A stretch of 44,494 nt of DNA from a virus, in the IMG/VR virus record IMGVR_UViG_3300031566_000095. One strand, given 5' to 3'. Both the position numbers and the translations under genes were made by a program. Below are positions 1 through 44,494 of this stretch, piece by piece. Under the pieces are notes generated by a model. The model was not told where the DNA came from and did no database searches. It saw only the letters and a list, made by a program, of their open reading frames with translations. Positions within the stretch are counted from its first letter, which is position 1, and each line of letters begins with the position of its first letter.

Positions 1-127
1 ATCGCGATTTCTTGAAATGTTTGGGTTGTCATAATTGCTTCCTTTCATGTGTGGTTCCTAAATTGCGTTTATCCGCATTCATCGGCGGTTCCTGTTTCAT
101 TCGCCCGCGTCGCCGCGTCCCCCCCCC
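1..127. repeat. Terminal overlap, copy 1 (identical to 44368..44494); circular-assembly signature
   Basis: Read directly. atcgcgatttcttgaaatg...cgcgtccccccccc occurs at both contig ends, so the unit length is 44,367 bp. Confidence 0.95.
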
Positions 128-301
128 TACGAGATTTGTGATTTTCCATTTTGCATTGCGATGGGCTAAAAGCACGCGATAGCAGTCCCGGCAGGGATAG
201 CGATTCGGCTGCCCTTCGCCAACGTCCACAAAGCCCGGCTCGCCGCATCGGCAGGCGTACCGAGGTTTCGCTTCGCGGTTTTTCTTGGCCACAGATTTCA
301 C
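29..301 (-). CDS. Small putative zinc-ribbon protein (90 aa), uncertain
   Basis: ORF track. The GTG start lies inside a repeat element. Cys pairs ACRCG...PCRDC. The stop overlaps the ParB-like start (ATGA) across the circular junction. The C-terminal third crosses a C9 tract and looks non-coding. Confidence 0.3.
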   Translation of the reverse strand: MKSVAKKNREAKPRYACRCGEPGFVDVGEGQPNRYPCRDCYRVLLAHRNAKWKITNLVGGGTRRRGRMKQEPPMNADKRNLGTTHERKQL

Positions 302-342
302 CGTTCTTTCTCAGCCACAGAGGACACAGAGATCACAGAGAT
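287..342 (+). repeat. Extended 9-mer element, plus orientation
   Basis: ggccacagatttcac..tcagc CACAGAGGA CACAGAGAT CACAGAGAT. About 90% identical to 33140..33197. Confidence 0.9.
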
Positions 343-375
343 TGTTGGATTATTTTTCGGTAATATTTTCGTGCT

Positions 376-831
376 TCAAACTCCAGGCAGCAGGGCCGGC
401 AGCTTGCCCGTGCTCATCATCGTCTGCAATTGGTCCTGCTGAGCCTCGTAGATCGTTTGGCCGCCGCGCATGGGCAGGCAGATGTCCCCGTAGAACTCGT
501 GCTCGAGGGAACGCAGGCCGATCGACACGGCGACCAGCTTGGCCTTGAGCAGAAGACAGAACTCCCGCATCCGCTGCCGGCACGCCTGTTCCCAGGCCAG
601 CAGCGAGGCGTTAACTTTGCGGTGGCGCCCGGTTGACGTCTTGCAGAAGTCATGCCGGGCCGGCATGTCCAGCTTCATCTTGATCGGCACGCCCTTGAGG
701 ACGAACGCCACGAACGCACAGTCGCCGTCCCAGCCGCTCATGCACTTCTCGGCGCCCGCACGCCGGAGCAGCCGCGTCACTTCCTGCTGAGACGATTCAA
801 CCGATACCGTTGTCGAGCGAGCATACTCCAT
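376..831 (-). CDS. Hypothetical phage protein (151 aa)
   Basis: Clean ORF. The ATG directly follows a 9-mer element (CACAGAGAAAGATG). No motif I can name. Confidence 0.7.
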   Translation of the reverse strand: MEYARSTTVSVESSQQEVTRLLRRAGAEKCMSGWDGDCAFVAFVLKGVPIKMKLDMPARHDFCKTSTGRHRKVNASLLAWEQACRQRMREFCLLLKAKLVAVSIGLRSLEHEFYGDICLPMRGGQTIYEAQQDQLQTMMSTGKLPALLPGV

Positions 832-833
832 CT

Positions 834-887
834 TTCTCTGTGTCCTCTGTGCTCTCTGTGGCTAAAGATTTATGATTTATGATTTTC
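834..887 (-). repeat. Composite junction cassette: 9-mer triplet plus heptads
   Basis: Plus strand reads ttctctgtg tcctctgtg ctctctgtg gctaa (834-865), then gatttat gatttat gattttc (866-887). Confidence 0.9.
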
Positions 888-1118
888 AACGGCGATAGTT
901 ACTGGTCCTTCGATTCGCGGTTCCATATCTTTTAGAACAATCATGGTTTCCCGCAAAACCCTGGCCGCCCAGTCGCAATCGTCACGCAGTTGAGCGAATC
1001 CTAATCCTCTCAGATTTCCTACCCCATTGAGAGTTTCCTGATCCATGACCCGCATTACCTTTATCACGCGAGCTTCTACGTTGTTTAGATCACTGATTAC
1101 CCCTTTAATAGTGGCCAT
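870..1118 (-). CDS. Hypothetical protein (82 aa)
   Basis: ORF with SD AAGGAAG 7 nt upstream of the ATG. The stop lies within the heptad array. Confidence 0.6.
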   Translation of the reverse strand: MATIKGVISDLNNVEARVIKVMRVMDQETLNGVGNLRGLGFAQLRDDCDWAARVLRETMIVLKDMEPRIEGPVTIAVENHKS

Positions 1119-1974
1119 GTATTTCGCTTCCTTTCTCTGTGTCCTCTGTGCTCTCTGTGGCTAAAACCTTCGACGTTCTCGGCGGCTCTTTTTCGATCAC
1201 CTCGCGGATCGAATCCTTCCAGTGGATGAACGGACGGCCGCTCAGATGGCCAACCATCGCGCGGACAAATTCATCGCTTTGGGCGGCCTTGAGCGGGTTG
1301 ACGTATTGCCGGATCTGTTCGTCCGTCGCACCCGAGAGGTCCACGCGGCTCTCCCAGCGCCGCAGCTTGCCGATCCAGAAGCCGCCCGCCCCACGATCGA
1401 AAGGGGGCCGCGAGAGATAAGGCCAGCAGGCTTGATAGACATCCGGGGCAAATTCATCCAGATAAGGCTCGCACGAGACGCTGGTGCAATAGCCCTCGAA
1501 GTAGGCCATCGAGAGGCTCTTAATCCGCTCCTCAAAACACGGCGCCCCCGGCTCCCAGAACTTGAGCACGTTGTCGGCCGTCGAACCAATCGTGAATCGA
1601 AATGCCACGCGATGCTGAAAACCCTTCAGGGCCTCGACCAGCAACGCCGTGACGTTCATCGACGGCTTGCTGACGATCAGCACGCGGTTGCCCGCCTCGA
1701 GCAGCTTTCGCAGAACCACCAGACAGGGTCGCAAAAATTCCAGCGTAATATTGCTGGCACTTTGGAACATGACAACGCCATCGAGTTTTCGGCGTTGTTT
1801 GACAACTTCCGTAGTTCTAAGATGGGGCGTATTCCATTCATCGGCTGTCTTTATGCGACCGAATCTCAATGCCATCTCCCGACCATAGCAATATCGGCAG
1901 CCTCCGGAACATCCTGAAAGTATAGTTACATTGTGAGCAGCCCATTCTTTTGTTCCACTGATTTTCTTGCTCAT
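1105..1974 (-). CDS. Radical SAM protein (SplB / DNA-photolyase-like by motif)
   Basis: N-terminal GCSGGCRYCYG is the CxxxCxxC radical-SAM cluster motif. 289 aa. The C-terminal tail reads through a 9-mer element (ATESTEDTEK). Confidence 0.8.
   Translation of the reverse strand: MSKKISGTKEWAAHNVTILSGCSGGCRYCYGREMALRFGRIKTADEWNTPHLRTTEVVKQRRKLDGVVMFQSASNITLEFLRPCLVVLRKLLEAGNRVLIVSKPSMNVTALLVEALKGFQHRVAFRFTIGSTADNVLKFWEPGAPCFEERIKSLSMAYFEGYCTSVSCEPYLDEFAPDVYQACWPYLSRPPFDRGAGGFWIGKLRRWESRVDLSGATDEQIRQYVNPLKAAQSDEFVRAMVGHLSGRPFIHWKDSIREVIEKEPPRTSKVLATESTEDTEKGSEIHGHY
1133..1164 (-). repeat. 9-mer triplet element
   Basis: ttctctgtg tcctctgtg ctctctgtg gctaa on the plus strand, immediately upstream of the SD of the 870..1118 gene. 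Confidence 0.9.
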
Positions 1975-2532
1975 AATCCCTTCCCGGCGTGACTGGATTC
2001 TGTTCGTCGTTTGCCAAGCAAAATATTAGAAATACAGGATTGGCCAACACCAAACCGTTCAGCTAATTTGTATTGACTGGCGGTTCCTTCCAGGGACCGA
2101 ATCTCCGCAACTTCCAGGTTTGTCAGTTTGGCGTTGTGATGATTCTCGCCACCGGGTCGAGTCCTATGATATCGTTGATCTTCCATGTTATCTTTTTGTG
2201 TTGCCCATCTGAGATTTTTGAGATGACAATTGAGGGGATTCCTATCGGGGAAATGACAACACACATTGTTTTCCGGACGAGGCCCAACGAATGACATCAA
2301 TACAAGATCGTGGACTAACAATTTGAATGTCTTGCCGTCTTTCCGAAGTGAAACTTGAAGACGGTCATACTTTCGATGGGATTTTTTACCACTCGATATG
2401 ATGGTAGGCTTAAGTCTTCGCCATTTATCGCCCAAGACATAAGTACCCCAACCGTGGCGAAAGCAACTCCAAATCGATCCATCGTCGCCTGCACGATAAG
2501 CCGGAAACCCTGGAATTAAAGCATATCGGCAG
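1901..2532 (-). mobile_element. Putative HNH homing-endonuclease insertion with target duplication
   Basis: Bounded by the identical 10-mer atatcggcag (1891-1900 and 2523-2532). More AT-rich than the flanks. Carries the HNH body plus a second copy of the first ~24 radical-SAM codons. Confidence 0.5.
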
Positions 2533-2654
2533 TCGTGCTCGCAGCCGGTCTGGATGTTGATGGTCTTTTCGACCCACTCGCGCGTGCCGGTGGCATGCGA
2601 TTTATGATTTGCGATTTGCGATTTATGATTGTCCCCTGTCATATCTGCCTCCAT
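1971..2654 (-). CDS. HNH homing endonuclease (NUMOD4-like, HNH, C-terminal HTH)
   Basis: IPGFPAYRAGDDGSIWS; HFPDRNPLNCHLKNLRWATQKDN (HNH); HHNAKLT..AERFGVGQSCISNI (HTH). Start moved to the ATG at 2654, which has GGAAACGGAG upstream. Confidence 0.85.
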   Translation of the reverse strand: MEADMTGDNHKSQIANHKSHATGTREWVEKTINIQTGCEHDCRYALIPGFPAYRAGDDGSIWSCFRHGWGTYVLGDKWRRLKPTIISSGKKSHRKYDRLQVSLRKDGKTFKLLVHDLVLMSFVGPRPENNVCCHFPDRNPLNCHLKNLRWATQKDNMEDQRYHRTRPGGENHHNAKLTNLEVAEIRSLEGTASQYKLAERFGVGQSCISNILLGKRRTESSHAGKGL

Positions 2655-2707
2655 GCTGTCGCTCCGTTTCCTATTTTCTCTGTGCTCTCTGTGTCCTCTG
2701 TGGCTAA
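2599..2707 (-). repeat. Composite cassette: heptads (2599-2631) and 9-mer triplet (2676-2707)
   Basis: gatttat gatttgc gatttgc gatttat gattg, and ttctctgtg ctctctgtg tcctctgtg gctaa. Here the heptads lie inside the 5' end of the HNH ORF. Confidence 0.9.
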
Positions 2708-2792
2708 ACAAAATCCTGCCCCGCCCGCGGACCCTTTTCACGCGGGCAGGGCTTGCGTGGAGAGACAATTCATATCCTCGCCTTCGGCCCTC

Positions 2793-3128
2793 TCAGGCGC
2801 TCACCGCATCCGGCGGGACAATCGGCTTGTCGCGGCTCTCGGCGGCGAACAGCTTGACGGACGTCAGCGCCGCGAAGAGCAGCCGCGTGATGAACTGCCG
2901 CTGCATCGCGATCATCGAGACGTTCTGCTGATTGAGCTGCCGGAAATCGTCGGCCAGCAATTGGAGCGCTGCGACGTGCTCGGCCGTGGTAAACGTCGCC
3001 GTCAGGGCGTCATACGCCTCGGCAATCCGGCCGTCGGTCAACTGCAGGATGAACTCGGCGAGCTGCTCGTCGGTGATCGCCCCGGCGATCTGCATGAGCA
3101 GCGTTTGAAATTCTTCTTTGACGTTCAA
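2793..3128 (-). CDS. Hypothetical helical protein with hydrophobic C-terminus (TTG start proposed)
   Basis: The long ORF 2793..3362 overlaps the lipoprotein gene. The plausible part starts at a TTG that overlaps the upstream TGA (TTGA). Confidence 0.4.
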   Translation of the reverse strand: MNVKEEFQTLLMQIAGAITDEQLAEFILQLTDGRIAEAYDALTATFTTAEHVAALQLLADDFRQLNQQNVSMIAMQRQFITRLLFAALTSVKLFAAESRDKPIVPPDAVSA

Positions 3129-3373
3129 GGCGCGGCCCTCCCGTCCAGGGCGTCCACGATCTGCCCGAGTATGTCGTTGGCGGCCGCCAGCCCGTCTCTG
3201 CAGGCGTTCGGATCGCCGGCCTGGCACGCCCGATTCAGGGCCTTGACGTGGATCGCGGCCATCCGCGTCCGCGTGGCATACCACGGCGCCATCTGTACGC
3301 CCGAACAGCCGGCGAACAGCAACAGCCAGGCCATCAGCAGGGCGAAATACCACAACTTCCATTTCGGCTTCAT
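3125..3373 (-). CDS. Small lipoprotein (82 aa)
   Basis: Signal peptide with lipobox LLLFAGC. SD GAAAGGAG upstream. Confidence 0.7.
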   Translation of the reverse strand: MKPKWKLWYFALLMAWLLLFAGCSGVQMAPWYATRTRMAAIHVKALNRACQAGDPNACRDGLAAANDILGQIVDALDGRAAP

Positions 3374-3391
3374 AAGAGGACTCCTTTCGTA

Positions 3392-3440
3392 GATTGATTA
3401 TTTATGATTTACGATTTTCGATTGACGATTGTTGATTTAT
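3392..3440 (-). repeat. Heptad array (about 7 units)
   Basis: gattgat tatttat gatttac gattttc gattgac gattgtt gatttat on the plus strand, between two genes and just upstream of an SD. Confidence 0.9.
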
Positions 3441-3916
3441 CCGCCCGTGATGGCTGGTTCATCCGCCTTTGGTGGTTTGATCTCGGCGTCAGGCCTCGGC
3501 CAGGGTCTGGGTGGTTCTACTCTATTCCTCGGCATCGGGGGACAATCGGTCACGATCGGCAGTCCGAACCGCCCGAATTCAGGATCGGTGAGCACTGTGG
3601 TGGATCTGTTTGGCTTGCCGTTGCTCAAGGCTGTCGTGCCTTTGAACATGTCGTAGCCGCCGCCGGCGGCCAGACCCAGGACCGCGCCGGCGACGAGATA
3701 ATTCTCGACGCCGCCCAGACCGAATGCGAGCGCGCACAAGGCCATCCCGACCATCGGCCATAAGGGTTTTTGAATCGCATCGCTCAGGCGGGCCCAGCCG
3801 CCGACGCAGGCCTTAATGAACTGAATGGCGTAGGCCACAAAGCCCGCGATCACGAGCATCGTCGGGGTGATCGTGACCTCGAGCGAACTGATTGCATTGG
3901 ATAGATCGGGCAGCAT
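3437..3916 (-). CDS. Multi-pass membrane protein, holin-like by position
   Basis: Three hydrophobic segments (MLVIAGFVAYAI, LWPMVGMALCALAFGLGG, LVAGAVLGLAAGGG). SD AAAGGAG. Confidence 0.6.
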   Translation of the reverse strand: MLPDLSNAISSLEVTITPTMLVIAGFVAYAIQFIKACVGGWARLSDAIQKPLWPMVGMALCALAFGLGGVENYLVAGAVLGLAAGGGYDMFKGTTALSNGKPNRSTTVLTDPEFGRFGLPIVTDCPPMPRNRVEPPRPWPRPDAEIKPPKADEPAITGG

Positions 3917-3935
3917 AAGAGACTCCTTTCAAAAA

Positions 3936-3999
3936 GATTGACGATTTGCGATTTTCGATTGACGATTTTCTCTGTGTCCTCTGTGCTCTCTGTGGCTAA
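3936..3999 (-). repeat. Composite cassette: heptads plus 9-mer triplet
   Basis: gattgac gatttgc gattttc gattgac gatt, then ttctctgtg tcctctgtg ctctctgtg gctaa. The TAG stop of 3996..4706 lies inside TTAGC. Confidence 0.9.
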
Positions 4000-4706
4000 T
4001 CCTGTCTTTCTTCCGCCGCGACGGTCGCGGCCATGCCCTTATCTTTGCGTCCTTTCTTGCCTTTTTTATCCGTGCCCTCTGTGTCCTCTGTGCCCTCTGT
4101 GGCTGAATCCTCTGCGGCTTGGCTTTTCTCGGCGGCCTTGCGCTCCGCCTCGGCCAGCAGCGGGCGCTCGGCATCGGCGATGCCCTTCTCGGCCAGGTCC
4201 TGCAGGTCCTCCTCCCATCCGTATACCTCCACGACGTCGCGGAAATCCTGAATGTCGTGCTTGCGGATCCGGCACACGATCCGCCCGCGGTCATCCCGCT
4301 TGGGCTGACCGTTGGTATCGAGCGACAATTGAGCGTGCCCCAGCTCGTGGAAGATCAACCGTTCTTTCTGTTTTTCGCTGAAGGTCGGCCAGGCGTCCTC
4401 GTTGAGCAGGATGATGAAATCCCATTCATCCAGCTCGCGGTCAAGATCCCCGCGTTTGCGGCACTGGCCGAGGGTCCGTCGCCCGTCGGCGTCCGGCCGC
4501 CAGCCCAGCCGCCAGGCGATGCCGATCTTGACGTCCGCCAGGTCCGCGCGCCGCGTCTTGATCAACTCCTCCATGATGCGATAGGGTTCCGTGACGTTTC
4601 CCGTATGTTCGATCCGCCGCTGAATGAATTTCACCGTGACCCGTTTGCGTTTCTGGCCCGAACCTTTCGGCCGGCCGCGTTTAGAACTCCCAGGTTTTCT
4701 GCCCAT
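3996..4706 (-). CDS. Phage metallopeptidase-like protein (HExxH)
   Basis: FHELGHA zinc-binding motif in the IAWRLGW...GQCRK...DFIILLN context typical of phage putative metallopeptidases. The acidic/basic tail crosses a 9-mer element. Confidence 0.7.
   Translation of the reverse strand: MGRKPGSSKRGRPKGSGQKRKRVTVKFIQRRIEHTGNVTEPYRIMEELIKTRRADLADVKIGIAWRLGWRPDADGRRTLGQCRKRGDLDRELDEWDFIILLNEDAWPTFSEKQKERLIFHELGHAQLSLDTNGQPKRDDRGRIVCRIRKHDIQDFRDVVEVYGWEEDLQDLAEKGIADAERPLLAEAERKAAEKSQAAEDSATEGTEDTEGTDKKGKKGRKDKGMAATVAAEERQD
4066..4106 (-). repeat. 9-mer element variant (inside the 3' end of a CDS)
   Basis: tatccgtg ccctctgtg tcctctgtg ccctctgtg gctga. Confidence 0.85.
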
Positions 4707-4878
4707 GATCTTCCTTTCTCGTTTGATATTGCCGATCGTATTCGAGTTGTGCGATCCGCACCTGCACGTCCGCCGGGCCCTTGCCCGCCGCCGTCGCGGA
4801 CGCCAGCTTGGCGGGGTCGATAGCCTCCACCCTGCCGTCCGCCGCCCGCAACAAAATAAATACGTCCTGCCAGCTCAT
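4681..4878 (-). CDS. Hypothetical protein (65 aa)
   Basis: ORF track. Its end overlaps the next gene start. No clear SD. Confidence 0.45.
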   Translation of the reverse strand: MSWQDVFILLRAADGRVEAIDPAKLASATAAGKGPADVQVRIAQLEYDRQYQTRKEDHGQKTWEF

Positions 4879-4890
4879 CTTTGTAGTAAT

Positions 4891-4928
4891 GATTGACTAT
4901 TTACTATTGACGATTGACGATTGACGAT
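4891..4928 (-). repeat. Heptad array
   Basis: gattgac tatttac tattgac gattgac gattgac gat. Confidence 0.9.
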
Positions 4929-5046
4929 CGCGCCGTTCTTTGGCGAGCATTGTGATCCGCCGAGCGATCTTCATGGGCACGACGACGCCCACCGGCCTTT
5001 CGATTCCAAGTGCCTTATGCCGGCGATTGTAAAATACGACAGCCAT
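4897..5046 (-). CDS. Small basic protein (49 aa), not in the ORF track
   Basis: Hand translation: MAVVFYNRRHKALGIERPVGVVVPMKIARRITMLAKERRDRQSSIVNSK. SD GAAAGGAG 7 nt upstream. Confidence 0.45.
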   Translation of the reverse strand: MAVVFYNRRHKALGIERPVGVVVPMKIARRITMLAKERRDRQSSIVNSK

Positions 5047-5067
5047 TTCTTTGGGCTCCTTTCGTGG

Positions 5068-5220
5068 TTAGGACAGCTTCCCGGCCACCCTCAGGACCCA
5101 GGAGCCGATGATCATCAGCGCCGTCACGATGGCCGCGGCGATCACCAGATAACGATAGCACTCCATCATCTCGAGATGCTCCTGCTCTTTGCGTTCGTAA
5201 TAGCCTTGTTCCGGCTCCAT
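5068..5220 (-). CDS. Small single-pass membrane protein (50 aa), not in the ORF track
   Basis: Hand translation: MEPEQGYYERKEQEHLEMMECYRYLVIAAAIVTALMIIGSWVLRVAGKLS. SD AAAGGAG. Confidence 0.55.
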   Translation of the reverse strand: MEPEQGYYERKEQEHLEMMECYRYLVIAAAIVTALMIIGSWVLRVAGKLS

Positions 5221-5317
5221 AAGGGTCTCCTTTCTCGATCATCGGCGCCGCCGCCTCGTGCGGAACGGCCGGCCGCCTCCACCAGGTTGCGGCTCGGCGC
5301 CAATGATCGCTTGGTCC

Positions 5318-5340
5318 ATTTCTATTTTCTATTTGCGATC
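5318..5340 (-). repeat. Heptad array (TATT/GATT variant)
   Basis: atttcta ttttcta tttgcga tc. On the gene strand, AAATAGAAAATAGAAATG runs into an ATG. Confidence 0.75.
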
Positions 5341-5466
5341 TCAATAATTCCGCCTGCTACCCCGGCCCTTGCAGGATCGGCACGTGTTCTGTTTGCCTCT
5401 CGTCGTCGCCGTGGTGGTGTACCGGGCACGGCTACTGCACATTCAGGGTTATTTCATCGGGCCCAA

Positions 5467-5538
5467 TAGCGGGGGCCGGATTCGAACCGGCGTCCTCCTG
5501 GTTATGAGCCAGGCGTGTAGCCGCTACACTACCCCGCG
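5467..5538 (-). tRNA. tRNA-Met (anticodon CAT), initiator-like acceptor end
   Basis: Gene strand: CGCGGGGTAGTGTAGCGGCTACACGCCTGGCTCATAACCAGGAGGACGCCGGTTCGAATCCGGCCCCCGCTA. Folds as a cloverleaf by hand (7/4/5/5 bp stems, TTCGAAT T-loop). No encoded CCA. Confidence 0.85.
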
Positions 5539-5542
5539 ATAA

Positions 5543-5572
5543 GCCCCATCGGCGTCCGTTGCTCGATGGGGC
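5543..5572 (-). other. 9-bp stem-loop just 5' of the tRNA
   Basis: gccccatcg (5543-5551) pairs with cgatggggc (5564-5572). No T-run follows. Confidence 0.5.
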
Positions 5573-5625
5573 CTTCAAAAAGGAGGCTACTGACAAAACT
5601 GACAAAGAAGATGCCGCGTTCATCG

Positions 5626-5841
5626 TTAATCCAAATCCTTCTGGAAGCCGCGATAAGACAGCCTCTCGCCGATCATGCGAAAGACCCGCTCGCACTCTCC
5701 ACAATAGAAATCCTCGCGCCACGAGCGGTAGATAATCTTAGGCATGGTGCAGCCCGGGCACATATCATCCTCGAGCAGGGCCGCCTGCTCGACGGCCGTC
5801 AGCCGGCCGGGCTGGCGTTCCGTTGTACTCTTCGTAGTCAT
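5626..5841 (-). CDS. Zinc-ribbon protein (71 aa)
   Basis: CPGC...CGEC. ATGA overlap with the upstream gene. Confidence 0.6.
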   Translation of the reverse strand: MTTKSTTERQPGRLTAVEQAALLEDDMCPGCTMPKIIYRSWREDFYCGECERVFRMIGERLSYRGFQKDLD

Positions 5842-6158
5842 CCCTGACGCTCCTGTTCTCGCCGCTCATATTCGGCGTTTACCTCATGCCGCCAGCGGTC
5901 CAGGACGGCCCGCGCGACGTCCGGCTTGTTCCGGATCGCGGCCGATAGAATCCTCTGAGTCTCGTTTACGACCAGCTCGGCGTAGAAGGCCGCCGGCATG
6001 GATTTGGGCCGGCCGGCCTTGCTGTCATAGATGATCGCCAGAACGGTACATTTCAAATCGAAGTCCACATCGCCGACGCCGTGCAGGGCGTTGAACAGCT
6101 CATCGAGGTTTTCGAGCCGCCCGAGCTCGCGGGCCGGCTCCCGGCCTTCTTCTGTCAT
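5838..6158 (-). CDS. Hypothetical protein (106 aa)
   Basis: Start trimmed to the ATG at 6158 (SD AAAGGAC). The upstream part of ORF 5838..6488 overlaps a better ORF. Confidence 0.6.
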   Translation of the reverse strand: MTEEGREPARELGRLENLDELFNALHGVGDVDFDLKCTVLAIIYDSKAGRPKSMPAAFYAELVVNETQRILSAAIRNKPDVARAVLDRWRHEVNAEYERREQERQG

Positions 6159-6163
6159 GTCCT

Positions 6164-6457
6164 TTATGGTCCCGTACTCACGATATCGCTCACGGCCCGG
6201 CCGACGATCTCGAAGTCCACCACCGCGGTCCGCCGCTTCAGCTCGAACAGATTGACGATTCCTTTTTTCTGGACCATGAGGCTGACCCAGTAGGAATCGC
6301 TGCCGGGCTTGCGGAAGATCGTCGCCGAGACGGGCGCGGGCCGGCAGCCCAATATCTCCACCGCCCTGGCCGCCAGGGCCTGCAGCTCGATCGGCGGCGG
6401 CGGCTTGATTGTTATGCTCTCGTCGATGATGATCGTGACTGTTTTGCCGGCATTCAT
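6164..6457 (-). CDS. Hypothetical protein (97 aa)
   Basis: Strong SD AGGAGGAG. ATGA overlap with the upstream gene. Confidence 0.65.
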   Translation of the reverse strand: MNAGKTVTIIIDESITIKPPPPIELQALAARAVEILGCRPAPVSATIFRKPGSDSYWVSLMVQKKGIVNLFELKRRTAVVDFEIVGRAVSDIVSTGP

Positions 6458-6774
6458 GATCGCTCCTCCTGGCCGTAGGCCCAGTCATCCCGGCTGGCCG
6501 TTTCGAGCTGCGAGAGCTTCACAAACGGCAGATCGGCCATATAGATCGCGTGCTTGCTGGCGAAGTTGCCGGCGTGCTCGGCGCAGTAGAGCTTCTGGCC
6601 GCTGACGGCCGCCTTGCCCCGCATGTGGTCCCACTCGCACACGTACTCCGCCGCCTTCTGGCAATGAGCCGCCGCACACTTCGGCGAATAGGCCTCCCGG
6701 CTCAGCCGGGCCGTTCTGTGATGCCAACTCTTTTTCGTCTTTCGTCTATCGTCGGGCATCATTCGTGGATTCAT
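6454..6774 (-). CDS. Cys/His-rich hypothetical protein (106 aa)
   Basis: ORF track. ATGA overlaps at both ends. Confidence 0.6.
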   Translation of the reverse strand: MNPRMMPDDRRKTKKSWHHRTARLSREAYSPKCAAAHCQKAAEYVCEWDHMRGKAAVSGQKLYCAEHAGNFASKHAIYMADLPFVKLSQLETASRDDWAYGQEERS

Positions 6775-7325
6775 CCGCTTTGCGCTCTGACCTTTTTGTT
6801 TTGAGTAATCATATTTCCGGTTTTGGTATGATCGAAATTTGTTCGTCCAAACTTGCCAAAATACTTCCTTGACATCTCATCGTAGCCTTTGGCGGCATCA
6901 ATCTCGGATACAAATAGACCCAAAGAGATTCGTCGCCTCTCTACCTGAATGCGAGCGCACCATTTTGCTTCATCCCGACCCCGATAAACGCCTTTAAATT
7001 GGGAAGATACAATATGCTTGGCATACACCCGGTGTGGTCTTTGATTCTGAAGATTTTGGGTCTTACTTGCGATTCTCAAATTGCTTCTCTGGTTATTAAG
7101 ACCATCGAGATCAATATGGTCAACATCCATGCCGACGGGTGGTTGTAAGATTTCCCGGTGCATGCGGATTGTTGTTCTCTTCCCATTTTTGCGGGATGAC
7201 GTTCTTGATGCGTAATAAGTATTACGGCCTTTCTCAGAATGCCATTTCCATTGATTCAGCCATTCATAATCGCCATCATCGACAATGGCGACTTTCTCTT
7301 TTGTGAGTTGAATTTTTTTGCTCAT
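6771..7325 (-). CDS. HNH endonuclease fused to an AP2 DNA-binding domain
   Basis: DHIDLDGLNNQRSNLRIASKTQN (HNH). SQFKGVYRGRDEAKWCARIQVERRRISLGLFVSEIDAAKGYDEMSRKYFGKFGRTNF (AP2). Start trimmed to 7325 (SD GGAGGG). AT-richer than its surroundings. Confidence 0.85.
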   Translation of the reverse strand: MSKKIQLTKEKVAIVDDGDYEWLNQWKWHSEKGRNTYYASRTSSRKNGKRTTIRMHREILQPPVGMDVDHIDLDGLNNQRSNLRIASKTQNLQNQRPHRVYAKHIVSSQFKGVYRGRDEAKWCARIQVERRRISLGLFVSEIDAAKGYDEMSRKYFGKFGRTNFDHTKTGNMITQNKKVRAQSG

Positions 7326-7349
7326 CAGCTTTGCCCTCCGGCCTTGGGT

Positions 7350-7390
7350 GATTTCTGATTTATGATTTGCGATTGTCGATTGTCGATTGT
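7350..7390 (-). repeat. Heptad array (6 units)
   Basis: gatttct gatttat gatttgc gattgtc gattgtc gattgt. Confidence 0.9.
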
Positions 7391-7410
7391 TCCGCCGGAG
7401 GCGGATTGGC

Positions 7411-7506
7411 CCTCTCTGTGTGCTCCCTCGACAGGCTCGGGACGGCGTCTGTGTGCTCCCTCGACCAGCTCGGGACGGCGTCTGTGGCCCAAAACTCTGT
7501 GGCTTG
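7411..7506 (-). repeat. 9-mer element variant interrupted by a 33-bp tandem direct repeat
   Basis: tctgtgtgctccctcgacaggctcgggacggcg (7415-7447) is repeated at 7448-7480 with 2 mismatches. Flanked by ctctgtg / tctgtggc motifs. Confidence 0.85.
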
Positions 7507-7650
7507 GGATGAACAGAAAAAGAAGCGCCAGCAGCGGAGAAACAAAGTTGCGACAGAGCTTCAGGAACTGCCGGCGCTTGAGGGCTTTTGCAAAAAGGAT
7601 TCAATCGGTTACTCTGTCGCATTCTAATTCTCCTGTATTTCATTTTCTGT

Positions 7651-7680
7651 ATTATCGGGTAAATTCCAATTGGAAGTCAA
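7651..7680 (-). promoter_or_regulatory. Sigma70-like promoter with a palindromic operator in the spacer
   Basis: Gene strand reads TTGACT-18 nt-GATAAT. The spacer contains the perfect palindrome TTCCAATTGGAA (7664-7675). Lies in the AT-rich divergent region. Confidence 0.55.
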
Positions 7681-7762
7681 GGGAATTATTTGGTTTTTTT
7701 CTAAAATCTTGAAAAATCTTTGGCGACGTATCCCTAATCCCTTGATAAATCTATGGTTATAT

Positions 7763-8041
7763 ATGGGTACTGGACAGGGTAAAATCACATTCAGCAAGGA
7801 TATAAGCGAATATGTAGTTGATATATTCGAGCGTTTGTACAAGGACCTGGGCTCGCCAAAGTATCGTATTCTTGAGGCAGCTATTGAGTCTTTTTCTGAA
7901 CTACCGCGAGAATTTCAATATGCCCTTAAGGGGTACAATGAGGCCGATAGGAAACTTTGCCTTGATTTGATTCGTGAGCTTGAATTGCGGCAGCAACGAT
8001 CTGAACCCGGTATAAAGGCCAGGTCTTCAAAGACCGGGTGA
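7763..8041 (+). CDS. Ribbon-helix-helix-like small regulator (92 aa); the only plus-strand gene
   Basis: GKITFSKDISEYVVDIFERLYKDLGSPKYRILEAAIESF fits a beta-helix-turn-helix RHH layout. Start trimmed to the ATG at 7763. AT-rich context. Confidence 0.5.
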   Translation: MGTGQGKITFSKDISEYVVDIFERLYKDLGSPKYRILEAAIESFSELPREFQYALKGYNEADRKLCLDLIRELELRQQRSEPGIKARSSKTG

Positions 8042-8102
8042 TTTCTTGAATGAGTTGCTCTTTCTGAAAGTCGATAATGCGGGGTTCGTCCGGTCTTTTC
8101 AT
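7926..8102 (-). CDS. Possible small ORF (58 aa) convergent with and overlapping the RHH gene
   Basis: Hand translation starts MKRPDEPRIIDFQKEQLIQEITRSLK. SD AGGAG 6 nt upstream. Overlaps 7763..8041 by about 116 nt, so one of the two may be spurious there. Confidence 0.25.
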   Translation of the reverse strand: MKRPDEPRIIDFQKEQLIQEITRSLKTWPLYRVQIVAAAIQAHESNQGKVSYRPHCTP

Positions 8103-8220
8103 CGCTTGCTCCTGAAAAGTCCTCCATCCTTCATAGTCCAGTGCCGGGCGAAAGACGACGTATAACGGGTAATTATTGCGTGCGGCGATGAATTGACCTT
8201 AAGAGGTAACCCCATTTCAT

Positions 8221-8266
8221 AAAAAAAGTGGCCGGGGCCGTCCTTACGGATAGGCCAGCCCTGGCC
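8221..8266 (-). terminator. Rho-independent terminator closing the minus-strand unit (shared with the plus-strand gene)
   Basis: ggccggggc (8230-8238) pairs with gccctggcc (8258-8266). On the minus strand the hairpin is followed by TTTTTTT (8221-8227). Confidence 0.75.
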
Positions 8267-8272
8267 GTGTGT

Positions 8273-8656
8273 TCATCTTCTCTTCATAAAATCACCGTCT
8301 TGGAGTTCTCCACTGCTATACTTTCGCAAACTTTTGTGGCACTCAATACAAACGTTTAGATTCCCGCCCTCGACAGGACTGTCGCACTGAGCCCACTTTC
8401 CGTGATTCGGATCAGGAGGGTACTGAGAATGGCGCGGATCTCGCTCCTGTAATGCGGCCTTTAATCGCAGCGAGCGGAAGAGACTCTCCTGGAGCGCGTT
8501 TGATTTCTTCCAGTACTCGGCGGACCGGGCGGCATGTTCCTTCGCCACGGCCAGCTCCGGCGGATCCCAGTACGTGAAAAAAACCAGCAACCCTAAAAGA
8601 ATCAAACAAATCGCCAACAATATTATTCGCAACTCCTTTCCCATCTCCTTTTTCAT
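8273..8656 (-). CDS. Membrane-anchored protein (127 aa), moron gene
   Basis: N-terminal anchor LRIILLAICLILLGLLVFF. CIECH motif. SD AAGGAGAG. AT-richer block. Confidence 0.6.
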   Translation of the reverse strand: MKKEMGKELRIILLAICLILLGLLVFFTYWDPPELAVAKEHAARSAEYWKKSNALQESLFRSLRLKAALQERDPRHSQYPPDPNHGKWAQCDSPVEGGNLNVCIECHKSLRKYSSGELQDGDFMKRR

Positions 8657-8719
8657 CTTTCTCTCCTTTTCCGATCCAGGTATCCAGGACATTGAATCCA
8701 ATTGATACTTTCGATTCTC

Positions 8720-8854
8720 TTACCCTAAATAGCCGTCGTGGCGTTTGTACCATTTGTCTTCCCGGTGATGTTCGGAAAGCAAGCATAAGAAAACTACAAT
8801 GAAAACTACAAGGGCGATTATGCCCATCATCGAGACTACGATCAGTCTGACCAT
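8720..8854 (-). CDS. Small membrane protein (44 aa), not in the ORF track
   Basis: Hand translation: MVRLIVVSMMGIIALVVFIVVFLCLLSEHHREDKWYKRHDGYLG. SD GGAGGTG. Confidence 0.5.
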   Translation of the reverse strand: MVRLIVVSMMGIIALVVFIVVFLCLLSEHHREDKWYKRHDGYLG

Positions 8855-8874
8855 TTTTCACCTCCACGTTTTTT

Positions 8875-9270
8875 TTATTCTTTTGACCACCGACTCAAAA
8901 GTCCATTTGTAAAATAAAAACTGTTCGTTGGAAAACGAAAACGATGAACTCCTATACGATCTTCGTAGGCATAACTCAGTATTACCGTACCCTGTCCTAA
9001 GTCTTGCGTTTGTGAAGGCGTTCCCCACAAGTTTAGAAAATCCGTGACAGGCATGCCCGCATAGACTTGACCATTTTCCAGAGATTTCTCAAGGTCCTGT
9101 TGTCGCTGAACTTTTGTCATCGTATTGTCCAGCGTTTGTCTTTGCGCTTGAATTGATGCACGTTCAGATTCAAGTCTTGTACGCTGTCCTGGGTTGTCGT
9201 ACACAAAAGGACCTGCACACCCGCCCAACAATACCAACATTAAACAAATTGTCAGCATTACTCTTTTCAT
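8875..9270 (-). CDS. Lipoprotein, SmpA/OmlA (BamE)-like
   Basis: MKRVMLTICLMLVLLGGC lipobox. GMPVTDFLNLWGTP...FYFTNGLLSRW resembles the BamE fold signature. SD AAGGAGAG. Confidence 0.7.
   Translation of the reverse strand: MKRVMLTICLMLVLLGGCAGPFVYDNPGQRTRLESERASIQAQRQTLDNTMTKVQRQQDLEKSLENGQVYAGMPVTDFLNLWGTPSQTQDLGQGTVILSYAYEDRIGVHRFRFPTNSFYFTNGLLSRWSKE
9209..9270. repeat. 62-bp exact direct repeat, copy 1 (signal-peptide coding region)
   Basis: Identical to 9598..9659. Confidence 0.95.
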
Positions 9271-9308
9271 CTTTCTCTCCTTTCTTTTGCTTCTGGCTTG
9301 ACGATTGA

Positions 9309-9659
9309 CTATCCACGCCAATTTGTAAGAAGGCCATTTTCAAATGTGAACAAATAGACCTTGTAGCCATAGCGGTAGCTTCGCACAGCTATGTTACCAT
9401 ACCTCCAAGTCTCCCGGATGATATTGCCCTCAGCAGAGCGATCTCTGGCCGCGGGACCCCCACAAATCATTAAAAGTTCGTCTTGGCTCATGCCGATGTG
9501 GATAGTACTATCGGCCAGTTTGGGTTCAAAAAACGCGAGGATTTCCTTGTTCGTATTATAAACGCCCCCGCCGTCAAGTTGGGTTTTGAATTGTATGGGA
9601 CCTGCACACCCGCCCAACAATACCAACATTAAACAAATTGTCAGCATTACTCTTTTCAT
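9309..9659 (-). CDS. Lipoprotein paralog, SmpA/OmlA (BamE)-like
   Basis: Signal peptide identical to MKRVMLTICLMLVLLGGCAGP. GMSQDELLMICGGP...YLFTFENGLLTNW. Start trimmed to 9659 (SD AAGGAGAAG). Confidence 0.7.
   Translation of the reverse strand: MKRVMLTICLMLVLLGGCAGPIQFKTQLDGGGVYNTNKEILAFFEPKLADSTIHIGMSQDELLMICGGPAARDRSAEGNIIRETWRYGNIAVRSYRYGYKVYLFTFENGLLTNWRG
9598..9659. repeat. 62-bp exact direct repeat, copy 2
   Basis: Identical to 9209..9270. Confidence 0.95.
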
Positions 9660-9672
9660 GTTCTTCTCCTTT

Positions 9673-9738
9673 GAAAAAGGTGGGCCGCTTGCGGTTGATA
9701 CGCATAGACCCATAAGGTTGATGCACCGTTCGCGGCCC
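9673..9738 (-). promoter_or_regulatory. Structured 5' leader with a terminator-like hairpin
   Basis: On the gene strand, GGGCCGC (9738-9732) pairs with GCGGCCC (9688-9682), followed by ACCTTTTTC and then the SD. The loop holds two copies of RTATCAACC/GCATCAACC. Confidence 0.35.
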
Positions 9739-9782
9739 ATGATTTTATACTTTGATTGTGAGTCTATTCGTATCATACCCAC

Positions 9783-9811
9783 AATATAGCGAGCAAAGGC
9801 CGGCTGGTCAA
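9783..9811 (-). promoter_or_regulatory. Sigma70-like promoter of the lipoprotein moron
   Basis: Gene strand reads TTGACC-17 nt-TATATT, about 115 nt upstream of the ATG at 9659. Confidence 0.65.
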
Positions 9812-10048
9812 GACAATTTCCGAATCTTTGCCCGCTCACAGAAGCCCACAGGGCCTCGTTTGGGGCCACCCGTTGCCCACGGGGGCGACGATCTCCCTCA
9901 TTATGGCGTAATGGTAGCCTCCTCCAGGGGGCGTTCGTGGGCTGGCGCTCGCGTGAACGGCATCCTGTGGCGCAGAATGGCCAATAGAGAACGCCGCCGG
10001 CGTTCGGGCCCGCCGACGGCGTCACACGAAAGGAAGCAGATCGCTCGG

Positions 10049-10082
10049 AATTTACTATTTCTGATTTATGATTTATGATTGT
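10049..10082 (-). repeat. Heptad array
   Basis: aatttac tatttct gatttat gatttat gattgt. Confidence 0.85.
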
Positions 10083-10293
10083 TATCCGCGTCCAGGGCGG
10101 CGGCGCTGATCCGGCGCAGCTCGTAGATCGCCTGGGCCGTCGCCGTCAACTCTTTGCGGCAGTCGGCGACGCGGCCTTCCAACGCCAGCAGTTCGAGGCT
10201 CAGCACCTGATACCGCCGCCAGCAGGCCATGACCCGCTCGTGCAGCTCCCGGACCTTGTCGAGCGGACACACCAGGGCCACCGGCGAGGGCAT
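10066..10293 (-). CDS. Small coiled-coil protein (75 aa)
   Basis: Start trimmed to the ATG at 10293, because the upstream part of the ORF is the inverted 9-mer element. Confidence 0.5.
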   Translation of the reverse strand: MPSPVALVCPLDKVRELHERVMACWRRYQVLSLELLALEGRVADCRKELTATAQAIYELRRISAAALDADNNHKS

Positions 10294-10300
10294 CGATTCT

Positions 10301-10386
10301 TTAGCCACAGAGGGCACAGAGAACACAGAGATATTTTCACCTTTGTCCGGATCCATCATTCAATCGACAATCGTAAATCATAAATC
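10301..10386 (+). repeat. Composite cassette in plus orientation
   Basis: ttagc cacagaggg cacagagaa cacagagat (10301-10332), a spacer, then caatcga caatcgt aaatcat aaatc (10359-10386). Confidence 0.9.
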
Positions 10387-10391
10387 TCCCG

Positions 10392-10413
10392 CCCTGCCCC
10401 TATCAGGGCAGGG
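10392..10413 (-). terminator. GC-rich hairpin overlapping the stop of 10403..10810
   Basis: ccctgccc-ctatca-gggcaggg. Followed on the gene strand by a partly T-rich heptad array. Confidence 0.4.
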
Positions 10414-10810
10414 ATGGCCCCTGGCTGGCCCCCGGCTGCGAGATCGGGGGCCGGGCTGGCTGTGCCTGGCCCTGGTACAGAGAGAGCAGCCAAGCCGTCA
10501 CGGCGATGATGGCCGCCGATAGAACCACCCTCAGTAGGCCCAGCCAGAAACTCCGCCAGCGGTCGGTGGACGATTTAAGGCTGTCTTTGCACAGCAGAAG
10601 CTTTTCGACTTTATACGTCAGGCCAGTTCCATTGTCATCGCCGTAGAGCGTCTTCTTGAACGCCGAGACATGGCCGTCGAGCGATTTGTGGGCCTCGGTA
10701 TGGACGGCCTTGAATTTCAGAAGCTCAGTACACTTGCCGTCGACTTCATCGAGCTGGAGCTTGATATCCTTGACCACGCCTAAGATCACGTCGAGTTCAG
10801 CCATGTTCAT
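10403..10810 (-). CDS. Tail-anchored membrane protein (135 aa)
   Basis: Helical N-terminus. C-terminal TM segment FWLGLLRVVLSAAIIAVTAWLLSL. SD AAGGAA. Confidence 0.65.
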   Translation of the reverse strand: MNMAELDVILGVVKDIKLQLDEVDGKCTELLKFKAVHTEAHKSLDGHVSAFKKTLYGDDNGTGLTYKVEKLLLCKDSLKSSTDRWRSFWLGLLRVVLSAAIIAVTAWLLSLYQGQAQPARPPISQPGASQGPSLP

Positions 10811-10819
10811 TCCTTTTTT

Positions 10820-10888
10820 TTAGCCACAGAGGGCACAGAGCGCACAGAGTTTCAAAATCAGAAATCATAAATCGGAAATCGCAAATCC
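10820..10888 (+). repeat. Composite cassette in plus orientation
   Basis: ttagc cacagaggg cacagagcg cacagagtt, then tcaaaatcagaaatcataaatcggaaatcgcaaatc. Confidence 0.9.
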
Positions 10889-10889
10889 C

Positions 10890-11315
10890 TTACGCCGGCG
10901 GCTCGCTGGCAATTTGCATCTTGCAGTCGTAGCTCTCGGTATCGAGCAGGGCGACGCCGGCGCCGGACTTGAGCGGCTCGGTGGCGATCAGGTAGCCCGA
11001 GTCGTCGCTGCTGGTCGCCAGGAACCGCGTCTTGGCCAGGGCCCAGTCGCCGCCGGCGGCGGTGAACGTCACCTTTTTCGTCGTCAAGGTCCAGCCGTTG
11101 TCGCCCGCGGGGGCCGCGATCATCTCGGCGTCGTCGCCGGCGACGGCCTGCCGCGCATAGCCGCTGCCGGCCAGCTCGGTCAGATCGCCGAGCGAGGCCG
11201 CCTTGGCGATCTCATCCTCTGCCTCTTCGCACCAGCCGATATAATAGTTCTCCGGCAAGCTGACCAGGCCATTGGCCAGTTTGAAAAAGAATTCAATTCC
11301 TTCGGTTTTGATCAT
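10890..11315 (-). CDS. Tail-module protein, paralog of 18049..18468
   Basis: Shares the pattern ...L.G...GY......D......GW/T.T...V.F.A.G..W... with 18049..18468. Start trimmed to 11315. Confidence 0.6.
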   Translation of the reverse strand: MIKTEGIEFFFKLANGLVSLPENYYIGWCEEAEDEIAKAASLGDLTELAGSGYARQAVAGDDAEMIAAPAGDNGWTLTTKKVTFTAAGGDWALAKTRFLATSSDDSGYLIATEPLKSGAGVALLDTESYDCKMQIASEPPA

Positions 11316-11316
11316 G

Positions 11317-14300
11317 TCAATATCCCCAATTTTCAAACATCCCATCAAAGTATTCTTCAGTGTCATAACCTACAACAGCCCATATTGCACCGCCCTCGAC
11401 GGAACCTAAAAAACGTCCCTTAACATATAAGTCAATAGGACCACTACGCCACCAATTGAGGGCACCCACCATTTGGTCTGGATTATTGGGTACATCTACC
11501 ACAATAGCATATTCTTGTTCGGCGGATACGATAATCGGTGTAGTCAGTTCAAATTCATACCATGCTTTATTTGCTGACGGTGTGGCAACCAAATTAGCCT
11601 GACTTGATATAGTACTTAGTGCTGCACCCAAAATAATGTTCGATGGGTCTGAACCATCCGTAACTTCGTGTATTGTGATATTCAATTGAACGCCATCATT
11701 CCATACTATCGGTTCACCTTCAATTCGGGACAATTTCAATTTGATAAACGTTAAAGTATAGGATTCATCTGGAGTAAATGTGTGACCACCTATAATATGG
11801 TAGGGACTATAAACACGGATGGGATAAAAACTCGTATCATCTGTATTGTGATAATCTTTCAGTTCCGGTTCAGGCGGCAAATAAGGCCCATACTCATAAG
11901 AGCCGCCGCCGGGGGTCATGAAGGTAATCCGCGAATATTCCACGACCGGCTGGGGCGGCAGCAGGCGTGCGATCAAATCCACAACGGTCTGCTGCGTCGG
12001 TGGCCGCGCGGGCTGGCCGGCAGGCCCGGGCCAGATGTAGTTCTTGTCGGGGCAATCGGGGTCCCATTCCGGATCGTCCGCTTCGAAAAGCTGCTCATCG
12101 TAGGTCTCGACGGTCACGTCAAAGTAGTTATCCACCGTCGGCTCTATTTTTGTGATGCGCCGAAGCTTAATGGCGCCGGCACCGTCGATGGCAACGATGT
12201 TGTTCTTGACCGGCGGTACGGTCCAGGACCCGGTAATCGTCACGACCCGGCCCACGCAGGACTCGATGACCTGCGCATAAATACCCACCACCTCGCCCAC
12301 GTCGTTATAAGTGCGGATGTAAAGGATATCCTCGGCTACAGCGTCCACAATGCGGTCCAGCTCGACCGTATTGGCCGCGTCGCTTTTGACGACGCGGTAC
12401 GCCTGTCCCCAGTTCGGCACTCTGTGCTGCAACATGACCACGTCGCCCAGGCGATAGCGGAACGCATCTTTGTAGGTCCTGAAGTTGTTCACGTTGCGAA
12501 TGAGCCTGTTGCGCTCGAGGGCGTGGTGGGCGACATGGATCGCCGTGCCGCGCGTGGTGATGCCGATGCCTTCGATACTGATCGCCTGCGTATAAGTGCC
12601 GGCATTTTCATTGCCGAATGGAACATGCGTTCTTTCGTAACCCTGTCGCGAGTCCTGGAAGAACACCTCGACCATGCCGGCCAGCGTGTCTTTGCCGGTC
12701 CATGCGCTACGCCAGGACTTCAGCATGACATTATCCATCGTCACGAGGTCGATCACGTCGTCAACGGGCTTGTCGATCCACCCGGTTAGCGTATGTCCCT
12801 GCCAGTAGAGGTAGGCCCTGCCAATCTGGGCGATTTCATTGACGAGCGTCCAGATGTCCGTCTCGAAATCGACAATCAGATCGCACGCCATACGATCTTC
12901 GGTACTTTCCTCGCCATAACCATCCAGGACTTGAACCTCGCACCACTCCGCCCATTCAAGGAAGAAGGCCAGGTCCAACTTATCGGGTGATATCCCTTCG
13001 TACCGCTCGATTTCATATTCCACGGTATCGCCGTTTCCGGAGATGATCGGCTGTGTCAGGACATCAAAGACGACCCACGCCCGGTTGCGAGAATATTCAA
13101 TGCTCCCTGTCGCACCATTCCAGATGAGCCTGTCTTCGCGCACGACCTTGACGTCGATGTTCCCACTGAGCTGTGACGTGGCAATCGCCCTAATGCCTAT
13201 AAGCGCCTTGCCCGGCCGCGCGAAGGCCACGTCGACGACCTCGCGCACCGATTTGATATGGACGTTATTGACATGCCTATCCCCTGTTGCAGAGTAACTG
13301 GTAAAGTCCAGGTCGTATTGCGTGCCCCGGACGCAGTTAAAACCCAGGCCGGAGAGCTTATAAAGCTTGAACCACGGTGTGACCTTTTCTGCCGTGATGG
13401 ACGCGGAAAAGAGCACCGTCCAATCCTCCAGACCATGTACGGATATACGCACCCTGACGTGGTGCGAAGAAGCACTGCGGTCGCCATCTTTGGAATATTT
13501 GTAAAGCCCTTGCGGAAAGACTAACGTGTATTCGAGGTCATCGAAATAATCGTTGGGCGTCGTGAAGATGATTGGGGGGTTGCCATAAACAAGCTCGTTA
13601 CCCAATTCATATTCCAGCTTCGTCTTCTCGAAGCCCTCCATGACGGTCTGATCCATCGTGCCTGTGCGTTCCCGGATACTCACGTCACCGAAATTGGTGG
13701 CCGGCTGGTCGTTGAGATAAACCGCGTTCGAACCCACACCTTGCGTGGGCCCATCACCGTGCTCGATAATCATGTAGAGGACTTCACGTTCTTCAAGAGT
13801 GCCCTCTCCGGTATTGAAATTGGCCGTATTCGTGTACCAGGAACGGACTTCGTGCTGGCCGAGTATATTGCACTCTACCGTTCCACCCGGATAATACGTC
13901 GTCCTGGCAGTATCCCAAGCCTTCAGCTCGTAGAGGTAGTGATAGACATAGGTCCTGTAACAAGGCAATTCGAGGTCCATGTACAAATACGATTCAATCT
14001 TGACTTTGCTTACGTCATGCCAGGGACCGCCGGCCGTAATGCTGATGGTATCTTCACCCTCTCCTTTCACAGTATAGTTTTTCGTATTGATGAGATTCCA
14101 TGCACCCCCATAATAGAAATAGACCTTCTCATACCCCCCGAAATCATTTGTCCCTCCCGTTATTTGCCAATACCTGTGATAGCTCACCCTATCGATGACG
14201 GGTTCAGTGGCCGGAAATTCAACGATGACCTCATATTTTCCATAGACCTTTATCGTTCCCTGGGGCGGAACGTCCATATCTCCGTAACAACCAAAACCGA

Positions 14301-14598
14301 CTTTCATCGCGGGATTCGTGACATCCGTCCATTTGGCGACGATGTTCCCGTGATGCATGTTCCGGCCGTAGGCCCGCGGACGGACGATGCCCTCTCGCTC
14401 CGTCGTGTGCGGGTTCCAGGAACGGCTCTGCGGATCGGCGGTGCTCGTATCGGCGGATTTGGGATCCTGACCGAAGAGCTTCTGGGCAAGCAGCGACAGC
14501 CCTACGGATATAGCAACGGTTACGGCAGTCTTGACAATAAAAGTCCAGATTATAGCCGCCGTAATCGGATCCTGAGCAAGTATTGGGCATGGCCACAT
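11317..14598 (-). CDS. Host-specificity / central tail-tip protein (gpJ-like), 1093 aa
   Basis: Size and position after a gpL-like protein. N-terminal hydrophobic segment and RPRAYGRNMHHGNIVAKW, like the vPvvYG+.r..G.viw signature of phage tail-tip proteins. The last ~200 aa are AT-richer. Confidence 0.8.
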   Translation of the reverse strand: MWPCPILAQDPITAAIIWTFIVKTAVTVAISVGLSLLAQKLFGQDPKSADTSTADPQSRSWNPHTTEREGIVRPRAYGRNMHHGNIVAKWTDVTNPAMKVGFGCYGDMDVPPQGTIKVYGKYEVIVEFPATEPVIDRVSYHRYWQITGGTNDFGGYEKVYFYYGGAWNLINTKNYTVKGEGEDTISITAGGPWHDVSKVKIESYLYMDLELPCYRTYVYHYLYELKAWDTARTTYYPGGTVECNILGQHEVRSWYTNTANFNTGEGTLEEREVLYMIIEHGDGPTQGVGSNAVYLNDQPATNFGDVSIRERTGTMDQTVMEGFEKTKLEYELGNELVYGNPPIIFTTPNDYFDDLEYTLVFPQGLYKYSKDGDRSASSHHVRVRISVHGLEDWTVLFSASITAEKVTPWFKLYKLSGLGFNCVRGTQYDLDFTSYSATGDRHVNNVHIKSVREVVDVAFARPGKALIGIRAIATSQLSGNIDVKVVREDRLIWNGATGSIEYSRNRAWVVFDVLTQPIISGNGDTVEYEIERYEGISPDKLDLAFFLEWAEWCEVQVLDGYGEESTEDRMACDLIVDFETDIWTLVNEIAQIGRAYLYWQGHTLTGWIDKPVDDVIDLVTMDNVMLKSWRSAWTGKDTLAGMVEVFFQDSRQGYERTHVPFGNENAGTYTQAISIEGIGITTRGTAIHVAHHALERNRLIRNVNNFRTYKDAFRYRLGDVVMLQHRVPNWGQAYRVVKSDAANTVELDRIVDAVAEDILYIRTYNDVGEVVGIYAQVIESCVGRVVTITGSWTVPPVKNNIVAIDGAGAIKLRRITKIEPTVDNYFDVTVETYDEQLFEADDPEWDPDCPDKNYIWPGPAGQPARPPTQQTVVDLIARLLPPQPVVEYSRITFMTPGGGSYEYGPYLPPEPELKDYHNTDDTSFYPIRVYSPYHIIGGHTFTPDESYTLTFIKLKLSRIEGEPIVWNDGVQLNITIHEVTDGSDPSNIILGAALSTISSQANLVATPSANKAWYEFELTTPIIVSAEQEYAIVVDVPNNPDQMVGALNWWRSGPIDLYVKGRFLGSVEGGAIWAVVGYDTEEYFDGMFENWGY

Positions 14599-14599
14599 A

Positions 14600-17494
14600 T
14601 CAGATCCTCACCGTATTGGGGTCGAGTCCGGCTTCACCGCCCCAGTGATGGGCATTGCCTTTTTCGAAGCAGTCTTCGAGCAGCCCGGTACACGTTTCAT
14701 CCTCCTCGTCATATTGACATTCCGGCCCTTTGAAGAGGCTCGGCGTTGCGTAGGGACAGACTTTGCTCGAATACAAACGCAGCGGGATTCTGCGGGTCAG
14801 CGGATTGGGGATGCCCAATACGAATGTGACCCATTCGGTGTCGCTGCCGGCGGTCAGGATATCGAACGTGTGCTCCAGCTCCTCGACGGCCGTGTCGAGA
14901 AACTTCTCGCTGGCCCGAATGAGCTTGACCGATCCGCCGCAAGCCCCCTGAGTCGCGTTGACCTTATCCTCCAGCGTGCGATCGGGGTCCTGGGCGATCC
15001 GCAACTGGATTTGCGGGACCGAACCGTCGCCGGAAAAACTCTGCTGGCCGATATCGAAGTTGTGCTTGTCAAAAGTCTTGCCCCCGTAAATCACATCTTT
15101 CCTATTGCGGGCCAGCGGCACGGCCGCATAACCGGGGATGGAGATTTCGCACAGCCAGAGCCACGCCCCCCCGCTGTACAGGTCGATGAGGTCCTTGTGC
15201 ATCAGAGGCGGTATTTCTGCTGCTTCCGCTATGTAGCGCAGTACCGCAGCCTTCCCTATCACTACATAACTTCCCACGCCAGCAGTGAGTACATATTCAC
15301 TTACCGGTGTATATGTTAGAGTTACAGCTTGCCCTGTTACTGTGTAGCTCCCAGCACCCATGCTGAGTAGGTTGCTCTTGAGAAGGCTTACAGCCATGCC
15401 TGTTAGCACGCAAGACCCTGGTTCAATTGTAAGCAACCTGCCTTTGAAGAGACTTACTGCTGTGCCTGTTATTACATAGCTTCCTGCGCCAATTACAATT
15501 AGGTTGCTCTTGAGGAGGCCCGCTGCTTGGCCCGTGAGCACGTAACTTCCTGCTTCAGCCGTTAGCGTATATGTAGCTGCACTATACGTTCCTGCACATA
15601 TCCGATCGCTTTCAGCTACACTTAGTACATCGTCAAAAAGAACGAGCTCGTCCAGCTTTCCCTCAGTCCCATAGACATCGGTTGGAAACCCAAGCATGAC
15701 GTAGCCTGGACTGATGTAAGGACTCGCAAGCGTACCGTTCTTGTCTGCACCGACAGTTTGGCAAGCTGCATCGCGGATTCGTATCCAGGTATCGCCGTTA
15801 GCATTGTCGTAAGTGACGGTGATGTGATACCACTCATCTTCGCTCAGCACAGAATCATGTTGCAAACTATTGTAATTCAGGCCGTCTGGAGATAGGTAGA
15901 AAATAACCTTGCCATCCATGTCCACTTTAATACGAAAGCATCTGTACGGTGAGATACCTTTGAAAATCAGGTCAACAGCAACGGCAGTATCAAGCGGCTT
16001 GTACCAGAGCGGTATTGAAAACGTTCTGTTGCTCTCGCCACCCTTGAGCGGAACACCTGAGTCAAGGTCCTCATCGAGGATGTACATGCGATCTGCATTA
16101 GCTCGCACAAATCTCGCACTACAACCTCCTTCTCTATAATCGTCGGTATCTTCATCGACGCCCACATTGGTAAGAGTGTTGTCGCCTATGGAATCTACTG
16201 TCAGTGCTTCTGATTCGAAACGCCAAAGAAGTTTACAATTAGTATCTTTTGAAAAATCATTGGCTGCCACTTTTGTCAGAGTTACATCTTGGCCTGTGAG
16301 TACATAAGACCCCACACCTGCTTCAACCAAACTACTTCTGAGGAGAGTTACAACCTGACCTGTGAGTGTATAACTGCCGGCATCAACTGTAATCAAGCTG
16401 CTTTTCAAGAAGGAAGCAGCTTGACCTGTAAGTATGTAGTTTCCTACTCCGATTGTCAGTAGATTGCTTTTGAGGAGAGTTACAGCCGTACCTGTAAGGA
16501 CGTAGCTCCCAGTTTCAGCAGTAAGTGTTGCACCCGTTACAAAGTACTCGAAAGCACCAATGTCCCATGTGGTCGAACGGGCCGTGCCGATGATGTCGTC
16601 GGAGTACAAGGCGCCACCGGGAGCGTCAACGCCTACTCCAACACAACACGGACTGGTCGTGTAGTTCTTGAGCGTCACGTCGCCATTGGCATAGTCTGTA
16701 AAAACTTTATTCCAGTCGGTCGCTTCTGCGGTGAAGTCTTGAGCGTTTGTTCCATCGCCGTCGTCTGACGCACAATGGTCAATCGTTCCTATCGTGCCTG
16801 CAAAATCATCTTCGTTATTGAACGAGGCACAATTATAGACAGAAGTTCCAGCGACTCCCGTAATCCCCTGCGTACAGCTATGCACAGTGCAGTTGTAGAT
16901 ATGCCCGGTGCCTGCGACATTGATACCGCTAAAGTTGGTGTCACCGGCGATATAAAAGCCATAAGCAACACAGTTAACAACATCGACAATTACATCGGCG
17001 TCCCCGCTCTGGAATCCTATACCCAGTCCCGTCCCCGAACAAACGCCTTTGAAAATGCAACTGTCAACGAGAATGTAGTTCTCTACCCCCATCGACGGGC
17101 ACTGGAGACCTCTTGCATTGCCGGCATTCGTTGCAGTGACTTCAAACTGGAGATGGTGAAACCTGAGATAGTCCTCGTAGGTTTCTATCAGATTGACATT
17201 CGTGCCCGTAACCCGAAACTTTGTGGCGTCATAAATCCCGTTGGCAGGAAAATCAACTTGAATCATTTCAATATAGTTGCTTGCTCCCGTCGTCCAGCCA
17301 TTGATAAGACAACCACCGTTAGCAGTTCCATTTGACGAGCGGCAATAGACGGTCATGTAGTTACCGCCGTTGGCAGTCAAATCCTGCCCCTCCGCTGCTT
17401 CCCACTGAGCTAACGTGGTATAAGCATCTTCCCAACTCGTGCCGTTCGCTGCTCCAGTTGCTGCTGGATCGATATATCGGATGATCTGTGCCAT
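14600..17494 (-). CDS. Multidomain tail fiber / tail-tip fusion protein (964 aa)
   Basis: N-terminal beta-helix-like region (DPAATGAANGTSWEDAYTTL). Two blocks of ~21-aa GSYVLTGQAVTLLKSNL repeats flank a LamG/ConA-like region. C-terminus resembles gpL (CPYATPSLFKGPECQY...C..LLEDCFEKGN). Confidence 0.8.
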   Translation of the reverse strand: MAQIIRYIDPAATGAANGTSWEDAYTTLAQWEAAEGQDLTANGGNYMTVYCRSSNGTANGGCLINGWTTGASNYIEMIQVDFPANGIYDATKFRVTGTNVNLIETYEDYLRFHHLQFEVTATNAGNARGLQCPSMGVENYILVDSCIFKGVCSGTGLGIGFQSGDADVIVDVVNCVAYGFYIAGDTNFSGINVAGTGHIYNCTVHSCTQGITGVAGTSVYNCASFNNEDDFAGTIGTIDHCASDDGDGTNAQDFTAEATDWNKVFTDYANGDVTLKNYTTSPCCVGVGVDAPGGALYSDDIIGTARSTTWDIGAFEYFVTGATLTAETGSYVLTGTAVTLLKSNLLTIGVGNYILTGQAASFLKSSLITVDAGSYTLTGQVVTLLRSSLVEAGVGSYVLTGQDVTLTKVAANDFSKDTNCKLLWRFESEALTVDSIGDNTLTNVGVDEDTDDYREGGCSARFVRANADRMYILDEDLDSGVPLKGGESNRTFSIPLWYKPLDTAVAVDLIFKGISPYRCFRIKVDMDGKVIFYLSPDGLNYNSLQHDSVLSEDEWYHITVTYDNANGDTWIRIRDAACQTVGADKNGTLASPYISPGYVMLGFPTDVYGTEGKLDELVLFDDVLSVAESDRICAGTYSAATYTLTAEAGSYVLTGQAAGLLKSNLIVIGAGSYVITGTAVSLFKGRLLTIEPGSCVLTGMAVSLLKSNLLSMGAGSYTVTGQAVTLTYTPVSEYVLTAGVGSYVVIGKAAVLRYIAEAAEIPPLMHKDLIDLYSGGAWLWLCEISIPGYAAVPLARNRKDVIYGGKTFDKHNFDIGQQSFSGDGSVPQIQLRIAQDPDRTLEDKVNATQGACGGSVKLIRASEKFLDTAVEELEHTFDILTAGSDTEWVTFVLGIPNPLTRRIPLRLYSSKVCPYATPSLFKGPECQYDEEDETCTGLLEDCFEKGNAHHWGGEAGLDPNTVRI
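15233..15571 (-). repeat. Intragenic 63-nt (21-aa) repeat block 2 (about 5 units)
   Basis: Encodes AGSYVLTGQAAGLLKSNLIVIG / AGSYVITGTAVSLFKGRLLTIE / PGSCVLTGMAVSLLKSNLLSMG / AGSYTVTGQAVTLTY and so on. Confidence 0.85.
16271..16531 (-). repeat. Intragenic 63-nt (21-aa) repeat block 1 (about 4 units)
   Basis: Encodes TGSYVLTGTAVTLLKSNLLTIG / VGNYILTGQAASFLKSSLITVD / AGSYTLTGQVVTLLRSSLVEAG / VGSYVLTGQDVTLTKV. Confidence 0.85.
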
Positions 17495-17628
17495 AGATTA
17501 ATCTGTTTATCTTCTACGTCAAAGCACATTCCACAAAGTGTGCAGCGAGCCTTTCCGCATTCATCGCAGAAAACCTTTTCCCCGCTACAATCTATCAGTT
17601 GTTCGTGTTTACACTTTTCTTCGTTCAT
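17410..17628 (-). CDS. Possible small Cys-rich protein (72 aa)
   Basis: CKHEQLIDC...CDEC...CTLCGMC. The 3' 85 nt overlap the fiber gene, so the true end is uncertain. Confidence 0.35.
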   Translation of the reverse strand: MNEEKCKHEQLIDCSGEKVFCDECGKARCTLCGMCFDVEDKQINLWHRSSDISIQQQLEQRTARVGKMLIPR

Positions 17629-17632
17629 TGGA

Positions 17633-18031
17633 TTAAGCCTGAACCGCAGACATGGTAGGCAGGGTTACAATCTTTCCACTGGGTGTATTCGGAAAACGCC
17701 AGCGACTTCGCTTGAGAAGAGTTTCTTGTGACATGAGTTTTCCTGTTCCAGATTCAGGAATCATGCGCACTTGCACTTTTGGCTCTGCGAAACTTTGGTT
17801 AGGAGCGATTCCGGGTACGCAAACAACCTTGAACGCTTCCCGGTTGAACTTCAGAGCTTTCGGTCCTGTCCAATAACCATCTGGGCGGACTTCTATAATG
17901 TCGCCTCGCCGATATCGAGCGAGATACTTTTCGTCCCATGTCTTTGGATACCTCGCTCGCATCTGCTCGATGTCCGCAGCATTGAGCATGTCCATCCAGT
18001 GGTTCTTGTCAAATACAAGAAACTCAGCCAC
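17633..18031 (-). CDS. Hypothetical tail-module protein (132 aa)
   Basis: Clean ORF between tail genes. Confidence 0.65.
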   Translation of the reverse strand: MAEFLVFDKNHWMDMLNAADIEQMRARYPKTWDEKYLARYRRGDIIEVRPDGYWTGPKALKFNREAFKVVCVPGIAPNQSFAEPKVQVRMIPESGTGKLMSQETLLKRSRWRFPNTPSGKIVTLPTMSAVQA

Positions 18032-18048
18032 GACGACACCTCCTTACG

Positions 18049-18468
18049 CTACGCAATTGTCAGGACAGAGGCACCGAAGTCGACTTTGAATTTCTCGCCT
18101 GCCGCACAACTGATTTCCGATCCATAGTCCCAGTATGCAACGAGCGGGTCTTCTGGGTCTGCTGGTGTATCATTGTAGAGTACGACGTACCTGAATGGGC
18201 CGAATCCTGCTCCCGTGGCTGTCCACTCCACATCGACACCTGTTAGTGTTCCTGTACCGGCACTCTCCTCGTAATCGTTCTGAATGTCAGCGGCTGCATA
18301 GCCATTTTGCTCGGTGATACCCGCCAGATCGGCTTTCACCGCATCTTCCGATACGCTGGGAGGGTTGTTCGTCAAATAGACTTTCAAGGTGTCATCTGCC
18401 GCGTGGAGTTTGTGCACACCCTTCACGAGTTGCACTACAAAATCGTGAAACTTTACATAAGCTGCCAT
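18049..18468 (-). CDS. Tail-module protein, paralog of 10890..11315
   Basis: 139 aa, beta-rich. LKVYLTNN...GYAAADI...GVDVEWTATGAGFGPFRYVVLYNDT. Confidence 0.65.
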   Translation of the reverse strand: MAAYVKFHDFVVQLVKGVHKLHAADDTLKVYLTNNPPSVSEDAVKADLAGITEQNGYAAADIQNDYEESAGTGTLTGVDVEWTATGAGFGPFRYVVLYNDTPADPEDPLVAYWDYGSEISCAAGEKFKVDFGASVLTIA

Positions 18469-18494
18469 TGGTCACTCCTTATTGTGTTCTTCTT

Positions 18495-18854
18495 TCAAAT
18501 GGGTGTAGTTTGACGCAATTCCAGGCCAATCCGCCAAACATCCGGCAGGCCGTCGAGTGCACAGCCGGGCCTGGCGACAAAAGCGACCTCGTATTGCTGA
18601 TGATCCTGCCCGTTCGTCCAGAGGAACGGCACGTCTTTGTTCGCCTCGTAAAAAGCCAGAACGTTCTCTTTGTCCGTTTGCGAAACAAACCGCAAATCAA
18701 AACGGAACGTCCTCGGATCGAAGGTGAACAGCTTGTTCAGCAACGGATAACCCGAGGCCGTGCTGGCAATCAAGACGGCGTCCGCACTCGGCTCATCGCG
18801 GAAGCCGTCGCAAAGCGGCGCGCTTGCAATGGAGGGAAACGTATTGAGTGCCAT
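18495..18854 (-). CDS. Minor tail protein (gpM position)
   Basis: 119 aa, immediately downstream of the tape measure gene. Confidence 0.55.
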   Translation of the reverse strand: MALNTFPSIASAPLCDGFRDEPSADAVLIASTASGYPLLNKLFTFDPRTFRFDLRFVSQTDKENVLAFYEANKDVPFLWTNGQDHQQYEVAFVARPGCALDGLPDVWRIGLELRQTTPI

Positions 18855-18859
18855 TGACT

Positions 18860-20455
18860 CTATCCCCCTCTCATACCCTTGCGGTACTCTAAATTCGTCT
18901 GCATCTTCCGGAGGGTCACGTCACAGATTCGCTGGTCGCTGATCATGTAGCTTTCCACCTGGCTGATCTCCAACTGTTCAGAACCCTCGTTGTGAATGCG
19001 AACGTCAAATTTTGTTTCTTTCATCAAGCCGCCGGCGCCGGGGCGGCTGATCACTTCATCGTCCTGGGCGATCACGGCCGTCTCGCCGGGCAGCAGACCG
19101 TGAAAGCGCGGGGCGTTGGCGAAGATCGCCGGATCCACCCATCGCCGGTCGGTCAGATCGCCGACTCGCCCGCATCGATGCGCAACGTGCGCGCCGGTGG
19201 CTAGTGTTGGGGAAACATCCGCCCCGACGCCTCCGCCGAGGGCCCCGGCCAGACCGCTCATCAGAGGTGCGATCCATTCGTTCATCATCGCCCGGGCCGC
19301 CATGTCCGCCGCCATCCTGGCAAAGGCATTGGCAACATCCATGAAGAATTGCCCCATGGCATCCCGCCACGTTGCCCCGCCCGTTATCATGCTTTGAAAC
19401 GCCCCGCTCATGGAGCTTTCCATAGAGCGCGAGACCTCGGCAAATTTCTCAGATTGATACAGGGCCAGATTCTGCATATCATCTCGCAGCTCGGCCTGAT
19501 AGCCCTTCATGGCATTCATTCTCGATCGTTCGAGACTGAGGATCTCGTCGTTGAGCAGGCGATTTGCTTCCTCGACTTCCGAAAGGGTTTCGGCGTTCTC
19601 TTGCTGATAGATCCGCAGCGACTCGATCCGCTCCATGCGCGTCAGGTAATCCTGGTGACGGACCGACTCCATCGCCTCGCGCGTCCGGTCGATCACCATC
19701 TGATCTTCTTCGGCGGACATGCGGGCAATCTCTTGTGGCGTCAGACGCTGTAAAGTTAAATCCACCCCTCGCTTGCCCTGATATTCCTCTTTCGCCATCG
19801 CGTACAGTTCCGAGGCATCAACGTCGGCTAGCGCCTTCCTTCGGCCCTTTAGCTCCGCGATGTCCTTCTCGACGACGCTTTTGAAGGCCGCCTTTTCCTT
19901 CATCTTTTCCAGCATCGCTATTTCTTTGTCCAGCTCCGCGTTATACTCGCGGGCCGCTCGGATCTGCTCCTTGAGGGCATCAATTTGTTTGATCCGATCC
20001 AGATAGGCAAAGCCCGTCTGAAGGCGAGATGCTTCTTCGGGGCTGGCGCCCTGAAGGGCCATGGACCGCCTCATGCTTTCTCTGAGGGCTTCCGATTTCT
20101 CATACCACTTCGTGACGCTATCCACGGCTTCTCTATAGGCTGTCGCCCCGCTGAGTTCGCCCGCCAGGTTCTTGATGCTCTCGGCGAAGCTGTTAACGAT
20201 GGGTATGCCGGACAGAAATGCGGCGAAAAGACCCTCTCCTTCCCGCCGGGCCTTCGCCATCGCCGTGGCGGAATCGGCCAAAGAACGGGCGAGCCACAGA
20301 GCACCGCCTGCGCGACTGAGGCTTGAAAGCGTCCGGCCGAACGTGAGCAGATTCTGCTGCATGCCGCCGATGTCCTTTTTGAAGGCATTGACCCCCTCGG
20401 CGGCCTTGTTGCGGGCCAGCAATTCCAGAACGATTCTGCGCGTTTCATCGGCCAT
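18860..20455 (-). CDS. Tape measure protein
   Basis: 531 aa, long helical / coiled-coil, Ala/Met/Gly-rich hydrophobic segment near the C-terminus, located downstream of the G/GT chaperone genes. Confidence 0.8.
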   Translation of the reverse strand: MADETRRIVLELLARNKAAEGVNAFKKDIGGMQQNLLTFGRTLSSLSRAGGALWLARSLADSATAMAKARREGEGLFAAFLSGIPIVNSFAESIKNLAGELSGATAYREAVDSVTKWYEKSEALRESMRRSMALQGASPEEASRLQTGFAYLDRIKQIDALKEQIRAAREYNAELDKEIAMLEKMKEKAAFKSVVEKDIAELKGRRKALADVDASELYAMAKEEYQGKRGVDLTLQRLTPQEIARMSAEEDQMVIDRTREAMESVRHQDYLTRMERIESLRIYQQENAETLSEVEEANRLLNDEILSLERSRMNAMKGYQAELRDDMQNLALYQSEKFAEVSRSMESSMSGAFQSMITGGATWRDAMGQFFMDVANAFARMAADMAARAMMNEWIAPLMSGLAGALGGGVGADVSPTLATGAHVAHRCGRVGDLTDRRWVDPAIFANAPRFHGLLPGETAVIAQDDEVISRPGAGGLMKETKFDVRIHNEGSEQLEISQVESYMISDQRICDVTLRKMQTNLEYRKGMRGG

Positions 20456-20507
20456 GATTCGTCAAGCGTCCTTCGTCTCTCGTCTCTCTGCCCTTGGCCA
20501 GGTCAGT

Positions 20508-21032
20508 TTAATCGAGCCCCATCGCCACGACGTCCACGTTCATCGAGCTGTCCCCTTCGCCGCCGTGTTCGAGCTTGAGGTTCTTGTTCGTCGTGATGAG
20601 CAGTCCTGCCGCACTCGGATCCCGCCAGGTAAAATCGCCACCCGGCTTAATCTTAACGATCTCCGTATTGATCGCACAGATCGGGATATCCGCCAATGTT
20701 CCGCCGAACACCTTCAGGGTCGCATCCGCCGAGTTGTTCTTGATGTAGAGAAACTTCAGCGCCGTCATCGTGAGTGCCCGGTTGAAGACATCCAGCAAGG
20801 TCCCCGAGGCATAAAGGTCCAGAGTCACCGTCTCGCCGCCGCCGTTGGGCTGGGCCAGCGCGATCGTCTTGGCGTAGATGACATTGATGGCCCCGGCGCC
20901 GGTGCCGTAACTCCAAGCCGTGTTGGGCACGGCGACGGGGACCTGCAATTCACTCAGGTCACCGGCCAGAAAGGCCTTCAAATCAATCGCCACCCCGGCC
21001 TGGCCGCTTAAGCGTGTGGATCCTATAGACAT
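20508..21032 (-). CDS. Hypothetical beta-rich protein between chaperone and tape measure
   Basis: 174-aa clean ORF in an unusual position. Confidence 0.6.
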   Translation of the reverse strand: MSIGSTRLSGQAGVAIDLKAFLAGDLSELQVPVAVPNTAWSYGTGAGAINVIYAKTIALAQPNGGGETVTLDLYASGTLLDVFNRALTMTALKFLYIKNNSADATLKVFGGTLADIPICAINTEIVKIKPGGDFTWRDPSAAGLLITTNKNLKLEHGGEGDSSMNVDVVAMGLD

Positions 21033-21043
21033 GATTCATCTCC

Positions 21044-21702
21044 TTATGTTGGATTAAAAAAATTCTTAAAAATTTGGTCCAGCACTTGCTGGTCAACTTC
21101 ATCTTTTTGTTCATTGGGCTGATACGTGCCGTCCAGCTTTTTCATCATCTTTTTCGCGACCTTTTCATCCTTGTAGCTGTATGTGCCGGAAATCAACGCC
21201 CGGCAATTTTCCGCCGGCTCGCCCACGGGCCAGAACTGCTCTACGATATACTGTTCGATCAGCTCGTAGGCGCTGTGTTGCTTGAGGAGTTTGGTAACAG
21301 AACATTTATACTCTCTCGCAGTTCTCGCAAGCCAGCGTCGCCAAGGATCTTCCGTAAGTTTTTTATTATGGCGTCCACACCGAGATCATTGAACCCATTG
21401 ACTCTCAGGACGGCGCCCTCAATCTCATCGATCTTAGTACCGAACATGCCATTGATTTGATTGACTTCGTCGTCGCCGATGAGCCGGCTGCCGTCCTTTT
21501 TATAGAGCGACAACTGGATCAACTTGGCCATTGCCGAGCAGCTCTTGAGCTCATCGGCGTTGTTCTTCCACTTGCGATAGACGTTGAGCTCGTAAGCCGA
21601 CAGGCCGCGAATGACGATCTTCTGACCGCCGATCTCGTAGTCTTCCTCCGGGATCTCCTCTAACGCCTTGAAGATCGCCTGTTTGATTTCATCGATTGCC
21701 AT
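21044..21702 (-). CDS. Tail assembly chaperone GT-like fusion via -1 frameshift
   Basis: The -1 frame is open from the slippery site (21364) through ORF 21044..21226, checked codon by codon. Confidence 0.55.
21259..21702 (-). CDS. Tail assembly chaperone (gpG-like)
   Basis: 147 aa, acidic, located between the major tail protein and the tape measure. Confidence 0.7.
   Translation of the reverse strand: MAIDEIKQAIFKALEEIPEEDYEIGGQKIVIRGLSAYELNVYRKWKNNADELKSCSAMAKLIQLSLYKKDGSRLIGDDEVNQINGMFGTKIDEIEGAVLRVNGFNDLGVDAIIKNLRKILGDAGLRELRESINVLLPNSSSNTAPTS
21358..21364 (-). promoter_or_regulatory. -1 programmed frameshift slippery heptamer A AAA AAC
   Basis: Zero frame reads ATA AAA AAC (I-K-N of ...AIIKNLRK...). 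Confidence 0.55.
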
Positions 21703-21717
21703 TGCATTCCTTTCGTT

Positions 21718-21740
21718 TTAGTCACAGAAAACACAAAGAC
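21718..21740 (+). repeat. Degenerate 9-mer element
   Basis: ttagt cacagaaaa cacaaagac. Confidence 0.5.
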
Positions 21741-21761
21741 CCACTATTCCTGTATTCTGGT

Positions 21762-22175
21762 TTACACGCCCGTATGGCTGTGAGCGCCGCAGCGCTCGAA
21801 CGTCACCGTGAACTCCTCGACGCCATCCGCTTCACCGGAACCCGGGTCGCCCAGGTCGGCGATGACGGCCTGCCCCGACATCTTCGAGCCGGTTGGATGA
21901 GTGACCAAAAGAGTCGACTTCGTTTTGGCATTGAAGTCGTTCTGGAGTTGAGCATAGACGGAGGCACTCGCCGGATTGTAAATGAAGGCCAGAGTCACCT
22001 GCCCCGCATCGAAGGCGCCGACGATCTTATCGGCATACCCGCTGGTCGAATCGCACGTGAGGACCGGGTGAATAGTCGCCTTCCGGCTGCCCGGCACGGG
22101 CCCCTTGAGCTCGGGAATCACCGTACCATTCCAGGTCACGGTTGTCCCAATCGCTGTTATTCCACTGGTTGCCAT
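21762..22175 (-). CDS. Major tail protein
   Basis: T..DS.SGYADKIVGAFDAGQVTLAFIYN pattern typical of siphovirus major tail proteins. SD AAGGAGA. Start trimmed to 22175. Confidence 0.7.
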   Translation of the reverse strand: MATSGITAIGTTVTWNGTVIPELKGPVPGSRKATIHPVLTCDSTSGYADKIVGAFDAGQVTLAFIYNPASASVYAQLQNDFNAKTKSTLLVTHPTGSKMSGQAVIADLGDPGSGEADGVEEFTVTFERCGAHSHTGV

Positions 22176-22220
22176 ATTGATCTCCTTATTCAAAACTGTT
22201 CATCGTTCATGGTTTATGGT

Positions 22221-22688
22221 TTATGCTTGCGTGTAGCCGTCGAGCAGCGCGGTTCGATACAGCACGTTCACGGTCACTCCCGCGATCACGCCGCCGGTAC
22301 AGGTCTCGAAACTCGCCGCAGGACAATCGATCCGAATCGCCAACCCGCCGCAGGCCTGGCCCGAGACATTGCCCGCCAATAACAGTCGACGGATCGTCTC
22401 GATCATCCGGCTGATAACGGTATCCGCTACGGTCCCCTCGGGCAGTGTCCTAATGATTCCGTACAGATTCCACACGGCCAATTCGCCCCGCGACTGAACG
22501 GTTGTGCGACTTTCGGTCGTGAGCGAGGCGGCCTCGATTATGATGTCCCCGTGCTTGAAGTCTTCAACGCCCCAGTCAAGGACCTTGGGTCGGATAGCCT
22601 TCAGTGTCAGCGTCGCGTCCGGGTCCTGCTTTCCGTTCAGTGCCCCGGCTATCCATTGAGCAATCTGTTCGTGAATCGTTTCAGCCAT
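22221..22688 (-). CDS. Head-tail connector / tail terminator candidate
   Basis: 155 aa. Assigned by position. TAATG overlap with the upstream gene. Confidence 0.5.
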   Translation of the reverse strand: MAETIHEQIAQWIAGALNGKQDPDATLTLKAIRPKVLDWGVEDFKHGDIIIEAASLTTESRTTVQSRGELAVWNLYGIIRTLPEGTVADTVISRMIETIRRLLLAGNVSGQACGGLAIRIDCPAASFETCTGGVIAGVTVNVLYRTALLDGYTQA

Positions 22689-23287
22689 TATTTGGCCCAC
22701 CGCCTCAGCTCCAGGCCGATATAGTCGTTTACCTGTTTTGATAAATTTTCGGCCGCCTTTTGATTGGCTTCATTCAATAATCCAGGCGTATTCGTGATGA
22801 TCTGCCAGATGGACGGTCCGCGCCGTCCAAAAATGGCTTCCCGAGTGGGGCGGCCTTGCATTGGAAGGAAATGTCCCTTGGCATATCTGGCCCTCAAAAA
22901 CACGCCACGATGTCCGCTCTTCATCGTAGCGATGAAGGCATGCTCGATACTCTTGAATCCTTCCCGTCCGATCCGGTACTTGACGCCCCGCTTCAGTTGT
23001 CGAGTCCCTTTGAACTCGGCCAAATCCGGGCGGTGCGGTTTGGCCACGACGGCGCCGGCCAGGTTCGCAAAGCTGGCGTGACGCTTGCCGATGCCCTTGG
23101 CGACCTCGCCTTTGGGCAGCTCCAATTCAGAGGCGACTCGCCGCTTAAAATCGGTTGCCGCCATATCGACGGCCCGGTTGATGGCCCGCCGCATGACGCG
23201 AGGGAAGCCTCGCGGGATTGCCCGCAGGATGTGCTCGGCCTCTTGGAGACTTGCTTCATCGATCTGGATTTGAACGGCTAAAGCCAT
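22688..23287 (-). CDS. Tail completion protein (gpZ / HK97 gp10-like)
   Basis: LQEAEHILRAIPRGFPRVMRRAINRAVDMAATDFKRRV resembles that family. Start trimmed to 23287. Confidence 0.6.
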   Translation of the reverse strand: MALAVQIQIDEASLQEAEHILRAIPRGFPRVMRRAINRAVDMAATDFKRRVASELELPKGEVAKGIGKRHASFANLAGAVVAKPHRPDLAEFKGTRQLKRGVKYRIGREGFKSIEHAFIATMKSGHRGVFLRARYAKGHFLPMQGRPTREAIFGRRGPSIWQIITNTPGLLNEANQKAAENLSKQVNDYIGLELRRWAK

Positions 23288-23294
23288 AGAACAC

Positions 23295-23639
23295 TCAGTG
23301 ACATTCGTAAGTTGCCCAGATGCCGTTGGCTTTGACGATCCGGGCCAGGTGCATCGTCCGGACCTCCGCCCCCGGGCGAGGCGGAACACTAACCGTCTGG
23401 CTCGAATCGAACTCAGCGGTGGCAATGCCGACAACCGCGTCATTGGCCACCTTGATCTGGACTTGCGGACTGCGGTGCCGAATGATCGGGGGGACCTCGG
23501 CGTCATCCTGGACGTACTTGACAATGGCCGTCACGGCCCGGTCCAGTGTCCCCGGCTGATAGACAATCGGCTGGCCGAACGCCGCCAGAAACGCCGCCCG
23601 CCCGGCCGTCAACCATGATGTCTCGAATGTCGTCGCCAT
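23295..23639 (-). CDS. Head-tail adaptor candidate
   Basis: 114 aa, first gene after the capsid gene. Confidence 0.5.
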   Translation of the reverse strand: MATTFETSWLTAGRAAFLAAFGQPIVYQPGTLDRAVTAIVKYVQDDAEVPPIIRHRSPQVQIKVANDAVVGIATAEFDSSQTVSVPPRPGAEVRTMHLARIVKANGIWATYECH

Positions 23640-23652
23640 GTCATAATTCGAA

Positions 23653-23699
23653 GAGCCGGGCGCACAGACGTCGGTGCGCCGCCGTTGCGCACCCGGCTC
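23653..23699 (-). terminator. GC-rich stem-loop downstream of the capsid gene
   Basis: gagccggg...cccggctc outer stem with additional inner pairing. Only a weak T tract follows. Confidence 0.4.
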
Positions 23700-23779
23700 G
23701 ATTTTGTTTCAGACCGGGCCATCGCCGCCCAGGGTATCAGGCGTCATTCGTCGTTGCGTGGGCCGCATACTGCCAGCGG

Positions 23780-24736
23780 CTAAGCATACGTCGTTATATT
23801 TCCGAGCAGATAGGCGCAATTCGTGGCGATGAACTCTTCATCCGTATCGTGCCGAACACGGATCACGTCGGCCCGGACGGTCTCGTCGCGGTACGATTCG
23901 ATCACTGAGTTGCTCGGCGAATCGCCCGTCCAGAGGAACGTCCGGCCGATGCAGGGCAGCTCGCCCAGCATGGGACTGTCGCTGGTCACGCAGAGCATGG
24001 CGTACTCATCGGGCCATAAGTTCGCCAACGTCGCCGTCTTGCCTTTCTTGGCCGAATTGTAGAGCGACCCGGCGACCAGAATCTTCTCGACGCCGAACGC
24101 CTGGGCCAGCAAGGCCACGTTGACATCGCCGCGCTGAACGGCCGGCGTGGTATATTTGATCCGGTCAATGATCGAATCGCAGACGCCCAGCTCGAGAAAC
24201 GTCGAATAGGAGATAATGAGCGTATTCGGCTCCATCCCGATCGTATCGTGGATCGTCTTGCGGCCCTTCTTGACGTCATCGATGGGTTTGGCTTTTGCAC
24301 CATCGTCCCATTCCTCGTCGACGTTATGAACGGCGAAATTGCTGATGTTGAAAACGGCGTCGGCGATCCGCTTTTCCTGGTTGCGAAGCACGATATTGAG
24401 CGCCCGCCGGGCCGCCATCGTCTCGGCGTCGAAGTAGCGGCTGTAGAGCGCCACCTCGCGGTCGTCAATCTTCTCTTCCCAGCCGTTCTCGAGGCACTTA
24501 TACGTATCCCAGTCCCAGGTCCAGTCGCTGCGCTGATACGCCCCGCGGTCCGTGCGCCTCGTGGGCGGAACGGAGAACATGACCTCGGCCGGGATGACCG
24601 GAAACCGTCCATCGACTTTATCGACTTCGAATATCGGCATGACCTGCAAACCGATAAAACCGGATGGCTGATCGGCGGCGGCGAAAAGAACCGCCTGAAG
24701 GTCGGGTCGATCTGCTGCTGAGCTTGGTCTTGGCAT
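23780..24736 (-). CDS. Major capsid protein (HK97 fold, gpE-like family by resemblance)
   Basis: 318 aa after trimming to the ATG at 24736 (SD AAGGAGA). Position after protease and decoration genes. LAQAFGVEKILVAGSLYNSA-type motif. Confidence 0.8.
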   Translation of the reverse strand: MPRPSSAADRPDLQAVLFAAADQPSGFIGLQVMPIFEVDKVDGRFPVIPAEVMFSVPPTRRTDRGAYQRSDWTWDWDTYKCLENGWEEKIDDREVALYSRYFDAETMAARRALNIVLRNQEKRIADAVFNISNFAVHNVDEEWDDGAKAKPIDDVKKGRKTIHDTIGMEPNTLIISYSTFLELGVCDSIIDRIKYTTPAVQRGDVNVALLAQAFGVEKILVAGSLYNSAKKGKTATLANLWPDEYAMLCVTSDSPMLGELPCIGRTFLWTGDSPSNSVIESYRDETVRADVIRVRHDTDEEFIATNCAYLLGNITTYA

Positions 24737-24793
24737 TGTAAATCTCCTTAAAAATTTGGCTTTTTCATTGCCCCATGGTTTTCGGGCGCAAAC

Positions 24794-24840
24794 AAAAAGG
24801 GCCATGTGAGTATGTGGCCCCACATGGCCCTTTTGTTTGC
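24794..24840 (-). terminator. Strong bidirectional hairpin just upstream of the capsid gene
   Basis: gggccatgtg (24799-24808) pairs with cacatggccc (24821-24830). It is followed by TTTTTGTTTG on the minus strand and ttttgtttg on the plus strand. Confidence 0.65.
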
Positions 24841-24899
24841 CTTGCGTCACCCTCGGGCCGGCCAGCCTTCGGATGAACCCGCTTATTCACTTGTCAACA

Positions 24900-25115
24900 C
24901 TATTCAATCAGATGGCCGTTTTCGTCTCTCGGCCAGACGTTCAATTTTGTCTTTCCGAACGGAACTCTGGACATAATCCTGGGCGGTATCGGTTTGCCGT
25001 CTCTGGTGGTATGGCCCGCTCTGTGAGTGCGAATGTTAATCTCTTCAATGTAATCCCTTTCAGGGATTCCTTTGAGCTCAGGATTTAGAATGTTATTGAT
25101 ACGTCTCTGGTTCAT
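24900..25115 (-). CDS. Hypothetical protein (71 aa)
   Basis: ORF track; AT-richer. Confidence 0.45.
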   Translation of the reverse strand: MNQRRINNILNPELKGIPERDYIEEINIRTHRAGHTTRDGKPIPPRIMSRVPFGKTKLNVWPRDENGHLIE

Positions 25116-25130
25116 AGAGGATCTGACGTG

Positions 25131-25238
25131 CTATTTTTTATCCTCAGATTCCTTTTGAGACGATTTTTTGTCCTCAGTTTTTTTCTCCGCCGGTTTCGCA
25201 TAGCTGTTTTTCGGATGGGATGTGTTTTTATCACTCAT
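25131..25238 (-). CDS. Possible Lys-rich micro-protein (35 aa)
   Basis: Hand translation: MSDKNTSHPKNSYAKPAEKKTEDKKSSQKESEDKK. GAGGA upstream. Confidence 0.3.
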   Translation of the reverse strand: MSDKNTSHPKNSYAKPAEKKTEDKKSSQKESEDKK

Positions 25239-25300
25239 CGGTTTTGTCCTCATAATTAATGTTTCAGTTTCCAGTTCAGTTTCGATCCATCATGCGATTC

Positions 25301-26461
25301 TTAACGGCTGATTTGCAGCATAATGAACGGAGCGCCTTGGGTATTGGCCCGCGCTCTGGACAAAACGAAGCCCACGTGCTGCTGCAACTCATTTTCGGCA
25401 TCATCGGAATCGTGAATCGCTATGCTGCCGTTGTACCGCGCTACGACTTGATGATTCTCTCGCGTATTGCCCACGTCTGCCGAACTCCATCCATTGTCCG
25501 GCGCCACCCAGCATTCGCCCCATGTCTGCTCCCAGTGATGGGGCAACAGGGTCGTTGCCGGCATCATCGGCAAGCCGATGAAGCTCTTATGCAAATCTCC
25601 GGCCGAACCGGCCTTGACGGCTGCAAACTGGTTGGCCATGATCTCCACGTGCATCGAGGTGTGCGTGATCGGTATCGGCAATGGATGTTCCAGGGTTACC
25701 GTCATCGTGCCCCCTGTCCCGCCGGCAAGCACAGTATTGCCCGTTATTTTCATGTTGATCGAGTTTTCGGAATGAGGGAATATGACGATGGATCCCTCGG
25801 CAAGCGCATCGGCCGCGATATTGCCGCTGCCATCCCCATCCGTCGCACCAACAGTGACCTTCAATGACGTCGCTCCGGCGGCGGCCGTTGCCTGGACGGC
25901 GGCATAAGCAACGGCTTGGACATGGCTGTTACTTTGCGCCAGCAGATCCGTGTTAAGAGTGGAGATGGCACAACCATATTTGAACACTCTTCCGTCACGG
26001 GTCACGCGCCGCGTTCCGAATGGATAGTTCTTGAGCAGGCTCAATCCGTAAGGTCCCTGCGGGCTTCCCCCTTCGAGGACATCGGAGAAAATCTGGTCGC
26101 CTAACGTCAGCTCGCCCGCGACTCTCGTGCGAAGGACATTGATGATATCGTCCAGCGCGCTGGCGGCCGCCAGGGCAAAGCCCAGGGGCAGCCCGCCGAC
26201 TGTCGCCGTGATCCTTCCCGATGCCGCCGGATAGAAAGGAGCACCTGCGGCAATCTCGCCGGCCGCGGCTATCTCCATCGTTCCCCCGCCGTTATCCAGC
26301 CGAATCGTGACATCTTCGCCGCTCAAGACGGCAAATTCAGTCACCCCGATGCCGATTTCGGTCGCCCCGGCATAAATGGCGGTCGTGCCGGACAGTTTGA
26401 CTCTTCGCTTGGCCGCCAGCGTCTCGCCAGCCACCAATGTTAGAAATGCACTTTCAATCAT
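25301..26461 (-). CDS. Head decoration-like protein with a large C-terminal extension
   Basis: N-terminus (LVAGETLAAKRRVKLSG...GIGVTEFAVLSGEDVTIRL) resembles DUF2190-type decoration proteins. Occupies the lambda gpD position. Confidence 0.55.
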   Translation of the reverse strand: MIESAFLTLVAGETLAAKRRVKLSGTTAIYAGATEIGIGVTEFAVLSGEDVTIRLDNGGGTMEIAAAGEIAAGAPFYPAASGRITATVGGLPLGFALAAASALDDIINVLRTRVAGELTLGDQIFSDVLEGGSPQGPYGLSLLKNYPFGTRRVTRDGRVFKYGCAISTLNTDLLAQSNSHVQAVAYAAVQATAAAGATSLKVTVGATDGDGSGNIAADALAEGSIVIFPHSENSINMKITGNTVLAGGTGGTMTVTLEHPLPIPITHTSMHVEIMANQFAAVKAGSAGDLHKSFIGLPMMPATTLLPHHWEQTWGECWVAPDNGWSSADVGNTRENHQVVARYNGSIAIHDSDDAENELQQHVGFVLSRARANTQGAPFIMLQISR

Positions 26462-26670
26462 CGTTTTGCCCTTTCAATTTCTGTCCCCGCTTCATTGCCG
26501 GTTTCTTCGGCAGCAGGTCCGCGAGGTACTGTTTCTTGTTTCTTGTTTTCTTTGACCTTTGACCGGGTCATTTTGACCGGCACAAACCGCTCGTTGCATC
26601 GCGAGCAGCTTTTGACTTTTCCGGCCATAATGATCTTTTCACGCCCGCATGGACATTTGAACAACGGCAT
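26458..26670 (-). CDS. Zinc-ribbon protein (70 aa)
   Basis: CPCG...CSRC. Confidence 0.55.
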   Translation of the reverse strand: MPLFKCPCGREKIIMAGKVKSCSRCNERFVPVKMTRSKVKENKKQETVPRGPAAEETGNEAGTEIERAKR

Positions 26671-27954
26671 CTAATCCCCTTTTGAAGCTCTCATCTTCTC
26701 ATGCAGCTCGGGATACAGGGACGCGCAGGCCCGGACAGCATCGGCCTGCGAGCATTTGTGCTCGGCGGCATAGACTGAAACGGCCTCCATGAACGTCGCC
26801 GGCTGTTTGCCCTTTCCCGTCCCCGGCGGCGTCGCCGTATCACTGAACTCCATGATGGCCGGGTCCAGCTTGCGGGCCTTGAGTGCCGCGTTCTCGTCGG
26901 TCAGCCGTTTCGCTTCCGCCTGCAGCTTGCCCACCTTCAGTTGCAAGGCATCGGCGGGCGTCTTGCCTTCGGCCAGACATTGCACGAGCAGCACCGCGTC
27001 ATCGCCGCAGACTTTCTGCAGCTCGGCGAAGCGCTGTTTGCCGGCCTGCTCGGTTTCGGTTTTGCCTTTGGCCAGGACCTGGTTGTAGATCTCGGGCAGA
27101 AGGGTCGAGAAATTCTCGGCCGTCAGATCCGCCAACGTCATGTTCGTAATTTCTTCGGACATGATATTCTCCTTTTTCAAAATAGTTTCAAATGCCTTTG
27201 ATTGTGTATTTTTCAGTGCCCCAAAAACACAAATGCTGCCTTCCATGATCAGGGCGTTACGGATAACCGTGCCGGGCCCTTTGAGCTTATGGCCATTGAC
27301 TTCCGCCGTCTCGTCTTCCTGGATATGCTCGATCTCGCTTTTATCCGGATCGAACCGCAACGAGGCCTCGAAGGGAAAACCTTCATCCATTTGGTTTCGA
27401 ATCTCCTGCGCGATCTGCGAATTCTCCAGGAATTGTCCCTCCATCACGAACTTCGGCTCAAAGACCGCCTCATCACTATAGGCGATCCGCTGCTCGACGT
27501 CGTGCTGGAACAGGACCGGATTGCGTTTCTTCGCCATGCGCATCGTTTTCTGGTCGAAGGCCAGATTGCCCCAATACCAGTGCTTGACGATCGAGCCGTC
27601 ATAGAGTGTCAACTTGACTTTATTTGGGGGTTTACCGCCTTCCGTCTGGGCAAATTCGACAAGCCCGGGCATCGTGAAGATGAACGGGTTTTCTCCGGTC
27701 GCCTGCTGCTGGCTATTTTGACTGGCCGGCTCGAATAGGATTCCCTTGTGACTTCTACAATGGCTTCTCGCTGCCGATTCGGACCAAATTTTGTCAGAAT
27801 AACGATATGCCTGTTCTTGCCATTTTCCTTTTTGTTTTTGGAAAATGACATCATAGGATTTACCATCGTGTTTGCGCTTCCCATTCACACGTCTCGTCGG
27901 TGCATCTTTGACTGGAGGCAATAATCGGCAGGAATGTTCGTTTTCGTACGGCAT
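26671..27954 (-). CDS. Prohead protease (HK97 / S78-type) fused to a scaffold-like C-terminus
   Basis: NPVLFQHD and GSICVFGALKNT motifs. Helical Ala/Lys/Glu-rich C-terminal half. Start trimmed to the ATG at 27954 (TAATG overlap with portal). Confidence 0.75.
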   Translation of the reverse strand: MPYENEHSCRLLPPVKDAPTRRVNGKRKHDGKSYDVIFQKQKGKWQEQAYRYSDKIWSESAARSHCRSHKGILFEPASQNSQQQATGENPFIFTMPGLVEFAQTEGGKPPNKVKLTLYDGSIVKHWYWGNLAFDQKTMRMAKKRNPVLFQHDVEQRIAYSDEAVFEPKFVMEGQFLENSQIAQEIRNQMDEGFPFEASLRFDPDKSEIEHIQEDETAEVNGHKLKGPGTVIRNALIMEGSICVFGALKNTQSKAFETILKKENIMSEEITNMTLADLTAENFSTLLPEIYNQVLAKGKTETEQAGKQRFAELQKVCGDDAVLLVQCLAEGKTPADALQLKVGKLQAEAKRLTDENAALKARKLDPAIMEFSDTATPPGTGKGKQPATFMEAVSVYAAEHKCSQADAVRACASLYPELHEKMRASKGD

Positions 27955-29459
27955 TAGTCTTTCCCTCCGTTGGATTGCGGAGACTGTTTTTGTGGCGTCA
28001 GGACTATGCCGCTGTCGCGGATCGTTTCTTCCTCCTTCACCCGCTCCGGCCAGACCTCCTCGGCCCAGTCCAGCCCGTCCTGCCGGGCGACGATCTCCGT
28101 CCGCGTCGTCGTGCCGTTTTCGAGATGAATCTTGTCGGCCTGGGCCTCGCGGTACGGATCGACGTAAGGCCATCGCTTCAGGTAGATCTGATGGGCCGCC
28201 CAATCGTCACGCTCCTTGAGCTTCCCGCGGTCGATGAGCTGACCGATTTTCCAGAGCCACAACCGCCGCACCAGGGGTCTCACCACCAGTTCCTGCTCGT
28301 CGCGCCAGAAGGCCCGCGCTTCATTGTAGGCGAATCGCCCGTTCATAAACGTCGCGTGGCTGAAGTCGCCCGTAGTCAGCATCAACGGCAGGCACAGCGG
28401 GCCACCGACGAACATCAACATTCTCATCACGAACGGATCGAACGCCGCGGCCGGCCGGGCCGCTCCGATTGCCTCATAACTTTCACCCACCTCGGCATCG
28501 ATCAGAGTGCCGGGTTGAATTTTCACTTTCTCTCGATTAAAATCATCTTTCTGATTCGATCCCATTTCGCTCGCCGGTATCCCCCCGAGCCCGCTAAAAG
28601 CCTTCGCGTCATACGTTTTTGCCACTATCGGGAAGCAGGCATTGATTTTCGCGGCGACCAACTCGGCCTCAATATAATTGAACAAGTAATCGATATAGGG
28701 AACGGCGCTGGTCAGCTTGGGCTCACCCCGGGACTGATCGAACCGTTCCGGATCGAACATATGATGGACCCGTTCGGCAGACCGGCAATGCCAATCATGG
28801 GGCTGGATATAACCCCATTTGTTTGGCTTGCCTAAAAAATAACCAACGATGCGGGTAGTCTCTTTGTCGAAGACCACACCGTTACTGATCGTATAACGTT
28901 TTGGATCGAGTTTATCCTCGGGAATTTTTGCACCATAAGGTGTGCCGCAGCATTCACCTTGTAATGCTTCCGGACCATAATCGTGAAACAGAGTAAAGAC
29001 ATCGCCATCCTGAATGTAGCGGTAATAACTCTTATGGATATAGGCATGAAAATTGAACCGGCCCGTGACGTCGCAGGGCACATCGATCATCTCGGCCTTG
29101 ACCGCCTGCTCGGCGGCCTCGTTCCATCCCTTATCGGCCGTGCGAGCCTGGATCCGCGTCGAGGTCCCGACGACGTTCGTGGCGATCTTGCGAAACAGCC
29201 CCTTGACTAATGGATTGTTGGAAGACAAATCTCGGGCGATCTGACGTAAATCATCGAGCGTCCTCTCACTCAAGTCCGCATCGCCTGCGCGCGGACCCGC
29301 CTTTCGTTTCGGACGCAATCGGTCTTTATCGAGGACATCATATTTCAAGCGACTGGCCTGGCGCTGGACGACCAGGTCGGGCGAAAGAACGCTGAGCGGA
29401 CGATCGATCCATTCTGACATCCACCGCCAAAAACCGCTACGTTTCCACTCTCGGATCAT
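27954..29459 (-). CDS. Portal protein (lambda-type)
   Basis: 501 aa. Position after terminase and gpW. LRQIARDLSSNNPLVKGLFRKIATNVVG resembles lambda-family portals. Confidence 0.85.
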   Translation of the reverse strand: MIREWKRSGFWRWMSEWIDRPLSVLSPDLVVQRQASRLKYDVLDKDRLRPKRKAGPRAGDADLSERTLDDLRQIARDLSSNNPLVKGLFRKIATNVVGTSTRIQARTADKGWNEAAEQAVKAEMIDVPCDVTGRFNFHAYIHKSYYRYIQDGDVFTLFHDYGPEALQGECCGTPYGAKIPEDKLDPKRYTISNGVVFDKETTRIVGYFLGKPNKWGYIQPHDWHCRSAERVHHMFDPERFDQSRGEPKLTSAVPYIDYLFNYIEAELVAAKINACFPIVAKTYDAKAFSGLGGIPASEMGSNQKDDFNREKVKIQPGTLIDAEVGESYEAIGAARPAAAFDPFVMRMLMFVGGPLCLPLMLTTGDFSHATFMNGRFAYNEARAFWRDEQELVVRPLVRRLWLWKIGQLIDRGKLKERDDWAAHQIYLKRWPYVDPYREAQADKIHLENGTTTRTEIVARQDGLDWAEEVWPERVKEEETIRDSGIVLTPQKQSPQSNGGKD

Positions 29460-29699
29460 CTAAAACTCCGCCACCTTGAGAGGACCGCTGCTTTGTCGCT
29501 CAATTTTAAGCTCCAGCTCGTGCTGCCGTTTCATTAGGCCAACCTCCCGGTCTGAGAGATCTCGCAAAGAAGCGTATAGGATCGTTTGCCCATCATTATC
29601 GGTATAGCTCTGAGCCCCGCTCTGAACTGCCGCAATGGCAGTCCTGGTAGCGGCCAATTCCGTTTCAATGGTCGCCAATTCTTGCGCTAAAGTCGCCAC
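29460..29699 (-). CDS. gpW-like head-tail joining protein
   Basis: 79 aa, helical, located between terminase and portal as in lambda. Confidence 0.5.
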   Translation of the reverse strand: MATLAQELATIETELAATRTAIAAVQSGAQSYTDNDGQTILYASLRDLSDREVGLMKRQHELELKIERQSSGPLKVAEF

Positions 29700-29789
29700 A
29701 TCTTGTGCTCCATAATAACCCGATTCACCATATCTGGTGTTTCTGATATCCGGAGTATCGGCAGATCGGGGGAAGTTTCAAAGGGGGTC

Positions 29790-29808
29790 GGTGGCAATAA
29801 TTGCCACC
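29790..29808. other. Perfect 19-bp palindrome
   Basis: ggtggcaat-a-attgccacc, in the 120-bp gap between two genes. Confidence 0.8.
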
Positions 29809-29819
29809 TACTTGAAAAT

Positions 29820-30050
29820 TTATTTTTCGACGCTCTTGAAGGTTAAATCGCACTTTTTGCAGCGATGGCGGCGGATCGGAAGATCGTCGCTGCTGTAAAC
29901 CGGACAATCATCCGAGCCACATCGCGGGCATTTGACCTTGATGTAATAGACCACCGGGACGCCGCTTTCGTCCGTCGGCGGCGGCCGTCGCCTTCGGGGC
30001 GGAGGATCCGGCAACCCTAAATCCGGCGTGTTATTCCAGAAATCAGCCAT
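29820..30050 (-). CDS. Zinc-ribbon protein (76 aa)
   Basis: CPRCGSDDC...CKKC; Pro-rich N-terminus. Confidence 0.6.
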   Translation of the reverse strand: MADFWNNTPDLGLPDPPPRRRRPPPTDESGVPVVYYIKVKCPRCGSDDCPVYSSDDLPIRRHRCKKCDLTFKSVEK

Positions 30051-30054
30051 AAGA

Positions 30055-30119
30055 GATTGACTATTTTCTATTGACTATTGACTGTTTTTCTCTGTGTCCT
30101 CTGTGTTCTCTGTGGCTAA
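30055..30119 (-). repeat. Composite cassette: heptads plus 9-mer triplet
   Basis: gattgac tattttc tattgac tattgac tg, then ttctctgtg tcctctgtg ttctctgtg gctaa. The terminase TAG stop lies in TTAGC. Confidence 0.9.
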
Positions 30120-32125
30120 AGCGTCGGTGTTCCGTCCCAGTAGCCGCTGGATTCACCTGGACGTATTTGCTTTCTCTTAATGCGACCGACCGTCTCAATA
30201 TAATCGATATCCCGCAAGGAAAAGACCCCGGCCAACTCGGCCGCCAGGTCGCAATAGACGTTCGCGTCCCAGGCGTGGTTCTCGCGGAAGCCAGTCTTCT
30301 TGACCCACGTCACGATCTCGCGACCGGTGCGGCCCCGCTTGACGAGCTGCGCCTCGCTGGCTAATTGCCTGGCGATTTCGCCCGGCAGATCGTGCGGCAG
30401 GTGCATGAAGCCCGGCCCGGGCGATTTCTCTTTGTCGTACAAGACTTGCCAGAGCCGGTCCTTGCCCATATCGACGTTCAGATCGAAGCGCTTCAGGGCC
30501 TTGCCGATCACGGGCCGGACCTTGTACAGGCTGCCGTGCATGCGGTCCCGGCCGTAACCCATGACCGGAATCACAGCCCCTTCCGGGAACCGAAGGCAGA
30601 AATCATAGACGACCGTCGATTCCTCATCCCGCTCGACGCGCTGGTACCGGCAGTCCACCGCCGCCCGGCTGGCGTAATATTTGACGCTCGGATCGGCCGC
30701 CGAGACCCATTCGCTGCGGAGGTAGGACTCGACCAGGTCCCAGTTTTCTGGCCGGCCCGTATGGCCCGTCTCCAGACGGCCCGCCCAGAGCAGCCATTGC
30801 TCGTTTCGGAATCCGTAGCCCTTCGTCGCGATCCAGACGCAATCGGGCTGCACGTCGATGCCGTGACAGATCATCTGGACCTTGCGGGGCACAAGCCGCT
30901 CTCGCATCGAATAGTCGCCCACGCGGCTCTGCAGGTGCGTCAGGCTCGTCTCTCGCTCCCGCTCCTCCCAGGCCCGGGCGGCCTGGTTGTTCCAGAAATT
31001 TCGAAGCGGCAGGATATTGCCGGCCTTGCGATGCTTATCGGCGATGACCCACTCGGCGGCCAGTTGATCGACCGTCGTAAACATCGGATCGACCAGGACG
31101 GCCGGAACGCGAAGGGCCTTGTGCGTCGAATCGTCCCACGGCCCGACGATCTCGCCATCGGCCCCGATCGAGCAGCCTTCGGGACAGGCCCGGCAGCCGG
31201 AGATGGACGCCTTGCGCTCCAGCTCGCTCCACTTGACGCCGCACCGGGGGCAGACGTACCAGGCGTGCCGGCGGCCGCCCTGGGTATATTGGCGCGGCTC
31301 CAGGAACGCCCCCTCTTTGGTCTTATCCAGCTTGACGTGCTCGAACATCGCCTCGTGAAACGCCCCGCAATCCGGGCACGGGATATGGATCGACCACTGC
31401 TGGCAGGCGGAGAAATTCTTATCGGCCAGATCCCCTTTGTTTTTCGGGCTGGTGATATAGAATTGCTTGCTGACCGATTCGTAGGTCCGGGTGCCGGCGC
31501 CGAGCAGGCTGATGGCGTCGGTGTCCTCCTTGATGTCCTGGACCCACAGGGCCACCTCGTCGCCTCCGATAAACCGGGACGGATCGTCCGAGAGCGTAAT
31601 CGGGCTCGTCGGCCAGGCCAGGATCAGCTGCATATTGTCCAGGTCCGTCGGCTCGCCGATCAGCAGGTTGCGAATGTCACCGCCTAAATGCCGAAGGATA
31701 CGCGGCGAGTTCTCGAAGGCGGGCTTGAGCCGCTTAATTCGCTTTTTGACCACCTTCTCATCGGGCAAGACGATTTTCATCGGACCCGGGTCCACGTCGA
31801 TGCAGTAACCCATCCAGCCGCCCAAAATGACGCTCTTGCCCGTCTGCCGCGCGGCATAAATCCAGATCACCCGCGTGGTCAAATCGCACAGCCAATCAAT
31901 GACGATCCGCCAGAAGGGCGTGATCGATAACTGCCAGGGCCCTTTGATGCGACTGGATTTCTCCGGCAGGACGTAATACTGCTGCATCCAGTCCAGCATG
32001 TGCTGCCTGTGGCGAGGGACCAGCACCTCCAGGACCTCCTCGGCCATCGGCATCGGGCGGAAGTACTGCAATGCCTCGCGTTGCAGATTTATGATTTCTG
32101 ATTTTCTATTTTCGATTTGAATCAT
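30116..32125 (-). CDS. terL: Terminase large subunit (GpA family)
   Basis: YYVLPEKSSRIKGPWQLSITPFW, Walker A-like AARQTGKS, and Cys pairs CPDCG/CPRCG as in lambda gpA-type terminases. Confidence 0.9.
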   Translation of the reverse strand: MIQIENRKSEIINLQREALQYFRPMPMAEEVLEVLVPRHRQHMLDWMQQYYVLPEKSSRIKGPWQLSITPFWRIVIDWLCDLTTRVIWIYAARQTGKSVILGGWMGYCIDVDPGPMKIVLPDEKVVKKRIKRLKPAFENSPRILRHLGGDIRNLLIGEPTDLDNMQLILAWPTSPITLSDDPSRFIGGDEVALWVQDIKEDTDAISLLGAGTRTYESVSKQFYITSPKNKGDLADKNFSACQQWSIHIPCPDCGAFHEAMFEHVKLDKTKEGAFLEPRQYTQGGRRHAWYVCPRCGVKWSELERKASISGCRACPEGCSIGADGEIVGPWDDSTHKALRVPAVLVDPMFTTVDQLAAEWVIADKHRKAGNILPLRNFWNNQAARAWEERERETSLTHLQSRVGDYSMRERLVPRKVQMICHGIDVQPDCVWIATKGYGFRNEQWLLWAGRLETGHTGRPENWDLVESYLRSEWVSAADPSVKYYASRAAVDCRYQRVERDEESTVVYDFCLRFPEGAVIPVMGYGRDRMHGSLYKVRPVIGKALKRFDLNVDMGKDRLWQVLYDKEKSPGPGFMHLPHDLPGEIARQLASEAQLVKRGRTGREIVTWVKKTGFRENHAWDANVYCDLAAELAGVFSLRDIDYIETVGRIKRKQIRPGESSGYWDGTPTL

Positions 32126-32183
32126 TTCTCTGTGCTCTCTGTGCTCTCTGTGGCTAATTTATCCGCGTCCCTCTGTGGCTTAA
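32086..32183 (-). repeat. Composite cassette: heptads plus 9-mer triplet plus an extra unit
   Basis: gatttat gatttct gattttc tattttc gatttga, then ttctctgtg ctctctgtg ctctctgtg gctaa, then tttatccgcgt ccctctgtg gcttaa. Confidence 0.9.
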
Positions 32184-33105
32184 TCGCTTCGTAAAACTCG
32201 GCCAGCTTTGTCAGGGCCCGATCCGAGAGCTTCAGTTCCGCCGGCACGTGCTGCAATTTCGCCATCACCTCATCTCGGAAGTCCTCGAGCCGCGAGACGA
32301 TCTCTTCGCGGGGCTGTCCAAATACCCGGTTGGCCAGGTCCGCTATGGCGTTGAAGGCGTTCACGACGTTCTGCATTTCGGCCATCTGGAAACCGAGGAT
32401 ATCTCCGCGATTGACGAGCTCCCCCTGCTCTTGATCCAATTTCAACAACATGTGCTTCACCTTGACGTCTTGAAACGGAGAAAGCGGGCCGACCGCGTCC
32501 CGGCCGCGCACCGCCTTCTTCAGCTCGAAGTCGCCCCACCAGGCGATTGCGCGGTGCAGATCGAACGTGCCGTCGATATTCTGAGGCAGGCCCTTCGTCG
32601 TGTACCAGTCGTGGATCGTCTCCCGCCGGACGCCGAACAGCTCGGCCGTTTGATTGACCCCGACCCGGCTGAAATTCGCCGCCCCCAGCTCGCCCGTCTC
32701 CCGCTGCCGGTCCACCGCCCATTTGTCCATCAGCTTGATCGCCTGGACGTTGCCCTCGCCGGCCGTCTTGACCAGGGCCTCGCGATTGGCGATCCAGCCG
32801 TTGACCCGGGCCGTCTCCCACAACTCATTCGCCTCCGCGTCGCCGTCGAGAAAATCCCGCAAATTCTGAGCCGTCTCGAACTGGCTAAAGCCCAAATCTT
32901 TCAATCGCCTGGCCGCCTCGTAGATCATCGCCTTCGGCGCCAGCTCCACCAGGTACCGCAGTAGCCGCCCGCGGTCATACGCCTTGCGGAGCCGCGGATG
33001 CCGCGCGAAGTACTTCGCCAGGTTCGGCCCGATCCCCGACCGAGCATCGGCCACGGCCAGATCTTGGGATTCAAGGCCAAGCCGCTGGGCGGAGGCCTCG
33101 CTCAT
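32122..33105 (-). CDS. Putative terminase small subunit (HTH)
   Basis: Directly upstream of and overlapping terL. VNQTAELFGVRRETIHDWYTTKGLP is a Nu1-like HTH. Start trimmed to the ATG at 33105. Confidence 0.55.
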   Translation of the reverse strand: MSEASAQRLGLESQDLAVADARSGIGPNLAKYFARHPRLRKAYDRGRLLRYLVELAPKAMIYEAARRLKDLGFSQFETAQNLRDFLDGDAEANELWETARVNGWIANREALVKTAGEGNVQAIKLMDKWAVDRQRETGELGAANFSRVGVNQTAELFGVRRETIHDWYTTKGLPQNIDGTFDLHRAIAWWGDFELKKAVRGRDAVGPLSPFQDVKVKHMLLKLDQEQGELVNRGDILGFQMAEMQNVVNAFNAIADLANRVFGQPREEIVSRLEDFRDEVMAKLQHVPAELKLSDRALTKLAEFYEAIKPQRDADKLATESTESTEK

Positions 33106-33197
33106 TTGCGATTTGCGATTTCTGATTTTCGATTTTTTCTCAGCCACAGATTTCACGGTTTTTTCTTAGCCACAGAGGACACAGAGTTCACAGAGGA
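33105..33197. repeat. Heptad array (33105-33137) plus extended 9-mer element in plus orientation (33140-33197)
   Basis: catttgc gatttgc gatttct gattttc gatttt, then cagccacagatttcac..ttagc cacagagga cacagagtt cacagagga. Confidence 0.9.
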
Positions 33198-33267
33198 TTT
33201 GGTTGCCGATACAAATCCCGTCATCGGTCCCGCCTCTTTTTTTGCTTCGCGTTCATTCGTGGTTCCT

Positions 33268-33299
33268 TTCTCTGTGTCCTCTGTGTTCTCTGTGGCTAA
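33268..33299 (-). repeat. 9-mer triplet element (inverted partner of 33166-33197)
   Basis: ttctctgtg tcctctgtg ttctctgtg gctaa. Confidence 0.9.
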
Positions 33300-33398
33300 T
33301 TTATCCGTGTCCCTCGGCAGCTCGATCGCCTCGAAGTTCCGGTCGCCACATTTCGGGCAGGGTCGATCCGTGTTTTCGATCTCGTGCCCGCAGCCCAG

Positions 33399-33683
33399 TC
33401 ACCACCAAACGGTTCGACTGCCGTTGGGCATCTTGAGTTCGGCGATCGCCGCCTCAATTCGCCGCCGTTCCGCCGGGTCGGGCATTTCCGGAGTCGGACC
33501 CAACAAGTCACGATAGGCCGCCTCTCCGAGGACTTTTGTCATTGCTTGCTTGAATATTCTATGCGTACAGTGATATTCTTTGAGCAAAGCCGTCACCGTC
33601 ACCTGCCCGGCTTCCAGGCGCCTCGCAATGTTCCCGGCATCCGTGAAAATCCGTTCTGAGTTATCGTCATTCCATCTCGGCAT
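33399..33683 (-). CDS. Hypothetical protein (94 aa)
   Basis: The ATG directly abuts a 9-mer element. Ends at a TGA that is followed in frame by a zinc-knuckle-like sequence. Confidence 0.6.
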   Translation of the reverse strand: MPRWNDDNSERIFTDAGNIARRLEAGQVTVTALLKEYHCTHRIFKQAMTKVLGEAAYRDLLGPTPEMPDPAERRRIEAAIAELKMPNGSRTVWW

Positions 33684-33685
33684 TT

Positions 33686-33717
33686 TTGTCTGTGTCCTCT
33701 GTGCCCTCTGTGGCTAA
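33686..33717 (-). repeat. 9-mer triplet element
   Basis: ttgtctgtg tcctctgtg ccctctgtg gctaa. Confidence 0.9.
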
Positions 33718-33754
33718 AACTCCATTCAAGCAGTCCCAAAAGTCTCATTGGCGC

Positions 33755-34747
33755 TCAACAGATCTTCCTCAAACTCTCGTGCCGGCACTTTTCACATTTG
33801 CGAGGCCTGGCCGCGACCAGGTGGATGTGGCCACAAGCGCCGCATTCCCAGGCCACGCTAACGTGCTCGACCCCGGCCGGGCCCGGCTCTGTCTCTTGGC
33901 CTCGGTCCGGATTATTTTCGGCCTGCTCGATGGCGTCGGCCTTCTTTTGCTCGGCCATCGCGCGCAGCCTCTTGGCCTCGTCGGCGTGGCCGAGGAACTC
34001 TTCGACGGCCGCCGCCGCCAGCTCCTCGATCTCGTAGGTGCCCAGACGGTGATTTCGTTTATCCGTCGGCGACCAAGCCCCCGCCTTAAACGTGATAGTC
34101 CCATCCGTGCGGGTCTTGCCTTTCGTCACACCTTTGTATTGCGAGTACGTCGTGGCGGAAGCGCCTTTGTGTGACGAGCGGGCTTTGGACGGGGCCTGGG
34201 CTGGGGACGGTGGTTTATGTCCCGTCGGGATGCCGGCCTTGCCCGGGCCCGCAGGCCGGTCCGGATTATTTTCGGCATGCTCGAGCAAACCGGACAATCG
34301 CTTGACCTCCTCGGTCTTGCCCAATCGCCTGGCGACCATGATCGCGCATTGGATCTCGTCATCGAAGGTCCCCAGGTGGACCGCCTTCCCGAGTTTCCTA
34401 TCCCAATACGTGGCCTGATATTTCGCCGGGCCTTGCCGGCGAGCAATGATCGTGACGCCTTTGTACTGAGAGCGCTTCTTCGCCCACCTCCTCGGGCGAG
34501 GCCCGGGCCGGTGGGGAGGCTTGGCCTTAACCGGCTTGGGCACGTCCCGGGGCGGAATATTTTTTGGAATATTTTCCGTCTTCGCTGCGCCGCCCAGCCC
34601 CCGCGTCTGCCGGGGCGGAGCTATGGGCGTTTCAGCATCAAGCTGCCGCAGTAATTCGATGGTTTGTTTGATCGTGTCAATCCTTTGCTCGAGGGGTTGC
34701 AGCCTCGCTTCGAGATTCGCGATCGTCGTTTGAATATCTGTGGTCAT
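33755..34747 (-). CDS. Tandem AP2-domain DNA-binding protein with C-terminal zinc ribbon
   Basis: Two SQYKGVT...LGTF/LGTY AP2-like domains, each followed by AENNPDR. WECGACGH...CEKC at the C-terminus. N-terminal coiled coil. Start trimmed to 34747 (SD AAAGGAA). Confidence 0.8.
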   Translation of the reverse strand: MTTDIQTTIANLEARLQPLEQRIDTIKQTIELLRQLDAETPIAPPRQTRGLGGAAKTENIPKNIPPRDVPKPVKAKPPHRPGPRPRRWAKKRSQYKGVTIIARRQGPAKYQATYWDRKLGKAVHLGTFDDEIQCAIMVARRLGKTEEVKRLSGLLEHAENNPDRPAGPGKAGIPTGHKPPSPAQAPSKARSSHKGASATTYSQYKGVTKGKTRTDGTITFKAGAWSPTDKRNHRLGTYEIEELAAAAVEEFLGHADEAKRLRAMAEQKKADAIEQAENNPDRGQETEPGPAGVEHVSVAWECGACGHIHLVAARPRKCEKCRHESLRKIC

Positions 34748-35001
34748 CGTGATTCCTTTCGATAAAGCTGTTTGAGTAAATTTGCACACATCCGCGAGCG
34801 CAGCGCCGCGTCGAACCGCGCCTCACGCAGCTCCTTCTGCATCGCCCGCAGCCGCTCGCCTTTGACCAGGCACCAATCCCACGGGAGCTCGATCCCGAGA
34901 CATTCCGTTTTCCGCATCACTTTCTTCGCCCCGCCGGTCGGTTTGGCCGGCAACAATGTAAACCCCATCGGCCTGCTGCATTGTCCCTTCGGATCGCTCA
35001 T
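34744..35001 (-). CDS. Hypothetical protein (85 aa)
   Basis: SD AAAGGAGA. ATGA overlap with the downstream gene. Confidence 0.55.
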   Translation of the reverse strand: MSDPKGQCSRPMGFTLLPAKPTGGAKKVMRKTECLGIELPWDWCLVKGERLRAMQKELREARFDAALRSRMCANLLKQLYRKESR

Positions 35002-35051
35002 ACTGATCTCCTTTTCCTATTCCAATGTCGCCCGCGGTGACGGCTCATCAA

Positions 35052-35216
35052 TCAGATTTTCCAGATACGAGGCCGTATCTCGCGCCAGTGTTCCGATTTA
35101 CGCATTCTCAGTACCCAACGGCAGACTTGGCAGCAGTAGCCTTCGTCTTTGTGAAATTCGAGGCAAGTGCAGTTGCAGCCACAATGTGGACAATGGATGT
35201 ATTTCTGTTCAGTCAT
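35052..35216 (-). CDS. Cys-rich micro-protein (54 aa), not in the ORF track
   Basis: Hand translation: MTEQKYIHCPHCGCNCTCLEFHKDEGYCCQVCRWVLRMRKSEHWREIRPRIWKI. ATGA overlap with the upstream gene. Confidence 0.5.
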   Translation of the reverse strand: MTEQKYIHCPHCGCNCTCLEFHKDEGYCCQVCRWVLRMRKSEHWREIRPRIWKI

Positions 35217-36436
35217 TCTTTCTCGCCTTTCACGGCCCGCTCAATCTCCAAGTCTGCTAGCGATTTGCCGCAAATCTTGCAGATGACAACCCGATCCGAT
35301 GTCAAATGAGCCTCGATGTGTTGGTAAAATCGCTCATACCTCTCCAACTCCGCGATCCGCTCGACCTGGGCCAGAATCTTATCCTCTTGCTCGATGCAGA
35401 GGATCCCGCCGCTTTCGGTCTCGCAATCCGTGCGACTTCGCAATCGCTTGTTCACGGCAATCAGGCGGACAATACTTTTGTTGCGTCGATTCAAGATGTC
35501 GTTGAAATCAGCAATGTCTTTTTTGTTCGCTTCGGTCAGGCGATCAGTCTGCGCATTCAAGTCATTGGCACCACAGTCACATTCTCCGGCATACCAATCA
35601 CAGCCGGGAAGATGTTTCATGCGTATGTTCTTGTCTTTGCGTGTCCCTCGCGTGAAATCGGGCCGCTTCTCAAGCTCTGCAATCCGCTCGGCCTGGGTAT
35701 TGAGTTTGGTTCGGAGTTCTTTCATTTCACGTAACACAACATCTATGTAATAGTTTAACCTTGCGACCTCCGCGGTCAGGGTCTTCTTCTCGGCGTTCAG
35801 GCTTTTTACTTTTGCATAATTCCGGGCGTTTTGGTCCCTCGTCTCGGAGTCAATCCGTCGCATCGTAGCGATCCGCTCGGTCAGGGCCTTGTTCTCCTCC
35901 GCTAATCCAGTCGCCAGCTTTTTGTAAAGCCGTTGCGATGCTGACGCAGGTTGTTGTGCGTTGGCAAGTTCGGTGGTCAGGCGGTCGATACTTTTGTTGC
36001 GTCGATTCAAGATGTCGTTGAAATCAGCGATGTCTTTTTTGTTCTCTTTTTTTAGCCTCTCGATCTCTCCTCGTGCCACACAGGCATCATTTTCAAGTTG
36101 CACCTTATCGGCGTTCAGTTCTGCGATCCGCTCCTCTTTAGCTTGGAGTTTGGCTTGCAGTTTCCCAACCCCTTTATGTGCATCGTGGCAGTAGTCTGCA
36201 TGTATATCCGTCACCTTTTCGTTTTCAACAGTCAGGGTCTTGTTCTCGGCCACCAGTTTGTCATGAGCGTTCCAGCAATGGACAAGTCTCTCCGCGTCGG
36301 CTTTGTCATTCAAGCCACGAGACATAGTTGCAATAATCATCTGGCCCCGGCCTATCCACCGAGATATTAGTCGGTCATCGTCCCATTTCGTTTCTTTGAC
36401 TTCTAATGGCCCTTCTGTGTGTTTCGCTTCGCTCAT
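35213..36436 (-). CDS. Long coiled-coil protein with internal duplication (407 aa)
   Basis: Heptad-rich sequence. KKDIADFNDILNRRNKSI occurs twice. Start trimmed to 36436 (SD AGGAGAA). AT-richer block. Confidence 0.7.
   Translation of the reverse strand: MSEAKHTEGPLEVKETKWDDDRLISRWIGRGQMIIATMSRGLNDKADAERLVHCWNAHDKLVAENKTLTVENEKVTDIHADYCHDAHKGVGKLQAKLQAKEERIAELNADKVQLENDACVARGEIERLKKENKKDIADFNDILNRRNKSIDRLTTELANAQQPASASQRLYKKLATGLAEENKALTERIATMRRIDSETRDQNARNYAKVKSLNAEKKTLTAEVARLNYYIDVVLREMKELRTKLNTQAERIAELEKRPDFTRGTRKDKNIRMKHLPGCDWYAGECDCGANDLNAQTDRLTEANKKDIADFNDILNRRNKSIVRLIAVNKRLRSRTDCETESGGILCIEQEDKILAQVERIAELERYERFYQHIEAHLTSDRVVICKICGKSLADLEIERAVKGEKE
35461..35527. repeat. 67-nt intragenic direct repeat, copy 1
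   Basis: Near-identical to 35977..36043; the 56-nt core has 1 mismatch. Confidence 0.9.
35977..36043. repeat. 67-nt intragenic direct repeat, copy 2
   Basis: Near-identical to 35461..35527. Confidence 0.9.
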
Positions 36437-36945
36437 TTCGTTTCTCCTATCAAAACAACCTTTCTGACAATCTTTTCCGGCGGCCATTCCAGCTCAACGC
36501 CGATGATCTTCATAGTGGCCGTGACGTCCACGCCCAGGGCCTCCGGCCGGTACGTCACGTACAACCCGCCCGCGATCCTGTTCGGACCGAAGAGGTTCAC
36601 GGCGCCATAGGCGGCTACGCGATCCTCCAGTTTCGATTCGACGCGGCCCTGCCAGTAGAGGCAGCATTCCGCCTGTCTTTTCGACCATCGCGGATGCCGG
36701 GCCCACATCCGTTGGCGATGCGCTTCCAGGTCGTACTCCGCCCATTTGACGAGAATCGCTTTGCTGCAATCGATCACCGCGTCGAACATCGGCGCCGACG
36801 GCGGGCAGCCTTCCTGCCGGCCGAAATTCGGACAGCCCTTCGGGTGACCGGGATAGGGCCGCTGGCAGAGCAGCCTGACCGATGGATTGAGCACCACGTG
36901 CCTGCCCGCCAGCCGGTAATCGCAGATCTTTATCCCGTCGCTCAT
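36433..36945 (-). CDS. Cys-rich, possibly metal-binding protein (170 aa)
   Basis: CQRPYPGHPKGCPNFGRQEGCPP motif. ATGA overlaps at both ends. Confidence 0.65.
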   Translation of the reverse strand: MSDGIKICDYRLAGRHVVLNPSVRLLCQRPYPGHPKGCPNFGRQEGCPPSAPMFDAVIDCSKAILVKWAEYDLEAHRQRMWARHPRWSKRQAECCLYWQGRVESKLEDRVAAYGAVNLFGPNRIAGGLYVTYRPEALGVDVTATMKIIGVELEWPPEKIVRKVVLIGETK

Positions 36946-37196
36946 TTTTTATCCCTCTTGCGCTTCCAATGGCAGCCGCGCGACTCGCTCATCACGCCGG
37001 CGAAGTATCGCAGACGGCGGGGCCGTCGCGTATCGAACCTGGCCGGGCGCAAGAGCGGCGGCATTCGCCAATATTTGACCATCCAGCCCCAGCCGGCGTA
37101 CCGCGAATGACACGAGCCCACCACGGCACCGAAGTGTGCCAGCCATAGCAATGTCCAGTCGCGATGCGTAGGTTCAACATATTCCCATGTTGCCAT
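36942..37196 (-). CDS. Small Trp/Arg-rich protein (84 aa)
   Basis: Start trimmed to the ATG at 37196 (AGGGGA upstream). The longer ORF extends into repeat array A. Confidence 0.5.
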   Translation of the reverse strand: MATWEYVEPTHRDWTLLWLAHFGAVVGSCHSRYAGWGWMVKYWRMPPLLRPARFDTRRPRRLRYFAGVMSESRGCHWKRKRDKK

Positions 37197-37771
37197 GCTA
37201 TCCCCTGCTTTGCCGCCCCGCGCCCTTGCTTTGCTCTGCCTTTGCCATGTCACGCCTTTGCCAGGCTCGGCATTGCCTTGCTTTGCCTTTGCTTTGCGTC
37301 GCTCTGCCTCGCCATTGCCGTGCTCGGCATTGCTGTGCCTTGCCTTTGCTGAGCATTGCGGGGCCCGGCCTTGCCTTGGCCGAGCCGCGCGCTGCTTTGC
37401 CTATGCCTCGCTAAGCGAAGCTTTGCGTTGCGCCACCATGCGTTGCCTTTGCTTTGCCGGGCGGCGCCGCGCTAAGCAGTGCATCGCCCTTGCCATGCGA
37501 AGCATCGCCCTGCTGCGCCTTTGCATTGCTGCGCCGTGCTGAGCCTTTGCCAAGCTAAACAAGGCGGCGCCGGGCCCCGCCCTTGCTACGCCAAGCGTCG
37601 CACCGCCGTTGCTGTGCGCTGCAACGCTGTGCCATGCAACGCCTTTGCTATGCCTCGCATCGCGTCGCATAGCCTTGGCCACGCGATGCGATGCCTTGCC
37701 TTTGCCCTGCAGTGCGGCGCACCGCTCAGCCTTTGCTCCGCGCCGCGGAGCCAGACGGCGCCCCGCCTTTG
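37197..37771 (-). repeat. Pentamer-phased array A, poor in A on the plus strand (TGCNN plus GCCTTTGC octamers)
   Basis: Read directly. About 11 GCCTTTGC copies (37238, 37254, 37285, 37342, 37445, 37517, 37543, 37641, 37698, 37729, 37765). Very few A on the plus strand. All frames open. Confidence 0.9.
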
Positions 37772-38395
37772 CTATTCACTTGTCAATTCGCGCCAGGTAA
37801 ATCGCCCGTAGCTCGCATTTCGCCATTGGCCGAGACCCCGCAAGGCCCCGTAATTGAGCCATTGCTTGATAAAGTCTGCCAACTTTGGATTGAACCATGA
37901 AATCTCGACCGTAATGGTTGCCCCTGCCGGGATAACTTCGGAACGAGCGAGGGCGATTCGTTCACCGCGCATTGTCTGGCCGCGTAGAGGCCGTTCGAGG
38001 AATTTCAACGGCTGACCATTGAGGCCCTCTAAGACAATTCGCCTGGGCGTGACAAAAACAGCCTCGTCAATCGTGCGCCGGAATAGATACTCCGTAAGGC
38101 GAGCTTTCTTCAACTCCTCTTTGGTCAACCGTTCGGTGTGAATCATGGCGGCACACGCTTCTTTGAAGAATCCCTTGACTTGATAATCCCACAGCATGGG
38201 CTTGCCGTCCTTGCCGTCCTGATTCCGGGCAAAAATCGTGCTGGACTTTTCCACTGTCTCATCAATGGGGACAGCATCCGATTCTTCCTGACTACTTCCG
38301 TCCGGGTGTTTGCTGATGATAAACTCCTCGGCAATTTCTTTGTTGCCAGACAGAGTACCCAGCAATGGTTCTGTAAATGTAATTCTGACCTTCAT
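37772..38395 (-). CDS. Unknown-function 207-aa protein flanked by the two arrays
   Basis: Strong SD (AAAGGAAG, 7 nt from the ATG) and normal amino-acid composition. N-terminus MKVRITFTEPLLGTLSGN. C-terminal Gly-rich motif GLGQWRNASYGRF. Confidence 0.8.
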   Translation of the reverse strand: MKVRITFTEPLLGTLSGNKEIAEEFIISKHPDGSSQEESDAVPIDETVEKSSTIFARNQDGKDGKPMLWDYQVKGFFKEACAAMIHTERLTKEELKKARLTEYLFRRTIDEAVFVTPRRIVLEGLNGQPLKFLERPLRGQTMRGERIALARSEVIPAGATITVEISWFNPKLADFIKQWLNYGALRGLGQWRNASYGRFTWRELTSE

Positions 38396-38435
38396 AATGG
38401 CACTTCCTTTCGTAAATTGTTTGAATTACTTTTTT

Positions 38436-38458
38436 CTCCGGACCCCAAAGGTCCGGAG
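38436..38458 (-). other. 9-bp GC-rich hairpin between array B and the 207-aa gene
   Basis: ctccggacc-ccaaa-ggtccggag. The flanking A/T runs are on the wrong side for a canonical terminator. Confidence 0.6.
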
Positions 38459-38476
38459 CACTCATCCAAAAACATC

Positions 38477-39300
38477 CTGCTTTGCCTTTGCCCCGCTGCG
38501 CAACGCCAAACATCGCCGTTGCCAAGCCCGGCGCCGCCGCGCTTCGCCTTTGCCTTACTCTGCTTTGCCATGCTTTGCCTTTGCGGTGCGTCGCGGCGCT
38601 TTGCCTCGCCTTTGCCCTGCTATGCTCTGCGTTGCTCGGCCTTTGCGGTGCGCCGCGACGCGACGCCACGCCACGCCTTTACCCTGCCCAGCGACGCCGC
38701 GCTGCGCCTTTGCATTGCTGTGCCTTTGCCCTGCGACGCCATGCTTCGCCTTTGCCGCGCCTTGCACGGCATTGCCATGCCATTACTTTGCCTTTGCCGT
38801 GCCACGCCAGGCACTGCCGCGCTGCGCCTAGCCTTGGCCACGCGAAGCCAAGCATGGCCAGGCCTTTGCCTTGCTGCACCTTTGCGCTGCCCCGCTGTGC
38901 GGCGCGCTGCCTTTGCTTTGCTCGGCTTTGCCATGCAGAGCCTTCGCCAGGCCCAACCACGCCGCGCCGTTGCTGTGCGCTGCCCTGCTTTGCCTTTGCA
39001 TTGCGTTGCTCTGCTTTGCCTTTGCATTGCGTTGCTCTGCTTTGCCTTTGCATTGCTCTGCCTCGCGTTGCTCTGCTTTGCCTTGCCTCGCCTCTGCGAA
39101 GCGATGCAGCGCTGCACCTTGCCTCGCCTTTGCGAAGCCCCGCGCCGCCATGCCCCACAGAGCCTATGCTTGGCGAAGCTGCGCTGTGCACTGCCCTGCC
39201 TGTGCTTGGCCCTGCGGTGCCATGCCAGGCATCGCCTTTGCAAAGCGCTGCGCTGCCGGGCGCAGCCGAGCGCTGCGTTGCCTTTGCCTCGCGCCGTGCC
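38477..39300 (-). repeat. Pentamer-phased array B, poor in A on the plus strand (TGCNN plus GCCTTTGC octamers)
   Basis: About 17 GCCTTTGC copies, five of them 31 bp apart (38546-38706). 38581-38640 contains a single A. Six overlapping ORFs of 107-389 aa across all six frames. Confidence 0.9.
38986..39056 (-). repeat. Exact 26-bp tandem duplication inside array B
   Basis: tgctttgcctttgcattgcgttgctc at 38986-39011 and 39012-39037, plus 19 nt of a third copy. Confidence 0.95.
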
Positions 39301-39379
39301 ATCATGATTTTCCATGTCACTCTATCGCCCCGGCCGTTCATAAGTCCTTATTCCGCCAAGACAACCGATGTGGTCTTGT

Positions 39380-39410
39380 AAAAAAAAAATCAAACGTTTC
39401 CCGAAACCGC
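39380..39410 (-). terminator. Possible terminator after the replication-type gene
   Basis: On the gene strand, an imperfect hairpin CGGTTTCGGGAAACG is followed by TTTGATTTTTTTTTT (T10). Confidence 0.4.
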
Positions 39411-39584
39411 AGGGCGTTTATCCGCTGGGCCGCAGGGGCCAGGGAGGACCCATGATATAAGAGGCGGTTCCTACACGACTTACGCCTGCTCTTCGAGCCA
39501 TCGCAACAGCAGACACATAACATTGCACACTCATGTTAAAACCTCATGCCCATTGACCTTACATAGCCTTACATCGCTTCGGCC

Positions 39585-40775
39585 TCACCCTATACTCGTG
39601 GCCGGCCCGTCGCGGATGGGCGGCAGGCGGGACGCCAGCTTGTCGCGCAAGATAGGCTTGAACCACACTCGTTTCGCCGCCCCATAGCCGCCGTTCTTCG
39701 CATAGATCCGGCGCAGCCGCTGGGCCTCCGCGATCAGGCCCTCCCAGAGATCCGCCGCGACGGGCGGCGCCAGGCCCGATTGCACGACGCGATCGAACGC
39801 CGCCCCCAGGCAGCCCATGTCCTGGGCATACTGCCGCGTCCCGTCGATCTTCGGTCCGCCGAGGGCCTGATAGACCCGCTCCGCCGCCTGGCGGCTGGCC
39901 GGGTTGCAGCGCCGTCGAATTCCCGCCACGGCGTGGCTGATGTGCGTCGGGTCATCGGCATGAACCGGCCGCGGGGGGGGCGGATGAATGGGAATCACCC
40001 GTGGCCCCCCCGGGTCGGAAGAGGTCGGACAAATCGGCGGGGTGGTGGTCGGGGCAAGGGCGGTTCGTATTCCGGATGGCCCTTGTGCTGTGGCCTGCCC
40101 CTGCGCGTTGTCTTCTCGTTGCGTGACGGCTTCGCCTTCGGTTGGATTGGTCGGATCCGAGGACGAAGTCCGAGGATCTTTGTTTAAATTAGTATTCCGA
40201 TTCCGATTGTTTTCCGATTCTTGAATGCTTTTTGAATTTTCCGAAACGTTTTTGAATTTTCCGAAACGTTTTGAAATTGCCTTGGCGGAGGGCTTCAAAG
40301 CCCTCCGTTGGGGCTTTTGGCGTTTGCCCTTGCCATCGCGTCTGTCATCCTGTGCTCCATCCTGCGACGGCTCTTGGACCGGCCGCTCGAAGGCGGGGCA
40401 CTCGACACACTCCAAAAGCCCGACGCGCTTGAGCGCCGCGAGTGTCTGCTTCATCACCGGCACCGACAGGTGCAGCCGCGCGGCCAGTTTGGCCAGGCCC
40501 AGCGGCTGCTGATCGGCGTCGAGCAGATAGCCCCGCAGCCAGTTCTCCTGGGTCGCCGTCAAGCGGCACAGTCGCCAGAAGCGGCCCTCGTAGGCGTCCC
40601 GCTGCTCGGGATAGTAATGCTCCAGTTCGATGAGCTGGCTCAGAAAGCCCGTCGATTCGTTGCTCTTGTCCTTGGTCGTGGCGGTCACAAACATCCGCAC
40701 GTAATCCAGCCCGCCCTGCCGGACGTACCCTTCCATCTCGAACCGCTGGTCGAAGTGAAAGATCCGCCACACCAT
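39585..40775 (-). CDS. wHTH DNA-binding protein, possible replication initiator/organiser
   Basis: N-terminal winged-helix-like region (LAKLAARLHLSVPVMKQTLAALKRVGLL). Long low-complexity linker. Start trimmed to the ATG at 40775, which abuts heptads. Confidence 0.6.
   Translation of the reverse strand: MVWRIFHFDQRFEMEGYVRQGGLDYVRMFVTATTKDKSNESTGFLSQLIELEHYYPEQRDAYEGRFWRLCRLTATQENWLRGYLLDADQQPLGLAKLAARLHLSVPVMKQTLAALKRVGLLECVECPAFERPVQEPSQDGAQDDRRDGKGKRQKPQRRALKPSAKAISKRFGKFKNVSENSKSIQESENNRNRNTNLNKDPRTSSSDPTNPTEGEAVTQREDNAQGQATAQGPSGIRTALAPTTTPPICPTSSDPGGPRVIPIHPPPPRPVHADDPTHISHAVAGIRRRCNPASRQAAERVYQALGGPKIDGTRQYAQDMGCLGAAFDRVVQSGLAPPVAADLWEGLIAEAQRLRRIYAKNGGYGAAKRVWFKPILRDKLASRLPPIRDGPATSIG
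40190..40285. promoter_or_regulatory. AT-rich iteron-like block inside the replication-type gene (ori candidate)
   Basis: Exact 20-bp tandem tttttgaattttccgaaacg at 40229-40248 and 40249-40268. Five TTCCGA boxes between 40195 and 40264. Confidence 0.45.
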
Positions 40776-40777
40776 TG

Positions 40778-40855
40778 AAGATTTTCGATTGACGATTTTC
40801 GATTGACGATTGCTCACAAAGCCACCCGATTAGATTTATGATTTACGATTGTCGC
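40778..40855 (-). repeat. Two heptad arrays
   Basis: gaagatt ttcgatt gacgatt ttcgatt gacgattg (40778-40812), and gattaga tttatga tttacga ttgtcg (40829-40855). Confidence 0.9.
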
Positions 40856-41761
40856 TTGCCCTACCCTCACGTTGGACGTGCCCAGCGCCTCTTCGAACGC
40901 AACTCTTTCCGCAAACTCTACAGGCTGGTCAATTTGCTCGAAGACCAGATGCCCACATTTCCGACAGGGCGGCACGGGTATGGTCGTGTCATCTCCACAC
41001 CCGGTGCACTGCCACCAGGTCTTGACTTCACCCCGTAACTCATGGACGCCGGTCTTAAACAGTCGTCGATGTTCTTTTTCCTCTTGCCGTTCGCGTTCGT
41101 GTTGTTTCTTGAACCTAACCTTAAGGATGCGGTTGCGGGCGTGGCGGCGCTTGCTCGCCTTGCCCGCGTTAAGGCGGAATTTCCGGAGATGTCCCGGAAT
41201 TGTGGCCCATTGATGCGCGACGTTCTCGGCGCGAGTGGCCAGGACGAGATTCTCAGACTCGTCGTTGAGGGTATCGCCATCGCGGTGAATGACAAGAAGG
41301 CCCGGCGGGATCGGCCCATGCTCTTTTTGCCACACGTGGCGGGCATAAGGCATTCGCCTCGAATGCCAGGGGCCGCGGTCGGATAGCTTAATCCAGCGGC
41401 AGGGCTTGCCCCCTTTCTTGGCGATGATATAGATCTCGCCGATCGCCTTGTACTTGGCCGGCCGATTTCCCTTCTTGAATTCAGTGCGCGGCGACAGATG
41501 AATGCCTTTGCGGTTCTTGTTCCAAGTGCGGTGACCCTTTTTGAACCGCGTTTGCACGCCTGTCCGGCTCAGTTTCATGCGGGCCATGTGTCGATATTCC
41601 TCTCTCGATATCCGCGAGAAAATCGCCTTGTAGAGCGTGGTGTAGGCGCACGCATATTCGACCTTGATCTGGCCCAGCGTCGTATCTATGTTTTTGAGCC
41701 GCTCGACAATCAGATCGGCCTCGGCCATCACCCGGTCAGCATTGCCGCGATAGGTTCCCAT
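40814..41761 (-). CDS. HNH endonuclease with C-terminal zinc ribbon
   Basis: HRDGDTLNDESENLVLATRAEN (HNH). CTGCG...CRKCG. Confidence 0.8.
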   Translation of the reverse strand: MGTYRGNADRVMAEADLIVERLKNIDTTLGQIKVEYACAYTTLYKAIFSRISREEYRHMARMKLSRTGVQTRFKKGHRTWNKNRKGIHLSPRTEFKKGNRPAKYKAIGEIYIIAKKGGKPCRWIKLSDRGPWHSRRMPYARHVWQKEHGPIPPGLLVIHRDGDTLNDESENLVLATRAENVAHQWATIPGHLRKFRLNAGKASKRRHARNRILKVRFKKQHERERQEEKEHRRLFKTGVHELRGEVKTWWQCTGCGDDTTIPVPPCRKCGHLVFEQIDQPVEFAERVAFEEALGTSNVRVGQATIVNHKSNRVAL

Positions 41762-41777
41762 AGCTCCTTTTGACGAT

Positions 41778-42578
41778 CTACCCGGTTTTGTGGGCCGCCT
41801 GCAACAGCCCCTCGATCAATAATTGCCTGACGGCTTGTTCGACCGTCTCGGCGGCGGTCCTTTTATCCATCAGGATGTCCAGCTTCGTATTCCACCGTAC
41901 ATATTTCACCTGGCCTTTTTCGAACCCGTGCTCCGCGAAAGACTTGATCGCCACCGCGCTGCAAGGAATCGCTCCTTTGTCCTTATCGAGGTCGAAGTGC
42001 GTGGGCGCCGCGAACGCAGGCTCTGACCCAAGGTCTTTTCGCGTCCCCTCGATAAATATCCGGCGCCGCCGCTGCGGAACGCCGTAACTGGCCGCGTCCA
42101 TCAGGTTGAACCTCACGATATAGCCCTTGCCTTCAAGATCGCCGAGCAGCTCGATAAAAAACTCCTTGAAACTCAATACCCCCGGCACGTTCTCGATGAC
42201 AAAGCAGCACGGCTTGATCTCCCCGACGAGCCGGATGAAATGCCACATCATTTGCGAGCGAGGGTCATCGACGCTGCGGTTCTTATTGCTCCAGGTAAAG
42301 CCCTGGCAGGGTGGGCCGCCGCTCAAAATATCCAGATCGCCCTTCTCGATGCGGGCGGCGGCCAGAATCTCCCGGCCCGAGATCTTCGACAAATCCGCTT
42401 TGATGATTCTGGCCCGGGGGAAATATCGGTTCCTGTTCGCCCCGAGCGTGGCAAGACAGAACTTGTCAATCTCGACCAGGCCGACCACGTCGATACCGGC
42501 CTGCTGGAGGCCCAGGGCCATCCCGCCGGCGCCGGCAAACAGTTCGATGGCCTTTAATTTACGTTTATTCATGTTCAT
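41778..42578 (-). CDS. DNA (cytosine-5) methyltransferase
   Basis: Motif I FAGAGG, motif IV GGPPCQGF, motif VI ENV. Confidence 0.9.
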   Translation of the reverse strand: MNMNKRKLKAIELFAGAGGMALGLQQAGIDVVGLVEIDKFCLATLGANRNRYFPRARIIKADLSKISGREILAAARIEKGDLDILSGGPPCQGFTWSNKNRSVDDPRSQMMWHFIRLVGEIKPCCFVIENVPGVLSFKEFFIELLGDLEGKGYIVRFNLMDAASYGVPQRRRRIFIEGTRKDLGSEPAFAAPTHFDLDKDKGAIPCSAVAIKSFAEHGFEKGQVKYVRWNTKLDILMDKRTAAETVEQAVRQLLIEGLLQAAHKTG

Positions 42579-42584
42579 TCGCGA

Positions 42585-44399
42585 TTACTTCGCGGTAGAC
42601 TTGTCTTCGCAGGCCGAGCACAGGTCCGGCTCGACCCAATGGCAGGGAACACCGTCCACTACGCAGGCCTTCGCATCGGTGCAGCCGCACACGCGGCAGA
42701 CTCGCTTTTTGTCGCCCGCCAGCAGCTCTTGCCACGCCTTCCCGGGCGGACGTCCCTGGCTGGCCGGCGCCTTTTTGGCCTTCGCTTTGACGTTCTTCGG
42801 TTTGGCCGTCTTATCCTTCTCGGCCTTCGGCGTGCCGTCGGCGTTGAGCGAGGCCCACGACTTCGGGACCGTGAAGCCCTTACGAGAGCAGACGTCTTTG
42901 AGCATCCCCTTGAGATCCACGCCGATCAGCCCGGCGATCCATTCGGCCTGTCTCTTTAAGTGATCGGGCGTTTGACTGATCGGCCCAATCCACGTGAGCT
43001 CAGCGTCCAATGTGGACTTGAAACTTTCCCAAAGGGATTCCCGTGCCTTCATCGCCGGATCTTTCGCCTTGAGAATCAATTTGAGTTGTTGCTGTCTGCC
43101 TTCCCTCATCATCCTGACTGGAGAGTTTCCGTAAACAGCGACGAGCGCCATTAGCCCCGTCATTTTGTCTTTGCACGTGATCTGCGAGACTTCGGTTGCC
43201 CCCACTTTTGCTCGCAGATCGAGCAACGTCTGCGCCGATCGCTTCGCGTCGAGCTGGACCTGGCGTTCTTTCAGAGGCGTCGGCCGGCCAGGCGTGCGGA
43301 CCCGCTTGCTTTCGCCGGAAGACATCGCCGTCGGCTTGATGTAGGTGAGCTGGCCCGAGGCCGTTCCATTGATATACATCGCGGGGATGGCCCCCACCGT
43401 GCTTTTGGACACGATCTTATAAGCGTACTTAGAGATGAAGGAACCGAACGCCTTTGCGAGCCTTTCCTCTTCGATATAATCTGCTGCATGTTCCTTGGTG
43501 ATGAGCGTCAGGCTGTTATGCTGATCCTTGAGCTCTTTGGCCCGTCGCTTCAGCCAGCCATCGGTCTTGTTCTGCCAGCAGTACCCATCCAGGCACTGAT
43601 CGCCCGTCTGGGCCTGGTCAGCCATCTCAAACCAGAGCATCGGCTGGTGGCCGCTGCGCTTCGGGCATTCCGTGCAGGCGCCCGCCTTCGGCGCCAGCGT
43701 TCCATCATCGAGCGCCCACGTGGCCTTCGAGAGTAAATGCAGGCTGGCTCCGATCATCGTCTCCAGGTCCCGGGTCGAGCAGTTGCAGGCTTTCTCAAAG
43801 TGCGGTTCCCATGACCCCCGAAGATGCTTGTGCAGATCGGTCTGGATATGCTCCGGCAGCCGTCCGATCAAGGCCAGGTGCGTGAGGCTCCACGTTTGGA
43901 ACATCGGGTGCTTGTCGATATCGGCGAAAATATCCCGCCAGCATTTAGCCAGGTGGCCGTGAATATAGGCCCGGATCCGCACCCATTGTTCGCTCTTGCC
44001 GAGCTTCTGAGCGATCGCTTTGGCGTTGCCGCCGAATCGCTCCATCAGCATCGATACTTCCTGCGCCTGTTCCATCGGTAAAAGGTCTTCGCGGAACGTG
44101 TTTTCGATATAGGTCAGGTCCACGGCCGCCGGATCGTCCATGTCCGAATGGACAATCGCCGGGATCGTCTTCAGGCCCAGGGCCCTGCAGGCGCGATACC
44201 GCCGCTCGCCGGCTCGCAGTTCATAGCCGGCCTTCTTGCCCGACATGAGGCGGACCTGAATCGGGATGCGGACGCCGCCGGCCGCGATACTGGCCTTCAG
44301 TTCTTGAAAACCTTCACTGCCCTCAAGAATGTTGCGTTTGCTGTCCCCCGAGACGACAATGTCCTTCATCGCGATTTCTTGAAATGTTTGGGTTGTCAT
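42585..44399 (-). CDS. ParB-like nuclease-domain protein with Cys-rich C-terminus (604 aa)
   Basis: ELRAGERRYRACRALGLKTIPAIV ParB/Srx-type motif. C-terminal CRVCGCTDAKAC...CHW...CSAC. SD AAGGAAG. Confidence 0.85.
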   Translation of the reverse strand: MTTQTFQEIAMKDIVVSGDSKRNILEGSEGFQELKASIAAGGVRIPIQVRLMSGKKAGYELRAGERRYRACRALGLKTIPAIVHSDMDDPAAVDLTYIENTFREDLLPMEQAQEVSMLMERFGGNAKAIAQKLGKSEQWVRIRAYIHGHLAKCWRDIFADIDKHPMFQTWSLTHLALIGRLPEHIQTDLHKHLRGSWEPHFEKACNCSTRDLETMIGASLHLLSKATWALDDGTLAPKAGACTECPKRSGHQPMLWFEMADQAQTGDQCLDGYCWQNKTDGWLKRRAKELKDQHNSLTLITKEHAADYIEEERLAKAFGSFISKYAYKIVSKSTVGAIPAMYINGTASGQLTYIKPTAMSSGESKRVRTPGRPTPLKERQVQLDAKRSAQTLLDLRAKVGATEVSQITCKDKMTGLMALVAVYGNSPVRMMREGRQQQLKLILKAKDPAMKARESLWESFKSTLDAELTWIGPISQTPDHLKRQAEWIAGLIGVDLKGMLKDVCSRKGFTVPKSWASLNADGTPKAEKDKTAKPKNVKAKAKKAPASQGRPPGKAWQELLAGDKKRVCRVCGCTDAKACVVDGVPCHWVEPDLCSACEDKSTAK

Positions 44400-44494
44400 A
44401 ATTGCTTCCTTTCATGTGTGGTTCCTAAATTGCGTTTATCCGCATTCATCGGCGGTTCCTGTTTCATTCGCCCGCGTCGCCGCGTCCCCCCCCC
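44368..44494. repeat. Terminal overlap, copy 2 (identical to 1..127)
   Basis: Read directly. Confidence 0.95.

Follow-up and report, generated by a model that had tools for sequence, protein, structure and literature searches.

What is the short repeat that recurs at the gene junctions of this phage, and what does it do there? The window, that is, the whole stretch of 44,494 nt that was analysed (IMGVR_UViG_3300031566_000095), belongs to a tailed phage with its genes on the - strand. A sequence-only reading of this DNA had proposed a junction element of about 32 bp. The consensus module is (T)TTAGC-(CACAGAG-NN)x3-AAA, 32-35 nt long, and it is present in 13 near-perfect copies. When CACAGAGNNCACAGAGNNCACAGAG is scanned with three or fewer mismatches, 14 matches are found at 13 loci, exactly those listed by that reading, and none in 100 dinucleotide-preserving shuffles. 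On the + strand the matches start at 316, 10306, 10825, and 33171, and on the - strand at 836, 1135, 2678, 3970, 4077 (with an overlapping register at 4068), 30090, 32128, 33270, and 33688. Over the 26 positions specified when the 5-nt flank is counted in, none of the 13 copies has more than one mismatch, and half-decayed copies with 2-7 mismatches are absent from the window. The same scan on 20 shuffles gives one match in total. A degenerate copy proposed at 21718-21740 is weak (more than seven mismatches); it is missed by the scan and left uncounted.

Copies and arrays at the gene junctions of the window

The flank is TTAGC in 11 of the 13 copies and TCAGC in the other two. A or AAA directly follows ten copies on their 3' side, namely all nine on the - strand and the one at 316 on the + strand (A). 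The 13 sites are copies of one module, a local subfamily of a large modular intergenic repeat family. Nine copies are co-oriented with the genes and four are inverted. As had been proposed, they sit at gene boundaries: 11 of 13 midpoints fall outside ORF interiors whereas 27% is expected (binomial P ~3e-5), and the remaining two copies lie near ORF ends, in the final 30-110 nt. The next ORF start on the gene strand is 2-16 nt away for eight copies and at most 53 nt away for 11; for each of the other two, another copy comes next. In three cases only 2-4 nt separate the end of the copy from the ATG. Often AAAGGAA, which looks like a Shine-Dalgarno sequence, directly follows a copy, and in several cases the upstream gene takes its stop codon, or a short hydrophilic tail, from a copy. 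In the accessory and packaging regions, stop-to-start gaps are filled by solo copies and arrays of an AAATCNN heptamer. These tandem arrays, found alongside most copies, are absent from the sequence-only reading; their gene strand is A-rich in 10 of 12 (regex scan).

The copy at 311..340 (+), inverted relative to the genes, reads TCAGC-CACAGAGGA-CACAGAGAT-CACAGAG. Just upstream of it is a fragment of a sister module, CCACAGATTTCAC (289..301, +), and this 13-mer is found again at 33144-33156, upstream of the inverted copy at 33166. The copy at 836..865 (-), TTAGC with three units (NN = AG, GA), stops 4 nt short of the ATG of ORF 376..831 and has an (AAATCAT)x3 array (865..885, -) directly upstream. 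It is identical in 35 of 35 nt to the copy at 1135..1164 (-), which lies within the final codons of ORF 1105..1974 (...LATESTEDTEK...), with the ATG of ORF 870..1118 16 nt further on. Comparison of the flanking copies places this 82-aa ORF (870..1118, -) between identical direct copies; no relatives of it were found in viral contigs. The copy at 2678..2707 (-) comes after a GC-rich hairpin with a T-run (seen by eye, uncalled by the scan) and before an HNH_3 endonuclease gene. An (AATCNNN)x5 array (2597..2631, -) lies downstream of this copy and upstream of the HNH gene body. The TAG of the copy at 3970..3999 (-) is the stop codon of ORF 3996..4706, and an array (3934..3968, -) lies between this copy and the ATG of ORF 3437..3916. 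The C-terminal tail of the same ORF 3996..4706, a metallopeptidase, contains a copy with TCAGC and three units plus, after them, a variant fourth unit, CACGGATAAA (4065..4106, -). Arrays also occur without the nonamer element, e.g., at the junction of ORFs 3437..3916 and 2793..3362 (3404..3438, -) and, as two arrays, at the junction of the third HNH_3 gene (40814..41761) and a DnaD-like gene (40778..40851, -).

At 7411..7506 (-) an interrupted variant is found, CACAGAG...CACAGA[27 nt]CACAGA[27 nt]CACAGAG, and its earlier description holds: the 27-nt module CGCCGTCCCGAGCNNGTCGAGGGAGCA occurs twice (7454-7480 and 7421-7447) in place of the inter-core spacer. A six-unit array (7348..7389, -) comes after it. 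The inverted copy at 10301..10330 (+) reads (CTCTGTGNN)3-GCTAA on the gene strand, an in-frame ATG of ORF 10066..10359 following after 7 nt, and is adjoined by an array in + orientation (10361..10388, +). From the mismatch scan and ORF distances, the inverted copy at 10820..10849 (+) continues on the gene strand as GCTAAAAAAAAGGAATGAAC-ATG of ORF 10403..10810; an array in + orientation (10855..10889, +) directly follows the copy.

Among the packaging genes, the large terminase gene (30116..32125) has as its stop codon the TAG of the copy at 30090..30119 (-), and the same holds for the syntenic copy in relative L240. An array of AGTCAAT type (30056..30083, -) lies between the window copy and the ATG of ORF 29820..30050. 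The copy at 32128..32157 (-) is in the final codons of a TerS-like ORF (32122..33156), 2 nt before the first ATG of the terminase ORF. The arrays after it (32084..32118, -) are within the longest terminase ORF; their equivalent in L246 is upstream of the start codon. The sole inverted pair of the window (33160..33305, -) consists of copies at 33270-33299 (-) and 33166-33195 (+) with a 74-nt spacer. A sister-module fragment, CACGAATGAA (33252..33261, -), follows the copy at 33270, and an array (33108..33135, -) lies on the gene-strand downstream side of the pair. In the copy at 33688..33717 (-), which has a syntenic counterpart in L240, the third core reads CACAGAC; the ATG of ORF 33399..33683 lies 4 nt beyond the end of this copy. 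Note that the sister modules keep a CAC-R-GA core at 8-, 9-, and 10-nt periods.

The signal is at the level of nucleic acid, as the sequence-only reading had stated. Its supporting point, that ORFs cross the element in several frames, was only partly right: the plausible ORFs entering a copy (at 1135, 4077, and 32128, all -) share the ATE-x-TE-x-TE frame, and the other listed peptides come from ORFs regarded as spurious. Neither a sigma-70 promoter (by consensus scan, or by eye as hexamers at the right spacing) nor a terminator (by consensus scan) is found at the copies, in agreement with that reading. The folding of solo copies is no stronger than that of shuffled sequence (z between -1.6 and +1.6), and they are unpaired in all predicted folds. 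The inverted pair, as RNA, is predicted to form a hairpin of -57.1 kcal/mol (z = -8.3). No target-site duplications were found at the element.

Turnover among relatives

Relatives with 70-99.9% nucleotide identity were compared. In 11 syntenic pairs the heptamer core is 97.8% identical and NN 68.2%, a contrast inflated by detection bias, as the relatives' copies were found with three or fewer core mismatches. Intact cores are kept at syntenic junctions over about 25% nucleotide divergence. The copy at 1135 has syntenic counterparts in L252, L255, and L254, that at 2678 is kept in L251 with one NN change, and that at 32128 has counterparts in L239, L240, and L246.

Other junctions differ. At the terminase stop junction, the window and L240 have a copy, L246 has only heptamers, and L241-L244 and L247 have an empty site. 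The junction after the orthologue of 23295..23639 is empty in the window; L246 has heptamers and (CTCTGTGNN)3, L245 has 10-mers (CAGCGTNNAT), and L247 has TTAAC(CACGAATGAA)3 in three tandem copies. A gene of about 130 aa in L250 and L251 is replaced in the window by the copy at 3970, and the array at 3934..3968 is kept in both. L254 has a single element and no gene where the window has ORF 870..1118 between two copies. The HNH gene 6771..7643 is flanked on each side by module arrays, and its place in L250 is taken by another insert; homology to L250 stops right after the array at 7348..7389, where the window has the HNH gene. The close relative L250 has a plain three-unit element at the site of the interrupted variant; two different junctions have the 27-nt module nested within the element, each time at the same point. 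Between contigs of >99.8% identity, 9 kb contain a single indel, of one heptamer unit. These comparisons show that copies are gained and lost, that sister modules built in the same way take their place, and that another small module invades them. The genes that differ between close relatives are bounded by copies.

The family in other phages and in cells

TTNRC+(CACAGAGRR)x3 is found in at least 118 other viral contigs, many of them unrelated, and in at least 120 genomes, with about 15 phyla among the matches listed. Cultured carriers include Bacteroides, Anabaena, Nostoc, Pseudoalteromonas, and Gemmatirosa, the last with 12-15 element places per ~1-Mb replicon; none is found in the 5,426 E. 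coli genomes scanned. All sets compared have the T-T-N-R-C flank rule and purine-rich NN in common. Among the matches listed, 284 of 299 arrays of at least three units have exactly three. Relatives not selected by pattern have 25 three-unit, 12 two-unit, and one four-unit arrays. Cellular copies mostly form an arm of a long hairpin and phage copies are mostly solo: a downstream inverted partner is present for 103 of 153 genomic versus 35 of 146 viral copies among the matches listed, and for one pair in the window. Neither Rfam nor the literature searched yielded a description of the family, which is apparently undescribed. Membership of the window copies in it, and their being neither promoters nor terminators, can be held with high confidence.

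Of the origins suggested earlier, a host-derived intergenic repeat comes closest, as the same module exists in cells. However, the TTAGC flank of 11 of 13 window copies is seen in only 6 of 145 in other viral contigs (among the matches listed), which argues that the window copies multiplied as a subfamily within the phage lineage and were not acquired singly from a host. The hint at a Planctomycetota host is weakly informative. Planctomycetota (17 of 80 genome matches listed) are one of the two best-represented groups, with Beta/Gammaproteobacteria (~18 of 80), and one Planctomycetaceae MAG also has AATC heptamers, but too many phyla carry the motif for the host to be identified from it.

Cellular copies adjoin housekeeping genes, and no protein family recurring beside them was found. 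Some lie between convergent genes. Others come after a stop codon but before a separate terminator and are therefore transcribed. Cellular solo copies prefer the orientation opposite to the downstream gene (18 of 34 versus 3 of 34), so oriented that (CUCUGUGNN)3-GYNAA stands 10-50 nt before the start codon in 18 of 34. In phages the purine strand is preferred on the mRNA (37:17 in viral contigs listed, 9:4 in the window). No one simple function explains both this opposite preference and the four inverted copies of the window. At only ~18 of 118 viral loci listed, a protein near the element is in common with the window; almost all of these proteins are packaging or structural proteins or common enzymes. 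No small protein or regulator common to the element-bearing phages was found among the 118.

A proposed portable junction module and its alternatives

We tentatively prefer the reading that the element is a portable junction module, similar to a PeSL cassette, whose heptamers are read by a putative factor. Homologous recombination would act on copies identical over 35 nt, whether they are on one genome or on co-infecting genomes, so that units of element plus gene are excised and inserted again, and in this way both the element and accessory genes would spread. The role as a recombination joint is somewhat favoured. The evidence for recombination at the copies is indirect: homology breakpoints relative to the relatives sit at modules. 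The coincidence is weaker evidence than it appears because mosaic breakpoints of compact phages all fall at gene boundaries, as the copies do. In addition, homologous recombination over only 35 nt is unlikely to be efficient without a phage recombinase, and none was identified. Recombination alone also leaves the same heptamer across phyla unexplained. The invariant heptamer, the free spacer, and the unit number of three imply a sequence-specific reader, more likely encoded by the host than by the phage, although the contrast between core and NN could reflect gene conversion among copies instead. The chances that such a reader exists are about even.

If the reader is a host or phage protein of RHH or AP2 type, cooperative on direct repeats and modelled on repeat readers such as MetJ and omega, the copies would be a binding-site array on dsDNA that controls transcription across junctions. 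Omega-type RHH repressors read heptad arrays, and the neighbouring AATCNNN arrays resemble these in kind. Both orientations are conserved equally well, as duplex recognition predicts, and cellular inverted pairs stand at variable distance; the heptamer and the count of three fit as well. This is nevertheless fairly unlikely. No candidate protein was found, the window HNH_3 proteins have no AP2 or RHH match at E<0.01, and the sister-module periods are easier to reconcile with a reader that is flexible or binds single strands than with one that binds the duplex rigidly. An operator for a phage-encoded AP2 or RHH protein, as first suggested, is unlikely since the element-bearing phages have no common regulator and the cellular copies are among housekeeping genes with no recurrent neighbour. 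A precedent for genome-wide junction sites of a repressor is given by the stoperators of Cluster A mycobacteriophages (PMC9283540), but stoperators face one way only and serve a phage repressor, and the window element differs on both counts. The element may instead act in RNA as an unstructured spacer, standby, or processing site by the ribosome-binding site, its hairpin form being a cis mask or stabiliser between cistrons. The nearby start codons and AAAGGAA, the unpaired solo copies (z mostly >=0), the purine-rich mRNA strand, the A-rich arrays, the position of cellular solo copies before start codons, and the transcription of some cellular copies are consistent with this. It is still quite unlikely: phages and cells prefer opposite orientations, four window copies with equally perfect cores put the pyrimidine strand on the mRNA, no Rfam family matches, and unstructuredness needs no conserved heptamer. 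Arm-to-arm mismatches in cellular hairpins (52 mixed, 18 and 28 one-sided) have no wobble-consistent pattern and therefore give no sign of selection on RNA pairing.

Selfish miniature DNA moved by a dedicated enzyme (REPIN/RAYT or IS200/IS605-like), with TTNRC as the target or cleavage site and no phage function, would account for the variable presence among relatives, the amplified lineage-specific subfamily, and the nested 27-nt module. Single-strand transposases have a fixed target, which the conserved 5-nt flank resembles, and the cellular inverted doublets resemble REPINs (PMC3116915). It is distinctly unlikely, however, as the hairpin that Y1 transposases require is absent from solo copies, target-site duplications and a transposase gene recurring nearby are lacking, the window has no decayed copies, and cores stay intact at diverged syntenic junctions. 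REPs are also species-specific whereas the CACAGAG core is the same across phyla. The suggestion of a promoter, recognised by an RNA polymerase holoenzyme of host or phage and of whatever specificity, is highly improbable and found no support. Repeated intergenic elements upstream of genes are promoters in halovirus HF2 (PMC8707807), the copies here are likewise repeated, intergenic, and just upstream of genes, and the one at 2678 stands between a terminator-like hairpin and the next gene. Against this, sigma-70-like hexamers at the right spacing are missing, 4 of 13 copies are inverted, some are inside ORF ends, three end 2-4 nt before an ATG, and some cellular copies are placed before terminators or where convergent genes meet; no RNA polymerase or sigma gene was detected among the ORFs scanned.

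Among known systems, the window module resembles REP/SDR repeats. The portable junction module preferred here is likened to the PeSL cassettes of T4-type phages, which have been shown experimentally to mediate modular shuffling and to form mini-circles (PMC2839356); the likeness is in working as portable junction modules.

The element in the window and its neighbors

By the family matches of its ORFs, the window comes from a tailed phage. It encodes a lambda-type portal (27954-29459), a gpA-type large terminase (30116-32125), a TerS-like protein (32122-33156), a tail protein J homologue (11317-14598), a ParB-like protein, a C5 methylase, and three clear HNH_3 endonucleases (1971-2768, 6771-7643, and 40814-41761), all on the minus strand. 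A weaker HNH match (33755-34789) adjoins the packaging genes, and a DnaD-like helicase-loader gene is found at 39585-40817. All long ORFs with family matches are on the minus strand (hereafter the gene strand), and minus-strand ORFs cover 92% of the window.

The sequence CACAGAGNNCACAGAGNNCACAGAG is found at 13 loci of the window, where none is expected by chance. Counting the 5-nt flank, which brings the specified positions to 26, every one of the 13 copies has no or one mismatch, and no site has two to seven mismatches. The consensus of the copies is (T)TTAGC-(CACAGAG-RR)x3, followed in 10 of the 13 by A or AAA. The purine strand of this element is on the gene strand in nine copies and inverted in four. 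The sequence-only reading counted at least 14 copies; the repeat is real, but near-perfect copies exist at 13 loci. That reading also placed the element at gene boundaries close to start codons, and this is borne out. Eleven of the 13 copies are outside ORF interiors (27% expected; P ~3e-5 by our own arithmetic), and the other two are in C-terminal tails. A start codon on the gene strand is 2-16 nt downstream for eight copies and within 53 nt for 11. In at least two cases (the copies at 3970 and 30090, minus strand) the upstream gene takes its stop codon from the TAG of TTAGC, while in three others (1135, 4077, and 32128, minus strand) the upstream ORF runs through the copy in one frame and gains an ATE-x-TE-x-TE tail.

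A second module, absent from the earlier reading, adjoins most copies. It consists of AAATCNN heptamers in arrays of 3-6 units, and a regex scan places the A-rich strand on the gene strand in 10 of 12 arrays. Two of the HNH_3 genes are directly downstream of nonamer-plus-heptamer modules, and the related phage locus L250 does not have the gene at 6771-7643. The HNH genes of the window probably encode homing endonucleases of the free-standing type that have inserted at module junctions. In the region 32084-32125, the longest terminase ORF begins 2 nt past the copy at 32128 and would translate a heptamer array (MIQIENRKSEIINL...). In another relative, L246 (~5590-5690), the equivalent array is upstream of the terminase start codon, and therefore the true start in the window is probably further downstream.

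Another repetitive region, ~2 kb in length (37200-39300), has a 5-nt periodicity and reads (N-G-C-A-A)n on the minus strand, e.g., GCAAAGGCAAAGCAGAGCAACGCAATGCAAAGG. Tandem Repeats Finder gives periods of 5, 10, 15, 16, 26, 36, and 62. Because the minus strand is nearly stop-free here, every frame of both strands holds long, overlapping ORFs. This region, which adjoins the DnaD-like gene (39585-40817), could be an origin/iteron region or an odd low-complexity gene.

Turnover and conservation at the junctions

Relatives were collected with the terminase (11 viral loci, 72-79% amino-acid identity) and with the metallopeptidase (27 metagenome loci, some with up to 99.9% nucleotide identity over kilobase stretches). 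At the terminase stop junction, the window and relative L240 have a copy whose TAG is the stop codon. In L241-L244 and L247 the gene ends with a simple TAA ahead of a ribosome-binding site, and L246 has heptamers only. After the orthologue of ORF 23295..23639 the window has just TGA-gtgttct-ATG. At this junction L240, L245, and L246 have heptamers followed by differing modules, and L247 has TTAAC(CACGAATGAA)x3. The copy at 3970 stands in place of a ~130-aa gene of relatives L250 and L251, and the flanks are conserved on both sides. ORF 870..1118, for which no relatives are found among viral contigs, lies between two copies that share an identical stretch of 35 nt. Relative L254 has one copy there and no gene, while L252 and L255 keep the upstream copy, followed by a sister module (another small tandem module of the same build) and other genes. 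The HNH gene 6771..7643 has module arrays at both ends, and L250 has a different insert between the same boundaries.

One copy is itself interrupted. The window has a 27-nt module twice between the cores, where L250 has a plain three-unit copy. This module, CGCCGTCCCGAGCNNGTCGAGGGAGSA, is found between CACAGA and CACAGAG at two junctions in two phages (window 7421-7480; L254 ~6040-6075). It resembles a member of another widespread small-repeat family, which we take to be the source of 'PELVEG/LDKLG'-type pseudo-peptides. The heptamer arrays, unlike the element, vary in length, and in contigs more than 99.8% identical the sole indel is one heptamer unit.

With moderate confidence, these comparisons of sequence suggest that the modules are joints of gene gain, loss, and replacement in this phage lineage, although any breakpoint in so compact a genome would coincide with a gene boundary in any case. 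The simplest mechanism would be homologous recombination between near-identical copies, as for the PeSL (promoter-early stem-loop) cassettes of T4-type phages. A tRNA gene at 5467-5538 on the minus strand (63 bits in Rfam) marks a mosaic boundary, since the window's nucleotide identity to L251 falls from 99.9% to ~88% immediately beside it.

In 11 syntenic pairs of elements from the window and its relatives, identity is 97.8% at the 21 core positions, a value inflated relative to the spacers by detection bias, since the relatives' copies were found with up to three core mismatches. At the four spacer positions it is 68.2%, near the 70-80% of most of the flanking DNA (up to 96% in the closest relatives, L250/L251). 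Gene conversion among copies could also produce this contrast. Conversion within a genome cannot explain core identity across phyla. Tandem-repeat analysis of all collected loci also finds arrays that share the core pattern CAC-R-GA, with a period of 8, 9, or 10 nt; examples of the units are CACGGAGA, CACAGAGNN, CACGAATGAA, CACGGATTAA, CACAGATTAA, and CGCAGATGAA. At least two of the sister modules occur as TTAAC plus three units, and fragments of sister modules adjoin several window copies.

Distribution in viral and cellular genomes

The bare three-unit pattern was searched in IMG/VR contigs and species-representative genomes. It is found in at least 118 stretches of the former and at least 120 of the latter, where ~0.3 chance matches are expected in the genome collection by our estimate. 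Among the matches listed, carriers belong to Planctomycetota, Acidobacteriota, Chloroflexota, Beta-, Gamma-, and Deltaproteobacteria, Bacteroidota, Cyanobacteria, Verrucomicrobiota, Firmicutes, Spirochaetota, Gemmatimonadota, and several candidate phyla. A BLAST search of PLSDB identifies further carriers that are in culture: Anabaena cylindrica PCC 7122, Nostoc, Bacteroides finegoldii, Pseudoalteromonas shioyasakiensis, and Gemmatirosa kalamazoonensis, the last with the element at 12-15 places per ~1-Mb replicon. The B. finegoldii copies are among housekeeping genes, 3' of an S4-domain gene and of eno, where they form hairpins at 25905-26045 and 39755-39850 of locus L279. No match is found in 5,426 complete E. 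coli genomes, and GenBank phages give only six weak matches, none from a characterised phage with the element. 'Bacteriophage sp.' records of ~5-7 kb from human faeces (H17-H21, including MT838283), which are of Microviridae size, have up to three element-matching places, implying that the family also exists in very small gut phage genomes.

When aligned on the core, the 144 viral and 170 genomic copies listed share the flank T-T-N-R-C and purine-rich spacers, and the number of units is sharply fixed at three. The TTAGC flank is found in 11 of 13 window copies but in only 6 of 145 viral copies listed elsewhere, indicating that the window copies have multiplied within the phage lineage. The sequence-only reading took the repeat as a possible hint of a Planctomycetota host. 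This is compatible with 17 of the 80 genome matches listed, but about as many (~18) are from Beta/Gammaproteobacteria, and the motif is too widespread for host assignment. Note that one Planctomycetaceae MAG also has AATC heptamer arrays, which are otherwise rare (3 of 120 genomic and 7 of 118 viral loci listed).

In cells, the usual form of the element is a long hairpin, TTNRC(CACAGAGNN)3...(NNCTCTGTG)2-3GYNAA. Among the 153 cellular copies listed, 103 are followed by an inverted partner (median spacer 53 nt) and 11 are preceded by one. Paired copies make up 35 of 146 among the matches listed in viral contigs. The window has one pair, and 12 of its 13 copies are without a partner. Genes flanking the element are convergent in 17 cases, divergent in 10, and tandem in 58. 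Solo cellular copies have the TTNRC end toward the start codon in 18 of 34 and the other orientation in 3 of 34. The resulting order on the mRNA is (CUCUGUGNN)3-GYNAA-N10-50-AUG. In contrast, phage solo copies have the purine strand on the mRNA by 37:17.

Two cellular loci show further arrangements. In P. shioyasakiensis (L278; CP076682, ~439.1-439.5 kb) a hairpin-type element is within a ~250-bp tandem duplication, so that the entire intergenic block is repeated. In A. cylindrica PCC 7122 plasmid pANACY.02 (L277, 1500-1690; ~175.3 kb on the plasmid) four CACAGAG units with periods of 8 and 9 follow a P-type ATPase gene. They are directly 5' of an unannotated 26-codon hydrophobic ORF (MSHQVMFLGSLIGFGFLLGVISGVLV), after which comes a CGCAGAT-type sister module.

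Possible functions and known systems

We conclude firmly that each site holds a copy of one portable intergenic module, which is short, constant in length, and part of a cross-phylum family, and as firmly that the sites are neither sigma-70 promoters nor terminators. Consensus scans of the window find no sigma-70-like promoter and no intrinsic terminator at the copies, and the scan totals are at the shuffle level. Promoter-like sites coincide with no copy, four of the 13 copies are inverted, and three end 2-4 nt before ATG. The earlier reading had likewise seen no resemblance to a sigma70 promoter or a hairpin terminator, while its suggestion of a phage- or host-specific promoter is not upheld by these results. 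A non-canonical promoter, a rival explanation, would suit the position shortly before start codons, and it has to accommodate the inverted copies and those that nearly touch the ATG. Solo copies with 20-nt flanks fold at the shuffled level (z from -1.6 to +1.6), and in the predicted structures the element is single-stranded. The only inverted pair in the window (33160-33305) has a predicted fold of -57.1 kcal/mol (z = -8.3). An intrinsic terminator fits neither form: solo copies have no hairpin, and the lone pair is followed on the gene strand by GCUAAGAAAAAA. In some genomes a separate terminator is found downstream of the element. An RNA-level leader, spacer, or processing element, another rival, would agree with the unpaired solo copies of the window and with the preferred order ahead of the AUG in solo cellular copies. 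Against it is the lack of any wobble-consistent covariation pattern in the mismatches between hairpin arms. At the gathering score of Rfam 15, tRNAs are the only families matched, both by the window and by 12 genomic loci that have the hairpin form of the element. A stop codon in the flank is at the expected position in just 46% of viral and 28% of genomic copies listed, and is therefore not the rule.

The element may also be an array of duplex binding sites for a regulator, which the repeated invariant heptamer would suit. No repressor candidate is identified among the window ORFs scanned, no regulator is common to element-bearing phages, and the copies, unlike stoperators, are in both orientations. 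Known binding sites were compared by eye. The DnaA box TTATCCACA does not fit, as position 4 is R in the element and never T, and for the P1 ParB box A, ATTTCAC is found twice, beside two copies. CIRCE, parS, the T7 epsilon enhancer, Chi, 16S rRNA complementarity, and lambda Int arm sites either disagree with the element at a position that defines them or match it over too few bases to be meaningful. A dedicated transposase moving a miniature element would suit the differing presence between relatives and the inverted doublets in cells. However, 67 convergent pairs give no 3-8-nt direct-repeat signal of a target-site duplication at any offset, only palindromic dinucleotides that belong to the inverted flank, and a MITE of the cut-and-paste DDE type is rejected. 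No protein family recurs across cellular genomes within 3 kb of the copies in the 120 genomic loci listed. All-against-all BLAST of the 1,227 ORFs within 3 kb of copies returns phage structural families only, of which the largest consist entirely of viral loci.

The invariant heptamer, the free spacer, and the fixed number of three hint at a sequence-specific reader of the heptamers. Proteins shared with the window are found near the element in ~18 of the 118 element-bearing viral loci listed, almost all of them packaging or structural proteins or common enzymes, and no small protein common to element-bearing phages was found. With so few proteins shared, the putative reader is probably host-encoded. 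We give a small chance, well short of even, to a wider reading, in which TTNRC-(CACAGAG-RR)x3 is the cis-site of an undescribed trans-acting system, patchily distributed over many bacterial phyla and used by phages. Such a system could be a single-strand or duplex sequence-specific reader controlling expression at cistron boundaries. Or it could be an integron-like recombination system, without attC or IntI, that moves genes between sites. In that case, the sister modules CACGAATGAA, CACGGATTAA, CACAGATTAA, CGCAGATGAA, and CACGGAGA would represent variants of this one system that differ in specificity.

If the modules are joints of gene exchange, accessory genes in this phage and its relatives are exchanged in a simple way, by means of short junction cassettes shared within and between genomes. 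The PeSL idea would then extend beyond T4-type phages, to a module that is neither promoter nor terminator. A fixed-length repeat conserved from Bacteroides to cyanobacteria, Planctomycetota, and Proteobacteria, and absent from Rfam and the literature as searched, would call for a reader, and the cultured carriers make the question directly testable. The repeats also give rise to many small ORFs that are spurious (TEDTE, HRGHR, and SVSSV peptides) and to falsely extended ORFs, a point of concern in annotating metagenomic phages and MAGs.

Literature searches by motif, pseudo-peptide string, and exact sequence found no description of the element. The sole exception is a B. fragilis primer, which incidentally has two units and is located just upstream of BF2782. 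As far as we found, the three-nonamer build with the TTNRC flank has no prior description; in kind, the element belongs with junction cassettes and with the small repeats dispersed between genes. It is neither an attC site nor a MITE with target duplications, and it is likewise no stoperator and no known RNA family.

An integron attC site is always a hairpin, with R and L boxes, extrahelical bases, and a required AAC/GTT. Like attC, the element is a repeated site that separates co-oriented small genes and at which genes are gained and lost, and in cells it takes the form of an imperfect inverted repeat, 60-260 nt long, that often has ...AAC and GTT... at its outer ends. Unlike attC, the window copies are solo arms with AGC/GCT, AAC exists in part of the wider family only, and cellular copies are single among housekeeping genes and form no arrays. 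No integron integrase is found among the window ORFs scanned. The small dispersed repeats (SDR) of cyanobacteria, ~21-27 nt in length, reportedly exist inside or beside tandem heptamer arrays (STRR), as Elhai et al. are said to have described in 2008. Both are said to encode no protein and to differ in presence between related cyanobacterial genomes. On this definition, the element is similar in its small size, adjoining heptamer arrays, and turnover between relatives, and copies are also found in Anabaena and Nostoc replicons. The SDR and STRR have other sequences, however, and were described within cyanobacteria, whereas the element spans many phyla and phages.

Phages have repeated sites of their own. 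The stoperators of Cluster A mycobacteriophages are 13-bp sites for the repressor that the phage itself encodes, and they all point one way relative to transcription (PMC9283540). The start-associated sequences (SAS) of Cluster K are 13-nt motifs just upstream of start codons (PMC3203893). Both resemble the element as short asymmetric sites, many per phage, in short gaps beside start or stop codons, but each is confined to one phage cluster, whereas the element is in both orientations (nine copies on the gene strand and four inverted) and in unrelated phages and cells. A REPIN is a REP doublet that forms a hairpin (Bertels and Rainey 2011, PMC3116915). Like REPs and REPINs, the element is a short (20-40 nt) extragenic repeat with many copies per genome and no target-site duplication, and cellular copies are mostly inverted doublets that form hairpins between genes. 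A single REP, however, is an imperfect palindrome, whereas a single copy of the element is three direct repeats without self-complementarity and does not fold by itself. REPs are species-specific and tied to a RAYT gene, while the element core is identical across phyla, which argues against membership, and no RAYT-like (Y1 transposase) neighbor recurs within 3 kb of the 120 genomic loci listed.

PeSL cassettes have a sigma-70-like promoter and a terminator stem-loop, both shown experimentally (Arbiol et al. 2010, PMC2839356; Comeau et al. 2014, PMC4122927), and form element-plus-gene mini-circles (PMC2839356). Like PeSLs, the modules are short conserved cassettes repeated at junctions in plastic phage regions. 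They delimit the insertions, deletions, and replacements that distinguish close relatives, and a gene between two direct copies, as found here, can be lost or gained. Unlike PeSLs, which are confined to a phage lineage, the module is common to cellular genomes of many phyla, and it lacks the promoter and the terminator that define PeSLs. By analogy, the element appears closest to PeSLs in its working, resembles REPINs in its cellular form, and is similar to SDR/STRR in size, heptamers, and turnover.

What the first reader, a model, noticed from the sequence alone, without database searches (positions are those of the whole stretch)
37197..39300. Two long pentamer-phased arrays with a recurring GCCTTTGC octamer, flanking a single gene
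Blocks of about 575 bp (37197-37771) and about 825 bp (38477-39300) lie on either side of one well-formed gene. Both have the same polarity. The plus strand has almost no A (one A in 38581-38640) and is built from degenerate TGCNN units (attgc gttgc tctgc tttgc), which read GCANN on the gene strand. Superimposed is the octamer GCCTTTGC (GCAAAGGC on the gene strand). I count about 11 and about 17 copies, often 26 or 31 bp apart (38546, 38577, 38608, 38639, 38706). The blocks share 16-18-nt segments in a different order: agccttggccacgcga at 37671 and 38830, and gccgttgctgtgcgctgc at 37605 and 38966. So they are related but not a simple duplication. There is no repeat/spacer architecture and no SD. 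Apart from one 9-bp inverted repeat in array A (about 37656-37695) I saw little self-complementarity. I know of no described phage element like this. Hypotheses: (a) an iteron- or centromere-like array for a DNA binder, since 31 bp is about three helical turns; (b) an unstructured purine-rich RNA that loads an oligomeric protein in a 5-nt register, as B. subtilis TRAP does on GAG/UAG triplets spaced 2-3 nt apart; (c) a decoy or sponge.
Basis: partly seen in the sequence, partly recalled or inferred. Interest (0 to 1): 0.9.

Follow-up and report, generated by a model that had tools for sequence, protein, structure and literature searches.

The report
Phage VIPR guide-RNA arrays flanking vipr
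The two odd five-base-periodic blocks are most likely guide-RNA arrays of a VIPR system, a phage-borne, CRISPR-related RNA-guided DNA-binding system first described in 2026 preprints, and the gene between them encodes its Cas7-like protein.

Summary
Both blocks are tiled by GC-NNN pentamers. A GCAAAG hexamer interrupts them every 5-7 units, giving a sharp 5.17-nt period (31/6) and no codon periodicity.

The 207-aa gene between the blocks folds as a minimal Cas7-like RAMP. In 80 related loci (78 viral contigs plus two metagenome contigs), 63 carry the same kind of array directly beside the homologous gene, always in the same polarity. A search with the array pattern alone recovers the gene in 21 of 22 hits.

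This matches VIPR systems (Doudna lab preprints, April 2026): a Vipr RAMP plus vrRNAs made of pentanucleotide repeats. This locus is a non-canonical form:
- The repeat is GC-NNN ("YNNNG"), not GGY-NN.
- Guides are short, 4-8 units, and are delimited by GCAANG hexamers.
- There is no conserved 3' tail and no vap gene.

Across the family, stop-codon depletion in exactly two frames shows that guides copy coding sequences at 3 nt per unit, with unit position 5 on the wobble base. One guide matches the 3' end of a polA gene in other viral contigs at 23 of 24 bases.

Verdict: a new member of a very recently described kind. Function is inferred, not shown.

The parts
38476..39299 (-). Upstream repeat array B (putative vrRNA array). 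It holds 133 pentamers (127 of them GC-NNN) and 29 hexamers, mostly GCAAAG. About 23 guide blocks have 4 or more pentamers.
   Evidence: Parse. Lag-5 autocorrelation 0.55. Spectral peak at 5.18 nt. No period-3 power: 0.84 against 2.4-26 in genes.
37772..38395 (-). vipr-like gene: a 207-aa minimal Cas7-like RAMP with an RRM core, a beta-hairpin thumb at about residues 131-155, and a C-terminal G-loop GLGQWRNASYGRF.
   Evidence: AF2 pLDDT 85.8. All top 50 Foldseek PDB hits are Csm3, type VII Cas7, Cmr4 or Csf2. Profile hit to type VII Cas7. No Pfam, PHROG, NCBIfam or PADLOC hit. 1,898 clusters at 50% identity in metagenomes.
37199..37772 (-). Downstream repeat array A (putative vrRNA array). It holds 94 pentamers and 19 hexamers, with about 17 guide blocks of 4 or more pentamers. 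Its first hexamer overlaps the vipr stop codon by 1 nt. It ends at the start codon of the next ORF.
   Evidence: Parse. Lag-5 autocorrelation 0.52. Spectral peak at 5.16 nt. Period-3 power 0.43.
38396..38475 (-). Spacer between array B and vipr. It contains a 10-bp-stem hairpin (38436-38460) and the vipr ribosome-binding site (GAAAGGAAG).
   Evidence: Fold z-score -3.1. No comparable hairpin in three related loci folded (L017, L009, L039), so it is not a family-wide vrRNA tail.
39242..39281 (-). Guide block B1: eight pentamers between two GCAAAG hexamers. Its concatenated NNN reads AACAGCTCGTGCCCGAGCAGCTTT. It has a candidate natural target at the 3' end of a family-A DNA polymerase gene in other viral contigs.
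   Evidence: IMG/VR scan. The match to L090 is 23 of 24 bases, including 7 of 8 'skipped' bases. The skipped bases fall on codon wobble positions of polA on the opposite strand, and the six homologous sites vary at those positions. Null hits reach at most 4-5 of 8.
39134..39163 (-). Guide block of six pentamers (NNN = TCTGGGATGGGCGGGTTC). It has a suggestive match to a ribonucleotide reductase gene on one of the polA-bearing contigs.
   Evidence: Five of six units are perfect (15 nt) in L107/L322, with the same antisense, wobble-aligned geometry. No such hit for guides of 6 or more units in 3.65 Mb of background. The site is not conserved in RNR relatives. This match is post hoc and weak.
39000..39051 (-). 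Two perfect tandem copies of one 26-nt module (GCAAAG plus four pentamers). The copy number differs between samples.
   Evidence: TRF reports period 26. There are two copies in the window and in the JGI contig, and one copy in three ENA assemblies.

Best explanation
The locus is a VIPR-type (Viral Interference Programmable Repeat) system.

Inferred mechanism:
- The minus strand is transcribed through array B, the vipr gene and array A.
- The 207-aa Cas7-like Vipr protein polymerises on the array RNA, one protomer per 5-nt unit. It holds the invariant G-C of each unit and displays the following two bases.
- Blocks of 4-8 units, delimited by a non-pairing GCAANG hexamer, act as guides. They read double-stranded DNA non-contiguously, at 3 nt of target per 5-nt unit. 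Unit positions 3-4 pair with the target. Position 5 lies opposite the skipped base, which is the codon wobble position.
- By analogy with the characterised SUSP1 and P. fulva systems, binding silences genes of competing phages. One guide here probably targets the polA gene of another phage group.

Shown here:
- The array anatomy.
- The RAMP fold of the protein.
- The two-way genomic association of the gene and the arrays.
- Non-coding, unit-wise and block-wise evolution of the arrays.
- The codon-phased composition of the variable bases.

Inferred, not shown:
- Transcription and processing of the arrays.
- Filament formation.
- DNA binding and silencing.
For: (1) Protein. The model is confident (pLDDT 85.8). 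All 50 best PDB fold matches are Cas7-family backbone subunits (E down to 8e-7, TM about 0.5). A profile hits the type VII Cas7 G-loop region. The G-loop G-x-G-[Q/D]-W-R...GRF is shared with SUSP1 Vipr. I located that gene in KT454805.2 at 28474-29061, flanked by GGTNN repeats. In SUSP1, W178 and R179 contact G2 and Y3. Both residues are invariant here (W191, R192). The G1 readers H17 and D177 are replaced by T14 and Q190, which fits a repeat whose only invariant bases are G-C.

(2) Association. Of 80 loci with a homologue, 63 have a strong 5.17-nt array directly upstream (44), downstream (18) or on both sides (1). The arrays are T-poor on the gene strand at every locus. A scan with the array pattern alone found 22 loci, and 21 of them carry an array plus an adjacent vipr-like ORF. 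No other window gene within 3 kb of vipr has a homologue within 3 kb of the gene at any other locus.

(3) The arrays are not coding. They show no period-3 signal. One 26-nt module is polymorphic between samples. Indels between related arrays are 5 nt (88 cases), 1 nt (72), 26 nt (13) and 31 nt (5), but 3 nt only 5 times.

(4) Guide code. In 1,516 non-redundant unit pairs from 122 arrays, sense stop codons are depleted only in frame (3,4,5): 29 observed against 57 expected, P = 3e-5. Reverse-complement stops are depleted mainly in frame (5,3',4'): 19 against 35, P = 0.002. The third frame is a near-null control: sense stops 1.05, reverse-complement stops 0.81, P = 0.049.

(5) Candidate target. 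Guide B1 matches polA at 16 of 16 code bases and 7 of 8 skipped bases, is wobble-aligned, and the match stops at both hexamers.

(6) No self-target in the window, as the VIPR paper reports for its systems.

(7) Literature. The VIPR paper lists 'YNNNG' repeats and staggered arrays among its variants.
Against: - Sequence homology to the characterised SUSP1 Vipr is weak. hhalign in global mode gives 48% probability and E = 2.9e-5, and only the G-loop aligns with confidence.
- The canonical GGY/NN motif, the 9-16 repeats per vrRNA and the structured 3' tail are all absent.
- No vap gene is recognisable in the window.
- No promoter or terminator was detected, and no expression data exist.
- Only one guide of about 40 has a convincing target. 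My estimate of its chance probability is about 0.005-0.02 after correcting for about 15 independent hits, and the third-position test was devised after seeing the data.
- An exact 24-mer was not found in the metagenome collection.
- Array A RNA is predicted to fold more stably than shuffled versions (z = -4.2), which a protein-coated single strand would not need.
- I could not see the preprint's figures, so I cannot say which of its seven types this is.
Confidence: 0.85

Rival explanations
1. The arrays act as double-stranded DNA. They would be a phased series of binding sites (iteron, centromere or nucleoid-like) for a DNA-binding protein such as the ParB-like or wHTH protein of the phage. 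The 5.17-bp spacing would be half a helical turn.
For: The period of 5.17 bp equals half of 10.33 bp and is phase-coherent over 600-1,000 bp in all loci. A ParB-like gene lies 3.3 kb away.
Against: None of the window's proteins within 3 kb of the gene, including the wHTH/DnaD-like and HNH proteins, has a homologue within 3 kb of the gene in any of the 80 related loci, whereas the RAMP gene always does. The ParB-like gene itself lies outside that test. Polarity relative to the RAMP gene is invariant. There is no 10.33-bp component. The non-integer mean comes from a discrete, sequence-conserved hexamer rather than from drifting spacing. The variable bases carry a codon-phased signature that a binding-site array would not have.
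Confidence: 0.04
2. The RAMP and its repeat RNA act as a decoy or anti-defence device. For example, they might mimic a Cas7-crRNA backbone to poison host class 1 CRISPR complexes, or titrate a host RNA-binding factor, rather than guide DNA recognition.
For: The protein is a phage-encoded Cas7-like protein without other cas genes. The RNA is long and highly repetitive. RNA anti-CRISPRs that mimic repeats are known (my own knowledge, not tested here).
Against: A decoy needs no information in its variable positions. Yet those positions look like gapped copies of coding sequence in two specific frames, and one block matches a foreign polA gene. Characterised relatives act by RNA-guided DNA binding.
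Confidence: 0.06
3. The arrays encode low-complexity, basic (Ala/Lys/Arg/Gln/Gly-rich) proteins. Gene callers annotate 220-231-aa ORFs there.
For: The gene strand is T-poor, so long ORFs are open in several frames. A 231-aa ORF is called in public contigs.
Against: There is no period-3 signal. The periodicity is 5.17 nt. A 26-nt indel between otherwise identical genomes changes the called ORF from 231 to 220 aa. Indels of 5, 26 and 31 nt dominate over 3 nt. The gene-strand array ORFs have almost no homologues in the other loci: one of five ORFs, in one locus, with the low-complexity filter on.
Confidence: 0.01
4. The blocks are an assembly artefact: repeat collapse or a chimera.
For: Many homologues sit on contigs of about 1 kb, as if assemblies break at the arrays.
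Against: Six contigs from three pipelines (ENA/MEGAHIT, JGI, Logan) and different samples agree base for base, apart from one 26-nt module.
Confidence: 0.005

Closest known systems
VIPR systems (Vipr RAMP + vrRNA), as characterised for Escherichia phage SUSP1 and a P. fulva prophage (bioRxiv 10.64898/2026.04.26.720920 and 10.64898/2026.04.26.720927)
   Same: - The locus is phage-borne.
- A single small RAMP of about 20 kDa, with RRM, thumb and G-loop, stands outside any CRISPR-cas context.
- The gene is flanked on the same strand by long 'intergenic' tracts of tandem pentanucleotide repeats, with conserved bases alternating with variable ones.
- Target reading is 3 nt per 5-nt unit, with the unread base on the codon wobble position and targets on either strand.
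- There is no self-targeting.
- The likely target is another phage.
   Different: - The repeat core is G-C followed by three variable bases (the 'YNNNG' class in the paper's Methods), not GGY-NN.
- The residues that read G1 in SUSP1 (H17, D177) are T and Q here.
- SUSP1 has a few discrete vrRNA genes of about 100 nt, each with 9-16 repeats and a pseudoknotted tail. This locus has two continuous arrays of 575 and 825 nt (about 110 and 160 units).
- The arrays are divided into about 40 blocks of 4-8 units by a conserved GCAANG hexamer, and there is no conserved tail.
- No vap gene is present in the window.
- Unit position 5 is variable and tends to copy the target's wobble base.
- Protein sequence similarity to SUSP1 Vipr is limited to the G-loop.
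Class 1 CRISPR-Cas backbone (Cas7/Csm3/Cmr4/Csf2 filament on crRNA)
   Same: The protein fold and G-loop match, and the logic of one RAMP protomer per fixed number of guide nucleotides with periodic unpaired positions is shared. The best structural matches are Csm3 and type VII Cas7.
   Different: There are no CRISPR repeats or spacers, no cas1/cas2, and no Cas5, Cas6, Cas10, Cas11 or nuclease genes. The register is 5 nt rather than 6 nt. The guide is interrupted every two bases rather than every five. No curated Cas model matches the protein.
B. subtilis TRAP on GAG/UAG repeats
   Same: A protein oligomer reads a short motif repeated at a fixed spacing on an otherwise unstructured RNA.
   Different: TRAP is an 11-mer ring of a different fold. 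It binds 11 triplets to regulate one operon, and the spacer bases carry no information. Here the protein is a RAMP, the arrays hold over 100 units, and the variable bases carry a code.

Membership tests
VIPR system | The Vipr protein is a small (about 20 kDa), single-RRM RAMP with a thumb and a glycine-rich loop, encoded outside a CRISPR-cas locus. | tested here: met
   The protein is 207 aa. The AF2 model (pLDDT 85.8) has an RRM core, a beta-hairpin at about residues 131-155 and a C-terminal G-loop. The top 50 PDB fold hits are all Cas7-family. No cas genes or CRISPR array are in the window, which is a phage.
VIPR system | Demonstrable homology to an experimentally characterised Vipr (SUSP1). 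| tested here: inconclusive
   Only the G-loop aligns with confidence: GLGQWR..GRF against GVGDWR..GRF. Global hhalign with a 109-sequence profile gives E = 2.9e-5 at 48% probability. The paper needed 8 PSI-BLAST iterations and structure searches to link Viprs.
VIPR system | Tandem pentanucleotide repeats flank vipr on the gene strand, with conserved positions alternating with variable ones. | tested here: met
   The association holds in both directions.
VIPR system | The canonical repeat consensus is YNNGG (GGY/NN). | tested here: not met
   The unit is G-C-N-N-N: position 3 is A 0.44-0.54 and G 0.26-0.33, position 4 is nearly uniform, and position 5 is G 0.22-0.38. This corresponds to the alternative 'YNNNG' repeats that the paper's Methods list for loci lacking YNNGG.
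VIPR system | Each vrRNA has 9-16 repeats followed by an invariant structured 3' tail. | tested here: not met
   Blocks of 4-8 pentamers are separated only by a GCAANG hexamer. The hairpin after array B was not seen in three relatives folded. No Rfam family or ribozyme was found. The paper mentions tail-less 'staggered arrays', but I could not view that figure.
VIPR system | Recognition follows a non-contiguous code: two guide bases pair, one target base is skipped, the skipped base usually falls on the codon wobble position, and targets lie on either strand. | tested here: met
   Statistical test: stop codons are depleted only in frame (3,4,5) in the sense orientation (0.51, P = 3e-5), and chiefly in frame (5,3',4') in the antisense orientation (0.54, P = 0.002). 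The third frame is near null: 1.05, and 0.81 at P = 0.049. One instance: guide B1 against polA, 16 of 16 code bases, with skipped bases on the wobble position. No biochemical test was possible.
VIPR system | Natural targets lie in competing mobile elements, and there is no self-targeting. | tested here: inconclusive
   There is no self-target in the window. One probable target (polA) and one weak target (RNR) lie on foreign viral contigs. About 38 other guides have no identified target.
VIPR system | An accessory vap gene lies next to vipr (typical but not universal). | tested here: not met
   No neighbour of the window's vipr is conserved in the 80 related loci. In 43 of the related loci a conserved ORF of about 125-130 aa starts, at the median, 3 nt after vipr (the example read, in L017, is Cys-rich). 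It is absent from the window.
VIPR system | The vrRNA is expressed, co-purifies with Vipr as a helical filament, and represses targeted genes. | not testable with these tools
   This needs RNA-seq, pull-down, cryo-EM and reporter assays.
CRISPR-Cas (class 1) | A CRISPR repeat-spacer array plus cas1/cas2 and a multi-subunit effector. | tested here: not met
   There are no such repeats and no Cas family hits in Pfam, NCBIfam or PADLOC.
Iteron / partition-site array | Repeats co-occur with a cognate DNA-binding initiator or ParB, with no fixed polarity requirement, and are spaced in phase with the helical repeat. | tested here: not met
   The arrays track the RAMP gene only. Their polarity is fixed. 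There is no 10.33-bp power.

The most novel reading that the evidence does not exclude
This clade may represent a distinct vrRNA architecture that the VIPR preprints do not describe in their text.

- The arrays would be miniature 'repeat-spacer' arrays. A 6-nt GCAANG handle recurs about every six units, which is the number of Vipr protomers per helical turn in the published binary filament.
- The handle would delimit one-turn guides of 4-8 units. About 40 guides would be packed into two arrays in one 44-kb phage.
- The slot that is an invariant G in canonical vrRNAs would be free and would copy the target's wobble base.

This would imply either dicing into mini-guides of about 31 nt or one very long segmented filament. 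It would also imply a way of generating guides by copying target codons.
Probability: 0.3. Interest if true: 0.65.

Novelty: new member of a known kind. Interest (0 to 1): 0.5.

Why it matters
VIPR is a months-old discovery. It is a phage-borne RAMP-RNA system, proposed to predate CRISPR, that reads DNA through a gapped code.

This window adds an uncharacterised and very large clade: 1,898 protein clusters at 50% identity. Members come from sediment Planctomycetota-associated contigs, human-gut phages and, more distantly (26-28% identity), viruses of thermophilic Aquificae.

The clade differs from the characterised systems in several ways:
- a different repeat core;
- no accessory gene in this window;
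- arrays about ten times longer than the characterised ones.

The stop-codon test recovers the 'skip the wobble base' rule from array sequences alone. It also fixes which two bases of the unit are the code, which makes target prediction and reprogramming of this clade testable. The hexamer punctuation suggests how many short guides can be packed without tails or processing sites.

If the polA match is real, this phage represses replication genes of a competitor.

Tried and rejected
- BLASTN of the 4.5-kb region against INPHARED phages: no match.
- Pfam, PHROGs, NCBIfam and PADLOC on the 207-aa protein: nothing.
- Rfam on the region (E up to 1), and on the window plus 13 loci at gathering score: only tRNAs, no ribozymes.
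- Sigma-70 promoter and intrinsic terminator scan: nothing on the gene strand.
- tblastn of the protein against phages: human-gut and thermophile-virus homologues, but not SUSP1.
- Self-target search with registers 3-4, 4-5 and last-2, skips 0-3, and 8-12 units: no excess.
- Cross-target search of all family guides against 660 kb of vipr neighbourhoods. The first version had a counting bug. After the fix, only trivial array-to-array matches appeared at skip 3.
- IMG/VR scan of block B1 in register 4-5: 72 hits, none extending.
- Reading through hexamers with target steps of 2-5: no extension. I concluded that hexamers end guides.
I used this as an empirical null.
- All window guides against the polA-family loci and against 0.96 Mb around RNR homologues: only B1 and the weak RNR hit.
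- Exact 24-mers of two guides in metagenome contigs: none.
- Substitution rates per unit position in related arrays did not separate 'code' from 'scaffold' positions, apart from the near-invariant G.
- The idea that 5.17 nt reflects DNA helical phasing was considered and dropped. The parse showed a discrete conserved hexamer, and no 10.33-nt power was found.
Full report

Yes. On the + strand the two blocks are A-poor (9.7% and 8.6%, against 19% for the window). Identity autocorrelation at lag 5 is 0.52 and 0.55, against about 0.25 in the intervening gene and in a control region. Further maxima fall at 10, 15/16, 21, 26, 31 and 36.

The Fourier peak of GC positions is sharp, at 5.16-5.18 nt. 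Nowhere else in the 44 kb does the sliding power at that period exceed 0.61, against 3.9-4.5 in the blocks. GCCTTTGC occurs 30 times in the window, 28 of them in the blocks.

Six public contigs of the same phage come from three assembly pipelines. The JGI and two Logan contigs reproduce the locus exactly, as far as each contig reaches. The three ENA contigs differ from the window only by one 26-nt indel. This is not an assembly artefact.

**2. Anatomy**

All genes in this part of the window are on the minus strand, so I read the blocks on that strand. A dynamic-programming parse tiles array B (38476-39299) with 133 pentamers and 29 hexamers. It tiles array A (37199-37772) with 94 pentamers and 19 hexamers.

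- Nearly all pentamers (127 of 133 and 87 of 94) start with G-C.
- Position 3 is purine-biased (A 0.44-0.50, G 0.30-0.33). Position 4 is close to uniform. Position 5 is mildly G-rich.
- The hexamers are a distinct, conserved element. They are GCAAAG in most cases: positions 3-5 are A at 74-95%, and position 6 is always G.
- Hexamers recur every 5-7 units.

There is no period-3 power in the arrays (0.43 and 0.84, against 2.4-26 in genes). There is also no 10.33-nt component.

Array A starts on the last base of the stop codon of the 207-aa gene and ends at the start codon of the next ORF. Array B ends 80 nt upstream of the gene. That spacer holds a 10-bp-stem hairpin and the ribosome-binding site.

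**3. The flanked gene**

The 207-aa protein has no Pfam, PHROG, NCBIfam or PADLOC match. It does have 1,204 relatives in the word-indexed metagenome search and 1,898 clusters at 50% identity in the exhaustive one.

An AlphaFold model built from 55 homologues is confident (pLDDT 85.8, pTM 0.81). It shows an RRM core, a long beta-hairpin at about residues 131-155 and a C-terminal glycine-rich loop.

All 50 best Foldseek matches in the PDB are Cas7-family backbone subunits: Csm3, type VII Cas7, Cmr4 and Csf2 (E down to 8e-7, TM about 0.5). A sequence profile also hits the type VII Cas7 G-loop region (E = 0.002). In BFVD the closest viral model (44% identity) is already labelled 'Cas system-associated RAMP superfamily protein'.

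The window itself is a tailed phage. It encodes a gpA-type terminase, a ParB-like protein, a C5 methyltransferase and an HNH endonuclease, with no cas genes.

**4. Gene and arrays belong together**

I collected 78 IMG/VR loci and two metagenome contigs that encode a homologue (36-72% identity). Of these 80 loci, 63 have a strong 5.17-nt array directly abutting the gene: 44 upstream, 18 downstream and 1 on both sides. The array is always T-poor on the gene strand. Most of the rest show a weaker array. The spectral peak lies between 5.14 and 5.23 nt in all 15 related arrays tested, as in the two window arrays.

The hexamer is family-wide. In 77 arrays its consensus is GCAANG (position 6 is G in 94%), and the spacing mode is 5-6 units.

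In the reverse test I scanned 2.9 million viral contigs with the array pattern alone (GCAAAGGC, four GCNNN, then GCAAAGGC). This returned 22 loci. Twenty-one have an array and a vipr-like ORF (E of 1e-64 or better) directly beside it on the same strand.

No other window protein within 3 kb of the gene has a homologue within 3 kb of the gene at any of the related loci.

**5. The arrays are not protein-coding**

- Period 3 is absent.
- The only difference between samples of this phage is the gain or loss of exactly one 26-nt module, a hexamer plus four pentamers. This changes the ORF that gene callers place there from 231 to 220 aa.
- Among 245 pairs of related arrays (not independent), indels are 5 nt (88 cases), 1 nt (72), 26 nt (13) and 31 nt (5), but 3 nt only 5 times.
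- The leading G of each unit is almost never substituted (0.4%, against 4-7% at the other positions).

**6. What is known**

A literature search found two preprints from April-June 2026: bioRxiv 10.64898/2026.04.26.720920 and 10.64898/2026.04.26.720927. They describe VIPR (Viral Interference Programmable Repeat) systems.

- The systems are mostly phage-borne.
- A minimal RAMP, 'Vipr' (about 20 kDa), is flanked by intergenic vrRNA genes made of 9-16 YNNGG repeats plus a structured tail.
- One Vipr protomer binds each repeat and sequesters GGY. The NN dinucleotides pair with dsDNA, skipping one target base per unit. The skipped base usually falls on the codon wobble position, and targets lie on either strand.
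- The outcome is transcriptional silencing of competing phages.
- The binary filament has six protomers per turn.
- The Methods mention alternative repeats (NNNGG, YNNNG, NNNNG), 'staggered' arrays and ribozyme-interspersed arrays, and seven types. The figures are not available to me.

I located the SUSP1 locus myself in KT454805.2. The vipr gene is at 28474-29061 (minus strand), vap1 is at 28031-28471, and GGTNN repeats lie in both flanking intergenic regions.

**7. Membership**

The locus meets these defining features:
- a small stand-alone RAMP;
- flanking same-strand pentanucleotide arrays;
- a phage context;
- no self-targeting.

It departs from the canonical description in these ways:
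- The conserved core is G-C with three variable bases, which is the paper's 'YNNNG' class.
- Blocks hold 4-8 units rather than 9-16.
- No conserved tail was found: the hairpin after array B was not seen in three relatives I folded.
- There are no ribozymes.
- No vap gene is present. A conserved ORF of about 125-130 aa starts, at the median, 3 nt after vipr in 43 of the related loci (the example I read, in L017, is Cys-rich), but it is absent here.

Sequence similarity to SUSP1 Vipr is confident only at the G-loop: GLGQWR...GRF against GVGDWR...GRF. Global hhalign gives E = 2.9e-5 at 48% probability.

The G-loop correspondence is informative. In SUSP1, W178 stacks on G2 and R179 contacts Y3, while H17 and D177 read G1. 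Here W191 and R192 are invariant, and the putative G1 readers are T14 and Q190. This fits a unit whose only fixed bases are G2-Y3 = G-C. This mapping is an inference from a short alignment.

**8. Testing the code without known targets**

If guides are gapped copies of coding sequence, with 3 nt of target per unit and the unread base on the wobble position, then stop codons should be missing in one particular frame for sense guides and in another for antisense guides.

I tested 1,516 non-redundant unit pairs from 122 arrays (smaller sets agree).

| Frame | Sense stops (TAA/TAG/TGA) | Reverse-complement stops (TTA/CTA/TCA) |
|---|---|---|
| (pos3, pos4, pos5) | 29 observed vs 57.2 expected; ratio 0.51; P = 3e-5 | ratio 0.88 |
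| (pos5, next pos3, next pos4) | ratio 1.10 | 19 observed vs 35.3 expected; ratio 0.54; P = 0.002 |
| (pos4, pos5, next pos3), control | ratio 1.05 | ratio 0.81; P = 0.049 |

TGA and TAA are the two most depleted of all 64 triplets.

This double, frame-specific signature fixes positions 3-4 as the code and position 5 as the wobble slot. That register is the same one the G-loop mapping suggests. It also implies that most guides copy protein-coding DNA, very roughly half in each orientation.

**9. A candidate natural target**

I scanned IMG/VR with the longest hexamer-free block (B1, window 39281-39242, eight pentamers) in register 3-4 with a one-base skip. This gave 20 hits, about the chance number. 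However, six of them are one homologous site.

- The best hit (L090) matches 23 of 24 bases, including 7 of 8 of the unspecified bases. A second matches 6 of 8.
- The 14 unrelated hits reach at most 4 of 8. The 120 hits of another block reach at most 5 of 8.
- The site is the last codons (...KLLGHELF...) of a family-A DNA polymerase gene on the opposite strand.
- The skipped positions are its wobble positions, and the six homologues differ at exactly those positions.
- The match stops at both flanking hexamers. This is why I take GCAANG to be a non-pairing delimiter.

My rough estimate of the chance probability is 0.005-0.02 after correcting for about 15 independent hits. The third-base criterion was devised after looking at the data.

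A second guide (39163-39134) matches a ribonucleotide reductase gene on one of the same contigs in five of six units (15 nt), with the same geometry. Guides of 6 or more units give no such hit in 3.65 Mb of background. However, the site is not conserved in relatives, and I regard this match as weak.

No other guide found a target.

**10. Conclusion**

The finding is a VIPR-type system. Its arrays are arrays of short guides. Hypotheses (a) and (c) are not supported.

What remains open:
- whether the arrays are diced at the hexamers or coated as one segmented filament;
- whether the coincidence of about six units per block with six protomers per filament turn is meaningful;
- whether position 5 pairs with the target;
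- what the other guides target.

Because the class was described in 2026 and its authors list YNNNG repeats and staggered arrays, I rate this as a new member of a known kind. There is about a 0.3 chance that the hexamer-delimited architecture is a variant not yet described.

Noticed in passing
window 5466-5539 (-): A tRNA-Met (CAT anticodon) gene lies in the phage genome. It is the only tRNA in the window.
   Followed up: no
window 35213-36487 (-): A 424-aa coiled-coil protein carries an internal near-exact duplication: NKKDIADFNDILNRRNKSI occurs twice. It has weak PHROG similarity to tape-measure and hemolysin families.
   Followed up: no
window 36433-36945 (-): A 170-aa protein has a DUF2284 (predicted metal-binding) N-terminal match, which is unusual in a phage. 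It lies two genes downstream of vipr, and no homologue was found within 3 kb of vipr in the related loci.
   Followed up: partly
window 38436-38460 (-): A near-perfect 10-bp hairpin (CUCCGGACCU / loop UUG / GGGUCCGGAG) followed by an A-run lies between array B and vipr. The fold z-score is -3.1, but relatives lack it. It could be a processing or stability element specific to this phage.
   Followed up: partly
window 39000-39051 (-); L079, L080, L082: Exactly one 26-nt guide module (hexamer plus four pentamers) is present twice in the window and in a JGI contig, but once in three ENA assemblies of the same phage. This is module-level gain or loss of a guide.
   Followed up: yes
L017 4563-4940 and 42 other loci: In the related loci, a conserved ORF of about 125-130 aa starts, at the median, 3 nt after vipr on the same strand; the L017 example (125 aa) is Cys-rich. 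It is a candidate accessory (vap-like) gene with no Pfam match, and it is absent from the window.
   Followed up: partly
P0125 (458 aa), P0135 (432 aa): Two representatives match the Vipr profile in two stretches and are twice the normal length. They may be tandem-fused double Vipr proteins.
   Followed up: no
L196 3461-5175; L189 and L197: One viral contig carries a 1.7-kb array next to vipr, about 330 units. Two others have arrays on both sides of the gene, like the window.
   Followed up: no
KP282676.1 / NC_028651.1 15502-15981; BK013345.1 25567-26043: Distant homologues (26-28% identity) of the protein occur in Hydrogenobaculum phage 1 and, at a chance-level E-value (0.5), in Aquificae Conch Spring virus. 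The family may therefore reach viruses of thermophiles.
   Followed up: no
window 41778-42578 (-): The C5 cytosine methyltransferase ORF (266 aa) matches only positions 2-181 of the 324-position Pfam model. It may be truncated, or its target-recognition and C-terminal part may be divergent. I wondered whether it acts on the GC-dense arrays, but did not test this.
   Followed up: no
one search hit list: Many homologues of the 207-aa protein sit on contigs of only about 0.9-1.5 kb. This suggests that short-read assemblies commonly break at the flanking arrays, so such arrays are probably under-represented in assembled metagenomes.
   Followed up: no
window 37197-37771 (-): Array A RNA is predicted to fold more stably than shuffled versions (z = -4.2), owing to local GC-rich inverted repeats such as 37647-37699. 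How this squares with a protein-coated single strand is unexplained.
   Followed up: no
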